Positions 1 to 64,000 of a stretch of 64,000 nucleotides of DNA are shown here, one piece after another. Within the stretch, counting starts at the first letter, position 1. Every line of letters starts with the position of its first letter. Both the position numbers and the translations under genes were made by a program. Source of the stretch: a virus (Duplodnaviria > Caudoviricetes). Location: positions 32,001 to 96,000 of the IMG/VR virus record IMGVR_UViG_3300021399_000008; one strand, 5' to 3'. Below the pieces are notes generated by a model. That model worked only from the letters and a program-made list of their open reading frames with translations, searched no databases and was not told the DNA's origin.

Positions 1-333
1 ATTATCTCTTCTATGACTGATGCTACAGGAAAAGAATTTCGCAGGAAACAGAAGCGGAGTACTCAGAAGATAGAAGTAGTCGATGTGAAACTGGATCCTC
101 CTGATCCTGAGACTGACTACGATGCCGAAGACGTCCGTATAGCCACTGATCCCGAACTTGAATACGAAGAGTATAAGGTTTCGGATGAAGAGCTTCTCGG
201 TAATCAGTTTAATCCTGACGAGGAAGAAGAGCCTGACGAAGAGCAGATTACGATGGAAGAACTCCTCGCTGAAGAAGACGAGGAAGAGGAAGACGTAGGA
301 CTCGACGAAGACGAAGAAGAAGATCCCGAATAA
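1..333 (+). CDS. Highly acidic protein or C-terminal part of an upstream gene (frame is open from base 1)
   Basis: Asp/Glu-rich ORF; frame 1 has no stop between base 1 and the ATG at 13. Confidence 0.6.
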   Translation: MISSMTDATGKEFRRKQKRSTQKIEVVDVKLDPPDPETDYDAEDVRIATDPELEYEEYKVSDEELLGNQFNPDEEEEPDEEQITMEELLAEEDEEEEDVGLDEDEEEDPE

Positions 334-348
334 AGAGAGGTAATAGAT

Positions 349-1392
349 ATGGTTACATCAGTTGAGCTTCTCAGCCCAGATACCAGCCGTGAAAAGGTTC
401 GCGGCCTTATGAGTACGATTGCCCGTGGAACTCAGGGGGCTTACATTGATCTCGCGCTTATGTGCCGGACTCTCGTGGAGAAATACAACAACAGCTTCTG
501 TGTTTCTCCTCTGGATTTTGGCGACATTACAATTAAGCTTGTTTCGAACCACCTGTTCAACGGCTCCGATTACAAGAACAAAGATTATACAAACTCGCAG
601 ATCGAGGAAGTAAACAGCGATAATGAAACACATTACTTCGCGGATGATTATGGCTTTGCAATCTCAGTAACGAAGCACGAGGCCACGAAGTATGCCTGGG
701 ATACCAGTAAAATGAACTTCGCGGAAAAACCTGATAAAGAAGTGTTCTATGTCCATATTATCAAGGGTTCTGTCGATACCTGGCGCTACTATCTGAAGGG
801 TGTAATGAATCAGATTATCGAAGATCCTACCTGTGACGCTTACTATATTCTTTTCAACCTCTCGCATTATATTGCTCCGCTCTTCAGTGATCTTCTGGAT
901 AAGTACGAAGATGCCATCAGAGAGAAAGAGGAAGCAGAGCGTAAGGCTGAAGAAGAACGGAAAGCCGAGGAAGCTCGTAAGTCTAAAGCCAAGCCTCCTA
1001 TCGGTGGGCTGACTGAGGAAGACTGGGCTACAATCAGAAAGGCTATGGACGAGAAGACGAAGAAGACTTCCTGTTCAAATAAAACAGAAAAGGAATCTGA
1101 ACCCAGGGATGTGGAAGATCTGATCTCTATCCTCAGCGAAGTTCTCGATATTGCAAAAAATGCAAAGAAGAACGGCGGTATCACGGGGAACGAGATCCTT
1201 AATCTTATAGCCAAGTACAGCGACGGTCTGGATATCCTGCACAGCAACGTCCTTGATTCTATGAGTAACTTCAATATGGACGACTGTGTGGATTATCTGA
1301 AGTACATCAGCATGATGACTGATGCATATCATGATCTGTTCCAGAATATTCTGGACAGTAATCCTGATATGAACTCTGAAGAGGAAGATTAA
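349..1392 (+). CDS. Hypothetical phage protein, 347 aa; N-terminus may be a degenerate ThyX-like region
   Basis: Long ORF with GAGG RBS and a coiled-coil KAEEERK stretch. Confidence 0.6.
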   Translation: MVTSVELLSPDTSREKVRGLMSTIARGTQGAYIDLALMCRTLVEKYNNSFCVSPLDFGDITIKLVSNHLFNGSDYKNKDYTNSQIEEVNSDNETHYFADDYGFAISVTKHEATKYAWDTSKMNFAEKPDKEVFYVHIIKGSVDTWRYYLKGVMNQIIEDPTCDAYYILFNLSHYIAPLFSDLLDKYEDAIREKEEAERKAEEERKAEEARKSKAKPPIGGLTEEDWATIRKAMDEKTKKTSCSNKTEKESEPRDVEDLISILSEVLDIAKNAKKNGGITGNEILNLIAKYSDGLDILHSNVLDSMSNFNMDDCVDYLKYISMMTDAYHDLFQNILDSNPDMNSEEED

Positions 1393-1464
1393 TATACAGA
1401 GTTTCCCAGTAATTTACTGGAGAAATTAAACGAAAAATCGATTCTGTTTCGAGATGAAGAAGAA

Positions 1465-1492
1465 CCTGGCTGTTCCCCTAAACAGCCAGGTC
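1465..1492 (+). terminator. Hairpin upstream of nrdD
   Basis: Inverted repeat ACCTGGCTGTT...AACAGCCAGGT. Confidence 0.45.
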
Positions 1493-1547
1493 TCCCTTAA
1501 TTTTACAATAAAATTAGGGCAAAGTATTATAAACGGAGTGGATTATT

Positions 1548-4035
1548 ATGAACGTAATCAAACGTGACGGCAGAGAAGTAGCTTTCGACGAACAAAAAAT
1601 AGTCGATGCGATTCTCTCCGCTATGCGTGAAACGGAAACAGGAACCGATGAGGCACTGGCCAGGTTTATCGCGAACAAGATCGCTATCTCGAATAAGGAT
1701 ATGACAGTCGAAGAGATTCAGGATCTCGTAGAGAATTACCTGATGTCAAGCGACAGGAAGGATGTCGCGAAACAGTACATCCTGTACAGAGCTGAGCGTA
1801 CACGGAAACGTCAGATGGGTTCTGATATTGTGCGTCAGGTATGGGAGAAGACGAATGCATCTAACGTTGTGAACTCGAATGCGAACGTAGACGAACATTC
1901 TTTTGGCGGTAGAAAGAACGAAGCTGCTTCTGCGATCCAGAAGATTATAGCTCTTGATTATAATATGAGTCCTGATATCTCAGCTGCCCATAAGGATGGC
2001 TGGATCTATGAACACGATCTGGACTTCTATAACTTAGGCGGTGCGAACTGCCTGTTCCTTGACTTCAAACACATATTCGAGAACGGGTTCTCTACCCGTA
2101 ACGGAGATGTGAGATCACCAAGTTCTTATTCTACTGCCTGTCAGCAGGTAGCTGTTGCTTTTCAGCTGCAGAGTCAGTGTCAGTTTGGCGGCGTAGCCAG
2201 TCTGCATATTGACTACGATCTGGCTCCGTATGTAGCCAAGTCGTTCAGAAAACATTACGAAGATGGCCTTAAGTGGATTGAACATATTAATCAGCCTGAA
2301 TTTGGAGAGCTGAAAGAGAAAGCTTCTGTCGGCAATCCTGATCCTGCTCATTTGTCAGCTTATGATTACGCAGTTGAGATGCTTGAGCGCGAAGGGAAAC
2401 AGGCAAGTGAAGCTCTCTACCATAACCTTAATACGTTGGAAAGTAGAGCAGGAAGTCAGGTAGATAAAGTTGCCTGACGTAGCGGCGACGCTATGGAAAA
2501 ATCAATCGGGCAAATACGGTAGAACTCTCACGCAGACAATACCGTGGTAATCGGATAGATTTCGTAAGGCTGTCCGACACCGTAACGCGTAGGTGGTGAA
2601 TAAATATAATCCACCCAAGAGTGTCCGACTTCCCTCGCGGAAGAAGATGTACGCTGAACCGTGCACGAATTTACGTGCAGTTATGGGTGTGAACCCCGGA
2701 AGTAGATGATAAAAAGCTTCTACGATAACATATTGACCTTTTACCTCTATTAACTTCGGCAGAGATATATCTCCTGAAGGAAGACTGGTAACAAGATGGC
2801 TGCTCGAAGCTTCCCTATCGGGTATAGGCAAGCACCATCTCACAAGTATCTTCCCGATCAGTATCTTTCAGCTGAAGAAAGGTGTTAACTCCGATCCCGG
2901 AGATCCTAACTACGATCTGAAACAGCTGGCTATTAAGTCCCTGTCCAGAAGAATTTATCCGAACTTCGTGAACTGCGACTATTCAGAAGCTCATGAAGAT
3001 TTGAATAACATCGATACTTTCTACGGTACTATGGGATGTCGGACGAGCATCGGTTTAGATGTTAATGGATTAGGATATCAAAGAGTAGGTCGTGGAAACA
3101 ATGTACCTATTACAATTATCCTTCCTAAGATCGGTATTGAATACGGTATTTGTACAGGAAAGAGACAGACTCCTGATCTCGAAGGATTCTGGAAGAAACT
3201 GGATGAGCTGCTTGCTCTGACAGAGAAAGCTTTCCTTGAACGCTGGGAAATCATGAAGAGTCAGAGTCCTAAAGCCGCAACATTTATGTATCAGAACGGA
3301 ACGATTGCCGATGCTGACAAATGTACCGACACAGTTGAGCCAGCTCTGATTCATAACACGTTTGCGTTTGGTTATATTGGTATCGCTGAGATGTGTGAAG
3401 CTCTCTTCGGTACGAACCATGCAAAGGACGCGAGAGCTCATGCTTTTGCTCTGAAAGTTGTAGCTCGGATTAACCAGTACGCTAAGGAATTCACTCAGAG
3501 AAACAAGCTGAATGGTTCCTGCTATGCCACTCCAGCTGAGAGTCTGTGCTACACAGCGATGACGAAGCTGAAGAGTCAGTATGGAATTATCCATAACGTA
3601 ACTGACAGAGACTGGCTCACGAACTCGCACCATGTTCCTGTGTGGGAGAAGGTTTCTATCTACGATAAGCTCAGGATTGAAGCTCCTTTCTGCAGATATC
3701 CTACTGGCGGCTGCATTACGTACATCGAATGCGAGTCGACTTTTATGAATAATACTCAGGCTATAGAAGATATTATTGACTATGCTTCGAACCTGGACAT
3801 TCCTTATCTTGCTTTTAATTTCCCGATTGACACCTGTCTGGATTGCGGATATCAGGGTGAGTTCGATAACGAATGTCCTGAATGCGGAGGAAAGAATATC
3901 CTTCAGCTGAGAAGAGTAACTGGATACCTGACTCAGGATTACAGGAACTTTAACCACGGAAAACAGGAAGAGGTTAAAGCCAGAGTAAAGCACTCTGCTT
4001 ATACTGACTTCGGAGGAAACAACTTTGGACGATAA
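1548..4035 (+). CDS. nrdD: Anaerobic (class III) ribonucleoside-triphosphate reductase; spliced, exon 1 1548-2461 and exon 2 2736-4035
   Basis: N-terminal ATP cone (VIKRDGR); the joined junction restores ESRAGSQ-V-PFTSINFG; MGCR motif; C-terminal CxxC..CxxC and glycyl-radical motif RRVTGYL. Confidence 0.95.
2462..2735 (+). ncRNA. Group I intron in nrdD (274 nt, no ORF)
   Basis: P1 pairing TCAGGU/GCCTGA with a U-G wobble at the 5' splice site; terminal G at 2735; removal restores the frame and the conserved NrdD sequence. Confidence 0.9.
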
Positions 4036-4561
4036 TATTGTTCTCAGCCATCGTGGGTATCCATTTTTATCTGGCGTTAACTACGAAAGTCTGGTAGACG
4101 GAAGTGGTGTAAGGACAGTCGTGTTTATCTCCGGCTGTCCTCACCACTGTTTTAATTGTCACAATCCTGAGACATGGAATCCATGGTACGGGAAACTTTG
4201 CGATGCGAAAATGATTCAGGAGATCGCCGAAGAGTACGCAAAGAGAAAGGATTACCTAGCTGGTATTACTCTTAGCGGTGGAGATCCTCTATGGGATACG
4301 GAGAAAACGTACTGGTTACTTAACGATTTGGAAGATGCGATCTATGAGCGGACAAAGCAGAGCCATGTGAATCTCTGGATTTACACAGGGTATACATGGG
4401 AAGAGCTTATGGCCAGAGAAGATACGTTTCTTAAATCAATTCTGAATAAAACAGACGTTCTTGTTGATGGTCCGTTTGTTCAGGATCTGGCAGACAAACG
4501 ACTGGCTTTCAGAGGTTCAAGTAACCAGAGAATCTTACAGGTTCAGGAATTGCTGAAATGA
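4025..4561 (+). CDS. nrdG: Anaerobic RNR activating enzyme (radical SAM)
   Basis: DGSGVRTVVFISGCPHHCFNCHN, SGGDP and FRGSSNQR motifs; follows nrdD. Confidence 0.95.
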   Translation: MDDNIVLSHRGYPFLSGVNYESLVDGSGVRTVVFISGCPHHCFNCHNPETWNPWYGKLCDAKMIQEIAEEYAKRKDYLAGITLSGGDPLWDTEKTYWLLNDLEDAIYERTKQSHVNLWIYTGYTWEELMAREDTFLKSILNKTDVLVDGPFVQDLADKRLAFRGSSNQRILQVQELLK

Positions 4562-4656
4562 AACTTGTTATGCTTATTTCAGCAGTAATAAGAGGAAACT
4601 GTCAATTTAATCTTGGCTATTGTAATCTTGGCTGTATTAGTGGCTATGAGGTAAAC

Positions 4657-4935
4657 ATGAGCGATAAAGAAGAAAAGAAAGATATTTCCGTAGACGATAT
4701 CAAGTTCATGAACGTTCTTCTTACAATCCCTGAGAACTCCGTTCAGGTAATAGTTAATGTAAAGACTATGGAAAACGGAGAGATTGTAGGCATAGTAGGA
4801 ACATACGGTCCGAAAGATATCAGAGAGATCCGATCTGATTTCCTTGAAGCTGTTCCTGATGGAGATGACTGGAACGCAGTCTATACTCTTACGGATGAAG
4901 GTCAGAAGTACGTTGATAAATACTTAAAGAAATAA
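4657..4935 (+). CDS. Hypothetical protein
   Basis: ORF with GAGG RBS before the ATG at 4657. Confidence 0.6.
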   Translation: MSDKEEKKDISVDDIKFMNVLLTIPENSVQVIVNVKTMENGEIVGIVGTYGPKDIREIRSDFLEAVPDGDDWNAVYTLTDEGQKYVDKYLKK

Positions 4936-4990
4936 GGCCGCTCACTCTGCGTACGCATACCGTTCGCGGGAGCAGGTGGAGGAGACTAAT

Positions 4991-5185
4991 ATGAATATAT
5001 TTCAGGCTATAGCTAAGCTCACAAAAGAACCTAAAGGAGCTTATGCTTGTAGATTCGGCAAACCATGGCGGCTGGAAACGGCCAATGACTAGCTCTTCGC
5101 TATATCCGAAGGCGGTATGCTCCATATGTGGTGTCCTACTGTCGAAGATCTTCAGGCAGAAGACTGGATGGTAGTGAGGTGTTAA
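4991..5185 (+). CDS. DUF2829/Tad2-like small protein with an in-frame TAG at 5090
   Basis: GGAGG RBS; MNIFQAI...ND*LF...WCPTVEDLQAEDW (W-x-P...D..A.DW motif); ends in TAA. Confidence 0.7.
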
Positions 5186-5186
5186 G

Positions 5187-5855
5187 ATGTCCACTACTGT
5201 AATTGGACTGGAGGAAAAGCCATCAATAAACGAAGTGGCTGCGGTACAGAAAAACCGCTTCACTGTTCTGGCTGGTGACTTGTCTATGAACTATCCTGGA
5301 TTCTGCGTTATGGATCTAAAAAAGGTGAACGGTTCGTGGAGAATTACTGGCCTGAAGATCTCTTCGATTAAGCGCAGCCACAAAGACGAAACACATGGAG
5401 AAGCTCTGGTTACGATAGGGAAGCATCTGCAGGAACTCTTCGGCCACGAGATGCCAAACTTCCTCGTAAGAGAGAAGGCCCTTGTTGGCCAGCGAAACGG
5501 GTTCACTCCGCAGAATCAGATGGCTATCTTTAAGGTGGTTGGTGTAATTGACATCCTGACTACGATCTGGTGGCGTAAGTTCACAGAGAGTGACAGGCAG
5601 TATCGATCCAGACAGTGGAGTGAGATCGCGGCTACAACTGTAAAGAAGCTGATTACCGGGCAGGGAAAGGCTGACAAGAACGAAGTAGCTGAAGGAGTTA
5701 TGAAATACCTGAAGCTCTACTGTGATGTTGACCTTGGAGACGAACCCTTCAATAACGATAACGAGAGTGATGCTACAGCTGTGGCTCTGGCGTGGTTGTT
5801 ATCCAAAGGCGTAATCACTCCGATTAAAGAAGAGGAGAACTTGAAATGCGGTTAA
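5187..5855 (+). CDS. RuvC-like Holliday junction resolvase
   Basis: LAGDLS..PG, VRE, TTVKKLITGQGKADKNEV and NESDATAVA motifs. Confidence 0.8.
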   Translation: MSTTVIGLEEKPSINEVAAVQKNRFTVLAGDLSMNYPGFCVMDLKKVNGSWRITGLKISSIKRSHKDETHGEALVTIGKHLQELFGHEMPNFLVREKALVGQRNGFTPQNQMAIFKVVGVIDILTTIWWRKFTESDRQYRSRQWSEIAATTVKKLITGQGKADKNEVAEGVMKYLKLYCDVDLGDEPFNNDNESDATAVALAWLLSKGVITPIKEEENLKCG

Positions 5856-6202
5856 AGACAGTTCACCTGTATTCAATTCTGATGGGACTGAAAAGAGGCG
5901 TAGTTCCTCAGACAATCTATGAATCCGTGGATTATCCCGGTGTTCCCGGAGTAAACTACTACTTCACTTCACTGAAGGCCAGAAATAAGGATGTACTCAT
6001 TGAGTATCTTAAGAAGACATATGGCAGTGACCTTCTCAGAGAATCGCTCGTGATCCAGAAGTTTGCTACTCTGGAAGTACAGAATCCTTCGAACATTATT
6101 CCTCTCAGCCAGGAAGAGTATGACTACCTGTTCAACAATAAGGACGGAGATAAACCGATGCCTTACGCGGAGAAGATTATGGGAGCTGATAACAATGGCT
6201 GA
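5846..6202 (+). CDS. Hypothetical protein
   Basis: ORF overlapping both neighbours, with an RBS. Confidence 0.6.
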   Translation: MRLKTVHLYSILMGLKRGVVPQTIYESVDYPGVPGVNYYFTSLKARNKDVLIEYLKKTYGSDLLRESLVIQKFATLEVQNPSNIIPLSQEEYDYLFNNKDGDKPMPYAEKIMGADNNG

Positions 6203-6701
6203 GGTAGTAGGAAAGTTCTCGAAGGTTTCACTCGAGCAGTTTATCGATGACTACAGGAACGTCGTATCTCCTGAAGAGAGCGAAGAGACAATCGCGAAGA
6301 TCTATGAACAGATCACTCTGCCTGAAAGAAGTACTCAGGGTTCAGCTGGCTACGACTTCAAGCTTCCTATTCCAGCCTTCTTCGACAGTAATATCCCGTT
6401 TACGATTCCAACTGGGATCAGGGCTGAGATTAAACCTGGGTGGTTCCTGATGCTTGTACCTCGTTCAAGTCTCGGGTTTAAATACGGTATGAGACTGAGG
6501 AACACAGCTGGGATTATCGACAGTGACTATGCTTTCGCTGATAACGAAGGCCACATTATGGCTAAGGTCGTGTTCGATGAGTACTGCTGCCTGAATGACG
6601 GCGACAAATTCATGCAGGGAATTTTCGTTCCATATGGTATCACAGACGGTGATGCCACTAAAGGGAAAAGAACAGGAGGTTTCGGTTCAACTGGAACCTG
6701 A
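6195..6701 (+). CDS. dut: dUTPase (trimeric)
   Basis: SAGYD, PRSSLG, GIIDSDY and RTGGFGSTG motifs. Confidence 0.95.
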   Translation: MAEVVGKFSKVSLEQFIDDYRNVVSPEESEETIAKIYEQITLPERSTQGSAGYDFKLPIPAFFDSNIPFTIPTGIRAEIKPGWFLMLVPRSSLGFKYGMRLRNTAGIIDSDYAFADNEGHIMAKVVFDEYCCLNDGDKFMQGIFVPYGITDGDATKGKRTGGFGSTGT

Positions 6702-6821
6702 GAACAGGAGATTAACTAGTAAATGGTAACTGTATTGACAGTAAATATGCAGCACGCACTGATCATTGGATTGATCGGATTTGTTGCTTACCTTCTTGCA
6801 GCCGACTATGAGGAATAAGAT

Positions 6822-7127
6822 ATGCCGACACAGCTAAGATGGGTCCAAAGACCACCAAACCATGAGATACTCGTATAGAGTACAGATGAACAGGGTGACA
6901 ACGTCCTCGCTGATATTACCTACAGAAACGAAAGTAAGACAGAGTGGGCGTTCACAACGGCTATTAAACAGATTCCTACGATCTCAGCCGACAGTGACGT
7001 AACAGACACGAAGCGGTGTATTATCTACGATCTGATTAAGTTTTTCCAGGAGAGAAAGCATCAGAACGAAGAGATACTTGAGCAGTTGGAATCTATTAAG
7101 CCGAAAGTAAAGGAAGACCTGGAGTAA
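6822..7127 (+). CDS. Hypothetical protein with an in-frame TAG at 6876 (missed by the standard-code ORF track)
   Basis: GAGG RBS; MPTQLRW...HEILV*STDEQG...KEDLE then TAA; 101 codons, followed by a terminator. Confidence 0.7.
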
Positions 7128-7145
7128 TCCGGGTCTTTTCTATAT

Positions 7146-7219
7146 GCCGAAGTGGCGCAACAGGCAGACGCAGCGGACTTAAAATCCGTAAGTTGTGGGT
7201 TCGAGTCCCATCTTCGGTA
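7146..7219 (+). tRNA. tRNA-Leu(UAA) with a short variable loop
   Basis: Acceptor GCCGAAG/CTTCGGT, A73; D arm TGGCGCAACAGGCAGACGC; anticodon TAA at 7180-7182; GTTCGAGTC T loop. Confidence 0.9.
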
Positions 7220-7312
7220 CTCGTCAGGAGGAGTCTTGGCGATAAGTTTAGAGGAAGGGTACAGGGCATACACCCTTCCTCTGTCTTTATCTTGTTTTGT
7301 CCAGCCGCTCTC

Positions 7313-7388
7313 GCGGGAGTGGCGAAATTGGCATACGCGGCGTACTCTAAATACGCTAACTTTGAGGGTTCGAGTCCCTTCTCCCGTA
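7313..7388 (+). tRNA. Amber-decoding tRNA (anticodon CUA) with a tRNA-Leu-type body
   Basis: Acceptor GCGGGAG/CTCCCGT, A73; Leu-type D arm TGGCGAAATTGGCATACGC; anticodon stem GCGTA/TACGC, loop CT-CTA-AA (7347-7349); T arm GAGGG-TTCGAGT-CCCTT. Confidence 0.92.
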
Positions 7389-7705
7389 CTTACATAAAGT
7401 ATTGGGAAATTCGAAGCGATTTCAGCTTCCAGAATTACGTAAAGAACTTATCAGCTTTCGATCTGGAAGCGAGATTCGATAAGTTTTTCTCCAGTAGTTC
7501 TGGACAAACTGGAATAAAGGAGAGAAGGAACATAGAACAGGAAAGAAATTTACAAAGGAATCTCTGCAGGTTATAATAAAGAGACTTACGAGAAACAGAG
7601 AGGTGGTTAACATGGTTATAAAGCTTATTTTGTAGACTGAACACACCTTAACGTATGACTGGTCTTATCGATCCCGCTGCAGAGATTCAGAAAGGGAAAT
7701 AAGAA

Positions 7706-8554
7706 GTGAGTAATACGTTAAAGGAGAGAAACTATGAAAAGGAAACGGTGAATATGGAGAATAATGAAAAGCTTATTATCGATGACTACGGAAACGGAAG
7801 ACTGGACTACATCGACAAGAGTAAGCTGAGATCAGGAATGCGGCTTCTCACATATCGTGAGGGCTGGATGGTTGTGATGCGGGATGTGAATCCCTTAATC
7901 TTCAGAGACAGAGATGTATTCGTTCTGGAAGACTGTGTGAGACCTTTCAGCGAGTGGAACGATGACCTGACGTTTAAGAACAGAGATATGCCCGGGTACG
8001 ATGTCGTAGCTGCGTGCTCGACAACAAACCTTGGCGAAGTAGTAAAAGGAAACCGTGATATCTACAAACAGGATGACGAGGAATGTTTCTGGAAGTCCGA
8101 CCTTGTGAAAGAGGCAGCTGTTGATCCGCAGAAAGCATACATGTTTGACCTGAAAGGATCACTAAGAACAGGTGACCTCGTGGAATTAAGGAACGGTAGA
8201 CGCTATGTTGTAATGTATAAGGTTTACGTCGGTGAAGTAGATGACGATCTGCCTTTCCATGTGCCGAACTACAGCGACCTGCTGATTGAACTGGAAGATC
8301 CAGACAATACTGTAAATCTTTGCCAGTATCAGACCGGACTCTGGCATACATATGACCACGATCTCGATGTTATGGCTATCGTAAAGCTGTCTTCTACAGA
8401 CTTCTCCGTGATGGGTAAGCTGAAGGATAAGAAATACGTAGATAAACTCTTCGAGGATACATGGTGGCGCAGAACACCGGAGATTGAACAGGCATTTAAA
8501 GACTGGATAGACAGGCAGGATTCCGATATTACGGATGATTACCTGCCGTTCTGA
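7706..8554 (+). CDS. Hypothetical protein with two internally repeated domains
   Basis: LRSGMRLLTYREG...YDVVA versus LRTGDLVELRNG...LDVMA. Confidence 0.65.
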   Translation: MSNTLKERNYEKETVNMENNEKLIIDDYGNGRLDYIDKSKLRSGMRLLTYREGWMVVMRDVNPLIFRDRDVFVLEDCVRPFSEWNDDLTFKNRDMPGYDVVAACSTTNLGEVVKGNRDIYKQDDEECFWKSDLVKEAAVDPQKAYMFDLKGSLRTGDLVELRNGRRYVVMYKVYVGEVDDDLPFHVPNYSDLLIELEDPDNTVNLCQYQTGLWHTYDHDLDVMAIVKLSSTDFSVMGKLKDKKYVDKLFEDTWWRRTPEIEQAFKDWIDRQDSDITDDYLPF

Positions 8555-8571
8555 AACTAAATAATTAAGAG

Positions 8572-8603
8572 GAGTAGCCGTAGGAAACTGCGGCTACTTT
8601 TTA
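8572..8603 (+). terminator. Rho-independent terminator
   Basis: AGTAGCCGTAG-GAAA-CTGCGGCTACT followed by a T run. Confidence 0.75.
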
Positions 8604-8628
8604 ATTTATCTCTACCAGAGGTGTAACT

Positions 8629-8823
8629 ATGAAGTACAACGTAACGAGTATCGAGAACTACCTCGACAGACTGAACGAGGAAACAGAAGAAGATCAGCCT
8701 TTCTACAAAGACTAGTCTGCTGAGGAAGTAGAAAGGGAGGAGGTGGAAGATTGTTCGAAACCGTTCTTGAGTACTTCGACGACAGCGAGTGCCGGGTCTA
8801 CACGAACGAAAGGAAAACGATAA
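8629..8823 (+). CDS. Small acidic protein with an in-frame TAG at 8713
   Basis: GAGGTG RBS; FYKD*SAEEVERE; read-through would overlap the next ORF by 73 nt. Confidence 0.45.
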
Positions 8824-9035
8824 ACAGAGTCCTCGGGTTCGCTGAAGAATACCCGGATAAAGTCAGACTGCTGAATGAACCTAAAGATAACGAAGGTTAC
8901 TTAAACGCCTATATCCCCAGAGACTGGGTAGTAATACGGCCTAAAACTACGAGAGAACTTACTGAAGAACAGAAACAGGCTCTCCGTGACAGGCTTAACA
9001 GTTACAGAAAGAAGGCAGAAACAGAAGATGAGTAA
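8751..9035 (+). CDS. Hypothetical phage protein
   Basis: TTG start with GGAGG RBS; C-terminal RELTEEQKQALRDRL motif common in Firmicute phage proteins. Confidence 0.65.
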   Translation: MFETVLEYFDDSECRVYTNERKTINRVLGFAEEYPDKVRLLNEPKDNEGYLNAYIPRDWVVIRPKTTRELTEEQKQALRDRLNSYRKKAETEDE

Positions 9036-9672
9036 CTCGCTGGAAGTACAACTTATCCGATATACTCCTGATCCTGACCATATCTGTGGTCTCGCAGCAG
9101 CCGAGTGTTATAGCTCGAACAATCCTTATAAAGCCCTGAAAGTAGCGATGGAAGGCGGTCACGAATCGGTAGCTGAACACGCAACCTTTACCTTTCAGAT
9201 TAAAGGTCTTTCGAGAACTGCTCTTGCCCAGCTTACGAGACACAGGCTGGCCTCATTCTCTGTCCAGAGTCAGCGGTATGTAAACATCACAGACAACGAT
9301 GTCGTAATGCCTGACAGTATTCCTGAGAAATACAGGGCTGACTGGGAAGAGATCGTAAAGAAGGCTGGAATTCTCTACGTACATATGGTCGAGGATGGCG
9401 TTCCGAAAGAAGATGCCAGGTTTATCGTACCGCAGGGAGTTACTACGAAGCTTACAATGACTATGAATGCCCGTGAGCTTCGCCACTTCTTCTCTCTTCG
9501 CTGCTGTAACAGAGCCCAGTGGGAAATCAGGAAACTTGCCTGTAATATGCTGGACCTTGTGAAACCTGTAGCTCCGATACTGTTCGCTGATGCTGGCCCT
9601 GCGTGTGTCAGAGGCCAGTGCCACGAGAAGAGGCCGTGCGGAAATCCCTGGCCTAAGCTGAAGAAGGAGTGA
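9028..9672 (+). CDS. thyX: Flavin-dependent thymidylate synthase
   Basis: GHESVAEH, RHRLASFSVQSQRY, EDAR and AQWEIR motifs. Confidence 0.95.
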   Translation: MSNSLEVQLIRYTPDPDHICGLAAAECYSSNNPYKALKVAMEGGHESVAEHATFTFQIKGLSRTALAQLTRHRLASFSVQSQRYVNITDNDVVMPDSIPEKYRADWEEIVKKAGILYVHMVEDGVPKEDARFIVPQGVTTKLTMTMNARELRHFFSLRCCNRAQWEIRKLACNMLDLVKPVAPILFADAGPACVRGQCHEKRPCGNPWPKLKKE

Positions 9673-10442
9673 GTCCAATAAGCATAATGAGCACAATGGA
9701 CCGTGGAAATAAAAACAGAAAAGACGTTAATAATTTCAGAAAGCCTGTTCCGGTTCTTGAGCAGCACGAATCTACTGTCCTGATCGGATGTTCTGTTGGG
9801 GTCTGTCCGAACTGTGGGTATACGCTGACGAGAAAGAGTACAGATAAGTACGTCCGCTACTGTCCCGAATGTGGAACCTGTATATCCTGGAATAACACTG
9901 ACGAGAAAAAGGAGACTGGTACTATGAATTCCGTAAAGAATACTAAGATTGCTCCTCCGTGGGTAACCTATAGAAACATGATGGTTGCTCTGTTTGAACG
10001 CGATCCTGATGTGGCGATCAGCGACGTATACAAAGACAACGACAACTACGCTGTCGATCTCGAAATCACGAAACACAGGAAGTATGAAGCTCTGGTTAAG
10101 CTGCTGCCTGCAAAAGTGGAATTCGGGAACGTTTGTCTGAAACTGTATATTTACGACGAAGAGAATAGCGTTGAGCCGGATCAGGCTGCTCTGTACCGCG
10201 ATGCTTTTGAGAACAATCCGATCTTCGACTATGTTGAGGATCTGACTGACGTCACCGGTACCCACCACTATTTCGTGATGTTCGAGCCTCAGGTAATCCA
10301 GTTCTATAACGATAATCTGCAGGATCCGAACGGTAACTGGAGTGGTTTGGCTCAGGATCTGGCTAAGGAGATCTTCAGGAACGTACAGCTCGGTACTACC
10401 TTCTCTACTGCTCCTGTTAAAGTTGGTGGAACTGAGAAGTGA
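9669..10442 (+). CDS. Zn-ribbon-containing hypothetical protein (possible second start at about 9923)
   Basis: CPNC/CPEC pairs; internal GGAG RBS followed by ATG. Confidence 0.6.
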   Translation: MSPISIMSTMDRGNKNRKDVNNFRKPVPVLEQHESTVLIGCSVGVCPNCGYTLTRKSTDKYVRYCPECGTCISWNNTDEKKETGTMNSVKNTKIAPPWVTYRNMMVALFERDPDVAISDVYKDNDNYAVDLEITKHRKYEALVKLLPAKVEFGNVCLKLYIYDEENSVEPDQAALYRDAFENNPIFDYVEDLTDVTGTHHYFVMFEPQVIQFYNDNLQDPNGNWSGLAQDLAKEIFRNVQLGTTFSTAPVKVGGTEK

Positions 10443-11002
10443 AACACCTCGAAAGGATTACTCCGAAAAGTATCGGGGCTTCGATGGCTATATCTCTTGT
10501 GGTTTGTGCTCTTCTTAAGCTGGGTAATCCAATTGGTCCTGTAATCTTCGCTCTTGGTCTTATCTCAGTCTGTGTTCTGAACCTATACCTGTACACAGGG
10601 AAGATTGGATTCGTATTCGAGGACAATCTGGATGGCTCAGATCTTCTGAAGATTCTGGCTGTGAATCTGATATCGGGATATCTGATCGGCTGCTTTATTG
10701 GAACAGCAGATCCTTCTCTTATTCAGCCAGCCTTAACGAAAGCGCAGACGTGGACCTACAGCTTCCCGTATTTTCTCCAGTCAGTCTTTTGTGGAATTGT
10801 GATGTATCTGGCAGTAGCGATCTATAAGAAGAAGAGTATGCTCGGGATTCTCTTTGGAATTCCGCTGTTTATCTTCTGCGGTTTTCAGCATTGTATCGCG
10901 AACGTGATTACTCTCGGTGTAGCTGGAACATGGAACTGGGCAATCTGCTTGTGTATCTTCGGGAACACAGTCGGCTCAATCCTGATGTGGCTGATCAGTT
11001 AA
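10439..11002 (+). CDS. Formate/nitrite transporter (FocA/NirC family), short version
   Basis: Multi-TM protein; LYTG, NLISG, FIFCGFQHCIAN and GNTVG motifs. Confidence 0.8.
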   Translation: MKHLERITPKSIGASMAISLVVCALLKLGNPIGPVIFALGLISVCVLNLYLYTGKIGFVFEDNLDGSDLLKILAVNLISGYLIGCFIGTADPSLIQPALTKAQTWTYSFPYFLQSVFCGIVMYLAVAIYKKKSMLGILFGIPLFIFCGFQHCIANVITLGVAGTWNWAICLCIFGNTVGSILMWLIS

Positions 11003-11012
11003 GGAGATTAAA

Positions 11013-11318
11013 ATGGCTAAAGAGGAAAAGTACCTGCATATCTGTGAGGTCTGCGGGAAAGAAGAGTATCTGACTGAGAAGGAAGCATATGAGAAAGGCT
11101 GGGATTACCCACCATATATTGGAACGTATGGAGTTCTCTCGCCCAGAACCTGTCCGTGTTGCACAATCGAAGATACGGCCTGGTTTGATTATATGAAGCA
11201 CCATTCCTTTGCTCAGCTGTCAGAGAAGCACAAGGAAACAGTCAGAAGAATCCTGGGAGAACCGGATAATCTGATCTTCCTGAATGATAAGAAAGGAAAG
11301 AAGAAGAATGGCACGTAA
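11013..11318 (+). CDS. Zn-finger hypothetical protein
   Basis: HICEVCG...PRTCPCC. Confidence 0.65.
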   Translation: MAKEEKYLHICEVCGKEEYLTEKEAYEKGWDYPPYIGTYGVLSPRTCPCCTIEDTAWFDYMKHHSFAQLSEKHKETVRRILGEPDNLIFLNDKKGKKKNGT

Positions 11319-12360
11319 ACTAGCCAGTATAGAAAAAGTCTGGAAGATAGAACCTATCGAAGGAGCCGACAATATCGAGCTGGCCCACGTACTTGGATGG
11401 CAGTGTGTTGTAAACAAAGGCCAGTTCAAACCGATGGATCTCGGTGTCTACTTTGAGATTGATTCTTTCCTTCCGATTCGGCCTGAGTTTGAGTTCCTGA
11501 GATCTTCGAGCTACAGAAACTCTGATATCTTAGGTGAAGGATTTAAGCTGAAGACAATGCGGTTTAAAGGTCAGCTCTCGCAAGGATTACTTCTTCCTGT
11601 CAGCCTCTTCCCTCAGCTCACCGGATATAATGTCGGTAGAGGCGTTGCCGAAGAACTCGGAGTTAAGAAGTGGGAGATCGAAGAGAGAGCTACGACTGGC
11701 GGTAACGTAATCGGAGAACTTCCGCACGATGTACCTCATACAGATGAGACCAGGGTGCAGCAGATACCTGAACTGATCGAAGAGTTCAGAGGACTTGAGT
11801 ACTATATCTCAACGAAGATGGATGGCTCGTCGCATTCAGTCTCGATAGACGAAGACGGACTGCATGTGACTGGCCACAACTATGAATACAAAGACGACGG
11901 ATCTTCGAGCTTCTACGAGTTCATTAAGTCGAATGGATACCTGAAGAGGATTCAGGAGTACAAGGAGAGGCACAATCTCACAGTAGAGACTCTTACAATT
12001 CAGGGTGAGTTCTGTGCTCCGGGTATTCAGGGCAATCCTGTAAAGCTTACGAAGCCTGAGTGGTTCGTGTTTACTGTCAGAATCAACGGGAAACGTGTGT
12101 CTCTGTATGAGATGCAGAAAGTCTGCGAAGAAGCAGGTCTTTCTACTGTCCCAATTGAGGAAGTAGGAATGGATCTTCCGTCGAAATATCCGACAGTTGA
12201 AGCGGTATTGGAACGAGCTGAAGGTAAATATTCTACAGGAGCCCGTAAGGAAGGTATCGTAATCAGACCTACAGAACCTGTGTTCTCCAGGACAATCAGT
12301 ACAAGTCTTTCTATGAAGGCTGTGAGTAACACATACCTTCTGAAAAAGAAAGGCGATTAA
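11308..12360 (+). CDS. RNA ligase (Rnl2-like, DRB0094 family)
   Basis: RKLASI...PIEGADNIE; nucleotidyltransferase motifs KMDGSS, QGEFCAPGIQGN, EGIVIR and KAVSNTYL. Confidence 0.88.
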   Translation: MARKLASIEKVWKIEPIEGADNIELAHVLGWQCVVNKGQFKPMDLGVYFEIDSFLPIRPEFEFLRSSSYRNSDILGEGFKLKTMRFKGQLSQGLLLPVSLFPQLTGYNVGRGVAEELGVKKWEIEERATTGGNVIGELPHDVPHTDETRVQQIPELIEEFRGLEYYISTKMDGSSHSVSIDEDGLHVTGHNYEYKDDGSSSFYEFIKSNGYLKRIQEYKERHNLTVETLTIQGEFCAPGIQGNPVKLTKPEWFVFTVRINGKRVSLYEMQKVCEEAGLSTVPIEEVGMDLPSKYPTVEAVLERAEGKYSTGARKEGIVIRPTEPVFSRTISTSLSMKAVSNTYLLKKKGD

Positions 12361-12369
12361 AGTCAACAG

Positions 12370-12400
12370 AGTACCCGAAGGAGTAACTTCGGGTACTTTT
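12370..12400 (+). terminator. Rho-independent terminator
   Basis: AGTACCCGAAG...CTTCGGGTACT followed by TTT. Confidence 0.7.
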
Positions 12401-12406
12401 ACTTAT

Positions 12407-12480
12407 GCTATCGTAACTCAGCAGGTTAGAGTGTCGGCCTTATAAGCCGCTGGTCGTGGGTTCGAATCCCACCGATAGTA
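12407..12480 (+). tRNA. tRNA-Ile(UAU)
   Basis: Acceptor GCTATCG/CGATAGT; anticodon loop CT-TAT-AA; T arm GTGGG-TTCGAAT-CCCAC. Confidence 0.85.
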
Positions 12481-12528
12481 CGAAAAAATAAAAACAGATA
12501 GTACGAAAAAATAAAAACGGAGGAAAAT

Positions 12529-12891
12529 ATGGGTATTGTAAACAGATACAGAATGAAGCCTGGTGTAACTCTGGATGACATTAAGCACGAGCTGCAGGAG
12601 AAGCACCTTCCGATTTCGACAAATACATCTTATATCGATGGTGGGCTGGATTTCTCGACTTTCAGTATGCTTGTTGATGAGATCTCTGTAAACATAGGTT
12701 TCCCTAAAGATATTTCCAAGTGGGACGACTATGAGCACATTGTTGTAATCGATGAAGATTTCCTGCAGCCTTATGGCCCGTTCTACAACATCGACGAAGA
12801 TCCGTTTATATATGCTCTGAACGTTGTTGGCCACTACAACAAGTTCATGGATTCGTTATCGTTTCTGGAAGAGGTGAGTTCGAATGGGTAA
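12529..12891 (+). CDS. Hypothetical protein
   Basis: GGAGG RBS; DEDFLQPYGPFY motif. Confidence 0.65.
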   Translation: MGIVNRYRMKPGVTLDDIKHELQEKHLPISTNTSYIDGGLDFSTFSMLVDEISVNIGFPKDISKWDDYEHIVVIDEDFLQPYGPFYNIDEDPFIYALNVVGHYNKFMDSLSFLEEVSSNG

Positions 12892-13516
12892 GTTAATTAC
12901 TTTCGAAGGTATAGACTGCTGCGGTAAAACAACGCAGATAAATCTTCTGCTAGACGACCTGACTGCGAAGTACGGTAAGAGCGCAATGTCTACAAGAGAA
13001 CCTGGAGGCTGTATTGTGGCTGAACATATCAGGTCTATTCTGCTTGATCCTGCTACTCCTCCGATCTCTGGGACAACAGAAGCTCTTCTCTTCGCAGCCA
13101 GCAGATCAGAACACTATAACCGTATTGTGAAGTACGGTCTGGAACACTGGGACTTCGTAATCTCAGACAGATTCTGTGATTCCTCTGTCGCTTATCAGGG
13201 TGGAGGAAGACAGATGGATAAGGAACGGATTATGCAGATTAATGACCTGTTCCTTGAAGGCCGGAGACCTGACAAGACTTTCTATATCAGGATTACACCT
13301 GAAGAAATGTACAGGAGAATGGCTGAAAGACATATGGAACAGCTTAAGGATAGGATAGAACGTGAAGATATCGCTTTCTTCCAGCGAGTAGTCAACACCT
13401 TCGACGAACTGGCTGAGTATAGTCCTGAGAGAATCGTTGTAATCGACGGAGCTCAGGATATCCAGACGATCCATTCTCAGATTTGCCAGAACCTTGAGGA
13501 ATCCGGACTCTTATAA
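12884..13516 (+). CDS. tmk: Thymidylate kinase
   Basis: ITFEGIDCCGKTTQ P-loop, TREPGG and DRF..SSVAYQG motifs. Confidence 0.95.
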   Translation: MGKLITFEGIDCCGKTTQINLLLDDLTAKYGKSAMSTREPGGCIVAEHIRSILLDPATPPISGTTEALLFAASRSEHYNRIVKYGLEHWDFVISDRFCDSSVAYQGGGRQMDKERIMQINDLFLEGRRPDKTFYIRITPEEMYRRMAERHMEQLKDRIEREDIAFFQRVVNTFDELAEYSPERIVVIDGAQDIQTIHSQICQNLEESGLL

Positions 13517-13743
13517 ATTACTGGAAAAATAAATACAATTTCGGCTTTCAGATTAAGGTAGAGAACTTATCAACTTTCGATCTGGAAGCCGATTTTATTA
13601 AAAATTCTACAGTAATTTACTGTAGAACCTGAGTAAGAATTCGTTTTTATTCCGACTCGCTACGGATAAATCCTCGCTCGTCGAAGCCTGTGGAAGGCTG
13701 GGATTCAGCTTTACTAAAAAGAATAGGAAAAGGAGATAATGAT

Positions 13744-14631
13744 ATGGCACTTGATATGTATAAGATTATTACTGACAGGATTCTTGAAGACCTGAAGAAG
13801 GGTGAGATCCCGTGGAATAAGCCATGGGTGAATACGAATGGTAATTATGTTGCCCGTTCCCATGAGAATGGCCGTGTGTATTCTCTCCTGAACCAGATGC
13901 TGGTCGGAATGCCCGGTGAATACGTGACGTTTAACCAGGCGAAGAAGGAAGGCGGCACGATTAAGAAGAACGCGAAGGCTAAGAAGGTTGTGTTCTTTAA
14001 GATGCTCGAGAAGAAGGACCGTGAAAGTGATGATGACGATAAGTGGATTCCTTTCCTGAAGTACAGTAATGTCTTCCACCTCGATGATACTGAGGGTGTC
14101 GAGCATAAATACGTGTTTACCGACGAGTCTCTGCACAACGACAACCTGAATATCGAAGAGATCGATAAGGCTGTGAAGGACTATGTAGACCGTGAGCACG
14201 TAACGATCAGGAACTATGAACAGAACAGGTCTTACTACAGCCCTGCTGAGGATGAGATTATTCTGCCTCAGATGTTCCAGTTTGCGAACTCTGAATCTTA
14301 TTACGCTACTCTGTTCCATGAGATGGGCCACAGCACTGGAGCAAGGAACAGACTCTACCGTGACTTCTCCGGCAACTTCGGAACGAAAGCCTACAGCCGT
14401 GAGGAGCTGGTAGCTGAGATTACCTCTGCTGTTCTCTGTAACCACTTCGGTATCGATACTGAGAAGGTTCAGAGAAACACTTCTGCCTATGTTCAGAACT
14501 GGATCTCCGTTCTGGAGAATGATACAAGGGCTGTTGTGTGGGCAGCAGGAAGAGCAGAGAAGGCTGTGAAGCTGATCCTGAATATTAAAGATGAACCTGC
14601 AGAAGCTGACGAGAAAGAAGGAGGAAACTGA
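13744..14631 (+). CDS. ardC: ArdC-like ssDNA-binding anti-restriction protein
   Basis: IPWNKPW, YSLLNQ, TFNQA, zincin-like HEMGHSTG and YSREELVAE motifs. Confidence 0.88.
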   Translation: MALDMYKIITDRILEDLKKGEIPWNKPWVNTNGNYVARSHENGRVYSLLNQMLVGMPGEYVTFNQAKKEGGTIKKNAKAKKVVFFKMLEKKDRESDDDDKWIPFLKYSNVFHLDDTEGVEHKYVFTDESLHNDNLNIEEIDKAVKDYVDREHVTIRNYEQNRSYYSPAEDEIILPQMFQFANSESYYATLFHEMGHSTGARNRLYRDFSGNFGTKAYSREELVAEITSAVLCNHFGIDTEKVQRNTSAYVQNWISVLENDTRAVVWAAGRAEKAVKLILNIKDEPAEADEKEGGN

Positions 14632-14632
14632 T

Positions 14633-15281
14633 ATGGCAAAAGTTGAAAACATGTATAAGCTGGCTGAACTGTTCCTGAAGACTCTGGAGTACAGTACTCT
14701 TTCCGACACTATGAAGAAGTCTATGATTGACCGCTGGAACGAAGAGATCGCTGAGATTCAGGAAGGAGACAACCGATGAACAAGGCCGAATCGATTAACA
14801 GGATTATGGCTGGCGTAGCTGAGTACATCAACAAGGAACGGAAGAACCCTGTGAGTATTTACTACTTCCGTGAGACTGAGGAGAGTATCAGCGAATATGA
14901 CGACTTCTATGTTCGGTACTTCGGTATGTATCCAGGAAGAGAATGCGTGTACGTTACTGAGACTATAGACGGCAGTACTCGTCTTCTGTACGTACAGAAT
15001 GTTGAAGGTGACTCTGTACTGACAGCCGTGTACGAAACGATGAACCTGATCGCTGAGAAGTTCTGACTCAGAAGGAGAAACAAATGGGAGGAATTATTAC
15101 GCTGAAGATTTTGTTCTGGACACTGCTTGTGTTCGTAGTGATGTTCTGCTCCTTCGTATTCGGAGCGATGTACGGAATGACCGAGGAGACAAACTTCTTT
15201 AAGTTCTGCCGGGACTTCTTTCTGATGAAACCTAAGGACTATAAGTTTTTCGAGAAGGAGAAAGAAGACAGTGCTGACTGA
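14633..15281 (+). other. Three small hypothetical ORFs (about 14633-14779, 14776-15066, 15084-15281; the last has a TM segment)
   Basis: Co-oriented, translationally coupled ORFs with RBSs. Confidence 0.55.
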
Positions 15282-15849
15282 CGGATATGTTCCATACAGG
15301 TTCTGGTGTTTTGTATCATGTGACGACGGAACAAGAGAGCTTGTATTCGATGAAATAATTGATCATAACGGAGAATGGGAAACCACGTTTCTGAAGGAAA
15401 TGTTTAAGGACGAACTCGAAGCGCGGGACGGAGATCTGCATATCAGTTTGAACTGCGTAACAGGAGGTCTTAGATGTTGTCTCGATATCTTCGACCTCCT
15501 TTATATGTATTCTCTCAGCGGAAATACTGTAACGGTTACAATTGAGAACTTTGTAAGCGGAGCTCCTGTCGTGATTATGATGGCAGCTGATTTCGTAAAC
15601 GCGAAGAAGACAAAAGATTATAAGTTCGGTCCGAGTATTCTCCTGCATGAGCCAAAGATGGCTATGTTCGGTTCTCTGGATAAACTGAAGAAAGACCTCG
15701 ACACATTTGCGGAGATGCGCGAGAACTATATAGAGAAGATCTGTGTGTTTACGAAGCTGAATAAGGCTGATCTTGTGAAGATGATGGCTGATGAGACCTG
15801 GCTTGACGAAGAGAAAATGAGAGAATACGGATTCATTACTGCAAGGTGA
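15271..15849 (+). CDS. ClpP-like protease family protein (divergent)
   Basis: SLNCVTGG, VSGAPVVIMMAAD, LLHEP and MMADETWL..E...YGF motifs. Confidence 0.65.
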   Translation: MLTDGYVPYRFWCFVSCDDGTRELVFDEIIDHNGEWETTFLKEMFKDELEARDGDLHISLNCVTGGLRCCLDIFDLLYMYSLSGNTVTVTIENFVSGAPVVIMMAADFVNAKKTKDYKFGPSILLHEPKMAMFGSLDKLKKDLDTFAEMRENYIEKICVFTKLNKADLVKMMADETWLDEEKMREYGFITAR

Positions 15850-18800
15850 TTGACTATGAGCGGTACAGCGTTTGGTGTAATTGCAGACTCTCTTAAGAGG
15901 TGTGCGAATAATGACTGCTTGAACTGTAAGTACGCCGAGAAGGATTCGATGGGAGTTTCCTGTGAGACTCAGCTAAGAATAGATACCAGAAGACTGATTA
16001 ACGCACTGGAAGAAGCGCTTCTGGAAATAGATAATAAGTATGACTGATACCTGAGGTAGAAACTATGAGTAACTTAGATAAAGATAAATGCCTGAAGGAT
16101 GGTAATCCTGTAGACTGCAGATACTGTAATCTGTCAGACGCAGCAGCTCCTGACAGCGAGAACGTGTACTGTTACTACGATATTCCTGTGTTGTTGAAAG
16201 ATACGAAACGTACAGCAGAGGAGTGCGGTGCTTTTGAGTACAACCCAGTCTTCCCTAAGGAATGAACCTGAGATTCTGATGGTTGAGACAGACTACCTGT
16301 ATGTTCCGCGTGAATACAGAAGACCTGAGATTGACCCTATCAGAACGTGTCCAAACTGTAAGACGATGATCTGGGATCCTCAGCTGATCTACTGTCCAGT
16401 GTGCGGAACGTTCGCTATAAAAGTAAAGGAGTCTGCTGAATGAATATTGTGACCGACTGGAGAAATCTGAACTATGTGAACTCAAACCTGAAACAGGCTG
16501 AAGAAGGAATGCGGAAATGCTTAGTTGCAGGCTTCGAATCGCTCGTTCAATCTGGTGTGGAGGATAAGGATGCTAAGGATAGCAATAGCTCTGGAGAACG
16601 GTAATCCATTTGCTTACTTGTTAATCTTTATGTTGCTTTTGCCGCCAGTATTTATATGCATATCGGCAATAATTGAGAAAATTGCCGAAGCGTATGCGAG
16701 GAGAAAACATGACAGGAAGAGATTTGATTAAATGGATTAAGGACCATAAAGCCGAAGACTTCGTTGTTACTGTAGCTGACGGACGCCGCTTCAATAACGG
16801 CGGCTGGTACCTGACTACTGCCTCGATGTATACGACTCACAGCAGAACAGGTTACGAACTTTCTATTGAACCTTTCGCTAGATACGACAGTGAAGATACT
16901 GATAAACCGCATAACACTATCGTACTGTAAGGAGGAATTTGTATGACGGCTATTTGGCAGGCGACTTTTGTTCTGGCAGCTATCTGTGCCGGTGTCGTAA
17001 TCGTTACGTTTATTCTGGTTCGCAGTATTTCAGAGACCGTGGATAAACTGGTAGACCTGCTGGTGGATACGGTTAAAACGCAGAGAGATATTACCTTCTC
17101 TCAGCATGAGATCTTTCAGGCTCAGACCAGCACGTATAGATACTTGAAATTGATTCTCGAGATTCTTGGCGGTTTAGAACCGGAAGAAGAGGAGGATGAA
17201 GATGAGTCTGGATCACGAAACGAAGATGTCACTGCTGGCTAACCAGTATGGCTGGGAGTATCTGAGATACGACGACAACTTAAAAAAGATTAAGGATTAC
17301 CTGCACGATGCGTATTGTGCAGGTTTTCTTAAAGGTGAAGAAATCGCAAGGAAACGTGGCTGGTGGTACAAGCGGATGCACGTGATGGATTACCTGTACT
17401 GCAGCAACTGTAACTATATGTTGAGCGGAGAGAAGACACAGTTCTGCCCTGGCTGCGGAGCGAAGATGGATCTTGAGAACAGTCCTACTGATAACCATCA
17501 GGGACATGACTGCTTCAACTGTTCGAACTCTTTTGTGGACGACAACGATAAGCTGCACTGTATGGCAGACGACCACGACCATGAAGCCACTGTAGCAGAT
17601 GATCACTGGTGTTCTGATTGGACCTAACTGTCCTAATAGACCTGACTGGAGGAAATATGACGACTGAGAAATACAGACAGTTTATAGAGGAGTTAAACAG
17701 TCTGAGTAATGACGTTTACGACGGAGACTTTGTTTCGGGTTGGAACGAAGGACTTGATGCTGCTCGAGAACTGATCGAGAGATATAAAGATTTCTTCCTC
17801 AGCCAGCCTGATAAGCCGACTGATGTGATGCACGAACTGAATATCGTAGCTGCTTCTGTGTCAACGATCAGCAGGGAAGTGGAGGCGATTCAGAAGGCGA
17901 TGAAGGAAATCAGCTCCTATATCTACAAAGCTTACCAGAAAGAAGAAGAGAAGGAACAATGAGTATGAGCGGAATGAACGTGAAAGAAAACGAAATGACT
18001 GTGTATATTCTTACCTACTACGATATTGGTGACGCTCCGAATGTTCTGGTGTTCAGCAATAAACGCAACGCTCTGAGAAACATGGAGTTTATGACTAAGA
18101 TGTATGATTCTGTGACGTTCTCGAAGCAGATTATACTGGCAGACAAAGACGACGCAGAAGAATAAGGAGATAAAAGATGAGCCATTTTAATGTTGCCGTA
18201 ATTCATAGAGCTGATCAGAGTATCGACGAACTTCTTGAACCGTACGATGAGAATACCGAAGTTGAACCGTACATTGATTATACAAAACAGATGGCTATTG
18301 AGCACGCCAGAAGAAATTATGCTGGCCATTCGAATGCTCTTCCGGCTGACGCTACGGATGAACAGTGCTGGAAGTATATGGCTGAAGACTACGAAGCTGA
18401 CAGGATCGACGGAGATGGAAACCTGTACACTACCTATAACCCGAAGTCTAAGTGGGACTGGTGGACTATCGGTGGACGCTGGAGTGGTCTGATCAAAACA
18501 AAAGATGGAGACACTGTAGACGAATGCCGTATTGGCGAGATGGATCTTACTCCTAATCAGGATACGTATAACCATGCTCTCAGATTCTGGGATGTGTATG
18601 TTGATAAGAGACCCTTGAAACCGGGAGAGACTGAAGAACAGTACAACACTTTCTACAGGGAGAGCTACTTTAAAGACAGGTATCTGGACCGTGAAACCTA
18701 CGCGAAGTGTCAGGCTTCCTTTATGACCAGAGCTGTCGTTACTCCTGATGGAGAATGGCACGAGGCAGGAGAGATGGGCTGGTTCGGTTGTTCCAGTGAA

Positions 18801-21800
18801 ACCGACGAAGAGTGGCGCGATTGGGCTGAGAACTATCAGAAGAACTTTATCGACTCAGCTGATCCTGACCTTGTAATCACAATGGTTGACTGCCACATTT
18901 AAAGGAGATAAAGAATGGACAAAGGAGGATGAAACCTGATGGATCAGGAACGTCTTAATCAGCTGGATTCGTATATTGGTATTGCGAACAACGTAGGGTT
19001 CAAGACATTAGAAGTAGATGTCGATCTTCTAAATGAAGCTGTGACTGAGCTTAAGAATAAGGTTCCGAGTACGCCTACATTCTGGCAGGGTAAAGCCTAC
19101 TGCGGTAAATGCGACAGCAGGATTCCAAAGAAACAGGTAATGAAATCACATTACTGTGCGAGTTGTGGCTGGCCTATTCAGTGGCCGAGTAAGAAGCCTG
19201 ATTATGGAGTAGGAAGGGATGCATAAAATGACTGAACTGAACCGAGTGATCTACGATATCGAACGGTGCACCTGTCACGTCCCTGATGCTTGCCGTGACT
19301 GCTCGAAATACAAGGGAGAGTACACGCCTGACTGCATGGAACAGTTGCTGACTGATGCGCTGAAACTGCTGAAAGAACAGCCTGAAATCGTTCATTGTAA
19401 AAACTGTAAATGGTTTAGCGAAAAAGGATTCTGCAAACACCCTGACGGTGGAGCTGGAAACATTCGGCCTGCAGATTGGTTCTGCGGTGATGGGAAAAGG
19501 CGGGAAGTGGAATGAAAGAGATCATCATAGAAGTGCCTGACAGATTTGGACAAGAGCTGAAACCTGAAAAAGTAAACAGTAAGATCAAAGGGGAACTTGT
19601 CCGGTGCGGAGACTGTAAACATTATAAGGACGGATTTTGCTACAACCCTAACACTTTTGATGCTGAAAAAATATGCGGAAATACTTCGCCAGACTGGTTC
19701 TGCGCTGATGGGAAAAGGCGGGAAGTGGATTGACAAATAAAGATGCTATCAAATGGCTTGGCAACCTAAGAAATGATCTGGGAAATCCGCATTATGAATG
19801 CCTTTGGCCTTACGCACAGGCACTTGATGAAATTGCTGAGATGCTGGAAGAACAGGAAACAGAACCGCAGATGGTACTATTTAGAGACGATGGCGAGTAT
19901 TGTCCGCATTGTTCGACGATTACAAGCAGAGCAATGGGAGTACAAAAACTGCATCGTGGCACAAGGTTTTGTCCGTACTGCGGAAAGGCTGTGACGTGGA
20001 ATGGTTGACAGAGGGAAAGTTATTAAAGAACTCATAAGATGCGATATTCCATATCCGTTACTATGCGATACCATTGCCTTGCTAACAGAGCAGGAACCTG
20101 TGAAGCCGATCAGATTAGAAAACTGGTGGAAATGTCCATATTGCAGTGGGAACATAGTTGCTAACATGAATTATTGTCCGAGATGTGGAAGGGCTGTGAA
20201 TTGGAATGAGTAATAAAGGCAGAGTAAAACAGGGACTGACGTGCTGTCAGGTTAGTCATAAACTGTATTGCGACAAGTGTCCGTATAAATATAAATACTC
20301 AACAGGAATTCTCGACTGTACAGCTGATCTGGCTGCGGATGCTTTAGAACTGATAAGAGAATACGAGAAGTACAGGTGGCAACCAGCAGAACAAAAGCCG
20401 AAAGAACCTGGGTGGTACTGGGTGTATGCTCCTACTTATCAAGGTGGATCGTCAACCTCTCGTGAACACCACGACGGAATCATGTTCGCGAAATGGAGCG
20501 GTACAGCCTGGAGTATAGAACGTGGCTACTACAACAGACCTGGCTGTGTGGAAGCATGGATGTTTCTTCCTAAGTCGCCAGTGAAGGAGAATATTAGATG
20601 AGCGAATGGATCAGCGTTAAGGACCAGATGCCATCAGATAATCAGATGGTAATCGGTTATACACCAGTTGATGGTCGTATGTTCGTAGGATTCTATAGAA
20701 CATTCCACTATTCACACATAGACAAACCTTTGGGTTATTGGTACATCGGGACGGCTATGCGATCCACAAAGCGTATGACAAAAAAAGTAACGCACTGGAT
20801 GTCATTGCCTAGTTCACCAAAGGAGGAGAACTAAGATAATGACCGATAAAGATCTTCTGAATGAGGATATGAAGAACAGGATCATAGAAGCTGCGCATAA
20901 AGCGATCAGCATGAGCCGTGAAGATTCAGATTGTGTTGATCGCACAGAAGTAGAAACCGAGGTTCTTCTTGGATTGTTGAAGATAGTAAGTATGCAGGAT
21001 GAGAACTCAGATGAATGGATCAGCGTTAAGGACCATCTTCCTCCGAGCCAGAAACATGTTCTGGCTGAGACAGACAAGTATGAATGCGTAGCCTTCTACG
21101 CTGAAAGATTCTCTGTCTCAGTCGGATACTATACTGACGATGAGATTGATTGTGAATACAACGAAGACTTGGACGAATACTTTCTGGCCGAAGGATGGTA
21201 CGAGGTTGTCCATAACTGGGAAGAATATTCAAGTATTACGATTGAAGACGAAGTGATTGGCTGGATGGATTTGCCACGAAGATCGAAGGAGTAAGTATGA
21301 TCTACTGGGATTACACGCTTAACTGGAAATATATCGTCGACAAAATGGAAGAGAAGTTTGGACTTAAACCAGACTCTACAGAGAAGCTTTCTATGGGTGA
21401 GATTGAGAGGAAGATCGAAGAGATCTGGGTAGAATATGTAGATATTTTGGATAAGAAATACACAGAAGCTGAGATTGTAGATTCTCTGGACAAGGAGATA
21501 GTGTGATGAATTCGCCATTGACCGCTGAAGAAGTAGACAAGGTAGCAAGACAGTACCTGTGGAAACGGCACTGGCTGGAGAGAAACACAGGCGAATAGTA
21601 TATTATCTAGATGGACATGATTGCTTATTCCAGCAGAGGTAAGAATCTGATCTATCGCTTTACAGATCCTGAGCTGAGTACCTTCAGTCAGGAATTTTTT
21701 ATGTGTCTGTTTTCAGAATACGGAGAGACATGGAGACTGTGGGATAACGAACCTACAGAAGAAGAAAGGAAAACTGCTGAGTGGAAGACAGCTTAAAGAT

Positions 21801-24449
21801 GTGTCCGTTATGTGGCGGCAACGCGGCTATAAGTTTCTGGCTGGAAGAAGATGTTTACAGCTACGCAGCCGGAAGAATTCGATGTTCTGAATGCTTCGTA
21901 ACACTGCAACGTCGGTTGGAGATTCAGTTCAACACGGAGAAGAATCCAGGTGAAACCTTTATGGATCTTGAGAAGGAACTGAAAACAACTTGGAACAGTC
22001 GCATTATGGAGGTAGCAAATGTCTGAAAGAACAGTAATCCCGCATCGGAATTATAAATACCTGTCCGACTACTGGTGTGAGTGCGGCTGGCATCTTGGAA
22101 AGAAAGGTTCAGTGAAATACTGCGCTGACTGCGGAAGGAAGATCGATTGGAATGATTATCGTTAAACGAGCCAAAGAAGGCATGCGGTGTAACTCGTGTT
22201 GTTCGGAGACTGGTGTCTACAATATAACGATGTTCCGATATACTGGCCAAGGCACGCAGATTTCGTTATGTGATGCTTGTATCGCAGACGTATACAAAGG
22301 GTATATTAAATGTAACAACGGCAACAACGAGGTAAAAGAGCTTGAACGAGATAAATAAAGCAGACGAAAAGGATGAACTCGATGAACTCGATGAACTCAT
22401 GACTGCTCTGGAGAATGCGGGTATTCTTTGCGGCTGGTCAAAGTTTATGGGTAGAACAGATGAGATAACGTGCAAAGACTGTCTTCTGAATCGTAACTGT
22501 CCTTGCGGATATTCAGCCGGGAACGCTGCTTGTCTGACTGTGAGGCAGCAACATCTGGACGAAACAATGATGGAGTTTGACGCTTACCATGACGAGATGG
22601 ACGGTATAGCTGAACAGTGCGAAATGGAGTCTTCACAGTGATTATAAAATATAAGCCAAACAAAATCACAGCGACTCTGCAAGCTGTTGTAGCCGGAGAG
22701 TTTCACGACGGTGCTACAGGAGAAACGGTTCGCCACTGTGTGGAGCAACAGTTAAGACATGCAGGGTTCGATGTTAATGTAAAACTAAAACATTACACCA
22801 GAGATCGCATTTCGATAGAAGAAACAAAGATTACAGCAGGTTTGCAGTTAAGAGTTACTGGAGAGTTTTACGATGACGAAGCATCAGAAGAAACACTTCG
22901 CTACTGTGTTGAACAGGATCTGGAAGACGCTGGGTTCTACGCTTATGTAAACGTTATAAGGAATTAAAAACATGGAAAAGCAGGAGAAGGTTTGGACAAA
23001 ACCGGAAATCGTTGAACTGATACAAACCAATGATCGTGTATTATATAAAGCATTGAAAACGCTTTATAACGAACAAAGCGAATCTGAACAAGAAGATAGT
23101 GAGACTATCGAAAGTAATGGCTCTGGATTCAATAAGATAGATGCTGAGTTTATGTCAGGCATCGTTAAGTTTCTAGACAAAAGAGGATTTCTAACAGATA
23201 AACAAAAAGAAGTTACTCGCAAGAAACTAGTTAAATATGCCGGGCAGCTTACAAGGTTGGCGAACCATCAACCAGCATATGAACCGCCGCAACCGAGAGT
23301 TCCAAAAGAAAAACCGAAAAAGAAACAGGTTGTAAACAAAGAAGTAAAATGCAGAGGTTGTCTGTTCAACTGTAGGTGTGCTTATGTTAATTCAGCTGGA
23401 AGTACAGGGTGCGTTTTAACTAGACAACACATGGATGGCGAAAGGGATTGGGTAATCGAAAAACATTTTCCTGATCTTGTTAAAACTGAGAGCGACAAAG
23501 CACCATGTCCGTTGTGCGGTGGTGTGCCGTCTGTTCAAGAACAAGAAATATATTTCGGTAGACCGGATCATAAATGGAGTTGCATACGGCATTATCTAAG
23601 GAATATCGTTTGCACAAAGTGCGGACTTCAGACAAGAAAGTTGTTATACAACACAGAATACGATGACTCGGATACTGTTTGTTCTCTGGGTCGTTACGCA
23701 TCAGATTCTGAAGTATGGGAAGACTGGGATAAGATAACCACAACATTTCGCATAGCGGAAGCTTTCGAATCTCTTTTAGATAAACAAGATGGGAGAACTG
23801 GCGATGATTGCGAACATACCGACTGAAGTAGTCCCTGTGTGGTATATAGAGAAGTGGGCGAAAAATAATTCTGAGGATGGATCTATTCTCAGCAACTGGA
23901 TAAAACGGCTGCTGAAAGACTGGCAGGAGTCTAAGGATAATCTGAGTGGAGGACATAATGACAGGACAGGAACTGATTAATTGGATCGTAGAACACAACG
24001 CTCAGGATATGCAGTGTGTGGTGCAGTACCGTGACGACAGCAACGCTTACTTGGAGCCGTTGAGCAGGTGGAATGAAGGCAGCATATCCAAACCCCCGGT
24101 GCTCGCTTCATATAAGGCTTACGACGCACCGTATGATAACGAGGTTGAAATCAAGTTCGAAATAGATAAACCGATCTGTTTCGATCCTCTCTGTTTTGTC
24201 CTTTGAGAATAGGTGATGAAAATGACAGGACTTGAACTGATTAAATGGATCATAAAACACGACGCTGAGGATAAGGAAATCATTATTGAACACAGAGACA
24301 GCGGCGGTTCGTACCGCACAGCAGAACGACTTGGCGAGTTCTCTGATCCTGCTTTTGTAATGTTTTCTGACGAAGGGTACGGAGTCATATCAAAGCTAGA
24401 ATACGAGTACGATGTGAAAGACTTTAAGCCAAACGGCGTTGTACTTTAA
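15850..24449 (+). other. Dense array of about 30 small hypothetical ORFs: many Cys-rich Zn ribbons, DUF551-like proteins (20598, 20839), a Lar-like protein (21781-22026) and a conserved phage protein (18177-18902)
   Basis: Overlapping start/stop (ATGA) coupling, RBSs, CxxC pairs, WISVKD..P motif and LKMCPLCGG motif. Confidence 0.7.
21506..21796 (+). CDS. Hypothetical protein with two in-frame TAGs (21596, 21608)
   Basis: ATG coupled to the upstream TGA; NTGE*YII*MDMIAY is in frame with the ORF at 21611; C-terminal YGETWRLW..EPTEEER motif. Confidence 0.7.
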
Positions 24450-24464
24450 CTGGGAGACTGAATA

Positions 24465-25436
24465 ATGCTTAATGTTGTATATACACATACAGGAAAAATA
24501 TTTGTAGACACAGAGAAACGACTGGAGTTTTTAACAGTAGGCGACTACGGGAAAGAGAATAATATAAAAGCAGATTTTCTTGGATTCACAAAGGAAATTA
24601 ATGGCGTTGCAAATACAGCGGTTGACTTAAGGAAAAAGTGGGTTGCAACGATCAGCACCCAACATGGATGTCCTATGAAGTGTCGGTTCTGCGACTGTCC
24701 GAAGTTTGGATATTACGGAAACGTGACACAGGATCTCCTTAAATACCAAATTGAAACAATCCTCCAGTCAGAAACATTGGACACTACAGATAGATTCAAC
24801 GTTCATTACGCAAGAATGGGAGAGCCGACATTTAACCAGAACGTTCTTAAATTTTCTGAAGATCAGTTAAGACAGGTGGTCGGCACTTATATCAGCGCAA
24901 AAACCATACATCCGGTTGTTTCCACGATGCTTCCAAAATCAAACAAAAACTTAGCCGCATTTCTTTTCGACTGGTGTAATATCAAAAACAATATATACAA
25001 AGGAGAAGCAGGTCTTCAGCTTTCTATTAACTCTACTAATGATAAACAGCGGTCATGGCAGTTTAATGATATGTCTATGGATCTGCGTGACATTGCGGCT
25101 CTTGCTGAAAAACTTCCTGATCCAGTTGGGAGGAAATATACACTTAACTTTGCGGTGACAAAAGATACAATTCTTGATGCAGAGAAATTATCAGCACTGT
25201 TTGATACGAATAAGTTTATAGTAAAGATTACGCCGATTCATCAGACAAACGCTGCGCTTACAAACAACTTTGATGTAACGACTTCCTATGCAGATTATGA
25301 TGTATATCGGGATTTTGAACAGCCTCTGCTGGACTGCGGCTGGGATGTGATTGTATTCGTTCCTAGCGTGGAAGAAGATAGCGACAGAATTACCTGCGGT
25401 AACGCACTGATTTCCGACGCAAATAAATCGGAGTAA
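24465..25436 (+). CDS. Radical SAM enzyme, RlmN/Cfr-like
   Basis: ISTQHGCPMKCRFC (CxxxCxxC), RMGEP, LQLSINS and C-terminal ITCGNAL (compare AACGQL). Confidence 0.75.
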   Translation: MLNVVYTHTGKIFVDTEKRLEFLTVGDYGKENNIKADFLGFTKEINGVANTAVDLRKKWVATISTQHGCPMKCRFCDCPKFGYYGNVTQDLLKYQIETILQSETLDTTDRFNVHYARMGEPTFNQNVLKFSEDQLRQVVGTYISAKTIHPVVSTMLPKSNKNLAAFLFDWCNIKNNIYKGEAGLQLSINSTNDKQRSWQFNDMSMDLRDIAALAEKLPDPVGRKYTLNFAVTKDTILDAEKLSALFDTNKFIVKITPIHQTNAALTNNFDVTTSYADYDVYRDFEQPLLDCGWDVIVFVPSVEEDSDRITCGNALISDANKSE

Positions 25437-25438
25437 AA

Positions 25439-27450
25439 ATGAAAATAACGATAGAAATTCCACCTGAATACGAGAGTGAATTTGAAAAAGACAAATTCGA
25501 AAATACGCTCCAACGAATGAAAGCCGATGCACATTGTTTAGCAGGAAACTATGAGAAAGAAACTATAAACATGCTGATAGAAGCATTTAAGAACGCAAAG
25601 TCAGTGAGTTAAATAGGAGTTTAACATGTATATATTTGTAATACTTGCCGTTTTTGATTCGGTGATTATATGTCGCGCGATTATCAATATCGAAATTGAG
25701 ATTGAGAGAATCAGGAAATGTTTAGAAGATCACAAATGACAAAAATTGGAGGATAAAACATGACGGTCAAAGATGCAATGGACACGATTAAAGCTGCGAA
25801 AGTATACTCCAAATTTCTGTGTCAACTGGCTGACAAAGAACAGGACGAGCATTTTAAAGACTACTTAGAAGAATCATCCGAATTGCTTGAAGAATATGTG
25901 GGTGTGCTTGAACAAATGAAGGTGCAGGGGACTTAAATAGGAGTTTATAATGATTGTTATAGGCAAACGTGCGTACGGCACGGATCGGTTCAGATGGTTT
26001 TATCACCCGTTGTTGCCGCAGAACGAAAAGGAATTCTTTCATTTCTTTGTCTGGTTCGGCAAGAATTGGTATATATGTTGGCATAAGAAAGGTAAATAAC
26101 CATTTGAAAAAGGTTGGGCTTAATCCATGATTGAAAAGTTTCACATAGATGGCGGCGTCAACGATTATGCTACGATCCAAGAACCTGATAAGCACGAGGA
26201 TGAACGCAAGCAGTTGATCAATGAAGGATATCAACTTTGGAGCAGATATGTTAAAGACGGTAAGCAAGAAGAGCTGTGGGTTAAATAACCATTTAAGACT
26301 GGAGGAATAAAATGTCTTTTGCAGATGCTGTTTTAGCTATGAAACAGGGAAAGAGAGTGCGTCTGCCGTGGTGGGGAGGATACTGGTACATCGCAAACAA
26401 CACACTCAGAATACATTGTGCAGACGATGACGACTTTAATGCATTTAGCAGAGAAAACACAGAACCGCTTTACACTTTGTCATTTATGACTGCAAACTGT
26501 TGGGAGTTAGTCCAGGATTAAATAACCCGAGGTGGGATCAATGCACAAATATATTCGTAGTATTCTTAGGTTTACCATTCGACACAAAAAGATCGATCAG
26601 ATTTTCAGCAAATGGCAGTGGTTTAGGATTCTGTGCTACGAGGAAGCGCAAGCGGTTATTGGAAATAGGCCGTGGATGTAATTTAAATAACACTGTTACA
26701 AGGAGAAAATGAAATGTACGTCAGAGATTTGAACGGCGGAAAACCAATTGTATTCAAAACTGTGGTTAGTTATTGTCCTCCAGATTGCGGAGGTGCGGAC
26801 GAAGATGAAATTGATTATGAGGCGTTTTGCCCGGTTTGCGATCGTAGATTCGATGATTTAGATCACGACAAGTTTTGTAGAGAGTGTGGCACAAAATTGT
26901 ACTGGCCTGCCAAATGGCCAATAATTAAGAAAATCGATAATTAAATAACTCTTTAATTTTCTGACATATGCCGGATGCCATAGGGCGGCGTAGTGGTGAC
27001 TTTCGGTGGCTCGGTTCGACTCCGGGGCTGTCCGTGGTTTTAACTTATGTCAGTAAACCGAACCTTAAATAGGAGCTTATAATATGAAAGCAATTATAAC
27101 ATTTAACGCCCATCTTGAAATTGATATTGATGACAAATCGCGGGATGAAATAGTTTCAGAGGACGTGCAAATCGTACAGATGAAACATCTGCTAATGGAA
27201 GAATGCGGTTGCGAGCACGTTGAAATAAGCGAGTATCATATGGAACTTAAATAACCCATTAAATAAAGGTAGGCGGCGAAGCGAAATGAAAATAAGAGTA
27301 TGGGCGCATACGGATGTAGTCGGGAGTATGACCGAAGACGTTATAGAAGTTGAAGACGGTTTAACTGAAGAACAAATTGACGAAGAGGCAAGAGATTATA
27401 TTTTCAATTTTGTCGAATGGGGATGGGAAACAGAGCAAGATGATTAACAG
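25439..27450 (+). repeat. Array of tiny ORFs bounded by a recurring TTAAATA(G/A) motif
   Basis: Motif at 25609, 25933, 26093, 26281, 26518, 26683, 26941, 27065, 27247 and 27259. Confidence 0.6.
26312..26521 (+). CDS. DUF2829/Tad2-like protein
   Basis: MSFADAVLAMKQGKRVRLPWWGGYW...NCWELV. Confidence 0.65.
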   Translation: MSFADAVLAMKQGKRVRLPWWGGYWYIANNTLRIHCADDDDFNAFSRENTEPLYTLSFMTANCWELVQD

Positions 27451-27484
27451 AGACGAGATTAAAACTATAACGGAGTGATTGTGA

Positions 27485-27700
27485 ATGACATTCGCAGAAG
27501 CGTACCGTGAGATGCGTAACGGAAAGTGTATTGCCCACGAAGAATTTGACGGAGACTATTGGACATGGGAAAACAATACCGTGATGTTCAACAGCAATAC
27601 TGGTCTTCGTTATCCTATACAGGGTGCGCCTGATATTGGCCGTGTCTTTGATTGTATCGTAGAAGATAAATGGAACGTAGTTTATCCTGAATTCGAATAA
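27485..27700 (+). CDS. DUF2829/Tad2-like protein
   Basis: MTFAEAYREMRNGKCI...DKWNVV. Confidence 0.55.
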   Translation: MTFAEAYREMRNGKCIAHEEFDGDYWTWENNTVMFNSNTGLRYPIQGAPDIGRVFDCIVEDKWNVVYPEFE

Positions 27701-27909
27701 GTCTGAGTAAAAGAGTAGAAGGAGATTAAGGTTATGACGATTAATGAACTGGTTGAGATCCTTGGACGTTTCGATGGAATGACTGAAGTGTGTGTGACTG
27801 TTGACAGGAAGCATAAAGGTATTAAAGGTATCAGCAATATTAAGAAGCTGACGAATGAAGACGGTGTTGTAACTGAAGAGAACCAGGTACAGATTAAGCT
27901 GAGGTAAAT

Positions 27910-30287
27910 ATGAGACCAGTAGATTGTGACGCTTTGGTCACATTCCTGCGCAACATGGCAGGGTGCGATACATGTGACAATTACGATAGAATAAAATGCA
28001 GGGCCTGCCCGTGGGATGACGCGATTACTGCTGTAGATGACTTCGGCGACAACCATCCTCTTGGCTTTGGACGCTGGAAGAAAGAACTCGGAGGCGCTAG
28101 TCCAGGTGGAACTCCTACTTATGTCTGCTGTTCCTGTGGTGGATCAGAGCATTTGTATGGAGCAGAATACCCAAAGAAGAGGCTGATCTGTAAACAGTGC
28201 GGATCGATTAACGTATACCCGTGGGAGAAAGTGGAGATAGAATAATGGTTGTATATTCAGTTACGCTGACGAGTCCCAGTGGAACCCGTGCCGCAGACAG
28301 CGACGGAAACTACGCTGAGACTTTGTACACCACGAGAGAGATAGCGCAGAAGAAAGCTGATATCTTAAACACATTAGGCGATTACAACCTTTGGCGCTGG
28401 GGCGTCGAGGAAAAGAATATCAGGGACTCCGTAGAATCGCTCTGGTTCTACGGAGAATATTATCCTTATTCAGGTAAGCTGGAGATATATGAAGGCTGCG
28501 CGTACGAGGATATACCTGAGGTAAGAAGAGATTATCCTGATATTGTGTACGGAGAATTGGCTAAGAACCCGTCTTATATAGTGTATGAGTTCGTTATGCC
28601 GTACGATGAGTCATTGAGAACTTGGGAAGATGTAGCAGCCTGTGTCCGCAGCAGATATGAGCTGATCACGAAAGAGTTTAAGCGCACAAAAGGTGAACTC
28701 GGAGAAGTGATCTATACTGAGAAGAAACGGAAGAAGAAAAAGGATGAGTAACTGGAGAGACAATCCGATTACCGAGAAGCAGGTTGAATATATAAGGCAG
28801 ATGCAGCTGGACGCAGAGATGAATGGCGCGATACCTTTGCCTCCGTTCAGAGGAAGTACCAGAGGAGAAGCCAGTGATTACATCGACGCGAATAAAGGCA
28901 GGCAATACGAAGCCTTCGATTACTACGGCCATGGCGATAACTATGGAGACAGAGTATGAGTAACTATAAATATATATGGGACGAGCTGAAGGAAACAATC
29001 CATGAACTGCATGAAGCAAACACAGACAAGCCTGATGTCGAGAACGTGACACGGTTTCTTGAGAACTTGATGAATGTCAAGGAGAAGAAGAATACCGATA
29101 TCAGGGACTGTGCAGCTATGTGGTGCGACGATATCAGTTTCTGCGGAGAAGAGTGTGATTGGCTCGACTGCCCCAGGAACAGTAAGAACATTCGAGATAA
29201 GACAGTACCGCACTCTTATATCGTTGGAACACCTGACGATTGTCCGAAGAAACTGGAAGGAGCAGTATCAGCTGTATGAGCAAACAGAGCAAACAGAACA
29301 AACAGACTGAATACCACGTCGGAGCTTCGGATATCAGCGGGCTTGTCTATATAGGCAGAGCTACAAAAGAAGACGGAGTTTTCTGGTGGAAGGATAAAAG
29401 CGAAGGAACCAGTGAAGCTATTAACGCTGTGATGGGCCATATGCTGCACAAGATAAAACCAGGAGAGAATTCGACAGCTTATATGAATACAACTCGTGAC
29501 GGCAGGTATCTGAGGTTGACACTGGAAGTAACTGATAAGAAACCTGCGTGGCTGGAGGAAGAGGATGACCTGTAATCGAGACTGTGCGCACTGCTGTTAC
29601 TCTCAGCTGATTAAACAGAGTGGATACTGTTCGAGTCCTGGATAGACCTGTAATGGAAACTGTTCCAGCTGCCAGCACTATGTTGTACTGAGATGGAAAT
29701 GGAGATGCGGAAGAGTATGACAGGACGAGAGTTTATTAAATGGATTCTGGATAATCAGGTAGAGGATTGTCCTATCGAGATTGTATATAGAACTCCTGAT
29801 GGAAAATTCTTCCCTGAGACTGATAAGTATTTTGTTCTGGATATCGATGAGAAAGGGAAGGATGAGTTCGGCTGGAACTACAGGAGGATACTGTTGTGAC
29901 GTTTGTGAACTTTAACTTCAAAGGATACGTAGATCCGTGGCTTGTGAATGTCAGCCTGGTTACTGACATTATGTATGACAAAAGTAACAACCAAACGATT
30001 ATCTACTTCCTGTCAGAACCGGGGAGACGGACTGTTGAAGGAAACGTAGTCGACCATATTATAGAGAAGATGAAGAAAGCTGGAGTAAACGTAGTATGAA
30101 GTTTATAAGAATAGACCTGCATAACGATCCAGATCCGTGGTATGTGAACATGGATAAAGTAACAGATTTTTACTACAACAGCGGGACAAAGAAAACGTAT
30201 GTGACTATTGTAGGAGAGGAAAACGAGAGAGTATTCGATGGAAACATCACCACTCAGCTTCTGAATCCTTCACTTTTATGGAGCTGA
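27910..30287 (+). other. Further small hypothetical ORFs, including the paralogous pair 29896-30099 and 30096-30287
   Basis: Coupled ORFs; the pair shares DPW.VN...VTD..Y...GN. Confidence 0.6.
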
Positions 30288-30299
30288 GAGATTTGATAT

Positions 30300-30329
30300 T
30301 TGACATAACGGCTGGCAGTAGGATATGAT
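30300..30329 (+). promoter_or_regulatory. Sigma-A-type promoter for the integrase, overlapping a hairpin
   Basis: TTGACA-N18-TATGAT; the -10 lies in the loop of GCTGGCAGTAGGA/TCTTACTGTCAGC. Confidence 0.55.
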
Positions 30330-30361
30330 CTTACTGTCAGCTGTTCTTTTCGGAGGGTAAG

Positions 30362-31633
30362 ATGAGTATAGATATAGAAAGTATTAAATAGATCGTACAT
30401 GAAACTCTGAAAGAATCGCTGGCTATGTACCTTGAAAACTCAATGTTTCCAGGTTTCCTCAGACCAGAGAAAGAAGAGGAAACCATGGGTGATTTCAGAT
30501 CATTCGTAAATATAGGAACAAGAGAGAAGCCTGTGATGAAGAGGTTAGCCGCGAAGAGCCAGCAGGAACTGAACGACAGGATCGTAAAGGCTTACGTAGA
30601 TTCAGGAAGAATATGGGAGTTTTTGGAGTTAAAATCGGACTCTGAGAATAAACCCAGGGAAACATTCGGGCAGTATGTTGAACGCTGGATTTCGCTCTAT
30701 AAAGTCAATAAAATACGTGGAAACACACTGAAGGATTATAAGACAATACTGACAGGATATCTTATACCGGAGTTCGGGAACAGAGAGTTCGCCTCTATAA
30801 CGACAGATGACTTCCAGAAGTTCCTGAATAAGAACAAACATTTGTCGATGAAGTACCTGACGAACATAAAGATTCTGTTTGGATCTATAGCTAAGGATGC
30901 TGTTGAGGACGGAGTTATAGATAAAGATCCTACTGCGAGCAGGAAACTGTTTATACCTTCGACGAAGAAGAAGGAACGTAAACCTTTAAAGAAGGAAGAG
31001 TATCTGGAAATTCTCGAAGAAGTTAAGAAGCTGAAAGGAAGATTGTATCTTTTGATTGTTCTGCTTATGTTAAGTGGGCTGAGAAGAGGAGAAGTCCTGG
31101 GGCTGAAATGGGAAGACTTCTGCTGGGATGAAGGATACTTCGTAGTTCAAAGGAACGTGACCTTCTCGAAAGGAATATCTGAAGTAGGCGAGACTAAGAC
31201 TGAGTCTGGAAAGAGGAAGGTTCCTATATTAAAAGAACTCAGAACTTTTCTTGAGCCTTATAAGAAGGAATCTGGTTTTATTATCGAAGCTAAAGGAAGA
31301 GATCAGCAGCCAATCTGCAAGTCGACCTTCGACAGAGACTGGTACCAGCTGAATAAACTGATTAACCTGCACGGAGCTACACCTCATATCTTCAGGCACA
31401 CATTCCTGACATTACTGGCTGCGTCTGGGGTAGACATTAAGACTCTGCAGACGATAGCCGGACACAGTAATGCTGAGGTAACAATGAGAGTGTACGTACA
31501 TCCTGTTGACTCAAATATAGTAAAGGCAGGAGCAATGTTCAGTAAGTCAGTCTTTGATAATGTTGACTGGACTAAGTACGAAGAGATTACGGAGAAGTCT
31601 GAGATCGAAGAAGAAGTAGATAACGTAAGTTAA
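30362..31633 (+). CDS. int: Tyrosine integrase; the longest start (30362) needs TAG read-through at 30389, with alternative starts at 30425 and 30485
   Basis: SGLRRGEVLGL (R), TKT (K), HIFRH, GHS and VY catalytic motifs. Confidence 0.93.
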
Positions 31634-31673
31634 CGTGGTGTCAGTATACATAGGGTATACAGGATTCGAAATA

Positions 31674-31715
31674 TTCATACCCGGAGTGTCATTGGTTCGA
31701 GTCCAATCGGAGCCA
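31674..31715 (+). mobile_element. attP-like core: 3' half of a tRNA(CAT) gene
   Basis: TTCATACCCGGAGTGTCATTGGTTCGAGTCCAATCGGAGCCA (anticodon loop, T arm, acceptor 3' strand) with no 5' half, 40 nt after int; nearby ACGTCAG repeats (31781, 31793, 31861) are candidate arm sites. Confidence 0.8.
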
Positions 31716-31992
31716 TTCTAAGCGTTATCTCGATTCTTCACGAGTCGAGATATTTTTTTATCCGATGCATAATTCGATTTACGTCAGTCTTAACGTCAGC
31801 CTGAAATACGACTTGGTTTATTCCACTAAGATAGTCAGCCTGTCTGAGCTGTCAGATTCTACGTCAGCCAACAGAAGAAAATAAATTTTTATTCAGCCGT
31901 TATTCACATAAGGAAACCTGGAAGCAGAGTTTATTCTTAACTTTAGCTGTTGTGCAGCGACTGTTAACGTTAGGAATAAGTGCGTTATAAAT

Positions 31993-32025
31993 TACCCCTG
32001 ATGACCGAAAGTCGTCAGGGGATTA
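31993..32025. terminator. Terminator between convergent transcription units
   Basis: CCCCTGATGAC-CGAAA-GTCGTCAGGGG. Confidence 0.7.
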
Positions 32026-32031
32026 TTCTTC

Positions 32032-32259
32032 TTACAGTCCAAATTTATTCACATCGTCAAAAGAAATAAGTTTATATTTCTTCGTAAGAACCTCGTTCTT
32101 ACATACAGGGCACTGAGCTGCCCAATATCTCTGAAAGTGTGAGAACTTTCTTTTCCCTCGTTTCACTCTGAGATCCCAGATAAAGTTTGTACCGCACTGT
32201 GGACAATGAAACGTAACCACTCTGTAGAATCGTGGTTTACTGGGTTTTATATGGTTCAA
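32032..32259 (-). CDS. Zn-ribbon protein
   Basis: CPQC and CPVC pairs. Confidence 0.6.
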   Translation of the reverse strand: MNHIKPSKPRFYRVVTFHCPQCGTNFIWDLRVKRGKRKFSHFQRYWAAQCPVCKNEVLTKKYKLISFDDVNKFGL

Positions 32260-32280
32260 CGGTATCGCCTAATCCTTTTC

Positions 32281-32769
32281 TTATAAATGTTTGTCCTTAT
32301 AGTAATCACGCATTGACTTTACTGAAATCCTGATATCATGTTCAGGATCTGTATAGAATTTTGCTCTGGCTTCTGACCACGGAGATTCTGATTGGACACT
32401 AGCTGCGAGCCACGTAGTTCCTTTGTCTCCGTATTTCAGGATAACAGTGGATATAACGGCCCTGCCTTTAACTGGAATCTTCTCAGAATCTCCGATCATA
32501 TCTGCAGCTGTGAGATTCGCCCTGTCTCTGTAGAACTCATGGAGTTCACGGCAGAAAGGTCCGATCCTCCAGGCTTCAATAGCTTCGTGGAACAGCTTCT
32601 TCCTGAAGGTTGTGTAGTACCAAGCTTGTGAATAATATACCTAGAGCTGGAGCTTCATAGGGGATATTGGCCCTGTAAGCTCGACGATGTATTTCGCGAC
32701 ATCAAATACTGTGACCGTATCACTATCGATACTGATTAAATTTTTTATTCGCTTTTCTTTGTTAGCCAT
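32281..32769 (-). CDS. SocA/Panacea (DUF4065) antitoxin-like protein with an in-frame TAG at 32641
   Basis: VFDVAKYI...MKLQL*VYYSQAW...IEAWRIGP...SESPW; * falls at the conserved Leu of KLQKLxYY. Confidence 0.85.
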
Positions 32770-32770
32770 G

Positions 32771-33112
32771 TCAGCCGTTAATCTCCTCAGCTTCTTCTTC
32801 GGGATCTTTAATACCGCTCTTAATCATATCAATGTTAAGGTTGTACCAGGCAGCTTTAATAGCATCCAGAACTGTCTGGCTCTCAATATCAAATCCTTCA
32901 GCCGAAAGCCTGTCGAGTACAGCCTTCAGTTTCTCGTCTCCGTTATGTCTGCCGTACTCAGCTTCGACTGCGGCTACAAGTACCTTTACGGAGGATAGTA
33001 AATCATTCTTGTCAAGAAAGGGACGGATATACCGCTTCCAGACAAAAGCTAAACATAAGCCAAAAGCGCTGATTAAAATACACACGATCAAAGTTCTGAT
33101 TCCTGCATCCAT
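32771..33112 (-). CDS. Holin, LL-H-like
   Basis: N-terminal TM segment; VAAVEA..G...GDEKL and IKAA motifs; lysis cassette position. Confidence 0.7.
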   Translation of the reverse strand: MDAGIRTLIVCILISAFGLCLAFVWKRYIRPFLDKNDLLSSVKVLVAAVEAEYGRHNGDEKLKAVLDRLSAEGFDIESQTVLDAIKAAWYNLNIDMIKSGIKDPEEEAEEING

Positions 33113-33135
33113 TCGGGGATCACTCCTTATCTGTC

Positions 33136-33441
33136 TTATCCATTTTCTGTTTCTTCAAATTGTTCAGTGTGATAGTTCGAGTAACTGAAGTTCTGGTCAT
33201 CAATAGAGGTTCGTATCTTCTGTACGTTCTCGACTCCGGCCTTCCCGTAGTAACAGCCTACGGCTATCCCGGCGAAGGTTGTGGTAGCTTGAACAATATT
33301 TACGATAGCGTCCGTCTGAAAAGAAGCGAGAGGTGCATACGTGATCAGAAGAAGAGAGAGCGTAATAATTGTGAACAGCGCAACTATGGAAACCCACGCG
33401 AACTGTTTCGAGGTTTCCATCTTCTTAGACTTCGCTGTCAT
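33136..33441 (-). CDS. Two-TM membrane protein (holin-like)
   Basis: METSK, two TM segments and YYGKAGVEN. Confidence 0.6.
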   Translation of the reverse strand: MTAKSKKMETSKQFAWVSIVALFTIITLSLLLITYAPLASFQTDAIVNIVQATTTFAGIAVGCYYGKAGVENVQKIRTSIDDQNFSYSNYHTEQFEETENG

Positions 33442-33936
33442 TTAGTTCGCCTCAACCGGAGCAGATTGAATCTTCGCTATAAAATCTTCCGGGATATGGT
33501 TATGCATACCATTCTCAGTATAGATTTTGTACATCCGCTCTAAACTGGTCAGTTCATTGTATGAGATTGCGTTACGTCGAACGCCGTAGTGCATGTAAGC
33601 CCACGTTAACTTTTCGTTAATCAGGGAACATGTCTGACTGTCGAGGCTTTTAACCTGTTCTTTTATCTCATCAATACTGCCCATAATCTGGCGCATGTCT
33701 TCTTTCCGATCTTCGTCTCTGCGCTACTGTTCTTCTCTGATCTTCTTTATTTCTTCCATCACATCAGCCGGGAACTTCTTAGCCTCTTCGATATCGAGAT
33801 GATGCTGGTGGATACGACGTCCAATAACTTTAATATTTTTCCAGAAAGCAACAATAAGACCTACTCCGGCTGCGACAGCTGCGAAAGCACCCCAGCCGGA
33901 AGATATAAAACTCATAAAATCAGACATAAAGACCAC
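33442..33936 (-). CDS. Membrane-anchored lysis-cassette protein; one gene through the in-frame TAG at 33724
   Basis: TM N-terminus; IREEQ*RRDEDRKEDMRQ joins two in-frame ORFs; C-terminal MYKIY...GMHN motif. Confidence 0.7.
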
Positions 33937-33959
33937 TCCAATTAAGTGGTACTTCTGGT

Positions 33960-34862
33960 TTATCCAGAAATACCTGCGTTTTTTAAGGCATTTACCAGGG
34001 ATCTGGCGGCCTCGATGTCTAACTCGATTCGTACTGTACTCGAGGAATTCGGCTGATTTTCTCCAGTAATTTCTGTAGATCCGGGAGTTATCTGAGCTTC
34101 GACTAAGAACTCGGATTTAATATAGCCGTTAATCGGTCTTCCTCTGTACGTTAATTCGACTTTAGACCAGGTATCGTTTACCTGTTCAGCCGAAACAATA
34201 GTACCGACAGGAAGCTGGATAATCCTGTCGGAGTCTGTAGAAGGACGTTTACGAACGTTAACGCTCTTTCCGTCCTGAGAAGTAATCTTAGCAGTATACA
34301 TCGCATCGCCACCTGTCGTTATAGGAATTTCAATAGTTACTGTGTTCTCGTAGTTTACGTCCTTCAGCTCTCCCCAGTGTGTCCAGCCTGTAATTTTCGA
34401 CTGAACTACACCTGTCTTGGAACCCTGAGCTTCGATTACTTTACCTTCTCCGATATAGAGACCGATATGATAATACCGTTTCTTAGGATCTGGGTCGTAT
34501 TTAAAGACAGCTGTTCCAGGTAGGAGAGTCTTACCGTCAGTACGGTAACCATTCCGCTACTCACCCTTAGCTGAGAGAACGTTCTTAGACCAGATAGAGT
34601 TTGAGCCATGGTAGATTGTTTTACCGTGGCGTTTATAAGCCCAGACGAAGAGTCCGCTGCAGTCAGAGACTTTATGGCCGATCCACTTCTGCCCATACTG
34701 AATAGACAGGTTGTAGTCAGAGTCTCCGCTGTGTCTCTTAACCTAGTCATCGTAGCTGGCACGAGTCCAATTCTGGCCTGAGGTTCCGAGGATATAGCCG
34801 AACTCCTGTTCGAGAGCTTCTTTAAAGTCTTTAATCAGATCAGTGTACAGGATCTTTCCCAT
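33960..34862 (-). CDS. Endolysin: NlpC/P60 peptidase plus SH3b domain; in-frame TAGs at 34743 and 34557
   Basis: FGYILG, DCSGLF, YHGSN, HIGLYIG..VIEAQG; SH3 VNVRKRPS...GYIKSEFL; invisible to the standard code. Confidence 0.9.
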
Positions 34863-34877
34863 CGCACTCACCTGACC

Positions 34878-35299
34878 TTAGGCAATAATAGATAATGTTA
34901 CGTAGCCGTTATCGTCTTCGATAAACAGAGCTACGTTGTCGAGTCTGTCGCCAACAGTTTTCGCGTTAGCGACCTGGCCGTCTTTCGTAAGACTTCTGTC
35001 GATTACGAGAGAACTGGATTCAACGATCTTCTTCTCGACGATGTTTTTACAGATGGCATATGTGGGTATATCTAAAATTCTGTTCATGCTGCACCCACCT
35101 TTACATTAAGTTAAATTACAACCCATTTACGTTCTGCTGACAGTCTCCAGATAATAGAGAGGTCAGGAGTTGTACAGATAGATCCCGGAGCTAAGTGGAG
35201 CTTCTCTGCATCCACAGCCGAGATCGGTTCATTCTCCCCGAGGATTATTTCAACCTGAGGAGCAGTATTCGGAATGTCGTTTACACGGGTGATTACCAT
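34878..35299 (-). other. Two small late-region ORFs (34878-35087, 35111-35299)
   Basis: D.SLT..GQVA.AK.VGD tail-fibre-type motif; LAPGSIC motif. Confidence 0.6.
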
Positions 35300-35319
35300 A
35301 ATAGGTCACCTCTTTAATT

Positions 35320-35934
35320 TTAATAAAGATCGTCTTTGAGTTTGTTTCGTAAATCTCTGCAGCGTTTCTTTTCGTCTTCAGATAAAACTGTCGAGCTGTC
35401 CATAATTATCAGTAAAGCCTGCCACATGTACGAGAAAGCCACTATGTAAAATGTCGGATCGTAAGTATAGGCTTTTGCCTCTCTATATTTCTCAACTATA
35501 AGCCCAAGCTGTTCTTCGTAGTAGTCTTTAGTGATGTCACTGGTTTTTAGTTTTAATAATTCGCACTTTGCCTGTAGTTCAGGTAAAAATGTCCAGAAGC
35601 CTGACCCACTAGTACCGCTTATTTCAGTCATTATAATTATCGGTTTCCATACACAGGAGTTATCATTCGCCCAATCTTCCGCTTCCTGCTCGTTCAACAG
35701 ATCGACATGCTGCTCATAGTACTCTTTGAACCCAGAACCAAGAGAACATAGCTCGCTAAATAATTCACGTAAACGTTTGAGTATCTTTTTCCTGAAGTCC
35801 GAAGGAGATACACCTTCTTTATTGATACCTATAGCGTAAGTTGTATTAAAGAACTCTTCTGCGTCGTTGTTGTAGTTGACGATTTCGTTCCACCGTTTAT
35901 TGAATTCCTCTTGTGATACGTACATGTTAATCAC
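35320..35934 (-). CDS. Hypothetical helical protein (moron-like)
   Basis: 204-aa ORF, AT-richer, divergent from the R-M genes. Confidence 0.6.
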   Translation of the reverse strand: MINMYVSQEEFNKRWNEIVNYNNDAEEFFNTTYAIGINKEGVSPSDFRKKILKRLRELFSELCSLGSGFKEYYEQHVDLLNEQEAEDWANDNSCVWKPIIIMTEISGTSGSGFWTFLPELQAKCELLKLKTSDITKDYYEEQLGLIVEKYREAKAYTYDPTFYIVAFSYMWQALLIIMDSSTVLSEDEKKRCRDLRNKLKDDLY

Positions 35935-35944
35935 CTCTGGTTTG

Positions 35945-35974
35945 TTGACTCAGAAAAATCAGACGTTGTATAAT
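35945..35974 (+). promoter_or_regulatory. Sigma-A-type promoter of the R-M operon
   Basis: TTGACT-N18-TATAAT. Confidence 0.65.
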
Positions 35975-36009
35975 AATCTTCTATTGAGCGGAAGAAGGTA
36001 GGTAATACT

Positions 36010-37167
36010 ATGGAGCGGATAAATTCTCTCGAATTATTCTGCGGTACTGGAGGATTAGCGCTGGGTTTACAACAGGCAGGGTTCGACCATAAAGCTCTGA
36101 TCGAATGGGATAAAGACTCCTGCGAGAATATAAACGCGAATATTAGAGAAGGGTATGAACAAATAAAAGACTGGAATGTAATCCAGTCAGATGTCCGGGC
36201 TATAGATTTCGAAAAGCAGTTCGAAAGAATTACTCTTGTGTCTGGTGGTCCTCCATGTCAACCTTTCTCGTTAGGAGGGAAACACCTGGCATATAATGAT
36301 AAGCGGGATATGTTTCCTCAGGCTGTTCGAGCCGTAAGAGAACTGAAGCCGAAAGCTTTTATCTTTGAGAACGTAAAGGGTCTGCTGCGCCAATCCTTCA
36401 GCGAATACTTTAACTATATTATCCTTCAGCTCAAGTATCCTGAGATTGTTCCTGAAAGCGGAATGGACTGGAGAGAACACGCTGAACTGCTAAAGAAATA
36501 CAGTGAAGAGAAAACTGATGGGTTAACCTACTCAGTCCAGTATAAACTTGTTAACGCTGCAGATTACGGAGTTCCACAACAAAGACATCGTGTCGTAATT
36601 GTAGGATTTAGAAGCGATCTTAATGTTGACTGGAGTTTTCCAGAACCAACACATTCAAAGGAAGCTCTCGAATATTCGAAGTGGATAACTGGAGAATATT
36701 GGGATCGACATGGACTTCAGAAACCAGAAGCACCTAAATCAACAGAGAAAATTACAATTCAAGCACTTACAAAGAAACCGTGGAGAACTGTTCGAGATGC
36801 GTTAGCAGGTTTACCTCAACCTTCTGAAACCAATACAGCAGTACCGAACCATGAATTTCGAGGAGGAGCAAAACAATATCCTGGCCATTCAGGAAGTGTG
36901 TTGGACGAGCCATCAAAGACAATTAAAGCCGGAGCTCATGGTGTCCCTGGCGGGGAAAACATGATTGTTCTGGATGATGGTTCGCAAAGGTATTACACAA
37001 TTAGAGAGAGCGCAAGAATTCAAACGTTTCCTGACAACTATATCTTTCACGGTTCATGGACTGAGAGTATGCGACAAATAGGAAACGCTGTACCTGTACT
37101 TCTCGCAAAAACAATAGGAGAGTCTGTGTATAAGCAGTTGGAGAAGGTGGTTGATCGTGAGCAGTAA
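36010..37167 (+). CDS. C5-cytosine DNA methyltransferase
   Basis: LFCGTGG, GGPPCQPFS, FENVKG, QQRHRV, RESARIQTFPD and QIGNAVP motifs. Confidence 0.95.
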   Translation: MERINSLELFCGTGGLALGLQQAGFDHKALIEWDKDSCENINANIREGYEQIKDWNVIQSDVRAIDFEKQFERITLVSGGPPCQPFSLGGKHLAYNDKRDMFPQAVRAVRELKPKAFIFENVKGLLRQSFSEYFNYIILQLKYPEIVPESGMDWREHAELLKKYSEEKTDGLTYSVQYKLVNAADYGVPQQRHRVVIVGFRSDLNVDWSFPEPTHSKEALEYSKWITGEYWDRHGLQKPEAPKSTEKITIQALTKKPWRTVRDALAGLPQPSETNTAVPNHEFRGGAKQYPGHSGSVLDEPSKTIKAGAHGVPGGENMIVLDDGSQRYYTIRESARIQTFPDNYIFHGSWTESMRQIGNAVPVLLAKTIGESVYKQLEKVVDREQ

Positions 37168-37789
37168 TACGCTGAAAATCATAAAGCCGTTTAATCCTTT
37201 AGATAAAACAAATCTCGGCGAAAGCGTAGCAGAGGCTGCGATGAAGTCACCTGTTCAAAAACTGCCGCCAGAACCTTTTATTGGAGCAGGCGTCTATATT
37301 ATCTACTACGTCGGAGATAACCCTATATATAAGCAAATCACTGAGAAAAACAGGAACGGAAAGTTCTCGTGTCCGATTTACGTAGGCAAAGCTGTTCCAG
37401 CCGGAGCCAGAAAAGGTGGTCAAACAATAGACGTATACACAGGAACTGCTTTATATAAGAGACTGACAGAGCATAGTGAATCAATAACAGCCGCTCAGAA
37501 TTTGAAGCTTCAAGATTTTTACTGCCGCTTTCTTGTAGTGGATGATATATGGATTCCTTTGGCTGAGACATTGCTGATCGAGAAGTTTAATCCAGTATGG
37601 AATAAGGTTCTTGACGGATTTGGAAACCACGATCCTGGCAAAGGAAGATATGAAGGAAAGATGCCGTACTGGGATTGTGTTCATCCGGGGAGAGAATGGG
37701 CAGCTAGATTGCAGCCATGCAGATACGGTAAAGCAGAACTGGAAGAGAAGGTATTAGCTTACTTAAACGAACAGGACCTGATGTTATAA
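37151..37789 (+). CDS. Eco29kI-family GIY-YIG type II restriction endonuclease
   Basis: GAGVYIIYY, PIYVGKA, RLTEH, WIPLAE and DGFGNHDPGKGR motifs; coupled to the MTase. Confidence 0.88.
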   Translation: MIVSSNTLKIIKPFNPLDKTNLGESVAEAAMKSPVQKLPPEPFIGAGVYIIYYVGDNPIYKQITEKNRNGKFSCPIYVGKAVPAGARKGGQTIDVYTGTALYKRLTEHSESITAAQNLKLQDFYCRFLVVDDIWIPLAETLLIEKFNPVWNKVLDGFGNHDPGKGRYEGKMPYWDCVHPGREWAARLQPCRYGKAELEEKVLAYLNEQDLML

Positions 37790-38029
37790 TCGTACCTGCG
37801 ACTCGCTTCGGATAAATCCTCGCTCGTCGTAGGTTGTGAAGGAGGTGGTTCCAATGAACTACTTAGATTTGAAAAGGAACTATACGATGAAAAGGAAGTT
37901 TGTGAAAAGGTACGGATTGAATAGGAACTGAAAATGTATTTAGAATCGGAAAACGAGAGTTAAAGAGCAGGAATGGTTGAAAAGGAAATAGGTTTAGTCA
38001 TGTTTGATGCTAAACCGGAATGAAAAGGA

Positions 38030-38070
38030 ATATCCCCTAAGCGGCAAAAGTCGCTTAGGGGATATTTTTT
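38030..38070. terminator. Bidirectional terminator
   Basis: ATATCCCCTAAGCGGC-AAAA-GTCGCTTAGGGGATAT followed by a T run. Confidence 0.8.
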
Positions 38071-38354
38071 TAGCTGATTTCTCTGAAGTAATAATGAACG
38101 GTAATTGTTCCATCACCGTTTTCAAGGATTTGAGTCGAACCAAGTTCCATATTATAAAACTCATAAATATCGCGGTCAGTATCAACTTCACGAATACGAA
38201 CAAAAGATTTATCAGCATCGCGAATTGTCTGAAAATCAGGGAACATTTCAGTATAATTACTGTAAACCACCGTTACGTCTGGGTTAGGGATGATACAGGT
38301 GTTAATATCAATGCGTGTCATGTCGTTAAACCAAATATAAAGTTTCTTTTCCAT
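38070..38354 (-). CDS. Small tail-region protein
   Basis: ORF co-oriented with the tail genes. Confidence 0.55.
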   Translation of the reverse strand: MEKKLYIWFNDMTRIDINTCIIPNPDVTVVYSNYTEMFPDFQTIRDADKSFVRIREVDTDRDIYEFYNMELGSTQILENGDGTITVHYYFREIS

Positions 38355-38387
38355 ACTGAAATCCTTTCTTGATAACGATAAAAGTAA

Positions 38388-39581
38388 TTAAGTGCAGAAA
38401 CACAGCATAACACAGCGAGTTTCTTCACAGGCTCTGGTTTTACCTGCGTTTCCTTCGATAGTATAATAGTAACGACTATTGTTTACGATGCCAGTTCTAG
38501 TCCACCATTCTTCTCCTGAGCTAGAGCTTGTCCATGGGTGTTTTTTTGGGAAGCCGTTTTCTTTGGAATAGTTTGAAAAAAATTCATCGTATACACATCC
38601 GCTTGTTTCCTTATGCTGAATACCAGTAGAATATCCAGTTTCTAAGTTTGAAGGAATAAAAAATCTGTCTGCGCTATATTTCGTTTCGCTATTATAAAAC
38701 CAAGATTTATTAACTGTTTTTATAGCATTTTTTAAAGCGCTATCTTGTAGTGTGTTATACATTGATTCCAGTTGTTGCCTTATATCAGATGTTTCCCATC
38801 CTTGACAATCTGTACCATATTTCATTGTTTCAGGTAAAACAAAAAATGAGCCCCATGTTATGTGCGCCTTCCCAGATCCATCTGCTAGATCATCTTTATC
38901 AATTCCGATAATACTGCATTCGATAAGTTCGCCATCAAAATCAAAAGTTTTTATATCTCCAATGGAATATTTTTCCAAATAAGAACCGTCATTTTCTGCA
39001 GCAAGTATGGTTTGTATATCGTCAGTTATATTGCCGTAATTATTGTCTGTGTATGGATATTCGGATAAAGGCTTTAGCTTTGTCGTATTGAATCCAGTAG
39101 AGGTTTTATATGTCTCAAGTAAACTACTAGGAACAAAAACAAAACCGAATTGACCTTCGGTCATCATAGTTCCTTTAAAGAAATTACCATTTAAAGATGA
39201 TAGTGATTCATTGCTAAAAACTACAGCTCTTATCGGATTTCTACTAAACACATTCCACGAATTATTTGAACTTGATTTGAAAACATTAGGAAATATTGCA
39301 CTCTTTATGTTGCAATTTTGAAAACAATAACTTTCACACGATGATAATTTAGGAAGATCCTCAGCGTCGATTGCCGTCAAACCGCTATATGCTATTCCGT
39401 ATTGACCTATGGTTTCAACGTTCGGAAGACGAATTTTTTTTAGGTTTTTCTTATGAGATAAACCGCTTGAAGCTGGAATAGTTTTCAATCCAGATTCAGT
39501 AAATTCTGTCAAAGTGTCTGATATTAAAGCGTCTAACGTACCTTGGATTCCTAAAATATCTGTAGTATTTGTATACTCCAT
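38388..39581 (-). CDS. BspA-type LRR plus DUF6273-like protein (putative receptor-binding or adhesion protein)
   Basis: LKKIRLPNVETIG repeats; YSIGDIK, IIGIDKD, WETSDIR, WWTRT and LCFCT motifs. Confidence 0.65.
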   Translation of the reverse strand: MEYTNTTDILGIQGTLDALISDTLTEFTESGLKTIPASSGLSHKKNLKKIRLPNVETIGQYGIAYSGLTAIDAEDLPKLSSCESYCFQNCNIKSAIFPNVFKSSSNNSWNVFSRNPIRAVVFSNESLSSLNGNFFKGTMMTEGQFGFVFVPSSLLETYKTSTGFNTTKLKPLSEYPYTDNNYGNITDDIQTILAAENDGSYLEKYSIGDIKTFDFDGELIECSIIGIDKDDLADGSGKAHITWGSFFVLPETMKYGTDCQGWETSDIRQQLESMYNTLQDSALKNAIKTVNKSWFYNSETKYSADRFFIPSNLETGYSTGIQHKETSGCVYDEFFSNYSKENGFPKKHPWTSSSSGEEWWTRTGIVNNSRYYYTIEGNAGKTRACEETRCVMLCFCT

Positions 39582-39598
39582 AAAATAACCTCCACCTT

Positions 39599-42500
39599 TC
39601 ATAAACAAAAACCAACAATAACATCACAATTATTTGTTAATGCGGTTCTGTTAGCGTACGCGGTAGCGGTCGACGTGTTCGGAACTGTTAACCCATAATT
39701 AGATTCTGCAGATTCTGCATTAATGCTGGTTCTCTACCAGAAGGATGGTACACTGCTCCCCGATGTGGTATATTTTATTCGAAGTACAACGTTACTTATT
39801 TGATCATATACTGCGCCGCTGTTTTCTATCTGATACCATGCGCTAGCAGATTTTCTAAGTCCTAATTCTCTGCTTGAAAAAAGCCATATATCTTCGTCTG
39901 AAGTAATATCGGTTCCTGTTGGATCTTTTGTTACTTTTTTAACAGTTTTTATATTGGATTGTATGATAGTTGGAAGTTTGCTTTTAAAACTTTTGATTAC
40001 GCTGCGAAGCTCAAGCTCTGAATATGGAACAGCTTCGTCAACACTGTGTGCCCTATGTGAAAAAACGGTTGTCCGAAAAGCCCATGTTGTTTTTGCAGTA
40101 GAAGCATCATTATCAGATAATATATCTTTGTCAACACCGATTAACATTGTTTGATATCGTTGTCCGTCGGCTTCTATTGTTTTTATGGATCCTATCGGGT
40201 ATTTATCTACGTTTCCAGAATTTATATTACTTATTATAGTATCCCAATCGTCTGAAATGTCTTCAAAATAGCCTAAAGGATAACTATCGAGCGGCGCAAT
40301 CATATACTTACCCCACGTAATATGGCTTCTATATAAATCTAACAACTCGGGACGTACGTAAATCGCTCCAAGTTTCTTTTCTATGAAAGTGCCGGAAATC
40401 GCGTTTACATCGTTTATTTCAGCAACAGTTGATGAATGGATTACTAAATGTTTTATAGGCTTGTTCCTCAGCTGAGCGTTGAGATTATCGGTGTTAAACT
40501 GAAGATTGTCTAATTGTGTAAACTCAACCGTTTTTAAGTTTGAGCACGAGTTAAGCCCATTGGGGCCAATATAAGTAAAAGGACCGGAGATTTTTGTTAA
40601 TTGTCCTTGACCAATCAACCCTGAATCAGCTATAGTGGAATTATTTATTGTTTCATATATTTCCAGTTTTCCCCGAATATATTTAGTCACATCGTTGCTT
40701 GCATCTGCGTATTGAGCTACACAAACTAGATTACCGACAATATTAATAGGCTCTGGTGACCATCCTGTGAACAAATAGTCATCGGTATTTCCAGTGCTGT
40801 TGTTTGTGGGTGTTGTTTCGGTATAATTCGCACTGCCGCCATACGGAACATTATTCACAGTCTGAAGCGTATTATTATCCCAGTTCTTAAACGTCACAGT
40901 AAACGTTCTGAGTTGACTCGTAAACACAGGATATAAGTCACGATCTTCAGTAACATTCTTCAATGCATCAGGATCCATTACTCCATCTACATACCGCGCC
41001 CAACCATTTGCAAATGTGAATGTATGGCTTGCGCTCTGCGGTTTGGTTGGTGTAGATCCAGTATAAGTGACAGCTGCTCCATTAGCGGAAGTTTTTGTCT
41101 GAAGCACGCTGGTTCCATCGTAATTATAGAAACGAACCGTGCAATTAATTGTGTTGTAATCTATCGTGATATCAGGATATTTATCTTTGATTTGCTTCGT
41201 AACTGCACCGCTTACAGTGTCGATATGGATCGTTCCATAAACCTGAGCTGTGTCTACGTTAAGCCCCTGTTCGTTGCGACCGTGTAAACTGTCAAGTTTT
41301 GCTTTTATCGCAAGCAGTTCAGTCTCATCTGCTACTGTCCAATCGAAACCAATTAAACGAAGATTACTGCCTTCAGTTAATCCGTTCACCAGAGTTTTTG
41401 TATCGATAATATTACCAATATTCTCCAGCGTAACGGTTGTCAGATTCTCTTCGGAAGCTAACACGAAGTCTGTAATATTCGGCTGATTAATAATCTCAAG
41501 GTTTGTGATCGTTCCAGGCAGATGCAGTGTTTTAATTATGCCGCCGTTAGGAAGCTTTACGCCTTTAATTGCAGTGCCATCGAAGTAAATATGTTCGATA
41601 TTCTTACAACCAGATAAATCAGGAGGGGTTGTAAGCTTATCGCCATAGTTCGAACAGTTACGTACGTCTAATGTCTTCAGCAGCGTGTTATTACCAAGCG
41701 TCAGGTTCTCCAGGTTCGGGTTATTATAGTTCGGATCTGCGTCTCCAAGCTTAAGACTCTGAAGTTTTGTAGCATAGGAGAAGTTCGCGTAACCTACCAG
41801 CAGCGGAGAAAGATCGCCTACACTCGCCAGCTGAGAAGACGAGTAGATATAAACTTCGGTATCGTTCATCCTGTCGAGAGGACATGGAATTGTAACCGAA
41901 GTATTTCTTGGAGTCTTTCTGGATACCTGCTCAACGTCCTGAGTACCAGAATCCTTCGAGCCGTACTTAATTGAAACATAGATATCAGCATACGGAGTTA
42001 CTGTTATATCCGCTTTGTTGTAGGCACGAAGAGTAATAATATCAGACAGCGCATTACCTGCGAGATATTTACTGTCAGTGAACTTAAGTCTGTTATAGAG
42101 CCACCACTTACGCTGTTCGGTTTTACTGCCAAGAGCCATCTCGAGATAGCTGCCGTCACATTCGTCGATCAACGGAGCGATGTATTTATAATAAGCGTCT
42201 TCGTTAAAGATCGTCTCAGGCCATTTGGATTGATGGTCTTCGAACATCTTTTCAATAGCCTCGTAGCTAAACGCATCGTTAGCTCTCAGGTCTTTGTACA
42301 TTCTCTTGATCTGAAGACCGAAAGCCTTTCGTACGTTTCTCCACTATACGCTTTCACGACCGTTGTAAACGTCCTTTTTGCCGTTATTATAAGTATCCTC
42401 GTCTTCGAGGTCGTAAGAGAAAGTCAGGTGACCTTCGTTGTTACATGTCTGTTACTTTGCTGACCTGTTCATACAGGCGGGAACGGTTCTTCTTTAAGTG

Positions 42501-43319
42501 GTCTGGTTACCTCTGACCGTTCCTCTCGCGTTTCTTTTATAGGTGATTATAGCGCAAGTTCAGACTGTTGCACCCCGGGTTTATCCGGGCCATTTCGCTC
42601 AGTCGTTGTTGGCAACGTGTGGAAAGAATTCAACAATAAAACCACTGCATGTTTCCGCAAGAATGAGATCTGCCTTTGAGCGTTCTCACGATATTGCAGT
42701 GGTTTAATCCGGTTTGTCTTTCTGCTTCACCGATTGAATCATAGTAGTTTACTTGACCTTCTTTATCTACGGAACATATCCTCATAGAAGTTGACGCGCA
42801 ACATTCATTCGTTTTAGCTGCCCGTTTCGTTCTTGTTCCATAGTTATGATTGTAGTCATTTGTACACCACTCAAGATTTGAGACATAATTGTTTGTCTTG
42901 ATCTCGTCTTTGTGATTCACTTGCGGTAAACTATCAGGATTCGGAATGAAAGCATCCGCAACTAATCTATGCACAGCGAACCATTTACTTTCGCAATGTC
43001 CGCTATAAAGTAAAACGGAAAGGTAACCTTTGGCTGTCAGATGGCCAGTGGTTATCTTTCCGATGTTTTTATTTTGTGCGTAACTTTTTAATCTTCCGCA
43101 GTTGCTGATTTCATATCTGCCTTCATAACCTTTTATAGGTTTCCAAATTTCGTCCAATATTTAATCACCTCTCAAATTAATCTTTCACACGTTTTCCAAG
43201 GCGTTGTCCGTCACCATCGGAGTTTCGCCGTATATCAGAAATGGTTTTTACTTGGCACTAACCTCAATGCCAAGGGCCGTATCAAAGTCATACGGCTAGA
43301 ACACAACTTTTTTCTTCAT
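39599..43319 (-). CDS. CotH-kinase-like C-terminal half plus LRR and DUF6273 tail protein; spliced (exon 1 43319-43267, exon 2 42443-39599); TAGs at 43296, 42344 and 39734
   Basis: [21 protein letters not shown] after splicing; ESV*WRN; FW*RTS...VIVGFCL then TGA, paralleling the C-terminus of the adjacent gene. Confidence 0.8.
42444..43266 (-). ncRNA. Group I intron (823 nt) carrying a homing endonuclease
   Basis: P1 CTTGGCAU/GTGCCAAG with a U-G pair; GTTA can pair with the exon 2 TAAC (P10); GACTG/CAGTC P7-like pairing; terminal G. Confidence 0.9.
42630..43157 (-). CDS. NUMOD4-HNH homing endonuclease (intron-encoded)
   Basis: [41 protein letters not shown] and a C-terminal NUMOD1-like segment. 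Confidence 0.92.
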
Positions 43320-43349
43320 GCTTCGACTCAAGCCGCACCACCCTTTCTA

Positions 43350-46349
43350 TTATGGATTTTCTTCGGAGTTAGGTTCTTCTGTGCTGTCGTCACTGCTTGG
43401 TTCGACAATAGGACTGCCCATAAAGGACGGGAACATATTCTTGGCTCGGCTATCAACCATCAGGAAAATCTCAGTGAAGAGATAGTAGTAGATAGCGGAG
43501 TCCAGTTCCATGTAATCAGGAGCTTCGTCTCTGAACTTCGCGATACGATATTCGGCTGTGTCGTTATTGAAAGTTTTCGTAACAGTAACAGTGATTCCTT
43601 CGGCAGGTTCTTCGAGCCAGGAGTACGTTACAGGAGAAGCCAGCGGTTCATTCGTAGCAGTATCAGGATCAGTAGACACAATCCAGGCAGCGAATTCGGC
43701 AAGCTGAGTAGGATCAGTATACGGAGGATCTGTATCGGGATAACGAGCTTCGAAGTCGGTAAGCCAATTTGTACCGCTGTAATCCGCAGTTTTGAAATGG
43801 ACAAGATCCGTACCGTTGTTTCTAACTTCCCAGGATTCGTCCCCGGAAACGAAACCAAACACGTCAGAAGTACTCTTGTCGTTGTTCCAATTGTATTTAC
43901 CGATAAAGGTAACTGTCTTAGTGTTCGGGTTACGGTGGAAAATAACGATAGGTATACCGTCAATACCCTGACGGACGTTGCCGTTCTTTTCCTGGGCTGG
44001 TGTTTCGTAGGGACATGTGTCATTATAAAGTCTGGCGAGTTCTACGTTGTTCGCGCCTTCAGAAGAAGCGACGTCAGCTTTATAACAGAAAGTCTTTACA
44101 GGAATAGAGTTGTCGCGAATCTTCCACTTGGAAACAGTCTCGCCGAAACGGTTCAAGAAGCCGCCATTATACTTAACCTTATAGTTCTTTCTCTTATATC
44201 CCGCAGAAGAAGTACCCTGAACGTCCATCTCTGCTCCGGTGAAAGTAAAGCAAGCATCAGGATCAGTCGGATCAACATATTCTCCGCTAACATTCTTCTT
44301 TTTGTCGCCTTTAAACTGAGGAAGCTGCGGCGTCTCAAAGATAAGGTATGGGAGATCTCTCGGAAGCTTATCGATAACAATTCGCTTATCTTCCATAACA
44401 TTGTTTCTGTTAAAGCGGTCAAGCATCAGACCTGTATCCTGAGTATCCGCAATCCAGTTCTTAACGATATCGTCGCTGGAGAGAGCTGTATCGTACACTC
44501 TGATATTATAGATATCCAAAGTGCACTTACCATTACCAAGGGAAATATCTACAGCTGAAGGCTGAGAGAAGTCGTCGTTGTCCGGATACTGAATAACTGC
44601 AGACAGAATACCGTTAATATAACAATACAGTAAACGGTTCTTGCTTCTCGGCTCGACAACAAACGCAAGACGAATATGTTCATCTTCCTTAAACGGTACG
44701 TAGATAGAAGACTGCTGAGAAGTCAGAGTAGCGCTCTGAGGAGTAGCAGTAAATCCACGTCCGTTCGAAAGACAAGACATAACAATAGAGTCGTAGTCTG
44801 AAACGGAACTTGTAGCAAACTCAAATTCAATTGTCTTACCAGCAGTACGGAAGTCTTTCCCGAAGATTTTATAAGGAATAGTTACTCTTGCTTCGTTTGA
44901 AATACGAAGGACAGAATAGCCATCGTCGTCCGTTACCCAACCGTTAGACACGTAATCAAACCCGGTGAGCGCGCACTCTATATCGTTATAGTTCCATTCA
45001 GCCTTATTTGCGTCGACGTTACTCCTGCCTGAACTGGTAAGATACAGAGCCAGGTTCTCAGTCTCAGGCTGGATATCGATCTCAGCAGGAGTTACTTCAA
45101 CCTGCAGTGTTCTTGTCGTACCTTTACACGCAAACTCGTACGTATACGTTCCTACAGAGTCCATACGAGGATTGTAGTCATAGATTCTGCGTTCAACCGT
45201 AGGCTCAGCGACAACCGTTCCGTTTCTGGAAATCGTAACTGTCGTAGACATAGACGCAGGATCATATACTGAATACAGAATATGGATCGTGGTGTACTGA
45301 GGAACAGAAGGGGTCTCGAGCTGGCAGGTAATAACAGGAGTAGGATTCTGCGCGTCGACACAGATGATCTCGAAGTACAACTCATTCGAGCGAACAGTCT
45401 GGCCGTTAATCAAAGCATCAAAGTACATTCTGAGAGTATGCATGCCATGACTCTGCTTCGGAATTGTAATAGCCATGTCTCGGTCAGAAATCGTTGTAGT
45501 AAACGTCTCGATCTCAGTTCCGTCGAGAATAAAATGCATCGTCTTCATAACGCTGCCGATAGGTCTGTACGGAACATCGATAGCGCCGAAGTAAGGAGTC
45601 GAAGTATCGAACGTACTCTTCAGTTCGAGTGCTACAACGATAACGGTACAGCGGAGAGAACGTTCACTGCCGTAAATATCCGTTACGGTAATAACAACCT
45701 TATTCGTACCCAGGTCAAGGTGAGGTGCAAGGTCGATTGTATTATCTCCCTGTGGCACATTAAACACAGACTTGATCGTGTTGTTCACCATAATCCTCAG
45801 AGAACCAGGACCAGTAGAGATCTCGTTTTCCAAAGACGACCACGTGAACGACATCGGGCAGGATGCGCTCTGTGGAACTGTAGTAGTCAACCAGTCAGTT
45901 GTATTGCGGATCGTGATCGTGGCATTACTTGTGTCGCCGCCGCCTCCACCGCCGCCGCCTCCACCGGAGAACGGTCCAAGAGGTCCGGCTACAACAACAC
46001 CATTACTTGTAAGGTAGAGATATCCATTCTCAGTAAAAGCGCCGTCAACCTTTGAGTCAACAACGTCTTCAAGAATAGCTTTTGTTTCGTTATCCACGAA
46101 TCCAGTTACAGGACCGACGATTATTTTTCCGTTAGCTGTAGCGTAAAGCTCACCGTTCTCCATGTAGATCGAGTCGACTTTATTAGCTCTCAGTCTTCTA
46201 ACGTCGTCCTGCAGTGTATTCGAAGCACCTGTCAGAACACTGATATCGGTTCTGGCTTTAGCGTCCTGCACCTCGAACTCATACTCTTTCTAAGTATAGT
46301 CCTGCGCATCCTTCGCTTTTATTTTGAGATGATGTAAGGGTTCAGCCAT
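43350..46349 (-). CDS. Large tail protein with LamG-like and CotH-kinase-like N-terminal half; in-frame TAG at 46290
   Basis: GGATGTG RBS and ATG at 46349; DYT*KEYEF; poly-Gly; VQGTSS.GY.RKNYK, KAD..SSEGANN, GKYNWNNDKS and DSRAKN motifs. Confidence 0.8.
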
Positions 46350-46362
46350 TTACTCACATCCT

Positions 46363-46959
46363 TTATTCACCGTCGTCAGAGCCGCTTTCTAAACGACTCA
46401 ATCTCTCGCGGAGTTCGGCTATCGCTCTCTCCTGTGCGAGGTTAGTATTATGTTCTATCTCCAGAGAATACTGGTCAGGCTGAGGTCCAGCTTCTAAAGC
46501 TGAAACTCTCTGCTCCAGATCCTCTATTCTGGATAGATTCGTATTAAAGTTATCCAGCTCCGCATTAAACGCGTCCATAATCGTACTGTATTCCTCGAGC
46601 TGTGTGTCAGTATAGATCGAAGTGGAAGGCTTAGGTCTCTTCGTTACGTCGACAGTAATCTCGTAGGCTGTATAGCTGGCCTCAGATTCTGTCTTATACA
46701 CGTAGCACATAACAGGCCGTCCAACCATCAGCAGCGAATCTGGGATCTGAAACTGGATATATCCAGTTCCTGTCGTAGGACTTGATCCTATTGTAGTCGC
46801 CATCCCGACACAGGCTGACTGAATAGTGTACGAACCAGATTCAATATTCGTAATCTTAATCTTTATCCCGGTATCCCACTGGTAGACTCCAGAGATCATA
46901 AGCTCTGTAGTCGTAGATCCATCGATCTCGTGGACAGTATTCGTGTTCGCCAAATTCAA
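46363..46959 (-). CDS. Baseplate/tail-associated protein (YQWD family)
   Basis: YQWDTG, IPDSLL and RPKPS motifs; paralog of the adjacent gene. Confidence 0.6.
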   Translation of the reverse strand: MNLANTNTVHEIDGSTTTELMISGVYQWDTGIKIKITNIESGSYTIQSACVGMATTIGSSPTTGTGYIQFQIPDSLLMVGRPVMCYVYKTESEASYTAYEITVDVTKRPKPSTSIYTDTQLEEYSTIMDAFNAELDNFNTNLSRIEDLEQRVSALEAGPQPDQYSLEIEHNTNLAQERAIAELRERLSRLESGSDDGE

Positions 46960-46968
46960 TCACCTGCC

Positions 46969-47556
46969 TTAATACGCGAAGAGGGTACTGCTTATTGTGA
47001 CAGTACCTTTCTTGTCGCTTTCTACGTAGATCTTCGATTCTTCTATCGCGTCATGAAGTTCTTTCTTCGTCGCAAGCAGTTGGATCTGTTCCTGCATATC
47101 AGCGACGTCTTCCTTCGCCTGGTCGATATCGTCCATAGCGGCATTCAGCTTATCCAGTTCGACGTTAAACGCAGCAGCAAGAGAGTTGTAGGAGGAAGTC
47201 TCTTCTTCTGTATAATAAGTCGTAGTAGGCTGAGCTCTGGGGATTACAGGAATCTTTATCGTATACACCGTATAGCCTGAACTGCCTACGGATTTGTAGA
47301 GATAGCAGAAGATTGGCTTGCCTAAGGAAAGTAAAGCGTCAGGAATCTTCAGAAGAAGAACGTTTCCTGACTGAAGTGAGCCTCCAACATTCAGTGACGT
47401 GTTCACATCTGCGCAGGAGAAGTGGCCCTGCTAAACTGAATTCGGAGCGTTAAACACTCTGAGAGTAATACCATGGTCCCACTGATAGAGCGGTGAAGAT
47501 GTAATGGTATAGATATCGTTTCCAAACCTCACAGAGAGTGTGTTATTTTTTACCAT
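46969..47556 (-). CDS. Baseplate/tail-associated protein (YQWD family) with an in-frame TAG at 47431
   Basis: LYQWDHG...NSV*QGHFS...IPDALL...PRAQP; only the read-through version matches its paralog over the full length. Confidence 0.75.
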
Positions 47557-47572
47557 CCTTTCTCACCTCTCT

Positions 47573-50500
47573 TTATGTCCAAATTAAAATACAGATATAG
47601 TTTATGAGCATACCCGGATCTTCTCGAACCGTAAGCGTTAACACGTTATTGTTCTCCCAGTACGGAAACACAAACACAGAGTTGTTGTTCGGTATCACAT
47701 ACACTCTGGCTAAATCATATCCGAAAGCTGGAGGAGAAATTGTCACCTCTGAAGACGTGCCAGAGAACTCCGTTAATCTTATCTGCATAATCTTGTCTCC
47801 TGGAAGTTTTATACCGCTGGCGAACAGATCCTCGAACAGACCAGTCGCGATAGTCGGAAGAAGTTCAGACAAATAGTTAGGCGAAAGCTTACTCAAGCGC
47901 AGAGTACCGTCAGCGATTCTTTCTCCAGACATTTCACCATAGTTAATTTCTCTGGCGTTAAAGCCATTACCGCTTCCGAATTCGCGCCATATCCAGTTGC
48001 CAGATAGGTCCTTGGAGTTTGCGATCCTGAAGACCCCGCTGTTCATAGACATAGCGGACATCCCGTCGGGAGAAGACCAGACGTCGTTTCCTTTTCCGTC
48101 TGTGAACTTTGTAGATGTGCCGTTTGTAATCCCGGTCATAGATGAATCGATACTGCCGCCGATATCAGACGCGCTAATCTGGCCGTTGTTGTTTATTGTC
48201 TTAGACCTGTCGTAGATCGAGAGCTTTCCTTTAGCCTCAGAAGCTACCTCGGCTATATGAGCCATTACGTCTTTGAACTCATGCTGATTCAGAAGAGAAA
48301 GGTTTGTGTTGATCTCGATGTTTGACCGCCACGGATTGTCGTAGCAGATAGAACTCTTATCGATATATGCCCACAGATTCAGGGAGATCTCAGGGTCAAT
48401 AAGATGAGCTGCGTATTCAGTAGTGATTCTCGGCCAGTCCTGTTTATCTGAAAGCTGAGAAGCGTAATACAGCATATCTCTGTTTGAGCCATAAGGATCT
48501 ATATACTGGATCTGGTACGAAGCCTCAGGTTTCGAGATCTTCTGGATCGCGTACAGAGCATCAGCGTAGAGTTTGTCCTCGTCGCCGTCTACATAGTTTG
48601 TCTTCGAGAGGTAGCCTTCTCTGTACAGCTCACCCAGTGCCACTTTCATGTTTGTTTCAAGAGAGTCGTACTTATCCTGAGCAGTCTTCATAGCCTGGTA
48701 CTTTCCGATATAAGCCCTGTCTGATGTATAGCGGAACTTGTTCATCATAGGAATCAGACCGTGTACTTCACTCGGCTTCACATGGAAACTGTTAATCAGA
48801 TAAGCGAGCTCGTTCTCGATAACAACTGCGTTCTCGTAATGGTACGGAACTAAAGATTTGTGATTATACACAACGTCATCGAGTTTGGCGTAGAGTCTGA
48901 AATAGAAAGCTCCTTCTGGAGTTGTGAACCCACCTGGATCGTAGTTGTCTATTCGGATCTGAACTCTTGATCTTCCGTAGAACGCAACACGACCTACACG
49001 GCTCCACGGCACTGACCACCTGTACTGTGTGTTTGACAGACATCTTATATAGTTCGACACGCCCCATGTACTATCTGTTGTCGAAGTGACTACGCCGTTT
49101 ATATCCATCTGGTAATATTGTTTAAATCCCATATCGGCGCAGTCTGTAATCGTAGAAGCTACATACTGGGGTCCAGAGACAACAGAGCTTTTTACGTAGC
49201 TTTTAATCTCAAGAGTTGTCTGAACATCTCCGTTATACTGAGTTACGTATCTCTTTGTTGTATTCAGAACAAGTCTTCCGTTATTCGCGTAAAGATTCTC
49301 CGCAGTAGAGAATACATGAAGGTTTCCGTCTCCGATATCCATAGCGAATCTGGAAGGGAGAAACACATTAGAGTTCGAGGTGTCTTTATATTTTCCGAGG
49401 TTATCCAGATCGCTCAAATGGCAGTCATAGTTCTCATAAACACCCGTGTAATAAAGGTCACGCTTATTGCAGCCTTCAATTACGATACCCATATTGTCGG
49501 CTATACGAGCCTCTTCAGTTTTCTGGTATTCGTACTTTTTCCAGACGTCGCCGCCAGTTCCAGATGTATACTGGACTCTGGCCACTGTCCCATCGTATTC
49601 TCTGTAATGGTATTCATACTGAAGGTTCTGAGTCTGAATCTCTTCGTTAAATACCCAGACCTGATCTGTGTTTTTATATTCCTGAACAACGAATACAGGA
49701 TACCATCTCGTGTCTCCGATTGTTTTGTTACAGAAGTACAGCTGCCCGTAGTTCTCAGGGCTGAACACATAACACCAGGCGTAACCATTAATCGAACTGA
49801 TTGAAGGTCTCTTACTCGGACTGTCAACGAAATATACTGGGTGCTTCGTAGTTACAAACGTAGTGACTTCGTCCAGAGTCATTACGGCTGACTCGTCAGA
49901 AGATTCAAATGAGCCGATATACCCGTTTACGTTATTTGTTTTAAACAGGTAACCTACGAGGTTTGTGTTCGTATCTGACCGTTTATCTGAACCGAAGTAA
50001 TAGTCAGAGGACTTCAGCCAGAGAGTAATTACTTTCGGGTTTTCTATATCGTCGACTTCCTTAATGTAGGTTTTATGCCACAGGAAGTCTTTTGATGAAT
50101 TAAACATATTCGAGCCGCCGTACTTTGTCCGTTCAGTAGCCCAGGCACCGCCGCCATATTCTCTCTTATCGATATAGTAGCTGGTAGTAACGTCCCCTTC
50201 AAGAGATAGTTCGAGACTCATATCGAACAGGTAGAGAACGGAAGCTTCCGGGTTTATAGCGTCTCCGTTAGCGAACAGAGCAGTAGCTGGCTTCCACCTG
50301 AATCTCTTCTCAGGCTTTACGTTAAACTCAGTCGTATATGCTACGTTCTCATATCCAGCTGTATCGAGCGTAATCTTCACATAAGATCCACTTGTATTTA
50401 CTGTGAAAGGCTGGAGCTTAACGTAGTCTACAGATCCAACAAGTTCCGATACCTTCGTTAATTCCTGAGTAAAGGCCAGAGACTTCTCCTGAATTTCCTC

Positions 50501-51919
50501 AAGGAGTTTCGGTCCCTGTCTCTGAAAGTTCGCGATAGCCTGAATTGCGTCGTCAGTTAATAACCCTACCTCGTCGTAATAGTTAAAGTCCATTACGAAT
50601 GAGAACCAGTTCCGTACATCTGTATTGGAGATATAGGTAACTGTAGGATAGCTGAGGTTAGGAGCTGACGGTTCGTCATAGACACGGTAGGCCATATCGA
50701 CTTCATAGTTATAGTCGGGGTTCAGAGGATCTGTTCCAGGGTCCGAAAGATCAGGGTCTTCAGGAACGAGTTCGCCGTCGTCTTCGCTGACGAGATCATC
50801 GTCACCGCCAGAAGAACTGGAAGAACCTGAAGAGCTAGAAGAACCAGACGAGCCGGAGGAAGAACTTCCGCTCGAACCAGAACCTTCTACGTACAGAACC
50901 GTATCGTCGTAGACATACATCATAGACGCAGGATCCAGTTGAGAGAAGGTAAACGTGTGCTGACTCGTAATCTGACCAAGAGGAGCTTCAGTCGGTTTAA
51001 AGTACTTCGTAACGACAATACCCTGTGCGTTCGTATACTGGAACCTGATCTCAGTTTCTGGGGCTACTGAGCTGTTAATCCTGAACTTCAGTTCCTTATG
51101 GGTACATTCGTCGATTCCGCAGTATCCGTTCGTCTTATCGCCGTAAGCTCCATAGGCATACAGCTTTGTTCTAAGATTCTCTGTGTTCAGAGTGCGGGTA
51201 ATATTCTTTACATTATTTCCATAGTGGAGTTCGATTACACCTTTAGCCGTCGTAACGTCTGGAACAGTTCCGTCCTTCGGTTCAGAGAAAGGATTCATCG
51301 GGACAATATCTACCGTCTTCGAATCTCCTCTGAAGATAGGTTTCGCATCAAACAACTCACACATCTTAGAAATCAAAGAGAAGGCCCCGGTCTTCTCAGA
51401 GGCTACGAGTGAACGGTACTTAACAGTTACACCGTCGTCCTCATAGAACTTCGAGACAACACCTTTCGTCCAGCCAGTACCTTCGAGGATCACGTCCAGG
51501 AAAGTATCTGGGGTTCCGACGTTATTGCCTTCGTCGTCTGAGAATACAAGACCGAGGTTCTTATACTTCAGCTGCTGCGAAACATGTCCGCATATAGCTG
51601 TCACTGTTCTGGATTTGTTTGAGTGCGTAATCTTAGGTTCAGAGATTATGTACCATTCAGTCTCGTCTTCGTTAATCAGTCTGACTTTATAGTCAGCCTT
51701 CATAAACTGAAGACGAGGATTCTCTTCCTTACCGTTCTCTGTCTCGATAACTGTCGGGAGAGTAAATGACTATTCTCGCCAGCCGTTACGGGAAGTAGAC
51801 TCAGTAATACCAGAAGCCTGACCTGAGACATCGCTGTTTGAATCATAAAGGTTACAGATCTTATTGCCGGAGTAGTCGAATATATCGATGATACATAATC
51901 GTTTATAATTTATCGCCAT
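47573..51919 (-). CDS. Tail tip/Tal-like (prophage endopeptidase tail) protein with an in-frame TAG at 51770
   Basis: GAGG RBS; NGWRE*SFTLP; YGNNVKNITRT..TKLYAYG; WREFGSGNGF; downstream of Dit. Confidence 0.8.
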
Positions 51920-51930
51920 AAAATCGCCTC

Positions 51931-53028
51931 TTAATAGAATGTGGGTTTGTACACAAAATTTAATCTGGTTATGCTCATCTTTGTAACAGGACGGATCGAG
52001 AGTTCATTCATTCTGAAGATAACGGCCATACCTTTAAGATCAGCTGATAGGGAAGTGCCTACCGTGATCTTATTTGTATTTGTGTTAACTGCGGTAATCT
52101 TATATCTCGTTCCTCCTGACTGTGCGCAGATATACTGACCAATCATATCTTCTGAGAGTATCTGGTTATTTACAGATAAGTTATTAGAGTTTTTCGCGCC
52201 ATTTACGAAGACATTTCGGTAACAGGGAAATGCCGGGGAGAGCTGGATAAAGCCGAAATCGTGGTATAAAAACCCATAAGTTACTGTAGAACCGTTAGTA
52301 ACGAACGTCTTACCGTTAAGTCCGTCGCACACAATCCACTTTCCGACATTCGTAGTATTCGACTTCGTCCCGCCGATAAACTTCATCTGCTGGCCAGTAG
52401 TAAGGTTGTCTATAATAACTCCTGTTCCAAAGTCTCCTGCGATCTCAACAGCTACATCTGCCCTGGCTGAGCCTGGGTTAAAGAGCTGGAAGGTTTTCTC
52501 GGCAGTAACAGGAGAGGAGCTTGTAGCGAAAGAAGTAGGAAGGTTCCACGAACTTCCTGCCATCATGGCTGAGTTCAGATAGATATCCTTACTGTCAGGA
52601 TCTGTCGCTTCGATATACATTTTGTCACACCGTGCGAAAGGGTAGTAACAGCGGACTGTCATACTCTAGAGACCGTTCTGAGGATTAGGCAGCATCTGAA
52701 TAGTAGGAGGAGTAATCACTGTTGCCATATAGTAGTTCCACGGTCTGCGTGAGAAAATAAGTTTCGCTGTTTTACCCGGAGCAAATATCTGGTGGAGTCG
52801 GGCCATAAAGCCGTCCTTCACGTTCTGTCTTTCGAATACACAACGGAGATTGAAATCCTTCGGCTGAAAGGTAAAGCCGTAGTAGTAGCCGCCTTCGTGT
52901 CCGTCAAACTTCTGCTCGTGCATAATCGCCTGAGCAGGACCCCAGACATAGACGTCAGCGTTCTCAGGCACATATGTTAATCCAAGAGAGGCGATATCAA
53001 TCCCGTCAAAAGTAAAGCCGCCTTTCAT
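51931..53028 (-). CDS. Distal tail protein (Dit) with an in-frame TAG at 52666
   Basis: MKGGFTFDGI...LIFSRRPWNYY...NGL*SMTVRCYYPFA; follows the tape measure. Confidence 0.8.
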
Positions 53029-53048
53029 ACAATCACCTCTGACAAAAG

Positions 53049-53088
53049 AATACCCCTGTACTCCTTGTTGAGTGGAGTACAGGGGGAG
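53049..53088 (-). terminator. Hairpin or terminator after the tape measure gene
   Basis: CCCCTGTACTCC...GGAGTACAGGGG. Confidence 0.6.
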
Positions 53089-53095
53089 TGTCTGT

Positions 53096-56000
53096 TTAAA
53101 TGTTAGAGACACTGAGACCATATCTGGAGATCTCTTTCACAAGAGCGTTACCGACGTTCCTGGCTACGGTTTCGTAGTCGTCGTCAGTGTTAATCTCTGC
53201 TTCATTTATCTCAATATGGATGTCTCCGATTGTGACATTCGATTCCGAACCTAAACCAGATATAGCTGCGTTCGTAAGAAGTCTGGGGAGGCTGATGTAC
53301 TTAGCCATCTCCATCATCTTCGCGAGGTCTGCGTCCATATCTGTACTGTTCAGGGTCGAAAGAAGATCCCGTGTTTTCGCGATCCTGTCAGCGAAGTAGT
53401 CGACTCTGGCTGTGCCGGGAGCATCGATAAAGTCGTCGAGAGATTTCGTAGCGTAAGCGTCGAGAATCATCTCGGGATCAGCAGGAGTACCGTCGACACG
53501 GATAGCACCCATCCGACTTCTGACCATTTCGGTAGAAGGGATGTAACCACCTTTAGCCATAGCAGTGTGAGTTACGGAAGCAGGACCCATATAGCCAGTC
53601 TTCTGGATAACTCTCTGATTGGCATACATCTCGTAGAGTCTGTCGTACCATTCAGAGTCTATGATGTGAACGTCATTATTGTTCGCATACAGACGACGTT
53701 TCCTCAGTTTAGCCTCGTTATATTCAACTGGACCGTAAACAGCCTGATTCGTTTTGTTATCCCAGAGGTAGTAATACATCTTAGAAGGAGCCGTCTGAGT
53801 CTTCGGATTAGGATAAGTTCTCCTCGTCTGAGTTTGAGTCTTAGGTTTCTGTTCATCCTCGCCAGGCCCAGGTCCGTTGTATGGGATATAATTATCTTCA
53901 ACAGGCTGATCGTATGTCGTATCGTCGCCATTACCAGTGCTGTACGTTCCATAGTTACCGCTGTTGTCATCGTAGTGCGTATAAGACGCATCATCCTTCT
54001 GACCTTTCAGCCAGCGGTCATACATCTGGGACCACTCATACTCGTACATCTGTTTCTGATATTCAGAAGCATTCTTGTACGTATCAGTGTTCCTCATGTA
54101 GTTCATGAACGTATCGTTACTGGTAAGGATACTGGCAACCTCTGTCCAGTACGTATCTGTGATACCCTTCATCTGTTTGTAGGTATCTTCCCAGCTGCGA
54201 AGCATCTGGTGTTGCGAATCCTCAAGACTCGTAATGTATTCATCGACGTTATTCTTGAGCCACTCAAACAGTTCTTCCTGAGACAGAGCCATAACCTCGT
54301 TTACTTCTTCCGCGAAGTTCTGCTCGTTTGAAAGCATCTCCTGCATATACTCGTCGCCATAAGTAATACGATCTTCATATCCCTGGATCTGGTCTTCAAG
54401 AGAAGCCTTCTGAGCAGCTGCCTGTTCGTCCGCGATATCCCACGCGATTTCCTTTTCGAGAGCCGCGATCTTTTCACGGAGAGCTGCCGCATCTTTGGTA
54501 CGGGTAGAGTCCATAGAGATAGAGGCATACTGCCGCTGAAGTTCTGCGAGTTCTTCGTACTTATTGGCTTCATCCTCTGCGTTCTTTCTGCGCTGGAGTC
54601 GCTCATCGATAAGCTTTGACTCATCGGCTAAAGCCTGCTTCTTCTTATCGAGGTCGCGTTTAATCAGATCCCACTCGTTCTGGTAGCGTTTCTTTATCGC
54701 TTCGAGAACGGTCTTCTCCATTTGAACGGTAGCATCAGCCATATCCCGTTCTTTCTGTTTCTGGGCTCTGATCTCTTGGTCAACAAGATTCTCAAGGTCA
54801 ACACGAAGCTTAATAATAGCCTGTCTGTTTTCCTTGATTTTCCTGTTATTCGCAGCGATAGCGTTATTCGCAGATTCGATAGCTTCTTCATAATTAAGGA
54901 TTGTTTGATAGAGATTGAACCAGTCATCTGTACCCTGCTGAGTTACAGCCAGCTGAGCTCTGAGCTGATAAATCATTCCTTCAAGAGAAGCTTTCGTTCT
55001 CTCCTGGGCCTGGTTCTCCAGTTCAAGCATACGGTTATAGTTCGTAATCTCTTCCTGAGTTTCATAGTACTGTTCCTGACTCTGGATCATCTTGATCTCG
55101 TGGTCAAGAAGTTCCTTCTGTCTCTTTATAGATTCAAGAAGTTTCTGAGCGGCTGTCTTTTCCTTCTTCTGAGAAGTAGGTTTATTGTAAGTATACTGCT
55201 GGTTCTTCTTACCGCCGCCGAGCTGACTCTTGGATTTGTATATAGAAGTTGTCTGTTGGTTATTATTCTTTTTGTTTTTCTCAGTAACAAGTTGCGTCTT
55301 AATGTTTCCGTTCTTGTCCGTAGAGATATCCAGTACAAGACTGCCGACAACTCCTTCGTTTTCTGCCAGCTTATCGAGAATTTTCTGCTTGTATTGATCG
55401 CAGAATTCCTGAAGGTCAGTAAGGTCGATTGTTCCGTCTGCGTTAACGTGCGCTTGGATCCATTCAGCAAGTTCAAGAGGTTTGTCTTTAAAGACATTCA
55501 TTAGTGCCTCTTCGAACATCAGCCTTGTAACTTCAGCGTACATTGCATATTTTTCCTGAGCATTCGCCATAGCGGCATCAATAATCTCTTCCAATCCAGC
55601 AGCATCTGCGGCTTTAATTCTCTCAATATCAACATTACTGAACTGAGAGATAGCTCCGAAGATCTCGTCGGCATGAGCCATCTTCGAAACTTGGGCTCCG
55701 CTCTTGCCTCTCACGTCATCCATAGCAATAATGAGATCTTTGATACGGGTCATATCGTCTCCCATATCCTCAATTGCTTTGTTTACTTCCGTTTCAGAAC
55801 CGTGCAGATTTGTAAACACGCTCACAATGGAATCAGCCATAGCGTTTCCTTGGACTTCTGCGCTAGCCCAGTCAGATATCATTTCCTGATAGAGTTCCTT
55901 TTGTTTATCAGCTGTGAATTCAGTCTCTCCTGCGAAGTCGCCCATCAGGCTGCTCATAGCTTTGAAAGAACCGTTGAGCTTTGTGATCATAGCATTCATA

Positions 56001-59000
56001 GCCGGATCAGACATAGCCTTCTGGAATCGTTCAGCGTTGTCAGCATCATCTGGATTGAAGATACCCTGACTGAGCTGAGACATAATATCAGACCCGAAGA
56101 TAGAGTTCATCGTATCTACGCCTCTGCCAAGCATAAAGTTTTCTCCGCTGATGCTGGACGCAGCTGCCGCAGCGAGATCGTCATTGTTCACATACTGAGA
56201 TCCCTTAGAGAGAGCTTCAAGAATAGCGGAAACCATAGAGTCGCTACCTGCTAAACTCTGCACTCCTTCCTATGTCATGCCTTTTTCCTGAAGGAGTCCC
56301 ATAGCATCGTTGTAAGTTCCTGTACTCTTGAATGCCTCAATAAGGTCGAACATCGAAGTAAGAGTTGTATCTCTGTTTGCTTGATTCGTGATATAGTCAT
56401 TAGCAACCTGATCTGCAAGCGAAACGGGAGTGTACGTGGAAACACCAGCTTCATCGTAGATCGCGTACCTTCTGCGATTCTGATCTAATACACCAGCTTC
56501 TCCCTCGGATCCGGCTTCAAGCCTTGGAGGCGGGATCATATCACCGTTATAGTCAACATTGTGCCTTACACCAAAACTATAGTCGCCAGTTCCAGCTAAA
56601 CTCGTAGCCATAAGACCTAGAGTGGGATCGTTAATCAATCCAGATGTAACCATCTCCTGGATCATCTCAGGAGTGATAATCAGTTTCCCATTGCTCGCAT
56701 ACTGGCTGGCAATCCTGTTATAAAGAGTAGGATCGGTTTCAAGATCGGCAAGGAACCGCTCACGCATTGTAGCGCCGCCGTAGTTGAGGAATGAATCATC
56801 TGCTGATTGATTAAGCAGGTTCAGAAGGTATCCAATTCCTTCGGCGTCCATCTTCCTGATTTGGTCTACATCGACATTAGATTTAGACGCAAGGAAGTCG
56901 GCTTCTGCTTTAGTTAACTCTTCGCCACTCTTACCTTCGGCTGAATGTGTGATGTCGCGAATCTTCTCGACATTAGCCATCTCGGTCATGTAATCGCCGA
57001 GAGCTGTAATAGCTTCAGCCGCAGAACCAGAGAGTCCTTTGAGCGTCTCGGAAACTTTATCTATAGACTCGTTGAATTCGTTAGCTCCTTTAACACCGTC
57101 GAGAATGAAAGCATTAGCGAGCTTCTTGACTTCATCTGTAGAAAGATTGAGACCTTTGCGTACCTTTTCGAGGATGGGTTCAAGTTCAGGGAAAGCTTTC
57201 TTTAAAGCTTCGAGCTGACCAGCCCCGCCTTCTTCAAGATTGAATGCGTTCAGACTAGACTGTCTGTTCTGTTTCCCGAACAAAGAGTTATCGACATTTC
57301 CTGTTATCATCTGGCTGAGCCAATTGTTCCCGAATATCTTAGAAAGCCAAACGTTGTAATCGTTGTTCCCGTACTGGTTCGTTCCAAGAACGGCTGAGTT
57401 AAAAGCTTTAACCAGTTCGTCGACAGTCACGCTCTTATCTCCGTTGCTGGCAGCAGCAAGGAGATTGGAGAACCCTGTATTCTCTTCCAGGAACTTAGTA
57501 GCTAACTCGTTGTTGCTGAAGTATTTTTGGAAGTACTCAACAATAGCGTCAGTTGTTTTGAGCATTCCGCTATTCATGACGCCGAACATACCTTGCGTCA
57601 TTTTTGTTGTCCTGTTGGTCTCATCCATTGCCTGTTCTCTTGATGTGAATACGTTATCAAGAAGTGATTTACCTTCTCCGAGCGTAATGTCGCCTTCGAG
57701 CTTGATAGTGTCTGGCTTGATTACGATATTACCGTTTTCCAAAGCAGTCACGAAAGAGAAATTCCCAGAGTAACCGCGAGCTTGTGCTTCGGCAATTATA
57801 TTCTGCAGATACTGGTTTCCTGTTGCGCCGGCAAATTGGCTGGCTTGATCAAAAGACATAGTCCCAGTCTTTGCGAAGTTAAGCGAAGTAAGAGTATCCC
57901 AGTTCATCAATGAACTCAGATCGGCAATAGTCATCGTATCTTTTTTAATAGCTTGCTTTATTGAAACTTTAAGACTTTCGGCTATTACCTTGCCTACGTT
58001 ACTATTAGCTCCAGAAGAAGCCTCGTCCGCGATTCCTGTGAATATCAGTTCAATAACATCAGCGCCGAGTTCTTTAATCTGAGCTTCTTTCATTCCAGTG
58101 ATTTCTTCGATAAGAGCAAGCCCGTCTGAATCAAGAGCAGAACCAGAACGCCCACGGTTACGAGTGACTATCGAGTTCATATCGGCGTACTTCTGAATAT
58201 TTCCAAAGACTTCACCCATAGCTGAGAGCTTAGCCTTTGTTGAACTGGAAGTTAGATTCGAAATCGACTCAACAACTTCTTGAATGTGCTGATTGTATTT
58301 GTCAACCGATGTTATACCTTCGGAAATAAAAGCTTGAGCTAAGGCTAACTGCTGTTCTTTTGTGACGGTTTCACCAGCAGAAAGAGTGTTGAGTACTTCG
58401 GTTAACCCTGAATATTTACTTTCAAGCTGCCCTATAAAATCAAGTATACCCTGATCTTCTGTAGTGCCAAGATAGAAACGTCCTGTATAAGTGCCGCTAA
58501 GCATCTCGCTTAACCAGTCCTGGCCAAGTAACTCGTCCATCATCCTGGAATATTGCTCATGGCTAAATGAGTTACGCCCTGTGGCTGCATCATTCAGTTG
58601 ACGTCTAAAATCGTCAAAGCTGAAGAAGGAACTGCCACTCTGCAGAGAATACCACATGTTGAGAAGCGTAGGATTTTGAGAGAGAATAGAAGGTAAATTA
58701 TCCACAACTTCTCCGTATTCGCTTGTTAACCCAGAATTGAAAGAATTGATGTCTGAATAATGTTTAGCTATATTATAGAATTCAAACAACGTGTCAGTAA
58801 AAAGAGGGCTTTCAGCGGACTTATTTAAAACAAGACCTTCTACGGTTTTGCTTGGGTCGTAATACACCTGCTGATTATTTTTATTTTTTATATCGTAAGC
58901 AGAGATCCCATTCGTTCTTGCGTAGTTTAAAGCAGCTTCCTGCGTTTCAAAACCCATCCCGCCAACGTTAAACGCATACGCTGAAGCATCGGCCTGTCCT

Positions 59001-62000
59001 TGCAGCATAGCAGCACGAGTAGCCGGATCCGCATACCTTAATTGAAGAGCGAAAGTACGCGGCGTATTATACATCTAGTCTGGCAAGTTATCGTAAGATA
59101 CGCCTTCTCTAAAATGCCCGTTCTCGTCCCAGATAGCATTTCTTGTGAGGTTTGTCAGTGCGCTGGTTACTACGTCTTTATCTCCAGGAGTGTATGTCGC
59201 AACAACGCCTACAGCTTCCTGTATAAGTTCATCGACAAAGTTTTTCTCAAGAGTAGCCCAGTTATCCTGAAGCTTACTTCTGTGCGTACCCGACACAAAA
59301 TCAGTTCCAAATGAATCCAATAAGTAACCAAACAGGTTACCTATAGCATCATCGGAATTTGCTCCACGGAAAGACTTAAGCCCGTTGTCTAAATCGTCGA
59401 TAAACATTTCAGCCATCGATTTGTCGCCTGACACATACGGGGACATGTTCAGTCCAGAAGGCGCTAATTGCAACACTTCATTTAAAGAAGTCTTAACTTG
59501 GGATATATAAGATTCTCTATCTGGAGAGCCTTCGAGGAAGTTTTTGTTTTTAAAGTTAAGCAGAATGTTGCCTAACTTTTTCGCGTCTTCCAAATTGTAC
59601 CCAACAGAACCTTCAGGAATTAAACCTAATGAAGAGTTAAGTATTCCGAATTGAGGGCCATAGTACGATTCGTTTGCTGCATTCTTAAATACTTCTACGC
59701 TCGAGTATGTGCGGGACTTCTTTAAATCATTTAGTTTGTGACTATACTCCATCCCGAAGTTACTCATAGCCCACTCGTCGGCAAGAGCTAATGCTGTGTC
59801 ACTTGTAGCCTTATCGAAATCACCTGCTGATTTCTTTGCTTCGGAAACAATCTTTCGCCATCTCTCAAGAGTGTTTGTTGTAGTGTCGAGATTCTTGTTG
59901 AGTGACGGGAGAGCCGTAGTTAAATCTTTGATATTTTGTTCAAGCTCTTTAGTTTCCTTGGCTGATAACTTGGAACTACCAGAGAAGTCCTTGTATTTAT
60001 TGGCTAAAACATCAGATTCTTTCAGGTACTTTCGAATGGTATCAGATTGCTGATTCCTATTATTTACGTAGGTGTTCAGCTCAGAGATCTTAGTACTAGA
60101 CTCCGCAGCTCTAGATGAAGATGAGCCAGACGGGATAGCGCTTCCAAGTAATCCAGCTCCAGCAACAACAGCGCCACCAGCAAGAAGGCCAAGCAAAGTA
60201 CTAAGAGGACTAGATACGCTATGAACTACAGCCATAGCAACGCCGAGAGCAACGACAGCAGTGGTTATTGCTCCGATTGTTCCAATAGCTTTACCACCAA
60301 GAGTAAGTACGTTTTTCAAACCGTTCAGAATAGTTGTTCCTATTTCAATTACGCCAGTTAATACACCATCGTCTTCAAGAGCCAACACAAAACTGTCAAA
60401 CGTAGATCTGAGTTCCTTCAGCCTTGCGTTAATTGACTCGATCATAATCTCATACTTGCTCTGCGTGATACCAGAACTGTTCCCAGATAAGCCGAGGTAT
60501 TTAGCAAATGTCTCTCCGTTATCTTCCGACAATCCTTCCATAAGCGTATTAAACATGTTAGCGCTTCTGGTTTGTGCAAGATTAGAAGTAACAGCTGCCT
60601 TCTGGACATCAGTCATCGAATTCCACTTCTGAGCTACTTCAAGAAGGATTTCGCTGGCAGATTTAAACTCGTCCATACCCGCGCCTTTACGCATCTCAAT
60701 ACCAGCAATCTTCAGAGCTTTTTCTACGTTATTCAGCGTAGTCGTTTCTCCGTTAATCTCCTTAGAGTAACCACTCATGGTAACATTTCTCATTCGGGAG
60801 AAGATAGTATTAAGAGCTGTACCGACCTGCTGACCACTGAGCTGTGTCATAGAGGTCATGACAGTAATCATTGAGTTGAGCTCGTTGTAAGACACGCCAG
60901 CAACTTTAGCTGAAGCCGCACACTTCTGCATAGCTTTCGAGATTTCCTCTGCTGTTGTAGCAGCGGAGTCGCCGAGCGCTACGAGTGCGTCCATAGCCTC
61001 TTCAGCGCTTCCGACAAGATTATTCCTTAAGGCAGTTGTAATAATCTTAGTTGCTGTTGTAGTCTTAATCTGAGCAACAGTTGCGAATTTAACTATAGCA
61101 TCAGTCTGAGAATCGACTTCAGCGTCAGAAAGACCTTGACGATAAAGCGCCGAAGTAACATCAGCCACCTCTGATGTAGAAGCTCTAAGGTTAATTGCTT
61201 TATTAACCACACCAGTACGAATACTCTGCATCTCTGCATTTGTTTTCATGGTGATTGCCTGGATCTCAGTCATCGAAGCGTTGTATTCCATCACAAAGCG
61301 TTTCGCTTCGTTAATAGCTTGTTGAAATAAACGTCTTCCGAACTGCTGAGTTAAACGGCTAACTCCAGCAATAACAGTATTAAGACCAGCGGAAAGTTCA
61401 GCATGTGTACCAGTAAGCTTATCAATAGCTGCTTCATTTTCTTCTATTGCTTTTGTGTATTTCTTGATATCGATCTGAGCTTGCTCGTATCGCTCATCTG
61501 TCGCTGAAATACCTTGGAGTCCGATAACCTTCTCATTAAGACCTGCGTTTATCTGCTCCAGTTGTTTAGCCTGGGCTTCGTATCGATCAAGCGATTGTCC
61601 GTATAAACCAGTACGGCCAGCTGTTTTGCCGAATCCTAATTTGCGAAGATCGGCATATTTCTCAAGCTCAGAATCTACTTGCCTGTCGTGCTCAGTGCTG
61701 AGTAATTTCGCATATTGCTCCGAATCTAGTTTATCTATAGCGGATTTCTTCGTAGTATACTCGTCTTTCGAAATGCCGCCTGCTTTGTATAACTTCTCAA
61801 GATCTTCGTACTGTTTGTTAACGCTGTCTTTGAAGTTCTTAATAGCCTGTCCGTACTTATGTAACGGGACGTCTGTGCCGTTCTGTTTCGCAAATAGATC
61901 AGAGGTTGTTTCATCGAGAGATTCTGCATACTCTTTATAGAACTGCTCCCTCTTCTCTTTCATTTCCTTTTCTTTTTCGACGGCTTTCAGGTAAGCAGCT

Positions 62001-64000
62001 TGGTCTGACGAGCTCTCCCACTCTTCTTTTCCATTGATCTTTGCGCCGTTCTTCTTGCTAAAGTATTCAAAACTTAACCCAGCCTGCTGTACTGAATTGG
62101 TTACAGCCTCAAGCAGAGAACTTCTATTTCTGGCATTAACATTTCCTAGAACATTATTATCAAGGAAGTTCGAGGCAGCTATAAAGTCGCCGCTGATAGC
62201 ATGGTTAAGAGCTTGTTTGTTTGCGAGTTTCGCGTTAAGGTATTGAGTTTCAAGATCTTTGTAATCCTTTTCGCTAACCTGCTCCTTAAGCCCTTTATAG
62301 TTTGTTTTAAACTGTTCCAGCTCGTAATCGTAATGAGAGAACCTGCTGATTTTCTTAGCTTCATCGTCTAAGTTCTTATTTTGTTCCTTATTCATTCGCT
62401 CGATGAACGAATAGGATTCCTCCATCGCTCTGTTATATCTATCCTGAATTACGTGAACAGGAAGCCCATCGTAAGAACCAGGACCAGATGAACCAGAAGG
62501 AGGATTGTCATCATCATACCTTTTGTTCTTCCTTTTTTGTTTACGGCTGGATCCTTTATTTTTGCGCTTACCTGTCTGCGGAGGAGGTGTAGATTCTGCA
62601 GGAGTTTCTTCTTCCTCATCATCGTTTAGTCCTTCGACGCCCTCGTATTTAGCGGTCTCTTTTGCGAGAGCCGCACGAACAGAACTGTAGTCTACGGCTT
62701 TGCCTTCTTTAATCTGCTCAGTTACGACGTTCAGAATCTTCGCTACTTCGTTGTAGTACGCAAGAGCTTTTGCGCCCTGTTCAGCAGTATATGCCTGAGT
62801 ATCAATCTTAATACCACCATCAGGGTTCTTCAGATTAAAGTTGAGATAACCAGTAGTAGATGTTTTGGAAGTTCCGTCTTCGTTAAGTCCTTCTCCTCCA
62901 AGAAGAACCGTTCGTAATGTTTTCCCGAACGAACCTTCGTAAGTGCCCTTATTAGAACGGTCATTCAGAGCTGCGTATAAGATTGCCTGAAGTGGGTTGT
63001 GCGCACCGTTTGACTTATAGTCGAGACGCATAATCTGCCCGTCTTTATTTTGGAGAACTACGTCAGTAGCTGCAGTGGCCTGATCTACGTCGGACGGGAG
63101 ATCCCAAGCATTCTTATGTCTTTGTTCGGTAGCTATAACCTTGTAATCCTGAAGCATCCCCATAGACTCAATAAGACGCTCACGGCCAGTCTTAATCAAG
63201 TCATCTCTACTACTGTTAAATAATTCCGGGTGATCTTTTCTCGCCTGAGAGATAAGCTCATCGAACTTAGCCAGACCTGCATCTACAGCTGCCTGTTTCG
63301 CTGAATCAGATCCGGCTTCGTTTTTATTCTGGCTTTCTATCCGTTTATTACCCCATGCTTCCATAGCGTTGTGCATGATGGTTCCGAATTCAGATTCGGT
63401 CGTCTTCTCATCGGCGGGTAAAATGCCTTGGAGCTGAGCTACAAACTTGTTCGGATCACGAATGAAGTTTCCGAGATCTGTAATAGAAAATTTGGTTGTT
63501 GTAGCTCTTTTGTTAATGCTGGTATTTGGATCGTTCTTTATACCTAAAGCTTTACGACGCTCCTCCATTTCATAGAGTCGCTGTCTCTCTGCCTGGTATT
63601 CAGGGTTAGCCTCATCTGTGGACCATGCGGTTGAATGGTATCCATGGTCAAGAATATATTGACCATTCTCGCTGAGTCCTAAATTAGCTTCGGTTAAACC
63701 ACGCTTCTTCAGAATCGCTAAACTTTCGGAATACTTTCTCCACTTTGACAACTCGTCAGTGTTATCGGAGTCTGACATCTCGTCGTTATATCTCGACATA
63801 AGAGCTTCGAGTTCTGCGACGTCTTCGTTCGATACGTAGGCAGCTCTACCAGTGTAAAGCTGTTCCATGATGCCGTACCACTTCTGGAGATACTGAGCCT
63901 GAGCGGAGTTATTACCTTTACCAAGTTGATTCTGAAGAGCTCCAAAGAAAGCTTCGAGGTTTGTGTAGTTTCCTTTTCCTTGCGAACGTTCGGCGTTAGC
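53096..64000 (-). CDS. Giant tape measure protein (>3,600 aa, 5' end outside the window); one gene through TAGs at 59075 and 56270
   Basis: Three ORF-track pieces are in frame, separated only by TAG (LPD*MYN, GMT*EGV); TP901-type TMP domain (MTEIQAIT..., GTALNTIFSR); frame is open to base 64000. Confidence 0.9.

Follow-up and report, generated by a model that had tools for sequence, protein, structure and literature searches.

Gene content of the window

The window analysed here, a stretch of 64,000 nucleotides, belongs to a siphophage that is probably temperate. The phage genome is complete at 116 kb and very probably uses TAG as a rare leucine codon. The TAG-bearing genes of the window, a pair of tRNA genes and an insert in a fibre gene are listed below.

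4976–5185, plus strand: small early ORF with TAG 5090; SD sequence and ATG upstream
6822–7127, plus strand: 101-codon ORF with TAG 6876 (codon 19), directly 5' of the tRNA pair
7146–7219, plus strand: paralogous short-arm tRNA-Leu(UAA), 93 nt upstream of the candidate suppressor
7313–7388, plus strand: putative amber-reading phage tRNA, anticodon CUA (ARAGORN; Rfam tRNA, 50.9 bits)
8629–8823, plus strand: 64-codon putative ORF with TAG 8713
21503–21796, plus strand: 97-codon putative ORF with TAGs 21596 and 21608
30362–31633, plus strand: tyrosine integrase with TAG 30389 (Pfam Phage_integrase)
32281–32769, minus strand: SocA/Panacea-domain protein with TAG 32641 at residue 43 (Pfam PF13274)
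33442–33936, minus strand: 164-codon lysis-region protein with TAG 33724 (phrog_1009)
33960–34871, minus strand: NlpC/P60 and SH3 endolysin with TAGs 34743 and 34557 (Pfam)
39599–42443, minus strand: fibre gene exon 2 (LRR_5/DUF6273, tail-fibre-like) with TAGs 42344 and 39734
42444–43266, minus strand: 823-nt group-I-intron-like intervening sequence splitting the fibre gene
43267–43319, minus strand: fibre gene exon 1 with TAG 43296
43350–46349, minus strand: 999-codon tail protein with TAG 46290 (codon 20); SD sequence and ATG upstream
46969–47556, minus strand: 195-codon tail protein with TAG 47431 (phrog_16164)
47573–51919, minus strand: Tal-like tail protein with TAG 51770 at residue 50 (Pfam YOMG_N, Prophage_tail)
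51931–53121, minus strand: Dit (Sipho_tail) with TAG 52666 at residue 152; 29 relatives align across the TAG
53096–64000, continuing past the window, minus strand: giant tape-measure-type gene of 4,802 codons

The tape-measure gene encodes PhageMin_Tail and PD-(D/E)XK domains and carries six TAGs, at 56270, 59075 and four positions outside the window, with no TAA or TGA in any of its 4,802 codons.

The 823-nt insert in the fibre gene looks like an intron. It contains an ORF for an HNH/NUMOD4 I-HmuI-like homing endonuclease (42630–43157; Pfam matches to NUMOD4, HNH_3 and I-HmuI_NUMOD-like), U is the last base of exon 1 and G the last base of the insert, and uninterrupted fibre homologues read ...LPYDFDTAIGINNEG... 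over the exon junction. A search of the insert against Rfam gave no match. An 18-letter peptide quoted in an earlier, sequence-only reading of this DNA is obtained once the insert is removed, and is not contiguous in the DNA itself. The label 'CotH-like' given there to the fibre protein is not supported, as there is no Pfam CotH match and the homologues carry LRR_5 and DUF6273.

TAG alone interrupts reading frames

In-frame TAGs were counted across the whole genome in a set of 138 genes scored by codon usage. Late genes, on the minus strand, contain 30 (in 18 of 40 genes) and the early genes on the plus strand 14 (in 11 of 98). Neither TAA nor TGA interrupts any of the 138 genes. TAG lies near enough to the gene end to act as a terminator in three genes at most; among standard-code relatives, about 9% of long ORFs end in TAG. 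The TAG-bearing genes encode lysis, tail, head and packaging functions and a few replication proteins, and about 2.5% of the Leu codons of late genes are TAG. The in-frame TAGs are skewed towards the 5' ends of genes (median relative position 0.22; KS p = 0.0017), a skew that the choice of start codons could slightly inflate.

All 19 positions listed in the sequence-only reading are TAG (CTA on the minus strand), in frame and inside frames free of TAA and TGA. Its further claim, that the genes continue through these codons, is borne out by homologue alignments or family profiles at 13 of the 19 sites (32641, 34557, 34743, 39734, 42344, 43296, 51770, 52666, 5090, 33724, 47431, 56270 and 59075). 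At 5090, 33724 and 47431 the evidence is a profile match rather than an alignment: phrog_1048 (residues 26–68) spans TAG 5090 at residue 39, phrog_1009 (12–107) spans TAG 33724 at residue 71, and phrog_16164 (9–130) spans TAG 47431 at residue 42. The TAG at 33724 is kept in one relative (L004) and that at 47431 in three. In the fibre gene, homologues extend beyond TAG 39734.

Homologue coverage is lacking at the other six sites (6876, 8713, 21596, 21608, 30389 and 46290), each of which has an SD-preceded start upstream of the TAG. The ORF at 6822–7127 has one such start and no alternative, and family searches with it gave no match. TAG 46290 is kept in two relatives (L001 and L003). It is uncertain whether TAG 30389 lies inside the real integrase: counted from the first SD-preceded ATG it is codon 10, and profile matches begin at residue 86. 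In TerL, portal and Tal, the TAGs near the N terminus are within the coding region: each is preceded by a strong SD sequence and start, and no other start follows it.

Near-identical contigs from four other assemblies (91–97% nucleotide identity) have TAG at every covered site, which shows that the codons are not assembly errors. The TAGs are thus real, conserved and internal.

A Leu-like tRNA with a CUA anticodon

The tRNA(CUA) is Leu-like in sequence. Its scaffold is that of a short-variable-arm tRNA-Leu, with a 3-bp D stem, an 11-nt D loop containing GG, G1–U72 and A73 but not the long variable arm that bacterial tRNA-Leu usually has. Identity is 76% with the adjacent tRNA-Leu(UAA), 64–69% with tRNA-Leu genes of relatives and 49–57% with tRNA-Ser. 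Its best matches in phage databases are annotated as tRNA-Leu, at 80% identity over the full length, with Vibrio phage Thalassa at the top; similar short tRNA-Leu genes thus exist in cultured phages. The neighbouring tRNA-Leu(UAA) is likely the duplication partner of tRNA(CUA) and the decoder of TTA codons, in which late genes are enriched (176, against 101 in early genes).

No release factor gene, including RF2, and no class Ia synthetase gene was found in the phage genome, which means that host enzymes must be used. The host leucyl-tRNA synthetase (LeuRS) may well charge such a short-arm tRNA, as work on E. coli and the short tRNA-Leu genes of cultured phages suggest.

TAG sites behave like leucine positions

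Leu dominates many of the homologue columns at the TAG sites. Examples are SocA TAG 32641 (L 144, I 5 in 149 homologues), the capsid-like protein (L in 49 of 49), fibre TAG 43296 (L 97, E 3, I 1, M 1 in 102 homologue N-termini), fibre TAG 42344 at residue 33 (L 93, M 8, V 7, I 4, F 3; n=115) and Tal TAG 51770 (L 25, I 4, F 1; n=30). Leu also leads at fibre TAG 39734, residue 903 (28 of 34), at TerL residue 106 (L 96, I 23) and in the endolysin at TAG 34557 (L 92 of 120, M 20, I 5, F 2) and TAG 34743 (L 48, Y 41).

The sequence-only reading had placed the TAGs at Leu or hydrophobic positions, as holds for most columns; four sites are polar or small in distant homologues, namely portal-33 (E/D), g111946-20 (P/A/K) and g104004-49 (A) among the scored sites and TerL-20 (E/K), which lies outside the 18 scored. 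Its Dit example does not lie in a Leu column: the residues at TAG 52666 are I 15, V 13 and L 1 in 29 relatives. Other hydrophobic columns without Leu in the lead are g106587 (V), g111946-124 (M) and MTP, dominated by I/V/M.

Tabulating the aligned residues, as that reading had proposed, gave Leu as the best assignment. In a Naive-Bayes classification of 18 TAG sites, with 6,660 positions of the same alignments as reference, L was followed by I (−6.1 log units), M (−6.3), V (−9.3), Q (−26.6), K (−27.3) and S (−31.5). The Leu margin of +6.1 compares with a median of 5.9 when 18 true Leu positions are drawn at random (5–95%: 2.4 to 9.5); the ranges obtained for Ile, Met, Val, Gln and Ser do not include it. 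The TAG positions therefore behave like Leu positions.

The sister phage L162 is about 75% identical (protein identity 54–81%) and has one TAG in common with our phage. Of 12 TAG sites of our phage, 9 hold a Leu codon in L162 (TTA, CTG, CTC or CTT), among them sites with I, V, A, M or Y in distant homologues; the probability of at least 9 Leu out of 12 by chance is 4e-8. None of the sites has CAA or CAG in L162.

Related lineages served as controls. In those with TAGs at Leu columns (31 sites), L scored best and Q −64, and one of these lineages carries a Leu-type tRNA(CUA). In those with TAGs at Ser columns (19 sites), S scored best, and two of these lineages carry a Ser-type tRNA(CUA), 79–87% identical to a tRNA-Ser(UGA).

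Leucine and its alternatives

Because of the homologue columns, the L162 Leu codons at 9 of 12 sites and the Leu-type tRNA(CUA), TAG most likely stands for Leu and not Gln in this phage, as the sequence-only reading had held; the assignment draws on homologue alignments and the tRNA sequence.

TAG might instead be read as Ile, Met or Val, or in a mixed fashion (e.g. Leu with Gln or Lys), with the short-arm tRNA charged by more than one synthetase. Such a reading would fit the columns in which I, V or M prevails (Dit, g106587, MTP, g111946-124) and the small likelihood gap, about 6 log units, that separates Leu from Ile or Met, and the weak 1–72 pair together with U35 could permit some mischarging by GlnRS or LysRS. 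We nevertheless consider it improbable: the Leu margin matches that of true Leu positions, L162 has Leu at most of those I/V/M/A columns, and a CUA tRNA should be a poor substrate for IleRS, MetRS and ValRS because these enzymes depend on their anticodons.

Under code 15, as in crAss-like, Lak, Garnet and Topaz phages, TAG would be glutamine. The searchable literature describes no other TAG reassignment in phages, public gene callers have already applied it to the endolysin of a close relative (P0001, translated only 'with_TAG=Q'), and tRNA(CUA) has the C34, U35 and weak G1–U72 pair that favour GlnRS mischarging of amber suppressors. Yet this reading has very little probability left. The homologue columns hold almost no Gln, the one Q in each endolysin column comes from P0001 and is a TAG translated as Q, and the Gln model is 26.6 log units worse than Leu. 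L162 never has a Gln codon where our phage has TAG, and A73, the Leu-type D arm and clustering with tRNA-Leu genes all set the tRNA apart.

The TAGs at 59075, 56270 and 52666 sit just before ATG or GTG and could pass as gene ends, but there is next to no chance that the TAGs are genuine stops, whether gene boundaries, pseudogenes or sequencing or assembly errors. Besides the TAG-only interruptions, the conservation in four assemblies, the alignments across the sites and the cognate tRNA, the tape-measure locus (56270, 59075) is an unbroken frame in 27 standard-code relatives, wholly stop-free up to the locus start in all 27; in 25 its length is above 2,900 codons. For the 13 sites with homologue support, genuine stops are already refuted. 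Pyrrolysine, suggested by the CUA anticodon and ARAGORN's automatic 'tRNA-Pyl' label, can be dismissed almost entirely, since the tRNA's normal 11-nt D loop with GG, U8–G9 linker and standard T loop do not match the compact architecture of tRNA-Pyl, and the columns are Leu, not Lys-like (Lys −27.3).

Relation to known recoding systems

A precedent for the anticodon change is supP (Su6) of Escherichia coli, an amber suppressor in which the anticodon of a tRNA-Leu is changed from CAA to CUA. LeuRS ignores the anticodon, so a Leu-inserting amber suppressor needs one anticodon base change. Unlike supP, a laboratory or chromosomal suppressor of occasional nonsense mutations, the tRNA described here is virus-encoded, would serve 30–44 TAG codons and lacks the long variable arm.

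Code 15 phages (crAss-like, Lak, Garnet, Topaz, Agate; bioRxiv 10.1101/2021.08.26.457843; PMC9523058) likewise read TAG as sense, chiefly in their late, structural and lysis genes, encode their own tRNA(CUA) and keep early genes nearly free of the recoded codon. They differ in the amino acid, Gln there and most likely Leu here, in that our tRNA(CUA) is built on a tRNA-Leu scaffold, and in that our phage has no RF2 or synthetase gene. Only TAG→Gln and TGA→Trp were seen in phages whose code differs from that of the host (Borges et al., bioRxiv 10.1101/2021.08.26.457843). The searchable literature contains no report of TAG=Leu in phages, in keeping with the earlier impression that it is undescribed; the accompanying statement that stop-recoded phages use TAG=Gln or TGA=Trp holds there too, except that TGA→Gly has also been reported.

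TAG=Leu is known from NCBI tables 16 and 22 (chlorophycean mitochondria), chytrid mitochondria (PMC6131824) and some phyllopharyngean ciliates (PMC11687900). The codon assignment is identical, but these codes are genome-wide and belong to organelles or nuclei that have translation systems of their own, whereas here a virus would impose the reading on a presumably standard-code bacterial host.

The tRNA-Leu(UAG) of Vibrio phage Thalassa shares 80% identity over the whole tRNA and the compact architecture, but short-arm genes of this type read ordinary Leu codons, while ours has the amber anticodon CUA. TerL-family relatives (L029/L127, L016, L026/L134) share the virion module, the giant tape-measure gene and TAG-only recoding; they differ in the suppressor scaffold and some in the amino acid, reading TAG as Ser, or as Leu with a long-arm tRNA.

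A possible route to leucine at TAG

Probably, the neighbouring tRNA-Leu was duplicated and its anticodon changed to give tRNA(CUA); for a change from CAA to CUA, a single base would suffice. Host LeuRS, which does not read the anticodon, would then charge this tRNA with leucine, and ribosomes, competing with host release factor 1, would put in Leu at TAG. Genes across the genome avoid TAG as a terminator, and the codon is concentrated in lysis, tail, head and packaging genes. With TAGs in the late genes, full-length late proteins would have to await the phage tRNA, and the requirement for tRNA(CUA) may thus act as a translational gate on late genes.

TAG as an internal sense codon

The window belongs to one 116,328-bp contig (bases 32001–96000), the first ~127 bases of which reappear at its end; IMG/VR classes the record as complete, with direct terminal repeats. 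The whole genome has only three tRNA genes, all within the window and placed in the early/middle part of the plus strand. Pfam recognised no head or packaging protein, and names for these came from PHROGs.

Genome layout (window positions unless stated otherwise)
Plus strand: early and replication genes (RuvC-like, dUTPase, exonuclease, C5 methylase, tyrosine integrase)
Minus strand: lysis, tail, head and packaging genes
7146–7219: tRNA-Leu(UAA)
7313–7388: tRNA with anticodon CUA
12407–12480: tRNA-Ile(UAU)
53096–64000, continuing past the window to genome position 99504, minus strand: giant tape-measure-type gene, 4,802 codons, with PhageMin_Tail and PD-(D/E)XK nuclease domains

A C5 cytosine DNA methylase gene (36010–37167, plus strand) sits inside the minus-strand late region.

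All 19 in-frame TAGs reported by the sequence-only reading are present and in frame, and the frames that host them lack TAA and TGA. A census of 138 codon-usage-scored genes over the whole genome found 30 in-frame TAGs spread over 18 of the 40 late (minus-strand) genes, and a further 14 on the plus strand, where 11 of the 98 genes have them, corresponding to densities of 1.93 late versus 0.79 early per 1,000 codons. TAG is the sole interrupting stop, as TAA or TGA interrupts none of the 138. TAG is avoided as a terminator as well: at most three of the 138 have a TAG near enough to the end to act as terminator. Among the long ORFs of standard-code relatives, 9% terminate in TAG.

The TAGs are kept at all shared sites in four other assemblies, on contigs 91–97% identical at the DNA level. 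Where TAG lies near the N-terminus, among others in TerL, portal and Tal, the upstream DNA offers a start with a strong Shine-Dalgarno (SD) sequence, and downstream there is no usable start. Thirteen of the 19 sites are bridged by homologues or a family profile, the exceptions being 6876, 8713, 21596, 21608, 30389 and 46290. Two of the sites, 56270 and 59075, resemble gene borders, yet fall within the single 4,802-codon tape-measure-type frame, the first 1,168 residues of which gave no Pfam match. As a trait of the family, the same locus carries in 27 standard-code relatives a stop-free frame that extends as far as the retrieved DNA reaches and exceeds 2,900 codons in 25 of them, while the equivalent frame of two recoded relatives is interrupted by TAG alone.

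The phage combines the characters of recoded phages: internal TAGs of a single stop type, a matching tRNA(CUA) and late-gene enrichment. Greedy ORF coverage rose from 0.85 under code 11 to 0.90 with TAG as sense, but reading through other stops gave similar values, which makes this measure uninformative. The base 3′ of TAG is T in 2 of 30 cases, which is not significant. The integrase gene (30362–31633) has TAG as codon 10 if the first SD-preceded ATG is its start; recoded prophages are reported to keep recoded codons out of their integrases (Borges et al., bioRxiv 10.1101/2021.08.26.457843).

TAG sites align mostly with leucine

The amino acid was assessed by translating TAG as X and tabulating the homologue residues facing X, with sequences >85% identical left out.

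Residues facing TAG in homologue columns
32641, SocA/Panacea: L 144, I 5
34557, endolysin: L 92, M 20, I 5, F 2
34743, endolysin: L 48, Y 41
43296, fibre exon 1: L 97 of 102
42344, fibre: L 93, M 8, V 7, I 4, F 3
39734, fibre: L 28 of 34
51770, Tal: L 25, I 4, F 1
52666, Dit: I 15, V 13, L 1
Outside the window, capsid-like protein: L 49 of 49
Outside the window, TerL residue 106: L 96, I 23

At the remaining out-of-window sites the columns hold I/L/V, V/I, M or Y/L, and polar or small residues occur in the columns of four sites. A naive-Bayes classification of 18 TAG sites, with emission profiles trained on 6,660 ordinary positions from the same alignments, ranked Leu first, followed by Ile (−6.1 log units relative to Leu), Met (−6.3), Val (−9.3), Gln (−26.6) and Ser (−31.5). 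The margin of +6.1 is that of the median random set of 18 true Leu positions (5.9; 5–95% range 2.4 to 9.5) and lies far beyond the ranges of Ile, Met, Val, Gln and Ser positions. These columns therefore speak for TAG = Leu, as had been proposed from the sequence alone, since Leu scores best by a margin typical of true Leu positions.

A mixed decoding of TAG would be a less probable alternative to leucine alone. Code 15, in which TAG is read as Gln, fares poorly: Gln scores 26.6 log units below Leu and Q is nearly missing from the columns. One public sequence does show glutamine. P0001, the endolysin of a close relative (97% identical; locus L004, 1403–2305), has Q at both TAG sites because the database gene caller translated TAG as Q, and thus carries Gln at two positions where homologues carry Leu. 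Another public protein, P0242, begins downstream of the fibre TAG and is uninformative.

The leucine assignment is also favoured by a sister phage, the 16.6-kb contig L162, whose head and packaging proteins are 54–81% identical to those of our phage. At 12 comparable TAG sites L162 has standard Leu codons in nine (TTA, CTG, CTC, CTT) and Met, Ser and Ala in one each; a further TAG, at TerL residue 20, is common to both phages. Taking Leu as ~8% of codons, the probability of at least nine Leu in 12 is 4e-8. The nine include sites with I, V, A, M or Y in distant homologues, so that the apparently non-Leu columns are positions that turned Leu in this lineage. The exchange of TAG for Leu codons in so close a relative again points to TAG = Leu.

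A leucine-type tRNA(CUA)

With the Rfam tRNA model, the tRNA(CUA) gave 50.9 bits. As is typical of tRNA-Leu, its D stem has 3 bp and its D loop 11 nt (AAAUUGGCAUA); the discriminator is A73, the first pair is G1–U72, and the molecule has a short variable region. Its identity is 76% with the tRNA-Leu(UAA) located 93 nt upstream, 64–69% with the tRNA-Leu of related phages and 49–57% with their tRNA-Ser. Among 50,697 phage records its best matches are annotated as tRNA-Leu; the 77-nt tRNA-Leu(UAG) of Vibrio phage Thalassa is 80% identical over the full length. Our phage is distinguished from code 15 phages, where TAG = Gln, by TAGs on Leu columns together with a Leu-type tRNA.

An origin of the suppressor from tRNA-Gln, with G73 and a weak U1–A72 pair, is disfavoured by A73, the Leu-type D arm and the clustering with tRNA-Leu. 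A pyrrolysine tRNA is unlikely on tRNA structure and columns: the D and T loops are standard, the compact tRNA-Pyl architecture is missing and the Lys model scores −27.3 at the TAG sites.

Bacterial LeuRS recognises A73, the D-loop and the tertiary fold, not the anticodon or the long arm, and the E. coli amber suppressor supP, which inserts Leu, arose by a CAA-to-CUA change. Neither a release factor gene nor a class Ia synthetase gene was found in the whole genome, which implies that the tRNA(CUA) would be charged with leucine by the host LeuRS and would compete with host RF1.

Relatives of the gene adjoining the tRNAs were searched for and none was found, and a promoter/terminator scan around the tRNAs gave nothing above the shuffled expectation. 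GC-rich hairpins followed by T runs lie at 7110–7140, before tRNA-Leu(UAA), and at 7250–7292, between the two tRNAs; neither was flagged in the simple terminator scan. Upstream of the pair is a 101-codon ORF (6822–7127) with TAG at codon 19. Hairpins and TAG-bearing ORF may form a regulatory arrangement for suppressor expression.

TAG is a rare codon, accounting for 30 of some 1,216 Leu codons in late genes, and it tends to lie early in the gene (median relative position, 0.22; KS p = 0.0017). Without the phage tRNA(CUA), most late proteins would be truncated early, and TAG decoding would act as a translational gate on late and lysis genes. Such a gate has been proposed for code 15 phages (Borges et al., bioRxiv 10.1101/2021.08.26.457843), and we infer that the idea fits the TAG distribution seen here. 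The exonuclease gene (genome position 26077) and a small ORF (5090) are early genes with supported TAGs, and therefore the early/late partition is not absolute. Whole-genome codon counts also differ for TTA (late 176 versus early 101) and TTG (late 48 versus early 100), a shift that fits the phage tRNA-Leu(UAA) and possibly a replacement of TTG by TAG.

Recoded relatives and host

Relatives were fetched via TerL and Tal alignments (80 and 35 viral loci, respectively, at 42–58% identity). Within the aligned genes of these loci, 77 stops were TAG and two were TAA, both at poorly aligned spots. The recoded relatives are of two kinds, distinguished by column type. In loci L026/L023/L134, L068 and L076, TAG falls on invariant Leu columns; L is the top residue at 26 of 31 sites, and the best score is that of Leu (Ile −18, Gln −64). 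In L029/L084/L127, L016, L031 and L151 it falls on Ser columns, with Ser as the best-scoring residue across 19 sites (Ala −8.9, Gln −12.5). The loci L026/L134/L112 belong to IMGVR_UViG_3300029305_007380, and L029/L127/L105 to the complete, 107-kb IMGVR_UViG_3300021255_003500.

The tRNAs follow the same division. G001, the full record of a Leu-column phage, encodes a Leu-type tRNA(CUA) of 84 nt that has a long arm and A73. In the Ser-column records G002 and G005 the tRNA(CUA) genes measure 88–89 nt, have G73 and are 79–87% identical to the tRNA-Ser(UGA) of G002, which adjoins the tRNA(CUA) of that record. Column call and tRNA type agree in all three records permitting both checks, which supports the same reasoning for our phage. 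Judged by their sequences, L029/L127/L105, L016/L090, L031 and L151 represent phages of the same family with an apparent TAG = Ser code.

Its long arm sets the tRNA(CUA) scaffold of the Leu-column relative apart from the short-arm tRNA(CUA) of the window; the record with the 84-nt tRNA(CUA) also has a 74-nt short tRNA-Leu(CAA). A quick tree of TerL scattered the recoded lineages among standard-code relatives, with moderate support. Two other viral contigs contain an identical 84-nt Leu-type tRNA(CUA) (L160, 3078–3161; L161, 6981–7064), and their ORFs fuse once TAG is read through. They may be further TAG = Leu phages, outside the family of our phage.

A cultured-phage collection gave no matches to 24 kb of the DNA by megablast or to Dit by tblastn, and only five weak ones to the endolysin by tblastn. 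The binning of contigs with related TerL genes to Lachnospiraceae and Acutalibacteraceae MAGs, together with fibre homologues named from Blautia and Oscillospiraceae, suggests a host among the Clostridia.

A split fibre gene

The LRR_5/DUF6273 fibre gene with the TAGs 43296, 42344 and 39734 is split by an 823-nt insert.

Parts of the split fibre gene
43319–43267, minus strand: fibre exon 1
43266–42444, minus strand: insert, 823 nt, preceded by U, last base G
42630–43157, inside the insert: ORF for an HNH/NUMOD4 I-HmuI-like homing endonuclease
From 42442, minus strand: fibre exon 2, starting NNEGHL

The insert falls exactly between ...ALGI and NNEG..., and more than 100 unsplit homologues read ...LPYDFDTAIGINNEG... 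across the exon junction. The label CotH-like from the sequence-only reading found no support, Pfam giving no CotH match, and one peptide quoted there arises only when the 823-nt insert is taken out. By its sequence, the insert is a candidate group I intron, having the traits of an exact interruption, a U before the 5′ splice site, a 3′ G and a homing endonuclease ORF; an Rfam search of the insert (E ≤ 1) gave no match to a group I core. A second LRR_5/DUF6273 protein gene (38388–39608, minus strand) adjoins the split gene.

Discussion

In the openly accessible literature, recoding in phages is described as TAG-to-Gln, TGA-to-Trp or, in phages of code-25 hosts, TGA-to-Gly, and reports of UAG-to-Leu are limited to the mitochondria of green algae and chytrids and to some ciliates (PMC6131824, PMC11687900). 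The assignment in our phage would be the same as that of NCBI table 16 (TAG = Leu), and no report of a phage with TAG = Leu was found in that literature. Host GlnRS and TrpRS have been suggested as synthetases that phages can exploit (Borges et al., bioRxiv 10.1101/2021.08.26.457843).

We lean towards regarding this rumen/gut siphophage family (100–150 kb, with a giant tape measure) as a hotspot of repeated, independent capture of TAG by different amino acids. On this somewhat favoured reading, Leu was captured at least twice on different scaffolds (short-arm here, long-arm in L026/L134) and Ser at least once (L029, L016, L031), with the recoded lineages lying amid numerous standard-code relatives. 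Leu and Ser both belong to the amino acids with synthetases that do not read the anticodon, which suggests a general rule for the reassignments that viruses are able to force on a host with the standard code.

For annotation, gene callers that set TAG to Q would misassign the residue at every recoded position, of which P0001 is an example. The phage also provides natural amber suppressor tRNAs of a compact Leu type, which could be of interest for genetic-code expansion and for studies of how phages time the expression of late genes. A TAG = Leu phage with TAG = Ser relatives would make the range of viral codes wider than described, and synthetases that ignore the anticodon, LeuRS and SerRS, would offer another route to code change. 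If the hotspot reading is true, code 15 would be just one among several phage TAG codes.

Follow-up and report, generated by a model that had tools for sequence, protein, structure and literature searches.

The DNA analyzed here is a stretch of 64,000 nucleotides (the window), which corresponds to bases 32001–96000 of a 116,328-bp virus record. The parent genome is rated as complete and has a terminal direct repeat of ~128 bp. The phage is SPbeta-like and has been found in bovine, sheep and other animal-gut metagenomes (11 studies). Across all 116,328 bp of the genome, ARAGORN calls no more than three tRNAs, with the anticodons UAA (Leu), CUA and UAU (Ile) (Table 1). The tRNA(CUA), a candidate amber decoder, also matches the Rfam tRNA model over its full length at 7313–7388, with a score of 50.9 bits (E 5.6e-9; gathering score 29).

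The acceptor stem of the tRNA(CUA), as read from the sequence, consists of 7 bp, including G1·U72 and C2-G71, and is followed by U8 and G9. The D-stem consists of three pairs (G10-C25, C11-G24 and G12-C23), with A13 and A22 mismatched, and the D-loop contains the residues A14 A15 U16 U17 G18 G19 C20 A20a U21. The length and register of this loop (AAUUGGCAU) are those of E. coli-type tRNA-Leu. The anticodon arm has a 5-bp stem and the loop C U C U A A A; the variable loop consists of 7 nt, the last of which is a U, and forms no hairpin; and the T-arm reads GAGGG/UUCGAGU/CCCUU. The discriminator base, A73, is the A at 7388, which adjoins the 7-bp acceptor stem, and the gene does not encode a CCA. 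The cloverleaf and the universal tRNA residues are all intact according to ARAGORN and Rfam, so that the complete cloverleaf with anticodon CTA reported in a preliminary description of this DNA is borne out by both programs and by the residue-by-residue reading. The same description pointed to the lack of the Gln-type features U1 and G73, and the tRNA indeed carries G1 and A73. The minimum-free-energy fold of the bare sequence differs from the cloverleaf (z -1.4), as is usual for tRNA genes. A 127-aa ORF listed on the plus strand overlaps the tRNA spacer and the tRNA(CUA) and is almost certainly spurious.

ARAGORN labels the 7313–7389 tRNA as "Pyl", which is due to the CTA anticodon alone. In a tRNA-Pyl, the anticodon stem has 6 bp and the variable loop 3 nt, and the D-loop is very small and lacks G18G19. 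Apart from the anticodon, these features are absent here, as the anticodon stem has 5 bp, the variable loop has 7 nt and the D-loop is of the standard type with G18G19. The probability that this gene encodes a pyrrolysine tRNA is negligible.

The upstream tRNA-Leu(UAA) also lacks the long variable arm usual in bacterial tRNA-Leu, a feature of both tRNAs on which the preliminary description is silent. The preliminary description gave the order of the two tRNAs correctly and put the distance between them at about 95 nt; the measured gap is 92 nt. The D-arm pattern TGGCG.AA..GGCA.ACGC, G1 and A73, which it regarded as common to both tRNAs, are confirmed. The two tRNAs are 77% identical and differ by four compensatory double changes (at 3:70, 5:68, 30:40 and 50:64) and by one further change from G-C to G·U, with no broken pairs. 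By sequence comparison, the tRNA-Leu(UAA) is a paralogue of the tRNA(CUA).

The hairpin in the spacer (~7249–7283) has a predicted folding energy of -31.3 kcal/mol (z -2.2) and, together with the U-rich tract (7249–7299), resembles an intrinsic terminator. Two other strains have several changes in the 5′ arm of this hairpin with no matching 3′-arm changes among those listed, suggesting that it is probably not conserved. A promoter and terminator scan upstream of the tRNAs identified nothing specific, and no promoter-like site is found directly upstream of the CUA gene. There is no Rfam match to a theta or HDV-like ribozyme beside the tRNA at E<=1 in 6500–13000.

Table 1. Features of the tRNA locus, in-frame TAG codons, and related tRNAs on other contigs (positions refer to the window unless a contig or genome is named).
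Feature	Position	Strand	Remarks
tRNA-Leu, anticodon UAA, type I	7146..7220	+	75 nt; ARAGORN; Rfam 60.8 bits
Listed 127-aa ORF	7193-7576	+
Spacer between UAA and CUA tRNAs	7221..7312	+	92 nt; 12-bp hairpin, then U-rich tract
tRNA, anticodon CUA (amber decoder)	7313..7389	+	77 nt; ARAGORN call
tRNA-Ile, anticodon TAT (UAU)	12407-12481		ARAGORN
In-frame TAG, 900-aa late protein, codon 856	39734..39736	-	frame open for 44 more codons, to TGA
In-frame TAG, 1448-aa tail protein (Tal-like), codon 50	51770..51772	-	Pfam YOMG_N match, residues 37-108, spans TAG
In-frame TAG, Dit (distal tail protein, 396 aa), codon 152	52666..52668	-	phrog_202 match, residues 31-227, spans TAG
Giant 4802-aa frame	53096-64000 and beyond (genome 85096-99504)	-	contains tape-measure domain
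In-frame TAG, giant 4802-aa ORF, codon 3745	56270..56272	-	no restart signals downstream
In-frame TAG, giant 4802-aa ORF, codon 2810	59075..59077	-	no restart signals downstream; single ORFs in relatives
Class II tRNA(CUA) contigs, L161-L165 and L167	3300045988_180464, 3300028833_005988, 3300014807_000164, 3300010163_000088, 3300029573_000382, 3300029705_000100		IMG/VR
Short Leu tRNAs	L005 301-377; L006 204-278; L007 201-274; also L133, L140, L141, L145, L148, L152		annotated tRNA-Leu
Class II tRNA-Leu(UAA) of a standard-code relative	L172 1355-1442 (contig G002:C9)		88 nt

TAG codons in the late genes and upkeep of the tRNA gene

The essential late genes contain ~25–30 in-frame TAGs. Genes end in TAA or TGA, and none of the 52 plus-strand genes of the window ends in TAG in a simple gene call. 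In the minus-strand late block, readthrough of TAG joins ORFs. Matches to protein families extend across in-frame TAGs in the Dit and Tal-like proteins (Table 1) and in the portal protein, where the match covers residues 53–523 and spans the TAG at codon 139. The large terminase (TerL) contains TAGs at codons 20 and 106; its family match begins at residue 16, and the Walker A motif is located between the two TAGs, upstream of the first standard-code start codon. The giant 4802-aa frame, which has a PD-(D/E)XK nuclease match in addition to the tape-measure domain, contains six TAGs, none of which is followed by a ribosome-binding site or a start codon, and its relatives are single proteins of 5892–6710 aa with the same domain. 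Thus, based on the family matches across TAGs, the giant ORF without restarts and its single-ORF relatives, we conclude that TAG is a sense codon in this phage. The phage therefore shows the hallmarks of phage recoding: its own stop-matching tRNA, in-frame TAG in essential genes, and other stops at the ends of genes.

Domain searches of the complete genome identified neither class Ia/Ib synthetase domains of the Leu/Ile/Val/Met and Glu/Gln types (PF00133, PF13603, PF00749) nor an RF-1 domain (PF00472). As the genome contains no other such tRNA either, the tRNA(CUA) is the sole candidate for decoding TAG, and, without a phage synthetase, a host enzyme must charge it. The first TAG often occurs early in the late genes (genome 71599–112857), at codon 20 of TerL, codon 33 of the portal protein and codon 50 of the 1448-aa tail protein. 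The same is seen at codon 20 of a 999-aa protein and at codon 20 of a 303-aa protein adjoining TerL (phrog_3314 match). Such early first TAGs would fit a gate on late-gene translation, and the recoding of TAG may have a regulatory role.

An alternative is that the CUA gene is decaying or silent, and that TAG is read by a host suppressor or by low-level readthrough, or is a real stop that gives truncated products. Contigs from RNA libraries (metatranscriptomes) of two studies, at 6969–7152 and 6800–7152, both end at 7152, short of the CUA gene; in these studies the flanking genes are covered and nothing lies over 7208–7598. The lack of a promoter-like site directly upstream and the non-cloverleaf fold of the bare sequence could also be read in favor of a silent copy. 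Breaks of such contigs are expected at tRNAs, since tRNA-like words are common to many organisms and can interrupt the assembly. This end point, which falls shortly past the 5′ terminus of the UAA tRNA, may reflect either RNase P processing or an assembly break at tRNA-like repeats. Against a silent or decaying copy, the cloverleaf and universal residues are intact and the changes relative to the paralogue are compensatory. Moreover, in contigs of two divergent strains that span 6800–7800, 0 of the 47 listed substitutions (53 in total) and 0 of the 12 listed indels (15 in total) fall in either tRNA, despite a 92-nt spacer that is saturated with substitutions and indels. The compensatory changes, together with the lack of listed strain variants beside the saturated spacer, indicate that the tRNA(CUA) is under selection, and we infer that it is expressed. 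As for truncation, TAGs precede the Walker A motif of TerL and interrupt conserved domains of the portal, Dit and Tal proteins, so that truncated products would be non-functional. A silent gene or genuine stops at TAG are thus quite improbable.

Leucine-like character of the tRNA(CUA)

A 24-nt degenerate motif, which comprises the 5′ strand of the acceptor stem and the D-arm, was found in 23 IMG/VR stretches. Nineteen tRNAs begin with this motif, and 18 of these have a Leu anticodon, including both E. coli-type class II forms and short forms of 75–77 nt. A looser Leu-type D-arm pattern gave 33 matches, 30 of them Leu, in a set of 616 phage and Clostridia-MAG tRNAs, and matched 0 of 117 other CUA tRNAs. 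A generic search with a CUA-loop and T-arm pattern yielded 117 unrelated suppressors, which are at most 71% identical to the tRNA(CUA).

Scoring against isotype models had been proposed as a check in the preliminary description. We ran it with home-made nhmmer profiles, one per isotype, built from the 616-tRNA set with the anticodon masked. The Leu profile is the best for the tRNA(CUA), with 42.0 bits, compared to 20.4 bits for the next one (Tyr), 19.5 for Gly, 18.9 for Met and 14.7 for Gln; the UAA tRNA scores 44.8 bits with the Leu profile. In three hold-out rounds, the Leu profile was right in 30/30 cases with 0 false positives, and all isotypes together were assigned with 64% accuracy. The best BLAST matches of the tRNA(CUA) are annotated tRNA-Leu genes, the top one being the 77-nt tRNA-Leu(UAG) of Vibrio phages Pylo, Thalassa and River4 (80.5%). 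Nearest-neighbour identity to the 42 tRNAs of candidate-host MAGs favors Leu by only a narrow margin (0.78 vs 0.74), and the assignment made here is based on the profiles instead.

The identity elements of bacterial tRNA-Leu, as established in E. coli and Aquifex, are A73, U8:A14, A15:U48, G18G19, A20a and contacts of the D-loop with the T-loop, and G73 blocks LeuRS (PMC9976931). The anticodon and the long variable arm are dispensable for E. coli LeuRS, as tested with truncated E. coli tRNA-Leu (PMC9976931). The tRNA(CUA) has the A73 required of a LeuRS substrate, and its sequence contains all of the core and elbow elements (U8:A14, A15:U48, G18G19, A20a and U54 U55 C56 A58). It also has the 3-bp D-stem with a mismatch at 13:22 and the C2-G71 pair, which blocks SerRS. 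The long variable arm that defines class II is missing, and, because of its 7-nt variable loop without a hairpin, we classify the tRNA as Leu-like rather than as a canonical class II tRNA-Leu. These comparisons show it to be Leu-like in sequence and to belong to a group of short-armed phage tRNAs. The tRNA-Leu scaffold claimed in the preliminary description thus holds for the D-arm, A73 and the isotype profiles, which are all of Leu type, with the qualification that the tRNA is of type I and has no long variable arm.

Residues aligned with TAG

The closest relatives found form a sister lineage (L014/L156) with 71–86% protein identity over the head module (~75%), which likewise contains in-frame TAG; its contigs end short of the tRNA region. 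TAG–residue pairs were counted in the best reading frame per region. Sites that precede a true start were left out, as was a "plus-strand 383-aa ORF" with a TAG opposite Tyr, an artefact that is the antisense of a real minus-strand gene. The resulting 19 pairs come from this one close sister lineage. TAGs of the present phage are aligned with L at eight sites and with M, A and S at one each; at two further sites, TAG occurs in both lineages or is aligned with a gap, respectively. Conversely, TAGs of the sister lineage are aligned with L at three sites of this phage, M at two, and V, Y and N at one each. Overall, Leu accounts for 11 of the 19 pairs and Met for three, with V, A, S, Y and N at one each and Gln at none. 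The binomial probability of 11 Leu in 19 at the background frequency is 1.3e-7. The Leu codons opposite TAG in the relative are CTT, CTC, CTG and TTA, and none is TTG, the one-step neighbour of TAG; the pairing of TAG with Leu thus reflects the amino acid rather than mutational proximity. BLOSUM62 log-likelihoods also place Leu at the top, followed by Met (-3.2 nats), Ile (-7.6), Tyr (-20.7) and Gln (-25.5).

The TerL column at TAG-106 is L96/I23 among 119 standard-code homologues of ~50% identity, and the portal column at TAG-139 is Y83/F12/L8/I7 in 119 distant homologues. At TAG-20 of TerL the distant homologues have E99/K10/Q4, and at TAG-33 of the portal protein they have D/E/S and also Q. 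These last two are N-terminal sites in variable acidic columns and represent the main data discordant with a reading of TAG as leucine. These sites may be tolerated substitutions, since GAG and TAY are one step from TAG. The TAG sites of the giant ORF fall in stretches of ~20% identity to its 5892–6710-aa relatives and carry no information on the residue. A metagenome scan with the 458-aa head protein, using low-complexity peptide patterns, recovered one near-identical fragment. By alignment to relatives, then, the TAG positions are shown to correspond to Leu, and the agreement between tRNA and proteins that the preliminary description had asserted is upheld by the pair counts for Leu and Gln and by the TerL-106 column.

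Several other amino acids have to be weighed against leucine. If the tRNA were charged with glutamine, the phage would use genetic code 15, as do the crAss-like, Lak and phAss-1 phages. All published recoded-TAG phages in the literature searched read TAG as Gln, a GlnRS-type gene is present in the candidate host families, and TerL-20 and portal-33 are located at columns (E/K/Q and D/E/S/Q) that admit Gln. However, a code 15 tRNA has U1-A72 and G73 where this one has G1 and A73, and the Gln profile scores far below that of Leu. No Gln occurs among the 19 pairs with the sister lineage, the log-likelihood of Gln falls 25.5 nats short of that of Leu, and the TerL-106 column is purely L/I. As neither TAG aligned with Gln nor a tRNA with U1-A72 and G73 was found, we consider a glutamine code highly improbable.

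The tRNA(CUA) might also insert Met, Ile, Val or Tyr, or be charged ambiguously by several synthetases. Tyr is found at portal-139 in 83/119 distant homologues, and U35, A36 and A73 of the tRNA(CUA) are common to the tRNA-Tyr amber suppressors. Bacterial TyrRS, however, uses a long variable arm, which is absent here, and Tyr is far worse than Leu in the log-likelihoods. Met has 3/19 pairs and, judged by the proteins alone, trails Leu by only 3.2 nats. Neither the Tyr nor the Met profile approaches the 42.0 bits of Leu. In addition, MetRS, IleRS and ValRS rely on their anticodons (PMC9976931, review), none of which is matched by CUA. Insertion of one of these residues, or mixed charging, is therefore unlikely.

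Charging, related phages and known codes

Leucine remains the preferred reading of TAG. Since all known LeuRS elements occur in the tRNA(CUA) and LeuRS is blind to the anticodon, the host LeuRS is the enzyme most likely to load it. The LeuRS of Streptomyces coelicolor charges a natural type I tRNA-Leu, whereas that of E. coli does not (PMC6614811), so that it is the host enzyme that decides whether an armless tRNA-Leu is accepted. Charging of the tRNA(CUA) by the host LeuRS would consequently be less assured than the preliminary description implied. Its central claim, that this tRNA decodes TAG as leucine, is supported by the isotype profiles, the protein pairs and the status of the tRNA as sole decoder, and we regard it as likely to be correct.

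We propose that the tRNA(CUA) belongs to a phage-borne lineage of short-armed (type I) tRNA-Leu. Most likely, a neighbouring gene, for instance the adjacent tRNA-Leu(UAA), was duplicated and the copy then acquired the anticodon CUA. Once loaded with leucine by the host LeuRS, this tRNA would compete with the host release factor 1 for the ~25–30 TAGs of the terminase, portal, head, tail and tape-measure genes and read them as leucine. Two MAGs, one of a rumen Lachnospiraceae and one of an Acutalibacteraceae, include contigs with related terminases, which tentatively suggests a host among the Clostridia. A host without GlnRS, which would force the Leu route, was considered and rejected, as a GlnRS-type C-terminal domain is encoded in both MAGs. 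In E. coli, U35 of amber suppressors can draw GlnRS or LysRS; given this effect and the GlnRS-type genes in MAGs of the candidate host families, some mischarging of the tRNA(CUA) is possible.

When IMG/VR was searched for tRNAs with a CUA anticodon loop after a Leu-type D-arm, six contigs were identified with a long-armed (class II) Leu-type tRNA(CUA) of 84–87 nt with A73 (Table 1). When these contigs are compared with one another, TAG is opposite Leu at 31/46 unique well-aligned sites, some of them in a DnaE-like polymerase. Judging from these alignments, they look like a second, independent group of phages with TAG=Leu, and would link a Leu-type tRNA(CUA) with TAG=Leu in an unrelated phage group.

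Suppressor tRNAs (Sup-CTA) are known from TAG-recoded gut phages (crAss-like, Lak, Agate/Jade/Sapphire and phAss-1), in which TAG is Gln (10.1101/2021.08.26.457843, Borges et al. preprint; PMC9523058; PMC10607447). The present phage resembles these code 15 phages in its phage-borne tRNA(CUA), the concentration of TAGs in structural and late genes, the TAA/TGA gene ends, the lack of its own synthetase and a host that presumably uses the standard code. In contrast to them, the predicted amino acid is Leu, G1, A73 and a Leu-type D-arm take the place of Gln features in the tRNA, and TAG use is sparse, with 1–2 TAGs per gene, rather than dense.

The supP/Su+6 leucine amber suppressors of E. coli, cited in PMC9976931 as used by Normanly, Ollick and Abelson 1992 (its reference 52), similarly combine a tRNA-Leu body with CUA and are still charged, as the anticodon is not recognized by LeuRS. 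These suppressors are class II mutants of chromosomal genes obtained in the laboratory, whereas the tRNA described here is natural, phage-encoded and short-armed, and essential genes depend on it. The lack of a long variable arm is shared with mitochondrial tRNA-Leu and with the type I tRNA-Leu(CAA) of S. coelicolor, which occurs alongside class II tRNA-Leu and just one LeuRS and whose charging needed a suitable LSD domain of LeuRS (PMC6614811). The S. coelicolor tRNA has a 5-nt variable loop and a sense anticodon, compared to 7 nt and CUA here. UAG is read as Leu in uncultured phyllopharyngean ciliates (PMC11687900). As in those ciliates, a tRNA(CUA) would be responsible for UAG=Leu in this phage. 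The same assignment, again by way of a tRNA(CUA), is found in NCBI tables 16 and 22 (green-algal mitochondria). In all of these cases a whole cellular or organellar code is changed, whereas here the decoder would be brought by a virus into a host whose code is presumably standard.

We found no published report of TAG=Leu in phages; in the literature searched, TAG is always Gln in recoded phages. The novelty lies in finding these traits together, in a suppressor that is natural, phage-borne, short-armed and of Leu type and that serves a viral TAG=Leu code. We lean towards the view that TAG=Leu is a second, unrecognized variant of the phage code, which would have arisen at least twice, with a type I tRNA(CUA) here and a class II tRNA(CUA) in the unrelated IMG/VR group. 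Table 15 (TAG=Gln) is the default annotation for recoded phages, for example in prodigal-gv, Pharokka-gv and geNomad. If a TAG=Leu variant exists, translating every TAG-recoded phage with this table puts the wrong residue at such sites, and the LeuRS of gut Clostridia accepts an armless tRNA-Leu. A Leu-reading lineage would mean that the residue at TAG cannot be taken for granted in recoded phages and has to be deduced lineage by lineage, on the basis of the tRNA and of alignments. A natural, compact amber suppressor that relies on an anticodon-blind synthetase would also represent the evolutionary route predicted to be the easiest, and could be useful for genetic-code engineering.

Both cultured phages and IMG/VR contain repeated instances of short tRNAs (74–77 nt) that have a Leu anticodon, a Leu-type D-arm and A73 but lack a variable-arm hairpin (Table 1). 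Cultured examples annotated as tRNA-Leu are those of Vibrio phages Pylo, Thalassa and River4 (UAG, 77 nt), Bacillus phage BCP78 (UAG, 75 nt) and Myxococcus phage Mx1 (UAA, 74 nt). They share with the tRNA(CUA) the Leu-type acceptor stem and D-arm, A73 and the lack of a variable-arm hairpin; unlike it, they have retained Leu anticodons, and recoding is not known in the phages that carry them. No study on the charging of short phage tRNA-Leu genes was found in the literature searched, and the present case draws attention to these widespread genes.

In-frame TAGs also occur in the TerL and portal region of a more distant lineage of ~50% identity (L159/L160; ENA NODE_188, 107,054 bp; Logan SRR873598). 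These are opposite Y, G, K, N, D and S of the present phage, in variable polar columns such as that of the Walker A sequence SRG*GKT, and no tRNA(CUA) was found within the 21 kb examined. TAG may have a different meaning in that lineage. A standard-code relative, a 136-kb contig with a 47% TerL relative, carries tRNA-Ile(UAU), tRNA-Pro and a class II tRNA-Leu(UAA), whose acceptor 5′ strand, GCCGAAG, is the same as in the short UAA tRNA of this phage. This sequence match hints that, within this phage family, a tRNA-Leu may have lost its variable arm and given rise to the short form.

Follow-up and report, generated by a model that had tools for sequence, protein, structure and literature searches.

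What are the sparse in-frame TAG codons in the late genes of this phage for? The earlier note, made from the window (the 64,000-nucleotide stretch analysed here), had proposed that host RF1 truncates the late proteins until a phage tRNA accumulates, and had offered an early stage of code change as the alternative. The phage belongs with the SPbeta-like temperate siphoviruses of Clostridia (gut or rumen). In its 116-kb genome TAG is a sense codon, read by the phage's own tRNA(CUA) and used sparsely, at about 1.3 in every 1000 codons. The in-frame TAGs are spanned by Pfam and PHROG domains and by homologues in TerL, portal, capsid, Tal, Dit, tape measure and endolysin, as well as in the phrog_2729 and phrog_3314 proteins, an exonuclease and a RemA-like gene. 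The matches in portal, TerL, phrog_2729, phrog_3314 and capsid lie in the same genome outside the 64-kb window.

The TAG-bearing late genes of the window are all on the minus strand; their codons are numbered here from the most upstream start. The SocA/Panacea-domain gene (32281..32769) has its TAG at 32641-32643 (codon 43) and its Pfam match at residues 44-131. No start codon is found closely 3' of this TAG, and the upstream start carries an AGGAG motif. A 164-aa protein with one N-terminal hydrophobic helix (holin-like; 33442..33936) contains a TAG at 33724-33726 (codon 71), and the adjoining endolysin (NlpC/P60 and SH3 domains; 33960..34871) contains two, at 34743-34745 (codon 43) and 34557-34559 (codon 105), the second being spanned by the NlpC/P60 match (residues 67-161). 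Among the tail genes, a 900-aa protein (39599..42301) has a TAG near its end (39734-39736, codon 856), with positive coding potential in the 44-codon extension past it. The TAG of a 999-aa protein (43350..46349) is at codon 20 (46290-46292), and the start, 13 nt past the upstream gene, has an AAGGA motif. That of a 195-aa baseplate-region protein (46969..47556) is at codon 42 (47431-47433), downstream of a start with a GAGGTGA motif and a 16-nt gap. In Tal (YOMG_N and Prophage_tail domains; 47573..51919) the YOMG_N match (residues 37-108) spans the TAG at 51770-51772 (codon 50); in Dit (Sipho_tail; 51931..53121) the TAG is at 52666-52668 (codon 152). The tape-measure ORF (53096..64000, continuing past the window end) has TAGs at 56270-56272 and 59075-59077. 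These are the only two in its 3634 in-window codons, as rare as the earlier note had stated; over its full 4802 aa there are six, joining seven segments that share a frame and are nowhere interrupted by TAA or TGA. PhageMin_Tail matches residues 2102-2309, and TMP PHROG matches cover the tape measure. A YonO-like RNA polymerase in the first 1000 aa of this ORF was looked for and found no support, as tblastn against the phage collection and the PHROG and Pfam searches gave no match to one. TerL and portal carry two TAGs each and the capsid protein one. The list drawn up in the earlier note (tape measure, Dit, Tal, a baseplate protein, endolysin, a membrane protein and the SocA gene) was thus recovered, except that its "CotH-like halves" yielded no CotH domain, even at E values up to 5.

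The suppressor, a Leu-type tRNA(CUA) with a short variable loop, is encoded on the plus strand at 7313..7389 (ARAGORN; Rfam tRNA, 50.9 bits). The adjacent tRNA-Leu(UAA) (7146..7220, plus strand), which reads TTA, is its paralogue, with 74-77% identity. Relatives show L, I, V, M or Y at the phage's internal TAG columns in the alignments, and the phage carries L at 38 of 86 TAG cells of the relatives. The build of the tRNA and the alignment columns point to leucine as the amino acid probably inserted, and not to the glutamine of genetic code 15. TTA itself is 2.3-fold enriched in the late arm; for ATA, the codon of a phage tRNA-Ile(UAU), late genes show no such enrichment. A 12-bp hairpin followed by a U-rich tract (7248..7300, plus strand) separates the two tRNA genes, and a similar hairpin precedes tRNA-Leu at about 7112-7140. 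The two fold with -31.3 and -17.7 kcal/mol (z -2.2 and -3.5). They are putative terminators; a scan for the terminator consensus called neither. The hairpin directly upstream of tRNA(CUA) is the sole sequence hint on the timing of the tRNA. RF2, for which the earlier note had looked to the rest of the genome, is absent: a domain search over the 116 kb returned no RF-1 or PCRF domain, and the phage has neither an RF2 gene nor a tRNA synthetase gene.

Several other measures were tried and set aside. Coding density does not discriminate decisively between genetic codes, as it rises from 0.842 under code 11 to 0.884 with TAG as sense, 0.861 with TGA and 0.877 with TAA. The base 3' of TAG (A 11, C 8, G 7, T 2) shows T somewhat depleted in a sample too small to use. 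By codon-usage scoring, the TAG-containing minus-strand ORFs within the plus arm turned out to be antisense artefacts, as did a 383-aa ORF that overlies the capsid gene on the plus strand; an apparent "stop in relatives" at codon 351 of the latter was discarded for that reason.

The late (minus-strand) arm contains 28 TAGs in 15,297 codons, distributed over 17 of its 38 genes, or 15 of 26 when only genes of at least 150 aa are counted. The remaining 21 are TAG-free, and "most late genes", as the earlier note had it, is too strong. The plus arm (102 genes, 17,519 codons) has five well-supported TAGs, two more that are terminal and six that are uncertain. With its total taken as a range of 5-13 (from the well-supported TAGs to all of them), the late arm is enriched per codon by an odds ratio of 2.5-6.4 (Fisher p 1e-5 to 0.007). 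The predicted late bias therefore held, and TAG frequency is not simply proportional to gene length across modules. Within the late arm the distribution over genes is not significantly even (17 TAG-bearing genes against a length-proportional expectation of 13.9, p=0.10), and a "one TAG per gene" design was rejected. The recoded codon is thus enriched in late and lysis genes, including the endolysin and the holin-like gene, with three exceptions in the plus arm.

One of the exceptions is an exonuclease (phrog_284) with a TAG at codon 34, for which no relative was found in the PDB by sequence. Another is the RemA-like gene, with TAGs at codons 6, 15 and 56; this gene, conserved beside that for the DNA polymerase, carries one to three TAGs in 5/6 recoded phages and none in 5/5 non-recoded ones. 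The third is a small Tad2-like (DUF2829) gene (4976..5185, plus strand) with an in-frame TAG at 5090-5092: its Pfam match begins one residue past the TAG and ahead of any start codon, and PHROG matches span the TAG. The tyrosine integrase (30362..31633, plus strand) may have a TAG at codon 10 (30389-30391); this one is uncertain, as it falls inside the gene only when translation begins at the upstream ATG, which has a GGAGG motif. On the other side, nrdD (split in two), nrdG, dut, thyX, tmk, RNA ligase, ArdC, the C5-methylase and the Eco29kI endonuclease, all confirmed by Pfam, are TAG-free, as the earlier note had observed; to say in general that early genes have none would go too far, since the exonuclease, RemA-like and Tad2-like genes do carry TAG. 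The C5 DNA methylase and Eco29kI restriction endonuclease genes (36010..37789, plus strand) lie on the opposite strand inside the late arm and serve as an internal control; an HNH gene inside the late arm is TAG-free too.

The firmest new result concerns position within genes. Of the Leu-type codons at positions 2-50, 8.8% are TAG, against 1.5% further on (odds ratio 6.5, p=8e-6), which bears out the N-terminal bias suspected in the earlier note; fractional TAG position gave p=2e-5 in a KS test. TTA, TTG and CTA are flat, without gene-start bias, and a simple ramp of AT-rich or rare codons is thereby made less likely. The same start bias is seen in each of eight recoded relatives (KS p 0.011 to 2e-4) and over all late-homologue genes pooled (odds ratio 2.2, p=2e-5), in Leu-aligned and Ser-aligned TAG lineages alike. 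At their upstream starts the TAG genes have strong Shine-Dalgarno motifs, and the gap to the preceding gene is 1-32 nt. Start-proximal TAGs occupy columns that are variable and for the most part polar, and the start bias could be increased by N-termini tolerating substitutions.

Seven relatives (G001-G005, G010 and G011) encode one tRNA(CUA) each, that of G010 being of the Ser type. Recoding is patchy in the family, with at least 4-6 gains or losses; the suppressors are of the Leu type, except in one sublineage that uses the Ser type. A late bias marks the sparse recoders (G000, G010, G013). In six denser relatives TAG density is equal in replication and late genes and accessory genes are TAG-poor; since these phages recode replication genes as heavily, a "late-gene timer" is not a family-wide rule. 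TAG columns turn over fast and are unconserved between lineages. The capsid protein has a TAG in 7/7 genomes looked at. The TerL of one relative (P0003) is 77% identical. In non-recoded relatives TAG accounts for 7% of stops, with an observed/expected ratio of 0.54. One recoded relative lies within a 300-kb contig of a Clostridia genome, and RF1 (prfA) scored above the cut-off in 4/4 Clostridia genomes holding recoded relatives. A host that itself recodes TAG is therefore not supported for the hosts of the relatives.

The best reading of these patterns, and one we consider probable though not strongly so, is a suppressor-dependent translational gate. Because domains span the TAGs, full-length late proteins need the suppressor. 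RF1 would read TAG as a stop and release a short peptide unless the suppressor tRNA outcompetes it; such competition is plausible, given that the phage encodes no release-factor domain and that prfA is present in the Clostridia genomes of the relatives. The TAG-bearing genes would then form a translation regulon gated by suppressor level, in which an early TAG would be a cheap abort of translation. In tightly packed, probably coupled late operons an early TAG may also uncouple or destabilise the downstream message (polarity), and the lock would then reach beyond the single gene. Genes needed before or without the tRNA, such as those for nucleotide metabolism and anti-restriction and the R-M pair, would stay TAG-free. 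Late expression would thereby be delayed, and the lytic genes of the prophage would be under a second lock. The recurrence of TAGs in the RemA-like gene of recoded phages and the late-arm enrichment of TTA, the codon of the paralogous phage tRNA, count for the gate; the TAG-bearing exonuclease, Tad2-like gene and perhaps integrase in the plus arm count against a late-only one, and the six TAGs of the tape measure would be costly if suppression is weak. The 21 TAG-free genes of the late arm, and a number of TAG-bearing genes there that does not significantly exceed the length-proportional one, weigh against it too. The gating idea of the earlier note is in part upheld, by the TAG-spanning domains, the late-arm and gene-start biases, RF1 kept in the genomes of the relatives and the lack of a phage release factor; what did not stand is the timer as a property of the family.

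Three other explanations were weighed. That the TAGs are ordinary stops, the fused ORFs being adjacent genes, pseudogenes or assembly errors and tRNA(CUA) irrelevant, is barely credible. An ATG does follow closely after some TAGs (59075/59074 and the Dit TAG are examples) and for two plus-arm genes TAG is probably the true end, a back-up stop following 4-10 codons later, but Met occurs within four codons of the TAG in only 5/41 cases, about the chance level, which speaks against reinitiation. Single domains span the TAGs, the seven tape-measure pieces keep one frame, three near-identical contigs from other samples retain every covered TAG, and the relatives are alike, each with its own tRNA(CUA). 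Alternatively, the number of TAGs might tune stoichiometry through failure of suppression, with timing not the point: low-copy TerL, portal, tape measure, Tal, endolysin, exonuclease and regulator would carry TAGs and bulk proteins few or none, and an early TAG would minimise waste. The gene-start bias fits such economy, as do the numbers of TAGs in tape measure, TerL, portal and capsid and the absence of TAG from several small late genes of no assigned function. The TAG-free late genes are, however, mostly unannotated, so that copy number is not assignable to them, the capsid protein is TAG-bearing in every genome looked at, and the lack of TAG in low-abundance metabolic genes of the plus arm is left unexplained. 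This adjustment of dosage appears improbable.

A passive constraint, or early code change, is a more serious competitor, possible though clearly less probable than the gate. TAG would be a slightly costly Leu codon with no timer selected, drifting into genes translated when the tRNA is abundant, late genes first and replication genes later, and purged from those expressed earlier; the start bias would reflect purifying selection, in that incomplete suppression makes truncated, near-full-length structural proteins harmful while N-termini are tolerant. The contrast between sparse, late-biased recoders and dense ones with equal replication and late densities and TAG-poor accessory genes gives this alternative, already raised in the earlier note, new support. 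It is also favoured by the repeated gains or losses of recoding, by the scarcity of TAG stops in non-recoded relatives, by the variable columns at which start-proximal TAGs sit and by the lack of significant evenness across genes; unconserved TAG columns are what drift would also give. Yet a purely costly codon should vanish, and in the first 50 codons of late genes TAG exceeds TTG or CTA. The recurrence of the same start bias in lineages using different amino acids, and the repeated presence of TAG in the RemA-like regulator, weigh against it as well.

Returning to the translational gate, a bolder form of it can be offered tentatively, as a conjecture we rather doubt than believe. The start-clustered ambers would be a selected, operon-wide lock: termination in the first 50 or so codons would abort translation and, by uncoupling and polarity, keep the late operon downstream silent until the suppressor rises, with the TAG-rich RemA-like regulator as the first gated step. 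Within this single family of Clostridia phages such a lock would have arisen several times, each time by the capture of a tRNA that its synthetase recognises without regard to the anticodon (Leu here, Ser in the sister lineage). Whatever its purpose, gene position provides new and easily tested evidence on what phage recoding is for. A neutral Leu synonym should lack positional bias, and the sixfold excess in the first 50 codons suggests that termination still competes and that the site matters. The family constitutes a natural series, in which phages with the standard code stand beside sparse late-only and dense recoders. Recoding originated repeatedly within it and with no fewer than two amino acids assigned, which makes stop-codon capture directly comparable between sister genomes. 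The late genes of sparse recoders, falling below coding-density detection thresholds, are mis-annotated as fragments; TerL, for instance, is called as a 432-aa piece and the tape measure as seven pieces.

In classical phage genetics, a phage with ambers in its essential late genes grows only where a suppressor tRNA is available, and nonsense codons near the start of a gene are more polar than those near its end. Here the ambers are natural, fixed and present in many genes at once, and the phage carries its own suppressor. A second parallel is the bldA system of Streptomyces, in which the rare UUA Leu codon is read by a single, developmentally regulated tRNA-Leu(UAA) and tRNA-dependent UUA codons lead to polarity and mRNA destabilisation in operons (PMC2000904). 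Both systems have a rare codon with one dedicated Leu-type tRNA in a limited set of "late" genes and regulators; here the suppressor is a paralogue of a tRNA-Leu(UAA), and TTA itself is enriched in late genes. Lack of the bldA tRNA blocks the codon-bearing genes with polar effects on operons, and lack of the suppressor would do likewise here. In contrast to bldA, the codon here is a stop, so that failure would mean RF1 termination and not stalling, and the tRNA is viral.

As to the timer, the model was already published by Borges et al., who described recoding as a late-gene switch in crAss-like, Lak, Agate, Jade, Garnet and Topaz phages (bioRxiv 10.1101/2021.08.26.457843). Where phage and host differ in code, that paper reports no reassignments other than TAG to Gln and TGA to Trp. 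Their phages share with this one a phage suppressor tRNA, in-frame TAGs in structural and lysis genes with other genes compatible with the standard code, temperate members, the notion of a prophage lock and an ancestral scarcity of TAG stops; standard-code hosts may be shared too, to judge from the genomes carrying relatives. RF2 (in TAG recoders) and tRNA synthetase helpers are optional, occurring in some of their members, and are absent here. The present phage comes from an SPbeta-like family of Clostridia phages, its TAG density is very low, and the gain in coding density, about 4 points, is below their 5% threshold (applied to contigs of at least 100 kb). The amino acid is of the Leu type, and of the Ser type in the sister lineage. 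The clustering of TAG in the first 50 codons goes unmentioned in their text, and neither it nor a Leu-type suppressor was found in the literature searched. Gene-start TAGs and a Leu-type tRNA fit as two additions to the published late-gene-switch idea.

The source contig, a single sequence of 116,328 bp (the window being bases 32001-96000 of it) with 45% GC and a terminal overlap of 127 bp, is classed by IMG/VR as having direct terminal repeats, and its CheckV completeness is 100%. Its genes form two arms: a plus-strand arm (genome ~1-63.6 kb) with accessory, replication and nucleotide-metabolism genes and a tyrosine integrase at its end, and a minus-strand arm (genome 64-116 kb) encoding a Panacea-domain protein, a holin-like protein, an NlpC/P60-SH3 endolysin, the tail proteins Tal (YOMG_N domain) and Dit, a 4802-aa tape-measure ORF and, on the head side, head proteins, portal and TerL. 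The labels "early" and "late" were assigned by gene content and strand. TerL is 25-31% identical to its counterparts in SPbeta, phi3T, phiCD211 and c-st and 40-52% identical to those of many uncultured contigs; relatives were located in Lachnospiraceae, Acutalibacteraceae and other Clostridia MAGs. ORFs were scored with a codon-usage log-odds model trained on long genes. By this score only the plus strand of the plus arm is coding, and the many minus-strand "ORFs with TAG" found there are antisense artefacts. The arms also differ in stop codons (TAA 32 and TGA 6 in the late arm, TAA 64 and TGA 38 in the plus arm) and in codon use, with CTG at 23% of late-arm and 41% of plus-arm Leu codons.

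Comparison of the sequences shows that TAG is a sense codon in this phage. Fragments predicted under code 11 join into normal-length proteins once TAG is read as sense, and single Pfam or PHROG domains cross TAGs in the endolysin, Tal, portal, TerL, a capsid protein and the phrog_2729 and phrog_3314 proteins. The tape measure falls into seven pieces, all in one frame and separated by TAG only. In three near-identical contigs from other samples, each TAG within the region covered is retained. At internal TAG columns the relatives have L, I, V, M or Y; in the opposite direction, 38 of the 86 TAG cells in the relatives' TerL and portal are Leu in this phage. As a stop, TAG is nearly gone, ending no more than 3 of 140 genes. 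The suppressor, a tRNA whose anticodon is CUA (window 7313-7389), adjoins a tRNA-Leu(UAA) to which it is 74-77% identical. Stable hairpins with U-rich tracts lie directly before tRNA-Leu(UAA) (window 7095-7145) and between the two tRNA genes (window 7221-7312), the latter with a 12-bp stem ahead of its U-rich tract; both are terminator-like, and should they act as terminators, they would insulate the suppressor gene from upstream transcription. TTA, read by the suppressor's paralogue tRNA-Leu(UAA), accounts for 15% of late-arm and 7% of plus-arm Leu codons (p=1e-10); for ATA, the arms of the same genome do not differ.

The 38 late-arm genes (15,297 codons) contain 28 TAGs, distributed over 17 genes (15 of the 26 genes of at least 150 aa), against 13 candidate TAGs in the 102 plus-arm genes (17,519 codons). 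Five of these candidates are well supported: three in a RemA-like gene, whose product is colinear with Geobacillus RemA (PDB 7BM2) over two of the three, one in an SbcD-like exonuclease gene, where a phrog_284 match crosses the TAG, and one in a Tad2-like gene, where the domain match starts immediately past the TAG, ahead of any start codon. Two lie near the C-termini of the DNA polymerase and a 138-aa protein and are probably real stops, with back-up stops 4 and 10 codons on; the remaining six, including codon 10 of the integrase, are uncertain. The late-to-plus odds ratio is 2.5 with all 13 candidates (Fisher, p=0.007), 3.6 with nine (p=4e-4) and 6.4 with five (p=1e-5). The contrast between the arms is thus real yet quantitative rather than absolute: the late excess anticipated in the earlier note holds per codon, while its "most late genes" becomes 45%. 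That nrdD (split in two), nrdG, dut, thyX, tmk and the RNA ligase, ArdC, C5 methylase and Eco29kI endonuclease genes lack TAG was borne out; the CotH-like halves were not recovered, domain search finding no CotH. The methylase-endonuclease pair (window 36010-37789, plus strand) lies inside the late arm on the opposite strand and, being TAG-free there, is useful as an internal control. An HNH endonuclease gene in the late arm (window 42630-43157, minus strand) is also TAG-free.

Several of these genes have features of their own. The nrdD ORFs (window 1548-2477, with the ATP-cone and NRDD positions 2-157, and 2968-4035, with NRDD 239-562) are separated by ~490 bp containing a minus-strand 113-aa ORF; an intron, intein or homing-element insertion could account for the split. 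A formate/nitrite-transporter-like gene (PF01226; window 10439-11002) lies amid the nucleotide-metabolism genes. The small Tad2-like gene (Thoeris anti-defence 2, DUF2829; window 4976-5185) is an odd place for an in-frame TAG if it acts early, as expected. In the tape-measure ORF (genome 85096-99504; window 53096-64000 and beyond), four of six TAGs fall in the first 800 codons, residues 1339-1524 form a PD-(D/E)XK nuclease domain, and searches of the phage collection, PHROGs and Pfam found no match to the first 1000 aa.

The strongest result of the analysis concerns position within genes, where the N-terminal bias proposed in the earlier note was upheld. In the late arm, TAG represents 13 of 148 Leu-type codons at codons 2-50 and 15 of 1030 beyond (odds ratio 6.5, p=8e-6). 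Of the 28 late TAGs, none precedes codon 10, thirteen occupy codons 10 to 50 and 24 are in the first half of the gene; the five supported in the plus arm are at codons 6, 15, 34, 34 and 56. Over all 42 in-frame TAGs of the genome, fractional position departs from uniform (KS p=2e-5). A generic ramp of rare or AT-rich codons at gene starts does not account for this, since TTA, TTG and CTA show no such bias (odds ratios 1.3, 1.1 and 1.0). Three criteria decided the choice of start: Shine-Dalgarno motif, spacing from the preceding gene and how strongly any skipped segment scored as coding. Late-arm starts 5' of early TAGs have motifs such as AAGGAGG, GAGGTGA and AAGGAG and lie 1-32 nt past the previous gene. 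Homology crosses the early TAG in the portal, the phrog_3314 gene, the 104-aa and 171-aa head genes and Tal.

A pattern built from the suppressor D-arm and anticodon loop found five further viral contigs; in four of these the TerL homologue contains 2-8 in-frame TAGs. Of 94 TerL loci screened, 26 have TAGs in frame in TerL or portal, among them ~50%-identity relatives and contigs of four Clostridia MAGs. On the TerL tree the recoded state needs at least six changes, at least four of them forced by well-supported branches, with "non-recoded" judged from TerL and portal only, so that some sparse recoders may have been missed; this phage forms a long branch of its own within a clade that is mostly non-recoded. 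Nine whole contigs were processed with the same gene calling and eight analysed, G003 being left out (no TerL match, only 6 TAGs). All eight show start-of-gene TAG bias (KS p 0.011 to 2e-4). Because their gene calls use the most upstream start, which may inflate codons 1-10, bins are reported from codon 11: pooled late-homologue genes, TAG-bearing or not, have 8.7 TAG per 1000 at codons 11-50, 7.6 at codons 51-100 and 3.1-3.6 past codon 100 (codons 11-50 versus the rest: odds ratio 2.2, p=2e-5). A late bias like that of this phage is seen in G010 (complete, 107 kb) and G013; replication and late TAG densities are equal in G001, G002, G004, G005, G011 and G012. Accessory blocks, whose genes have no homologue in this phage, are TAG-poor in all eight. 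The suppressor gene lies directly 3' of the recoded DNA polymerase gene in G001, G002 and G004 and amid other TAG-bearing plus-arm homologues in G005. Conservation of the TAG positions themselves was not found: columns are mostly lineage-specific, none of this phage's is TAG in relatives less than 90% identical, and P0003, a TerL relative at 77% identity, has an ordinary Leu at column 106.

The amino acid also varies. The tRNA(CUA) of G010 (IMGVR_UViG_3300021255_003500, 36159-36247), from a sister lineage with 49% TerL identity, is 75% identical to the adjacent tRNA-Ser(UGA). TAG columns align to S/A/N/T in G010 and G013 and to L in G011, G012, G001 and G002. From tRNA kinship and these columns, one phage family therefore has amber reassignments of two types, Leu and Ser. 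According to PMC11028032, the anticodon is ignored by the synthetases of both amino acids. Sparse TAGs that are biased to late genes and clustered at gene starts occur with Leu as well as with Ser.

On the termination side, a domain search of the genome for RF-1 or PCRF found neither, leaving the RF2 envisaged earlier without a candidate. In all four Clostridia genomes with recoded relatives, prfA scores above the curated cut-off, and one such relative sits on a 300-kb contig; these hosts of the relatives read TAG as stop. In non-recoded relatives TAG makes up 32 of 467 stops, with a trinucleotide observed/expected ratio of 0.54; this scarcity fits the "ancestral depletion" step of Borges et al.

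A candidate gated regulator is the RemA-like protein (PF04025; genome 31776-32333, window -224 to 333), with an acidic tail at its C-terminus. Its gene, which contains three TAGs in frame, is a conserved core gene that adjoins the DNA polymerase gene across the family. It is stop-free in all five non-recoded genomes tested, and its 80-codon DNA-binding domain has 1-3 TAGs, in differing columns, in five of six recoded genomes. The excess is large relative to genome-wide density and only about two- to three-fold relative to gene-start density, so the TAG load is treated as a lead.

The TAG-bearing proteins depend on suppression for their synthesis. TAG is distributed non-randomly, both among modules and inside genes, and genes that must act without the suppressor avoid it. 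RF1 would compete with the suppressor, whose level would thereby gate the TAG-bearing genes; terminating early would cost little and may be polar where operons are tightly packed. We lean, with limited assurance, towards such suppressor-gated translation. A passive constraint, coupled with purifying selection that removes long truncated products, is possible but doubtful. Of the lysis/assembly timer proposed earlier, the late-arm and gene-start bias stands, while on these data a selected gate is not separable from passive constraint. Tuning of dosage by the TAGs seems improbable, and that they are ordinary stops is scarcely credible given the domains that cross them, their retention in near-identical contigs and the single frame of the tape-measure pieces. 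The series from sparse late-only to dense replication and late recoding fits the early stage of code change, also raised in the earlier note, equally well.

Late/lysis bias, standard-code early genes and a prophage lock constitute an already published model (Borges et al., bioRxiv 10.1101/2021.08.26.457843). Clustering of TAG at gene starts, as in this phage, is unmentioned in that text, and a full-text literature search found no mention of it, though it may still be published. Where phage and host codes differ, Borges et al. describe only TAG to Gln and TGA to Trp, whereas the suppressor is of Leu type here and of Ser type in the sister lineage. In contrast to their phages, TAG density here is very low, below their coding-density screen threshold, and this phage is without RF or synthetase genes. 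The effect proposed for early TAGs resembles the polarity known from the tRNA-dependent UUA codons of the bldA system (PMC2000904).
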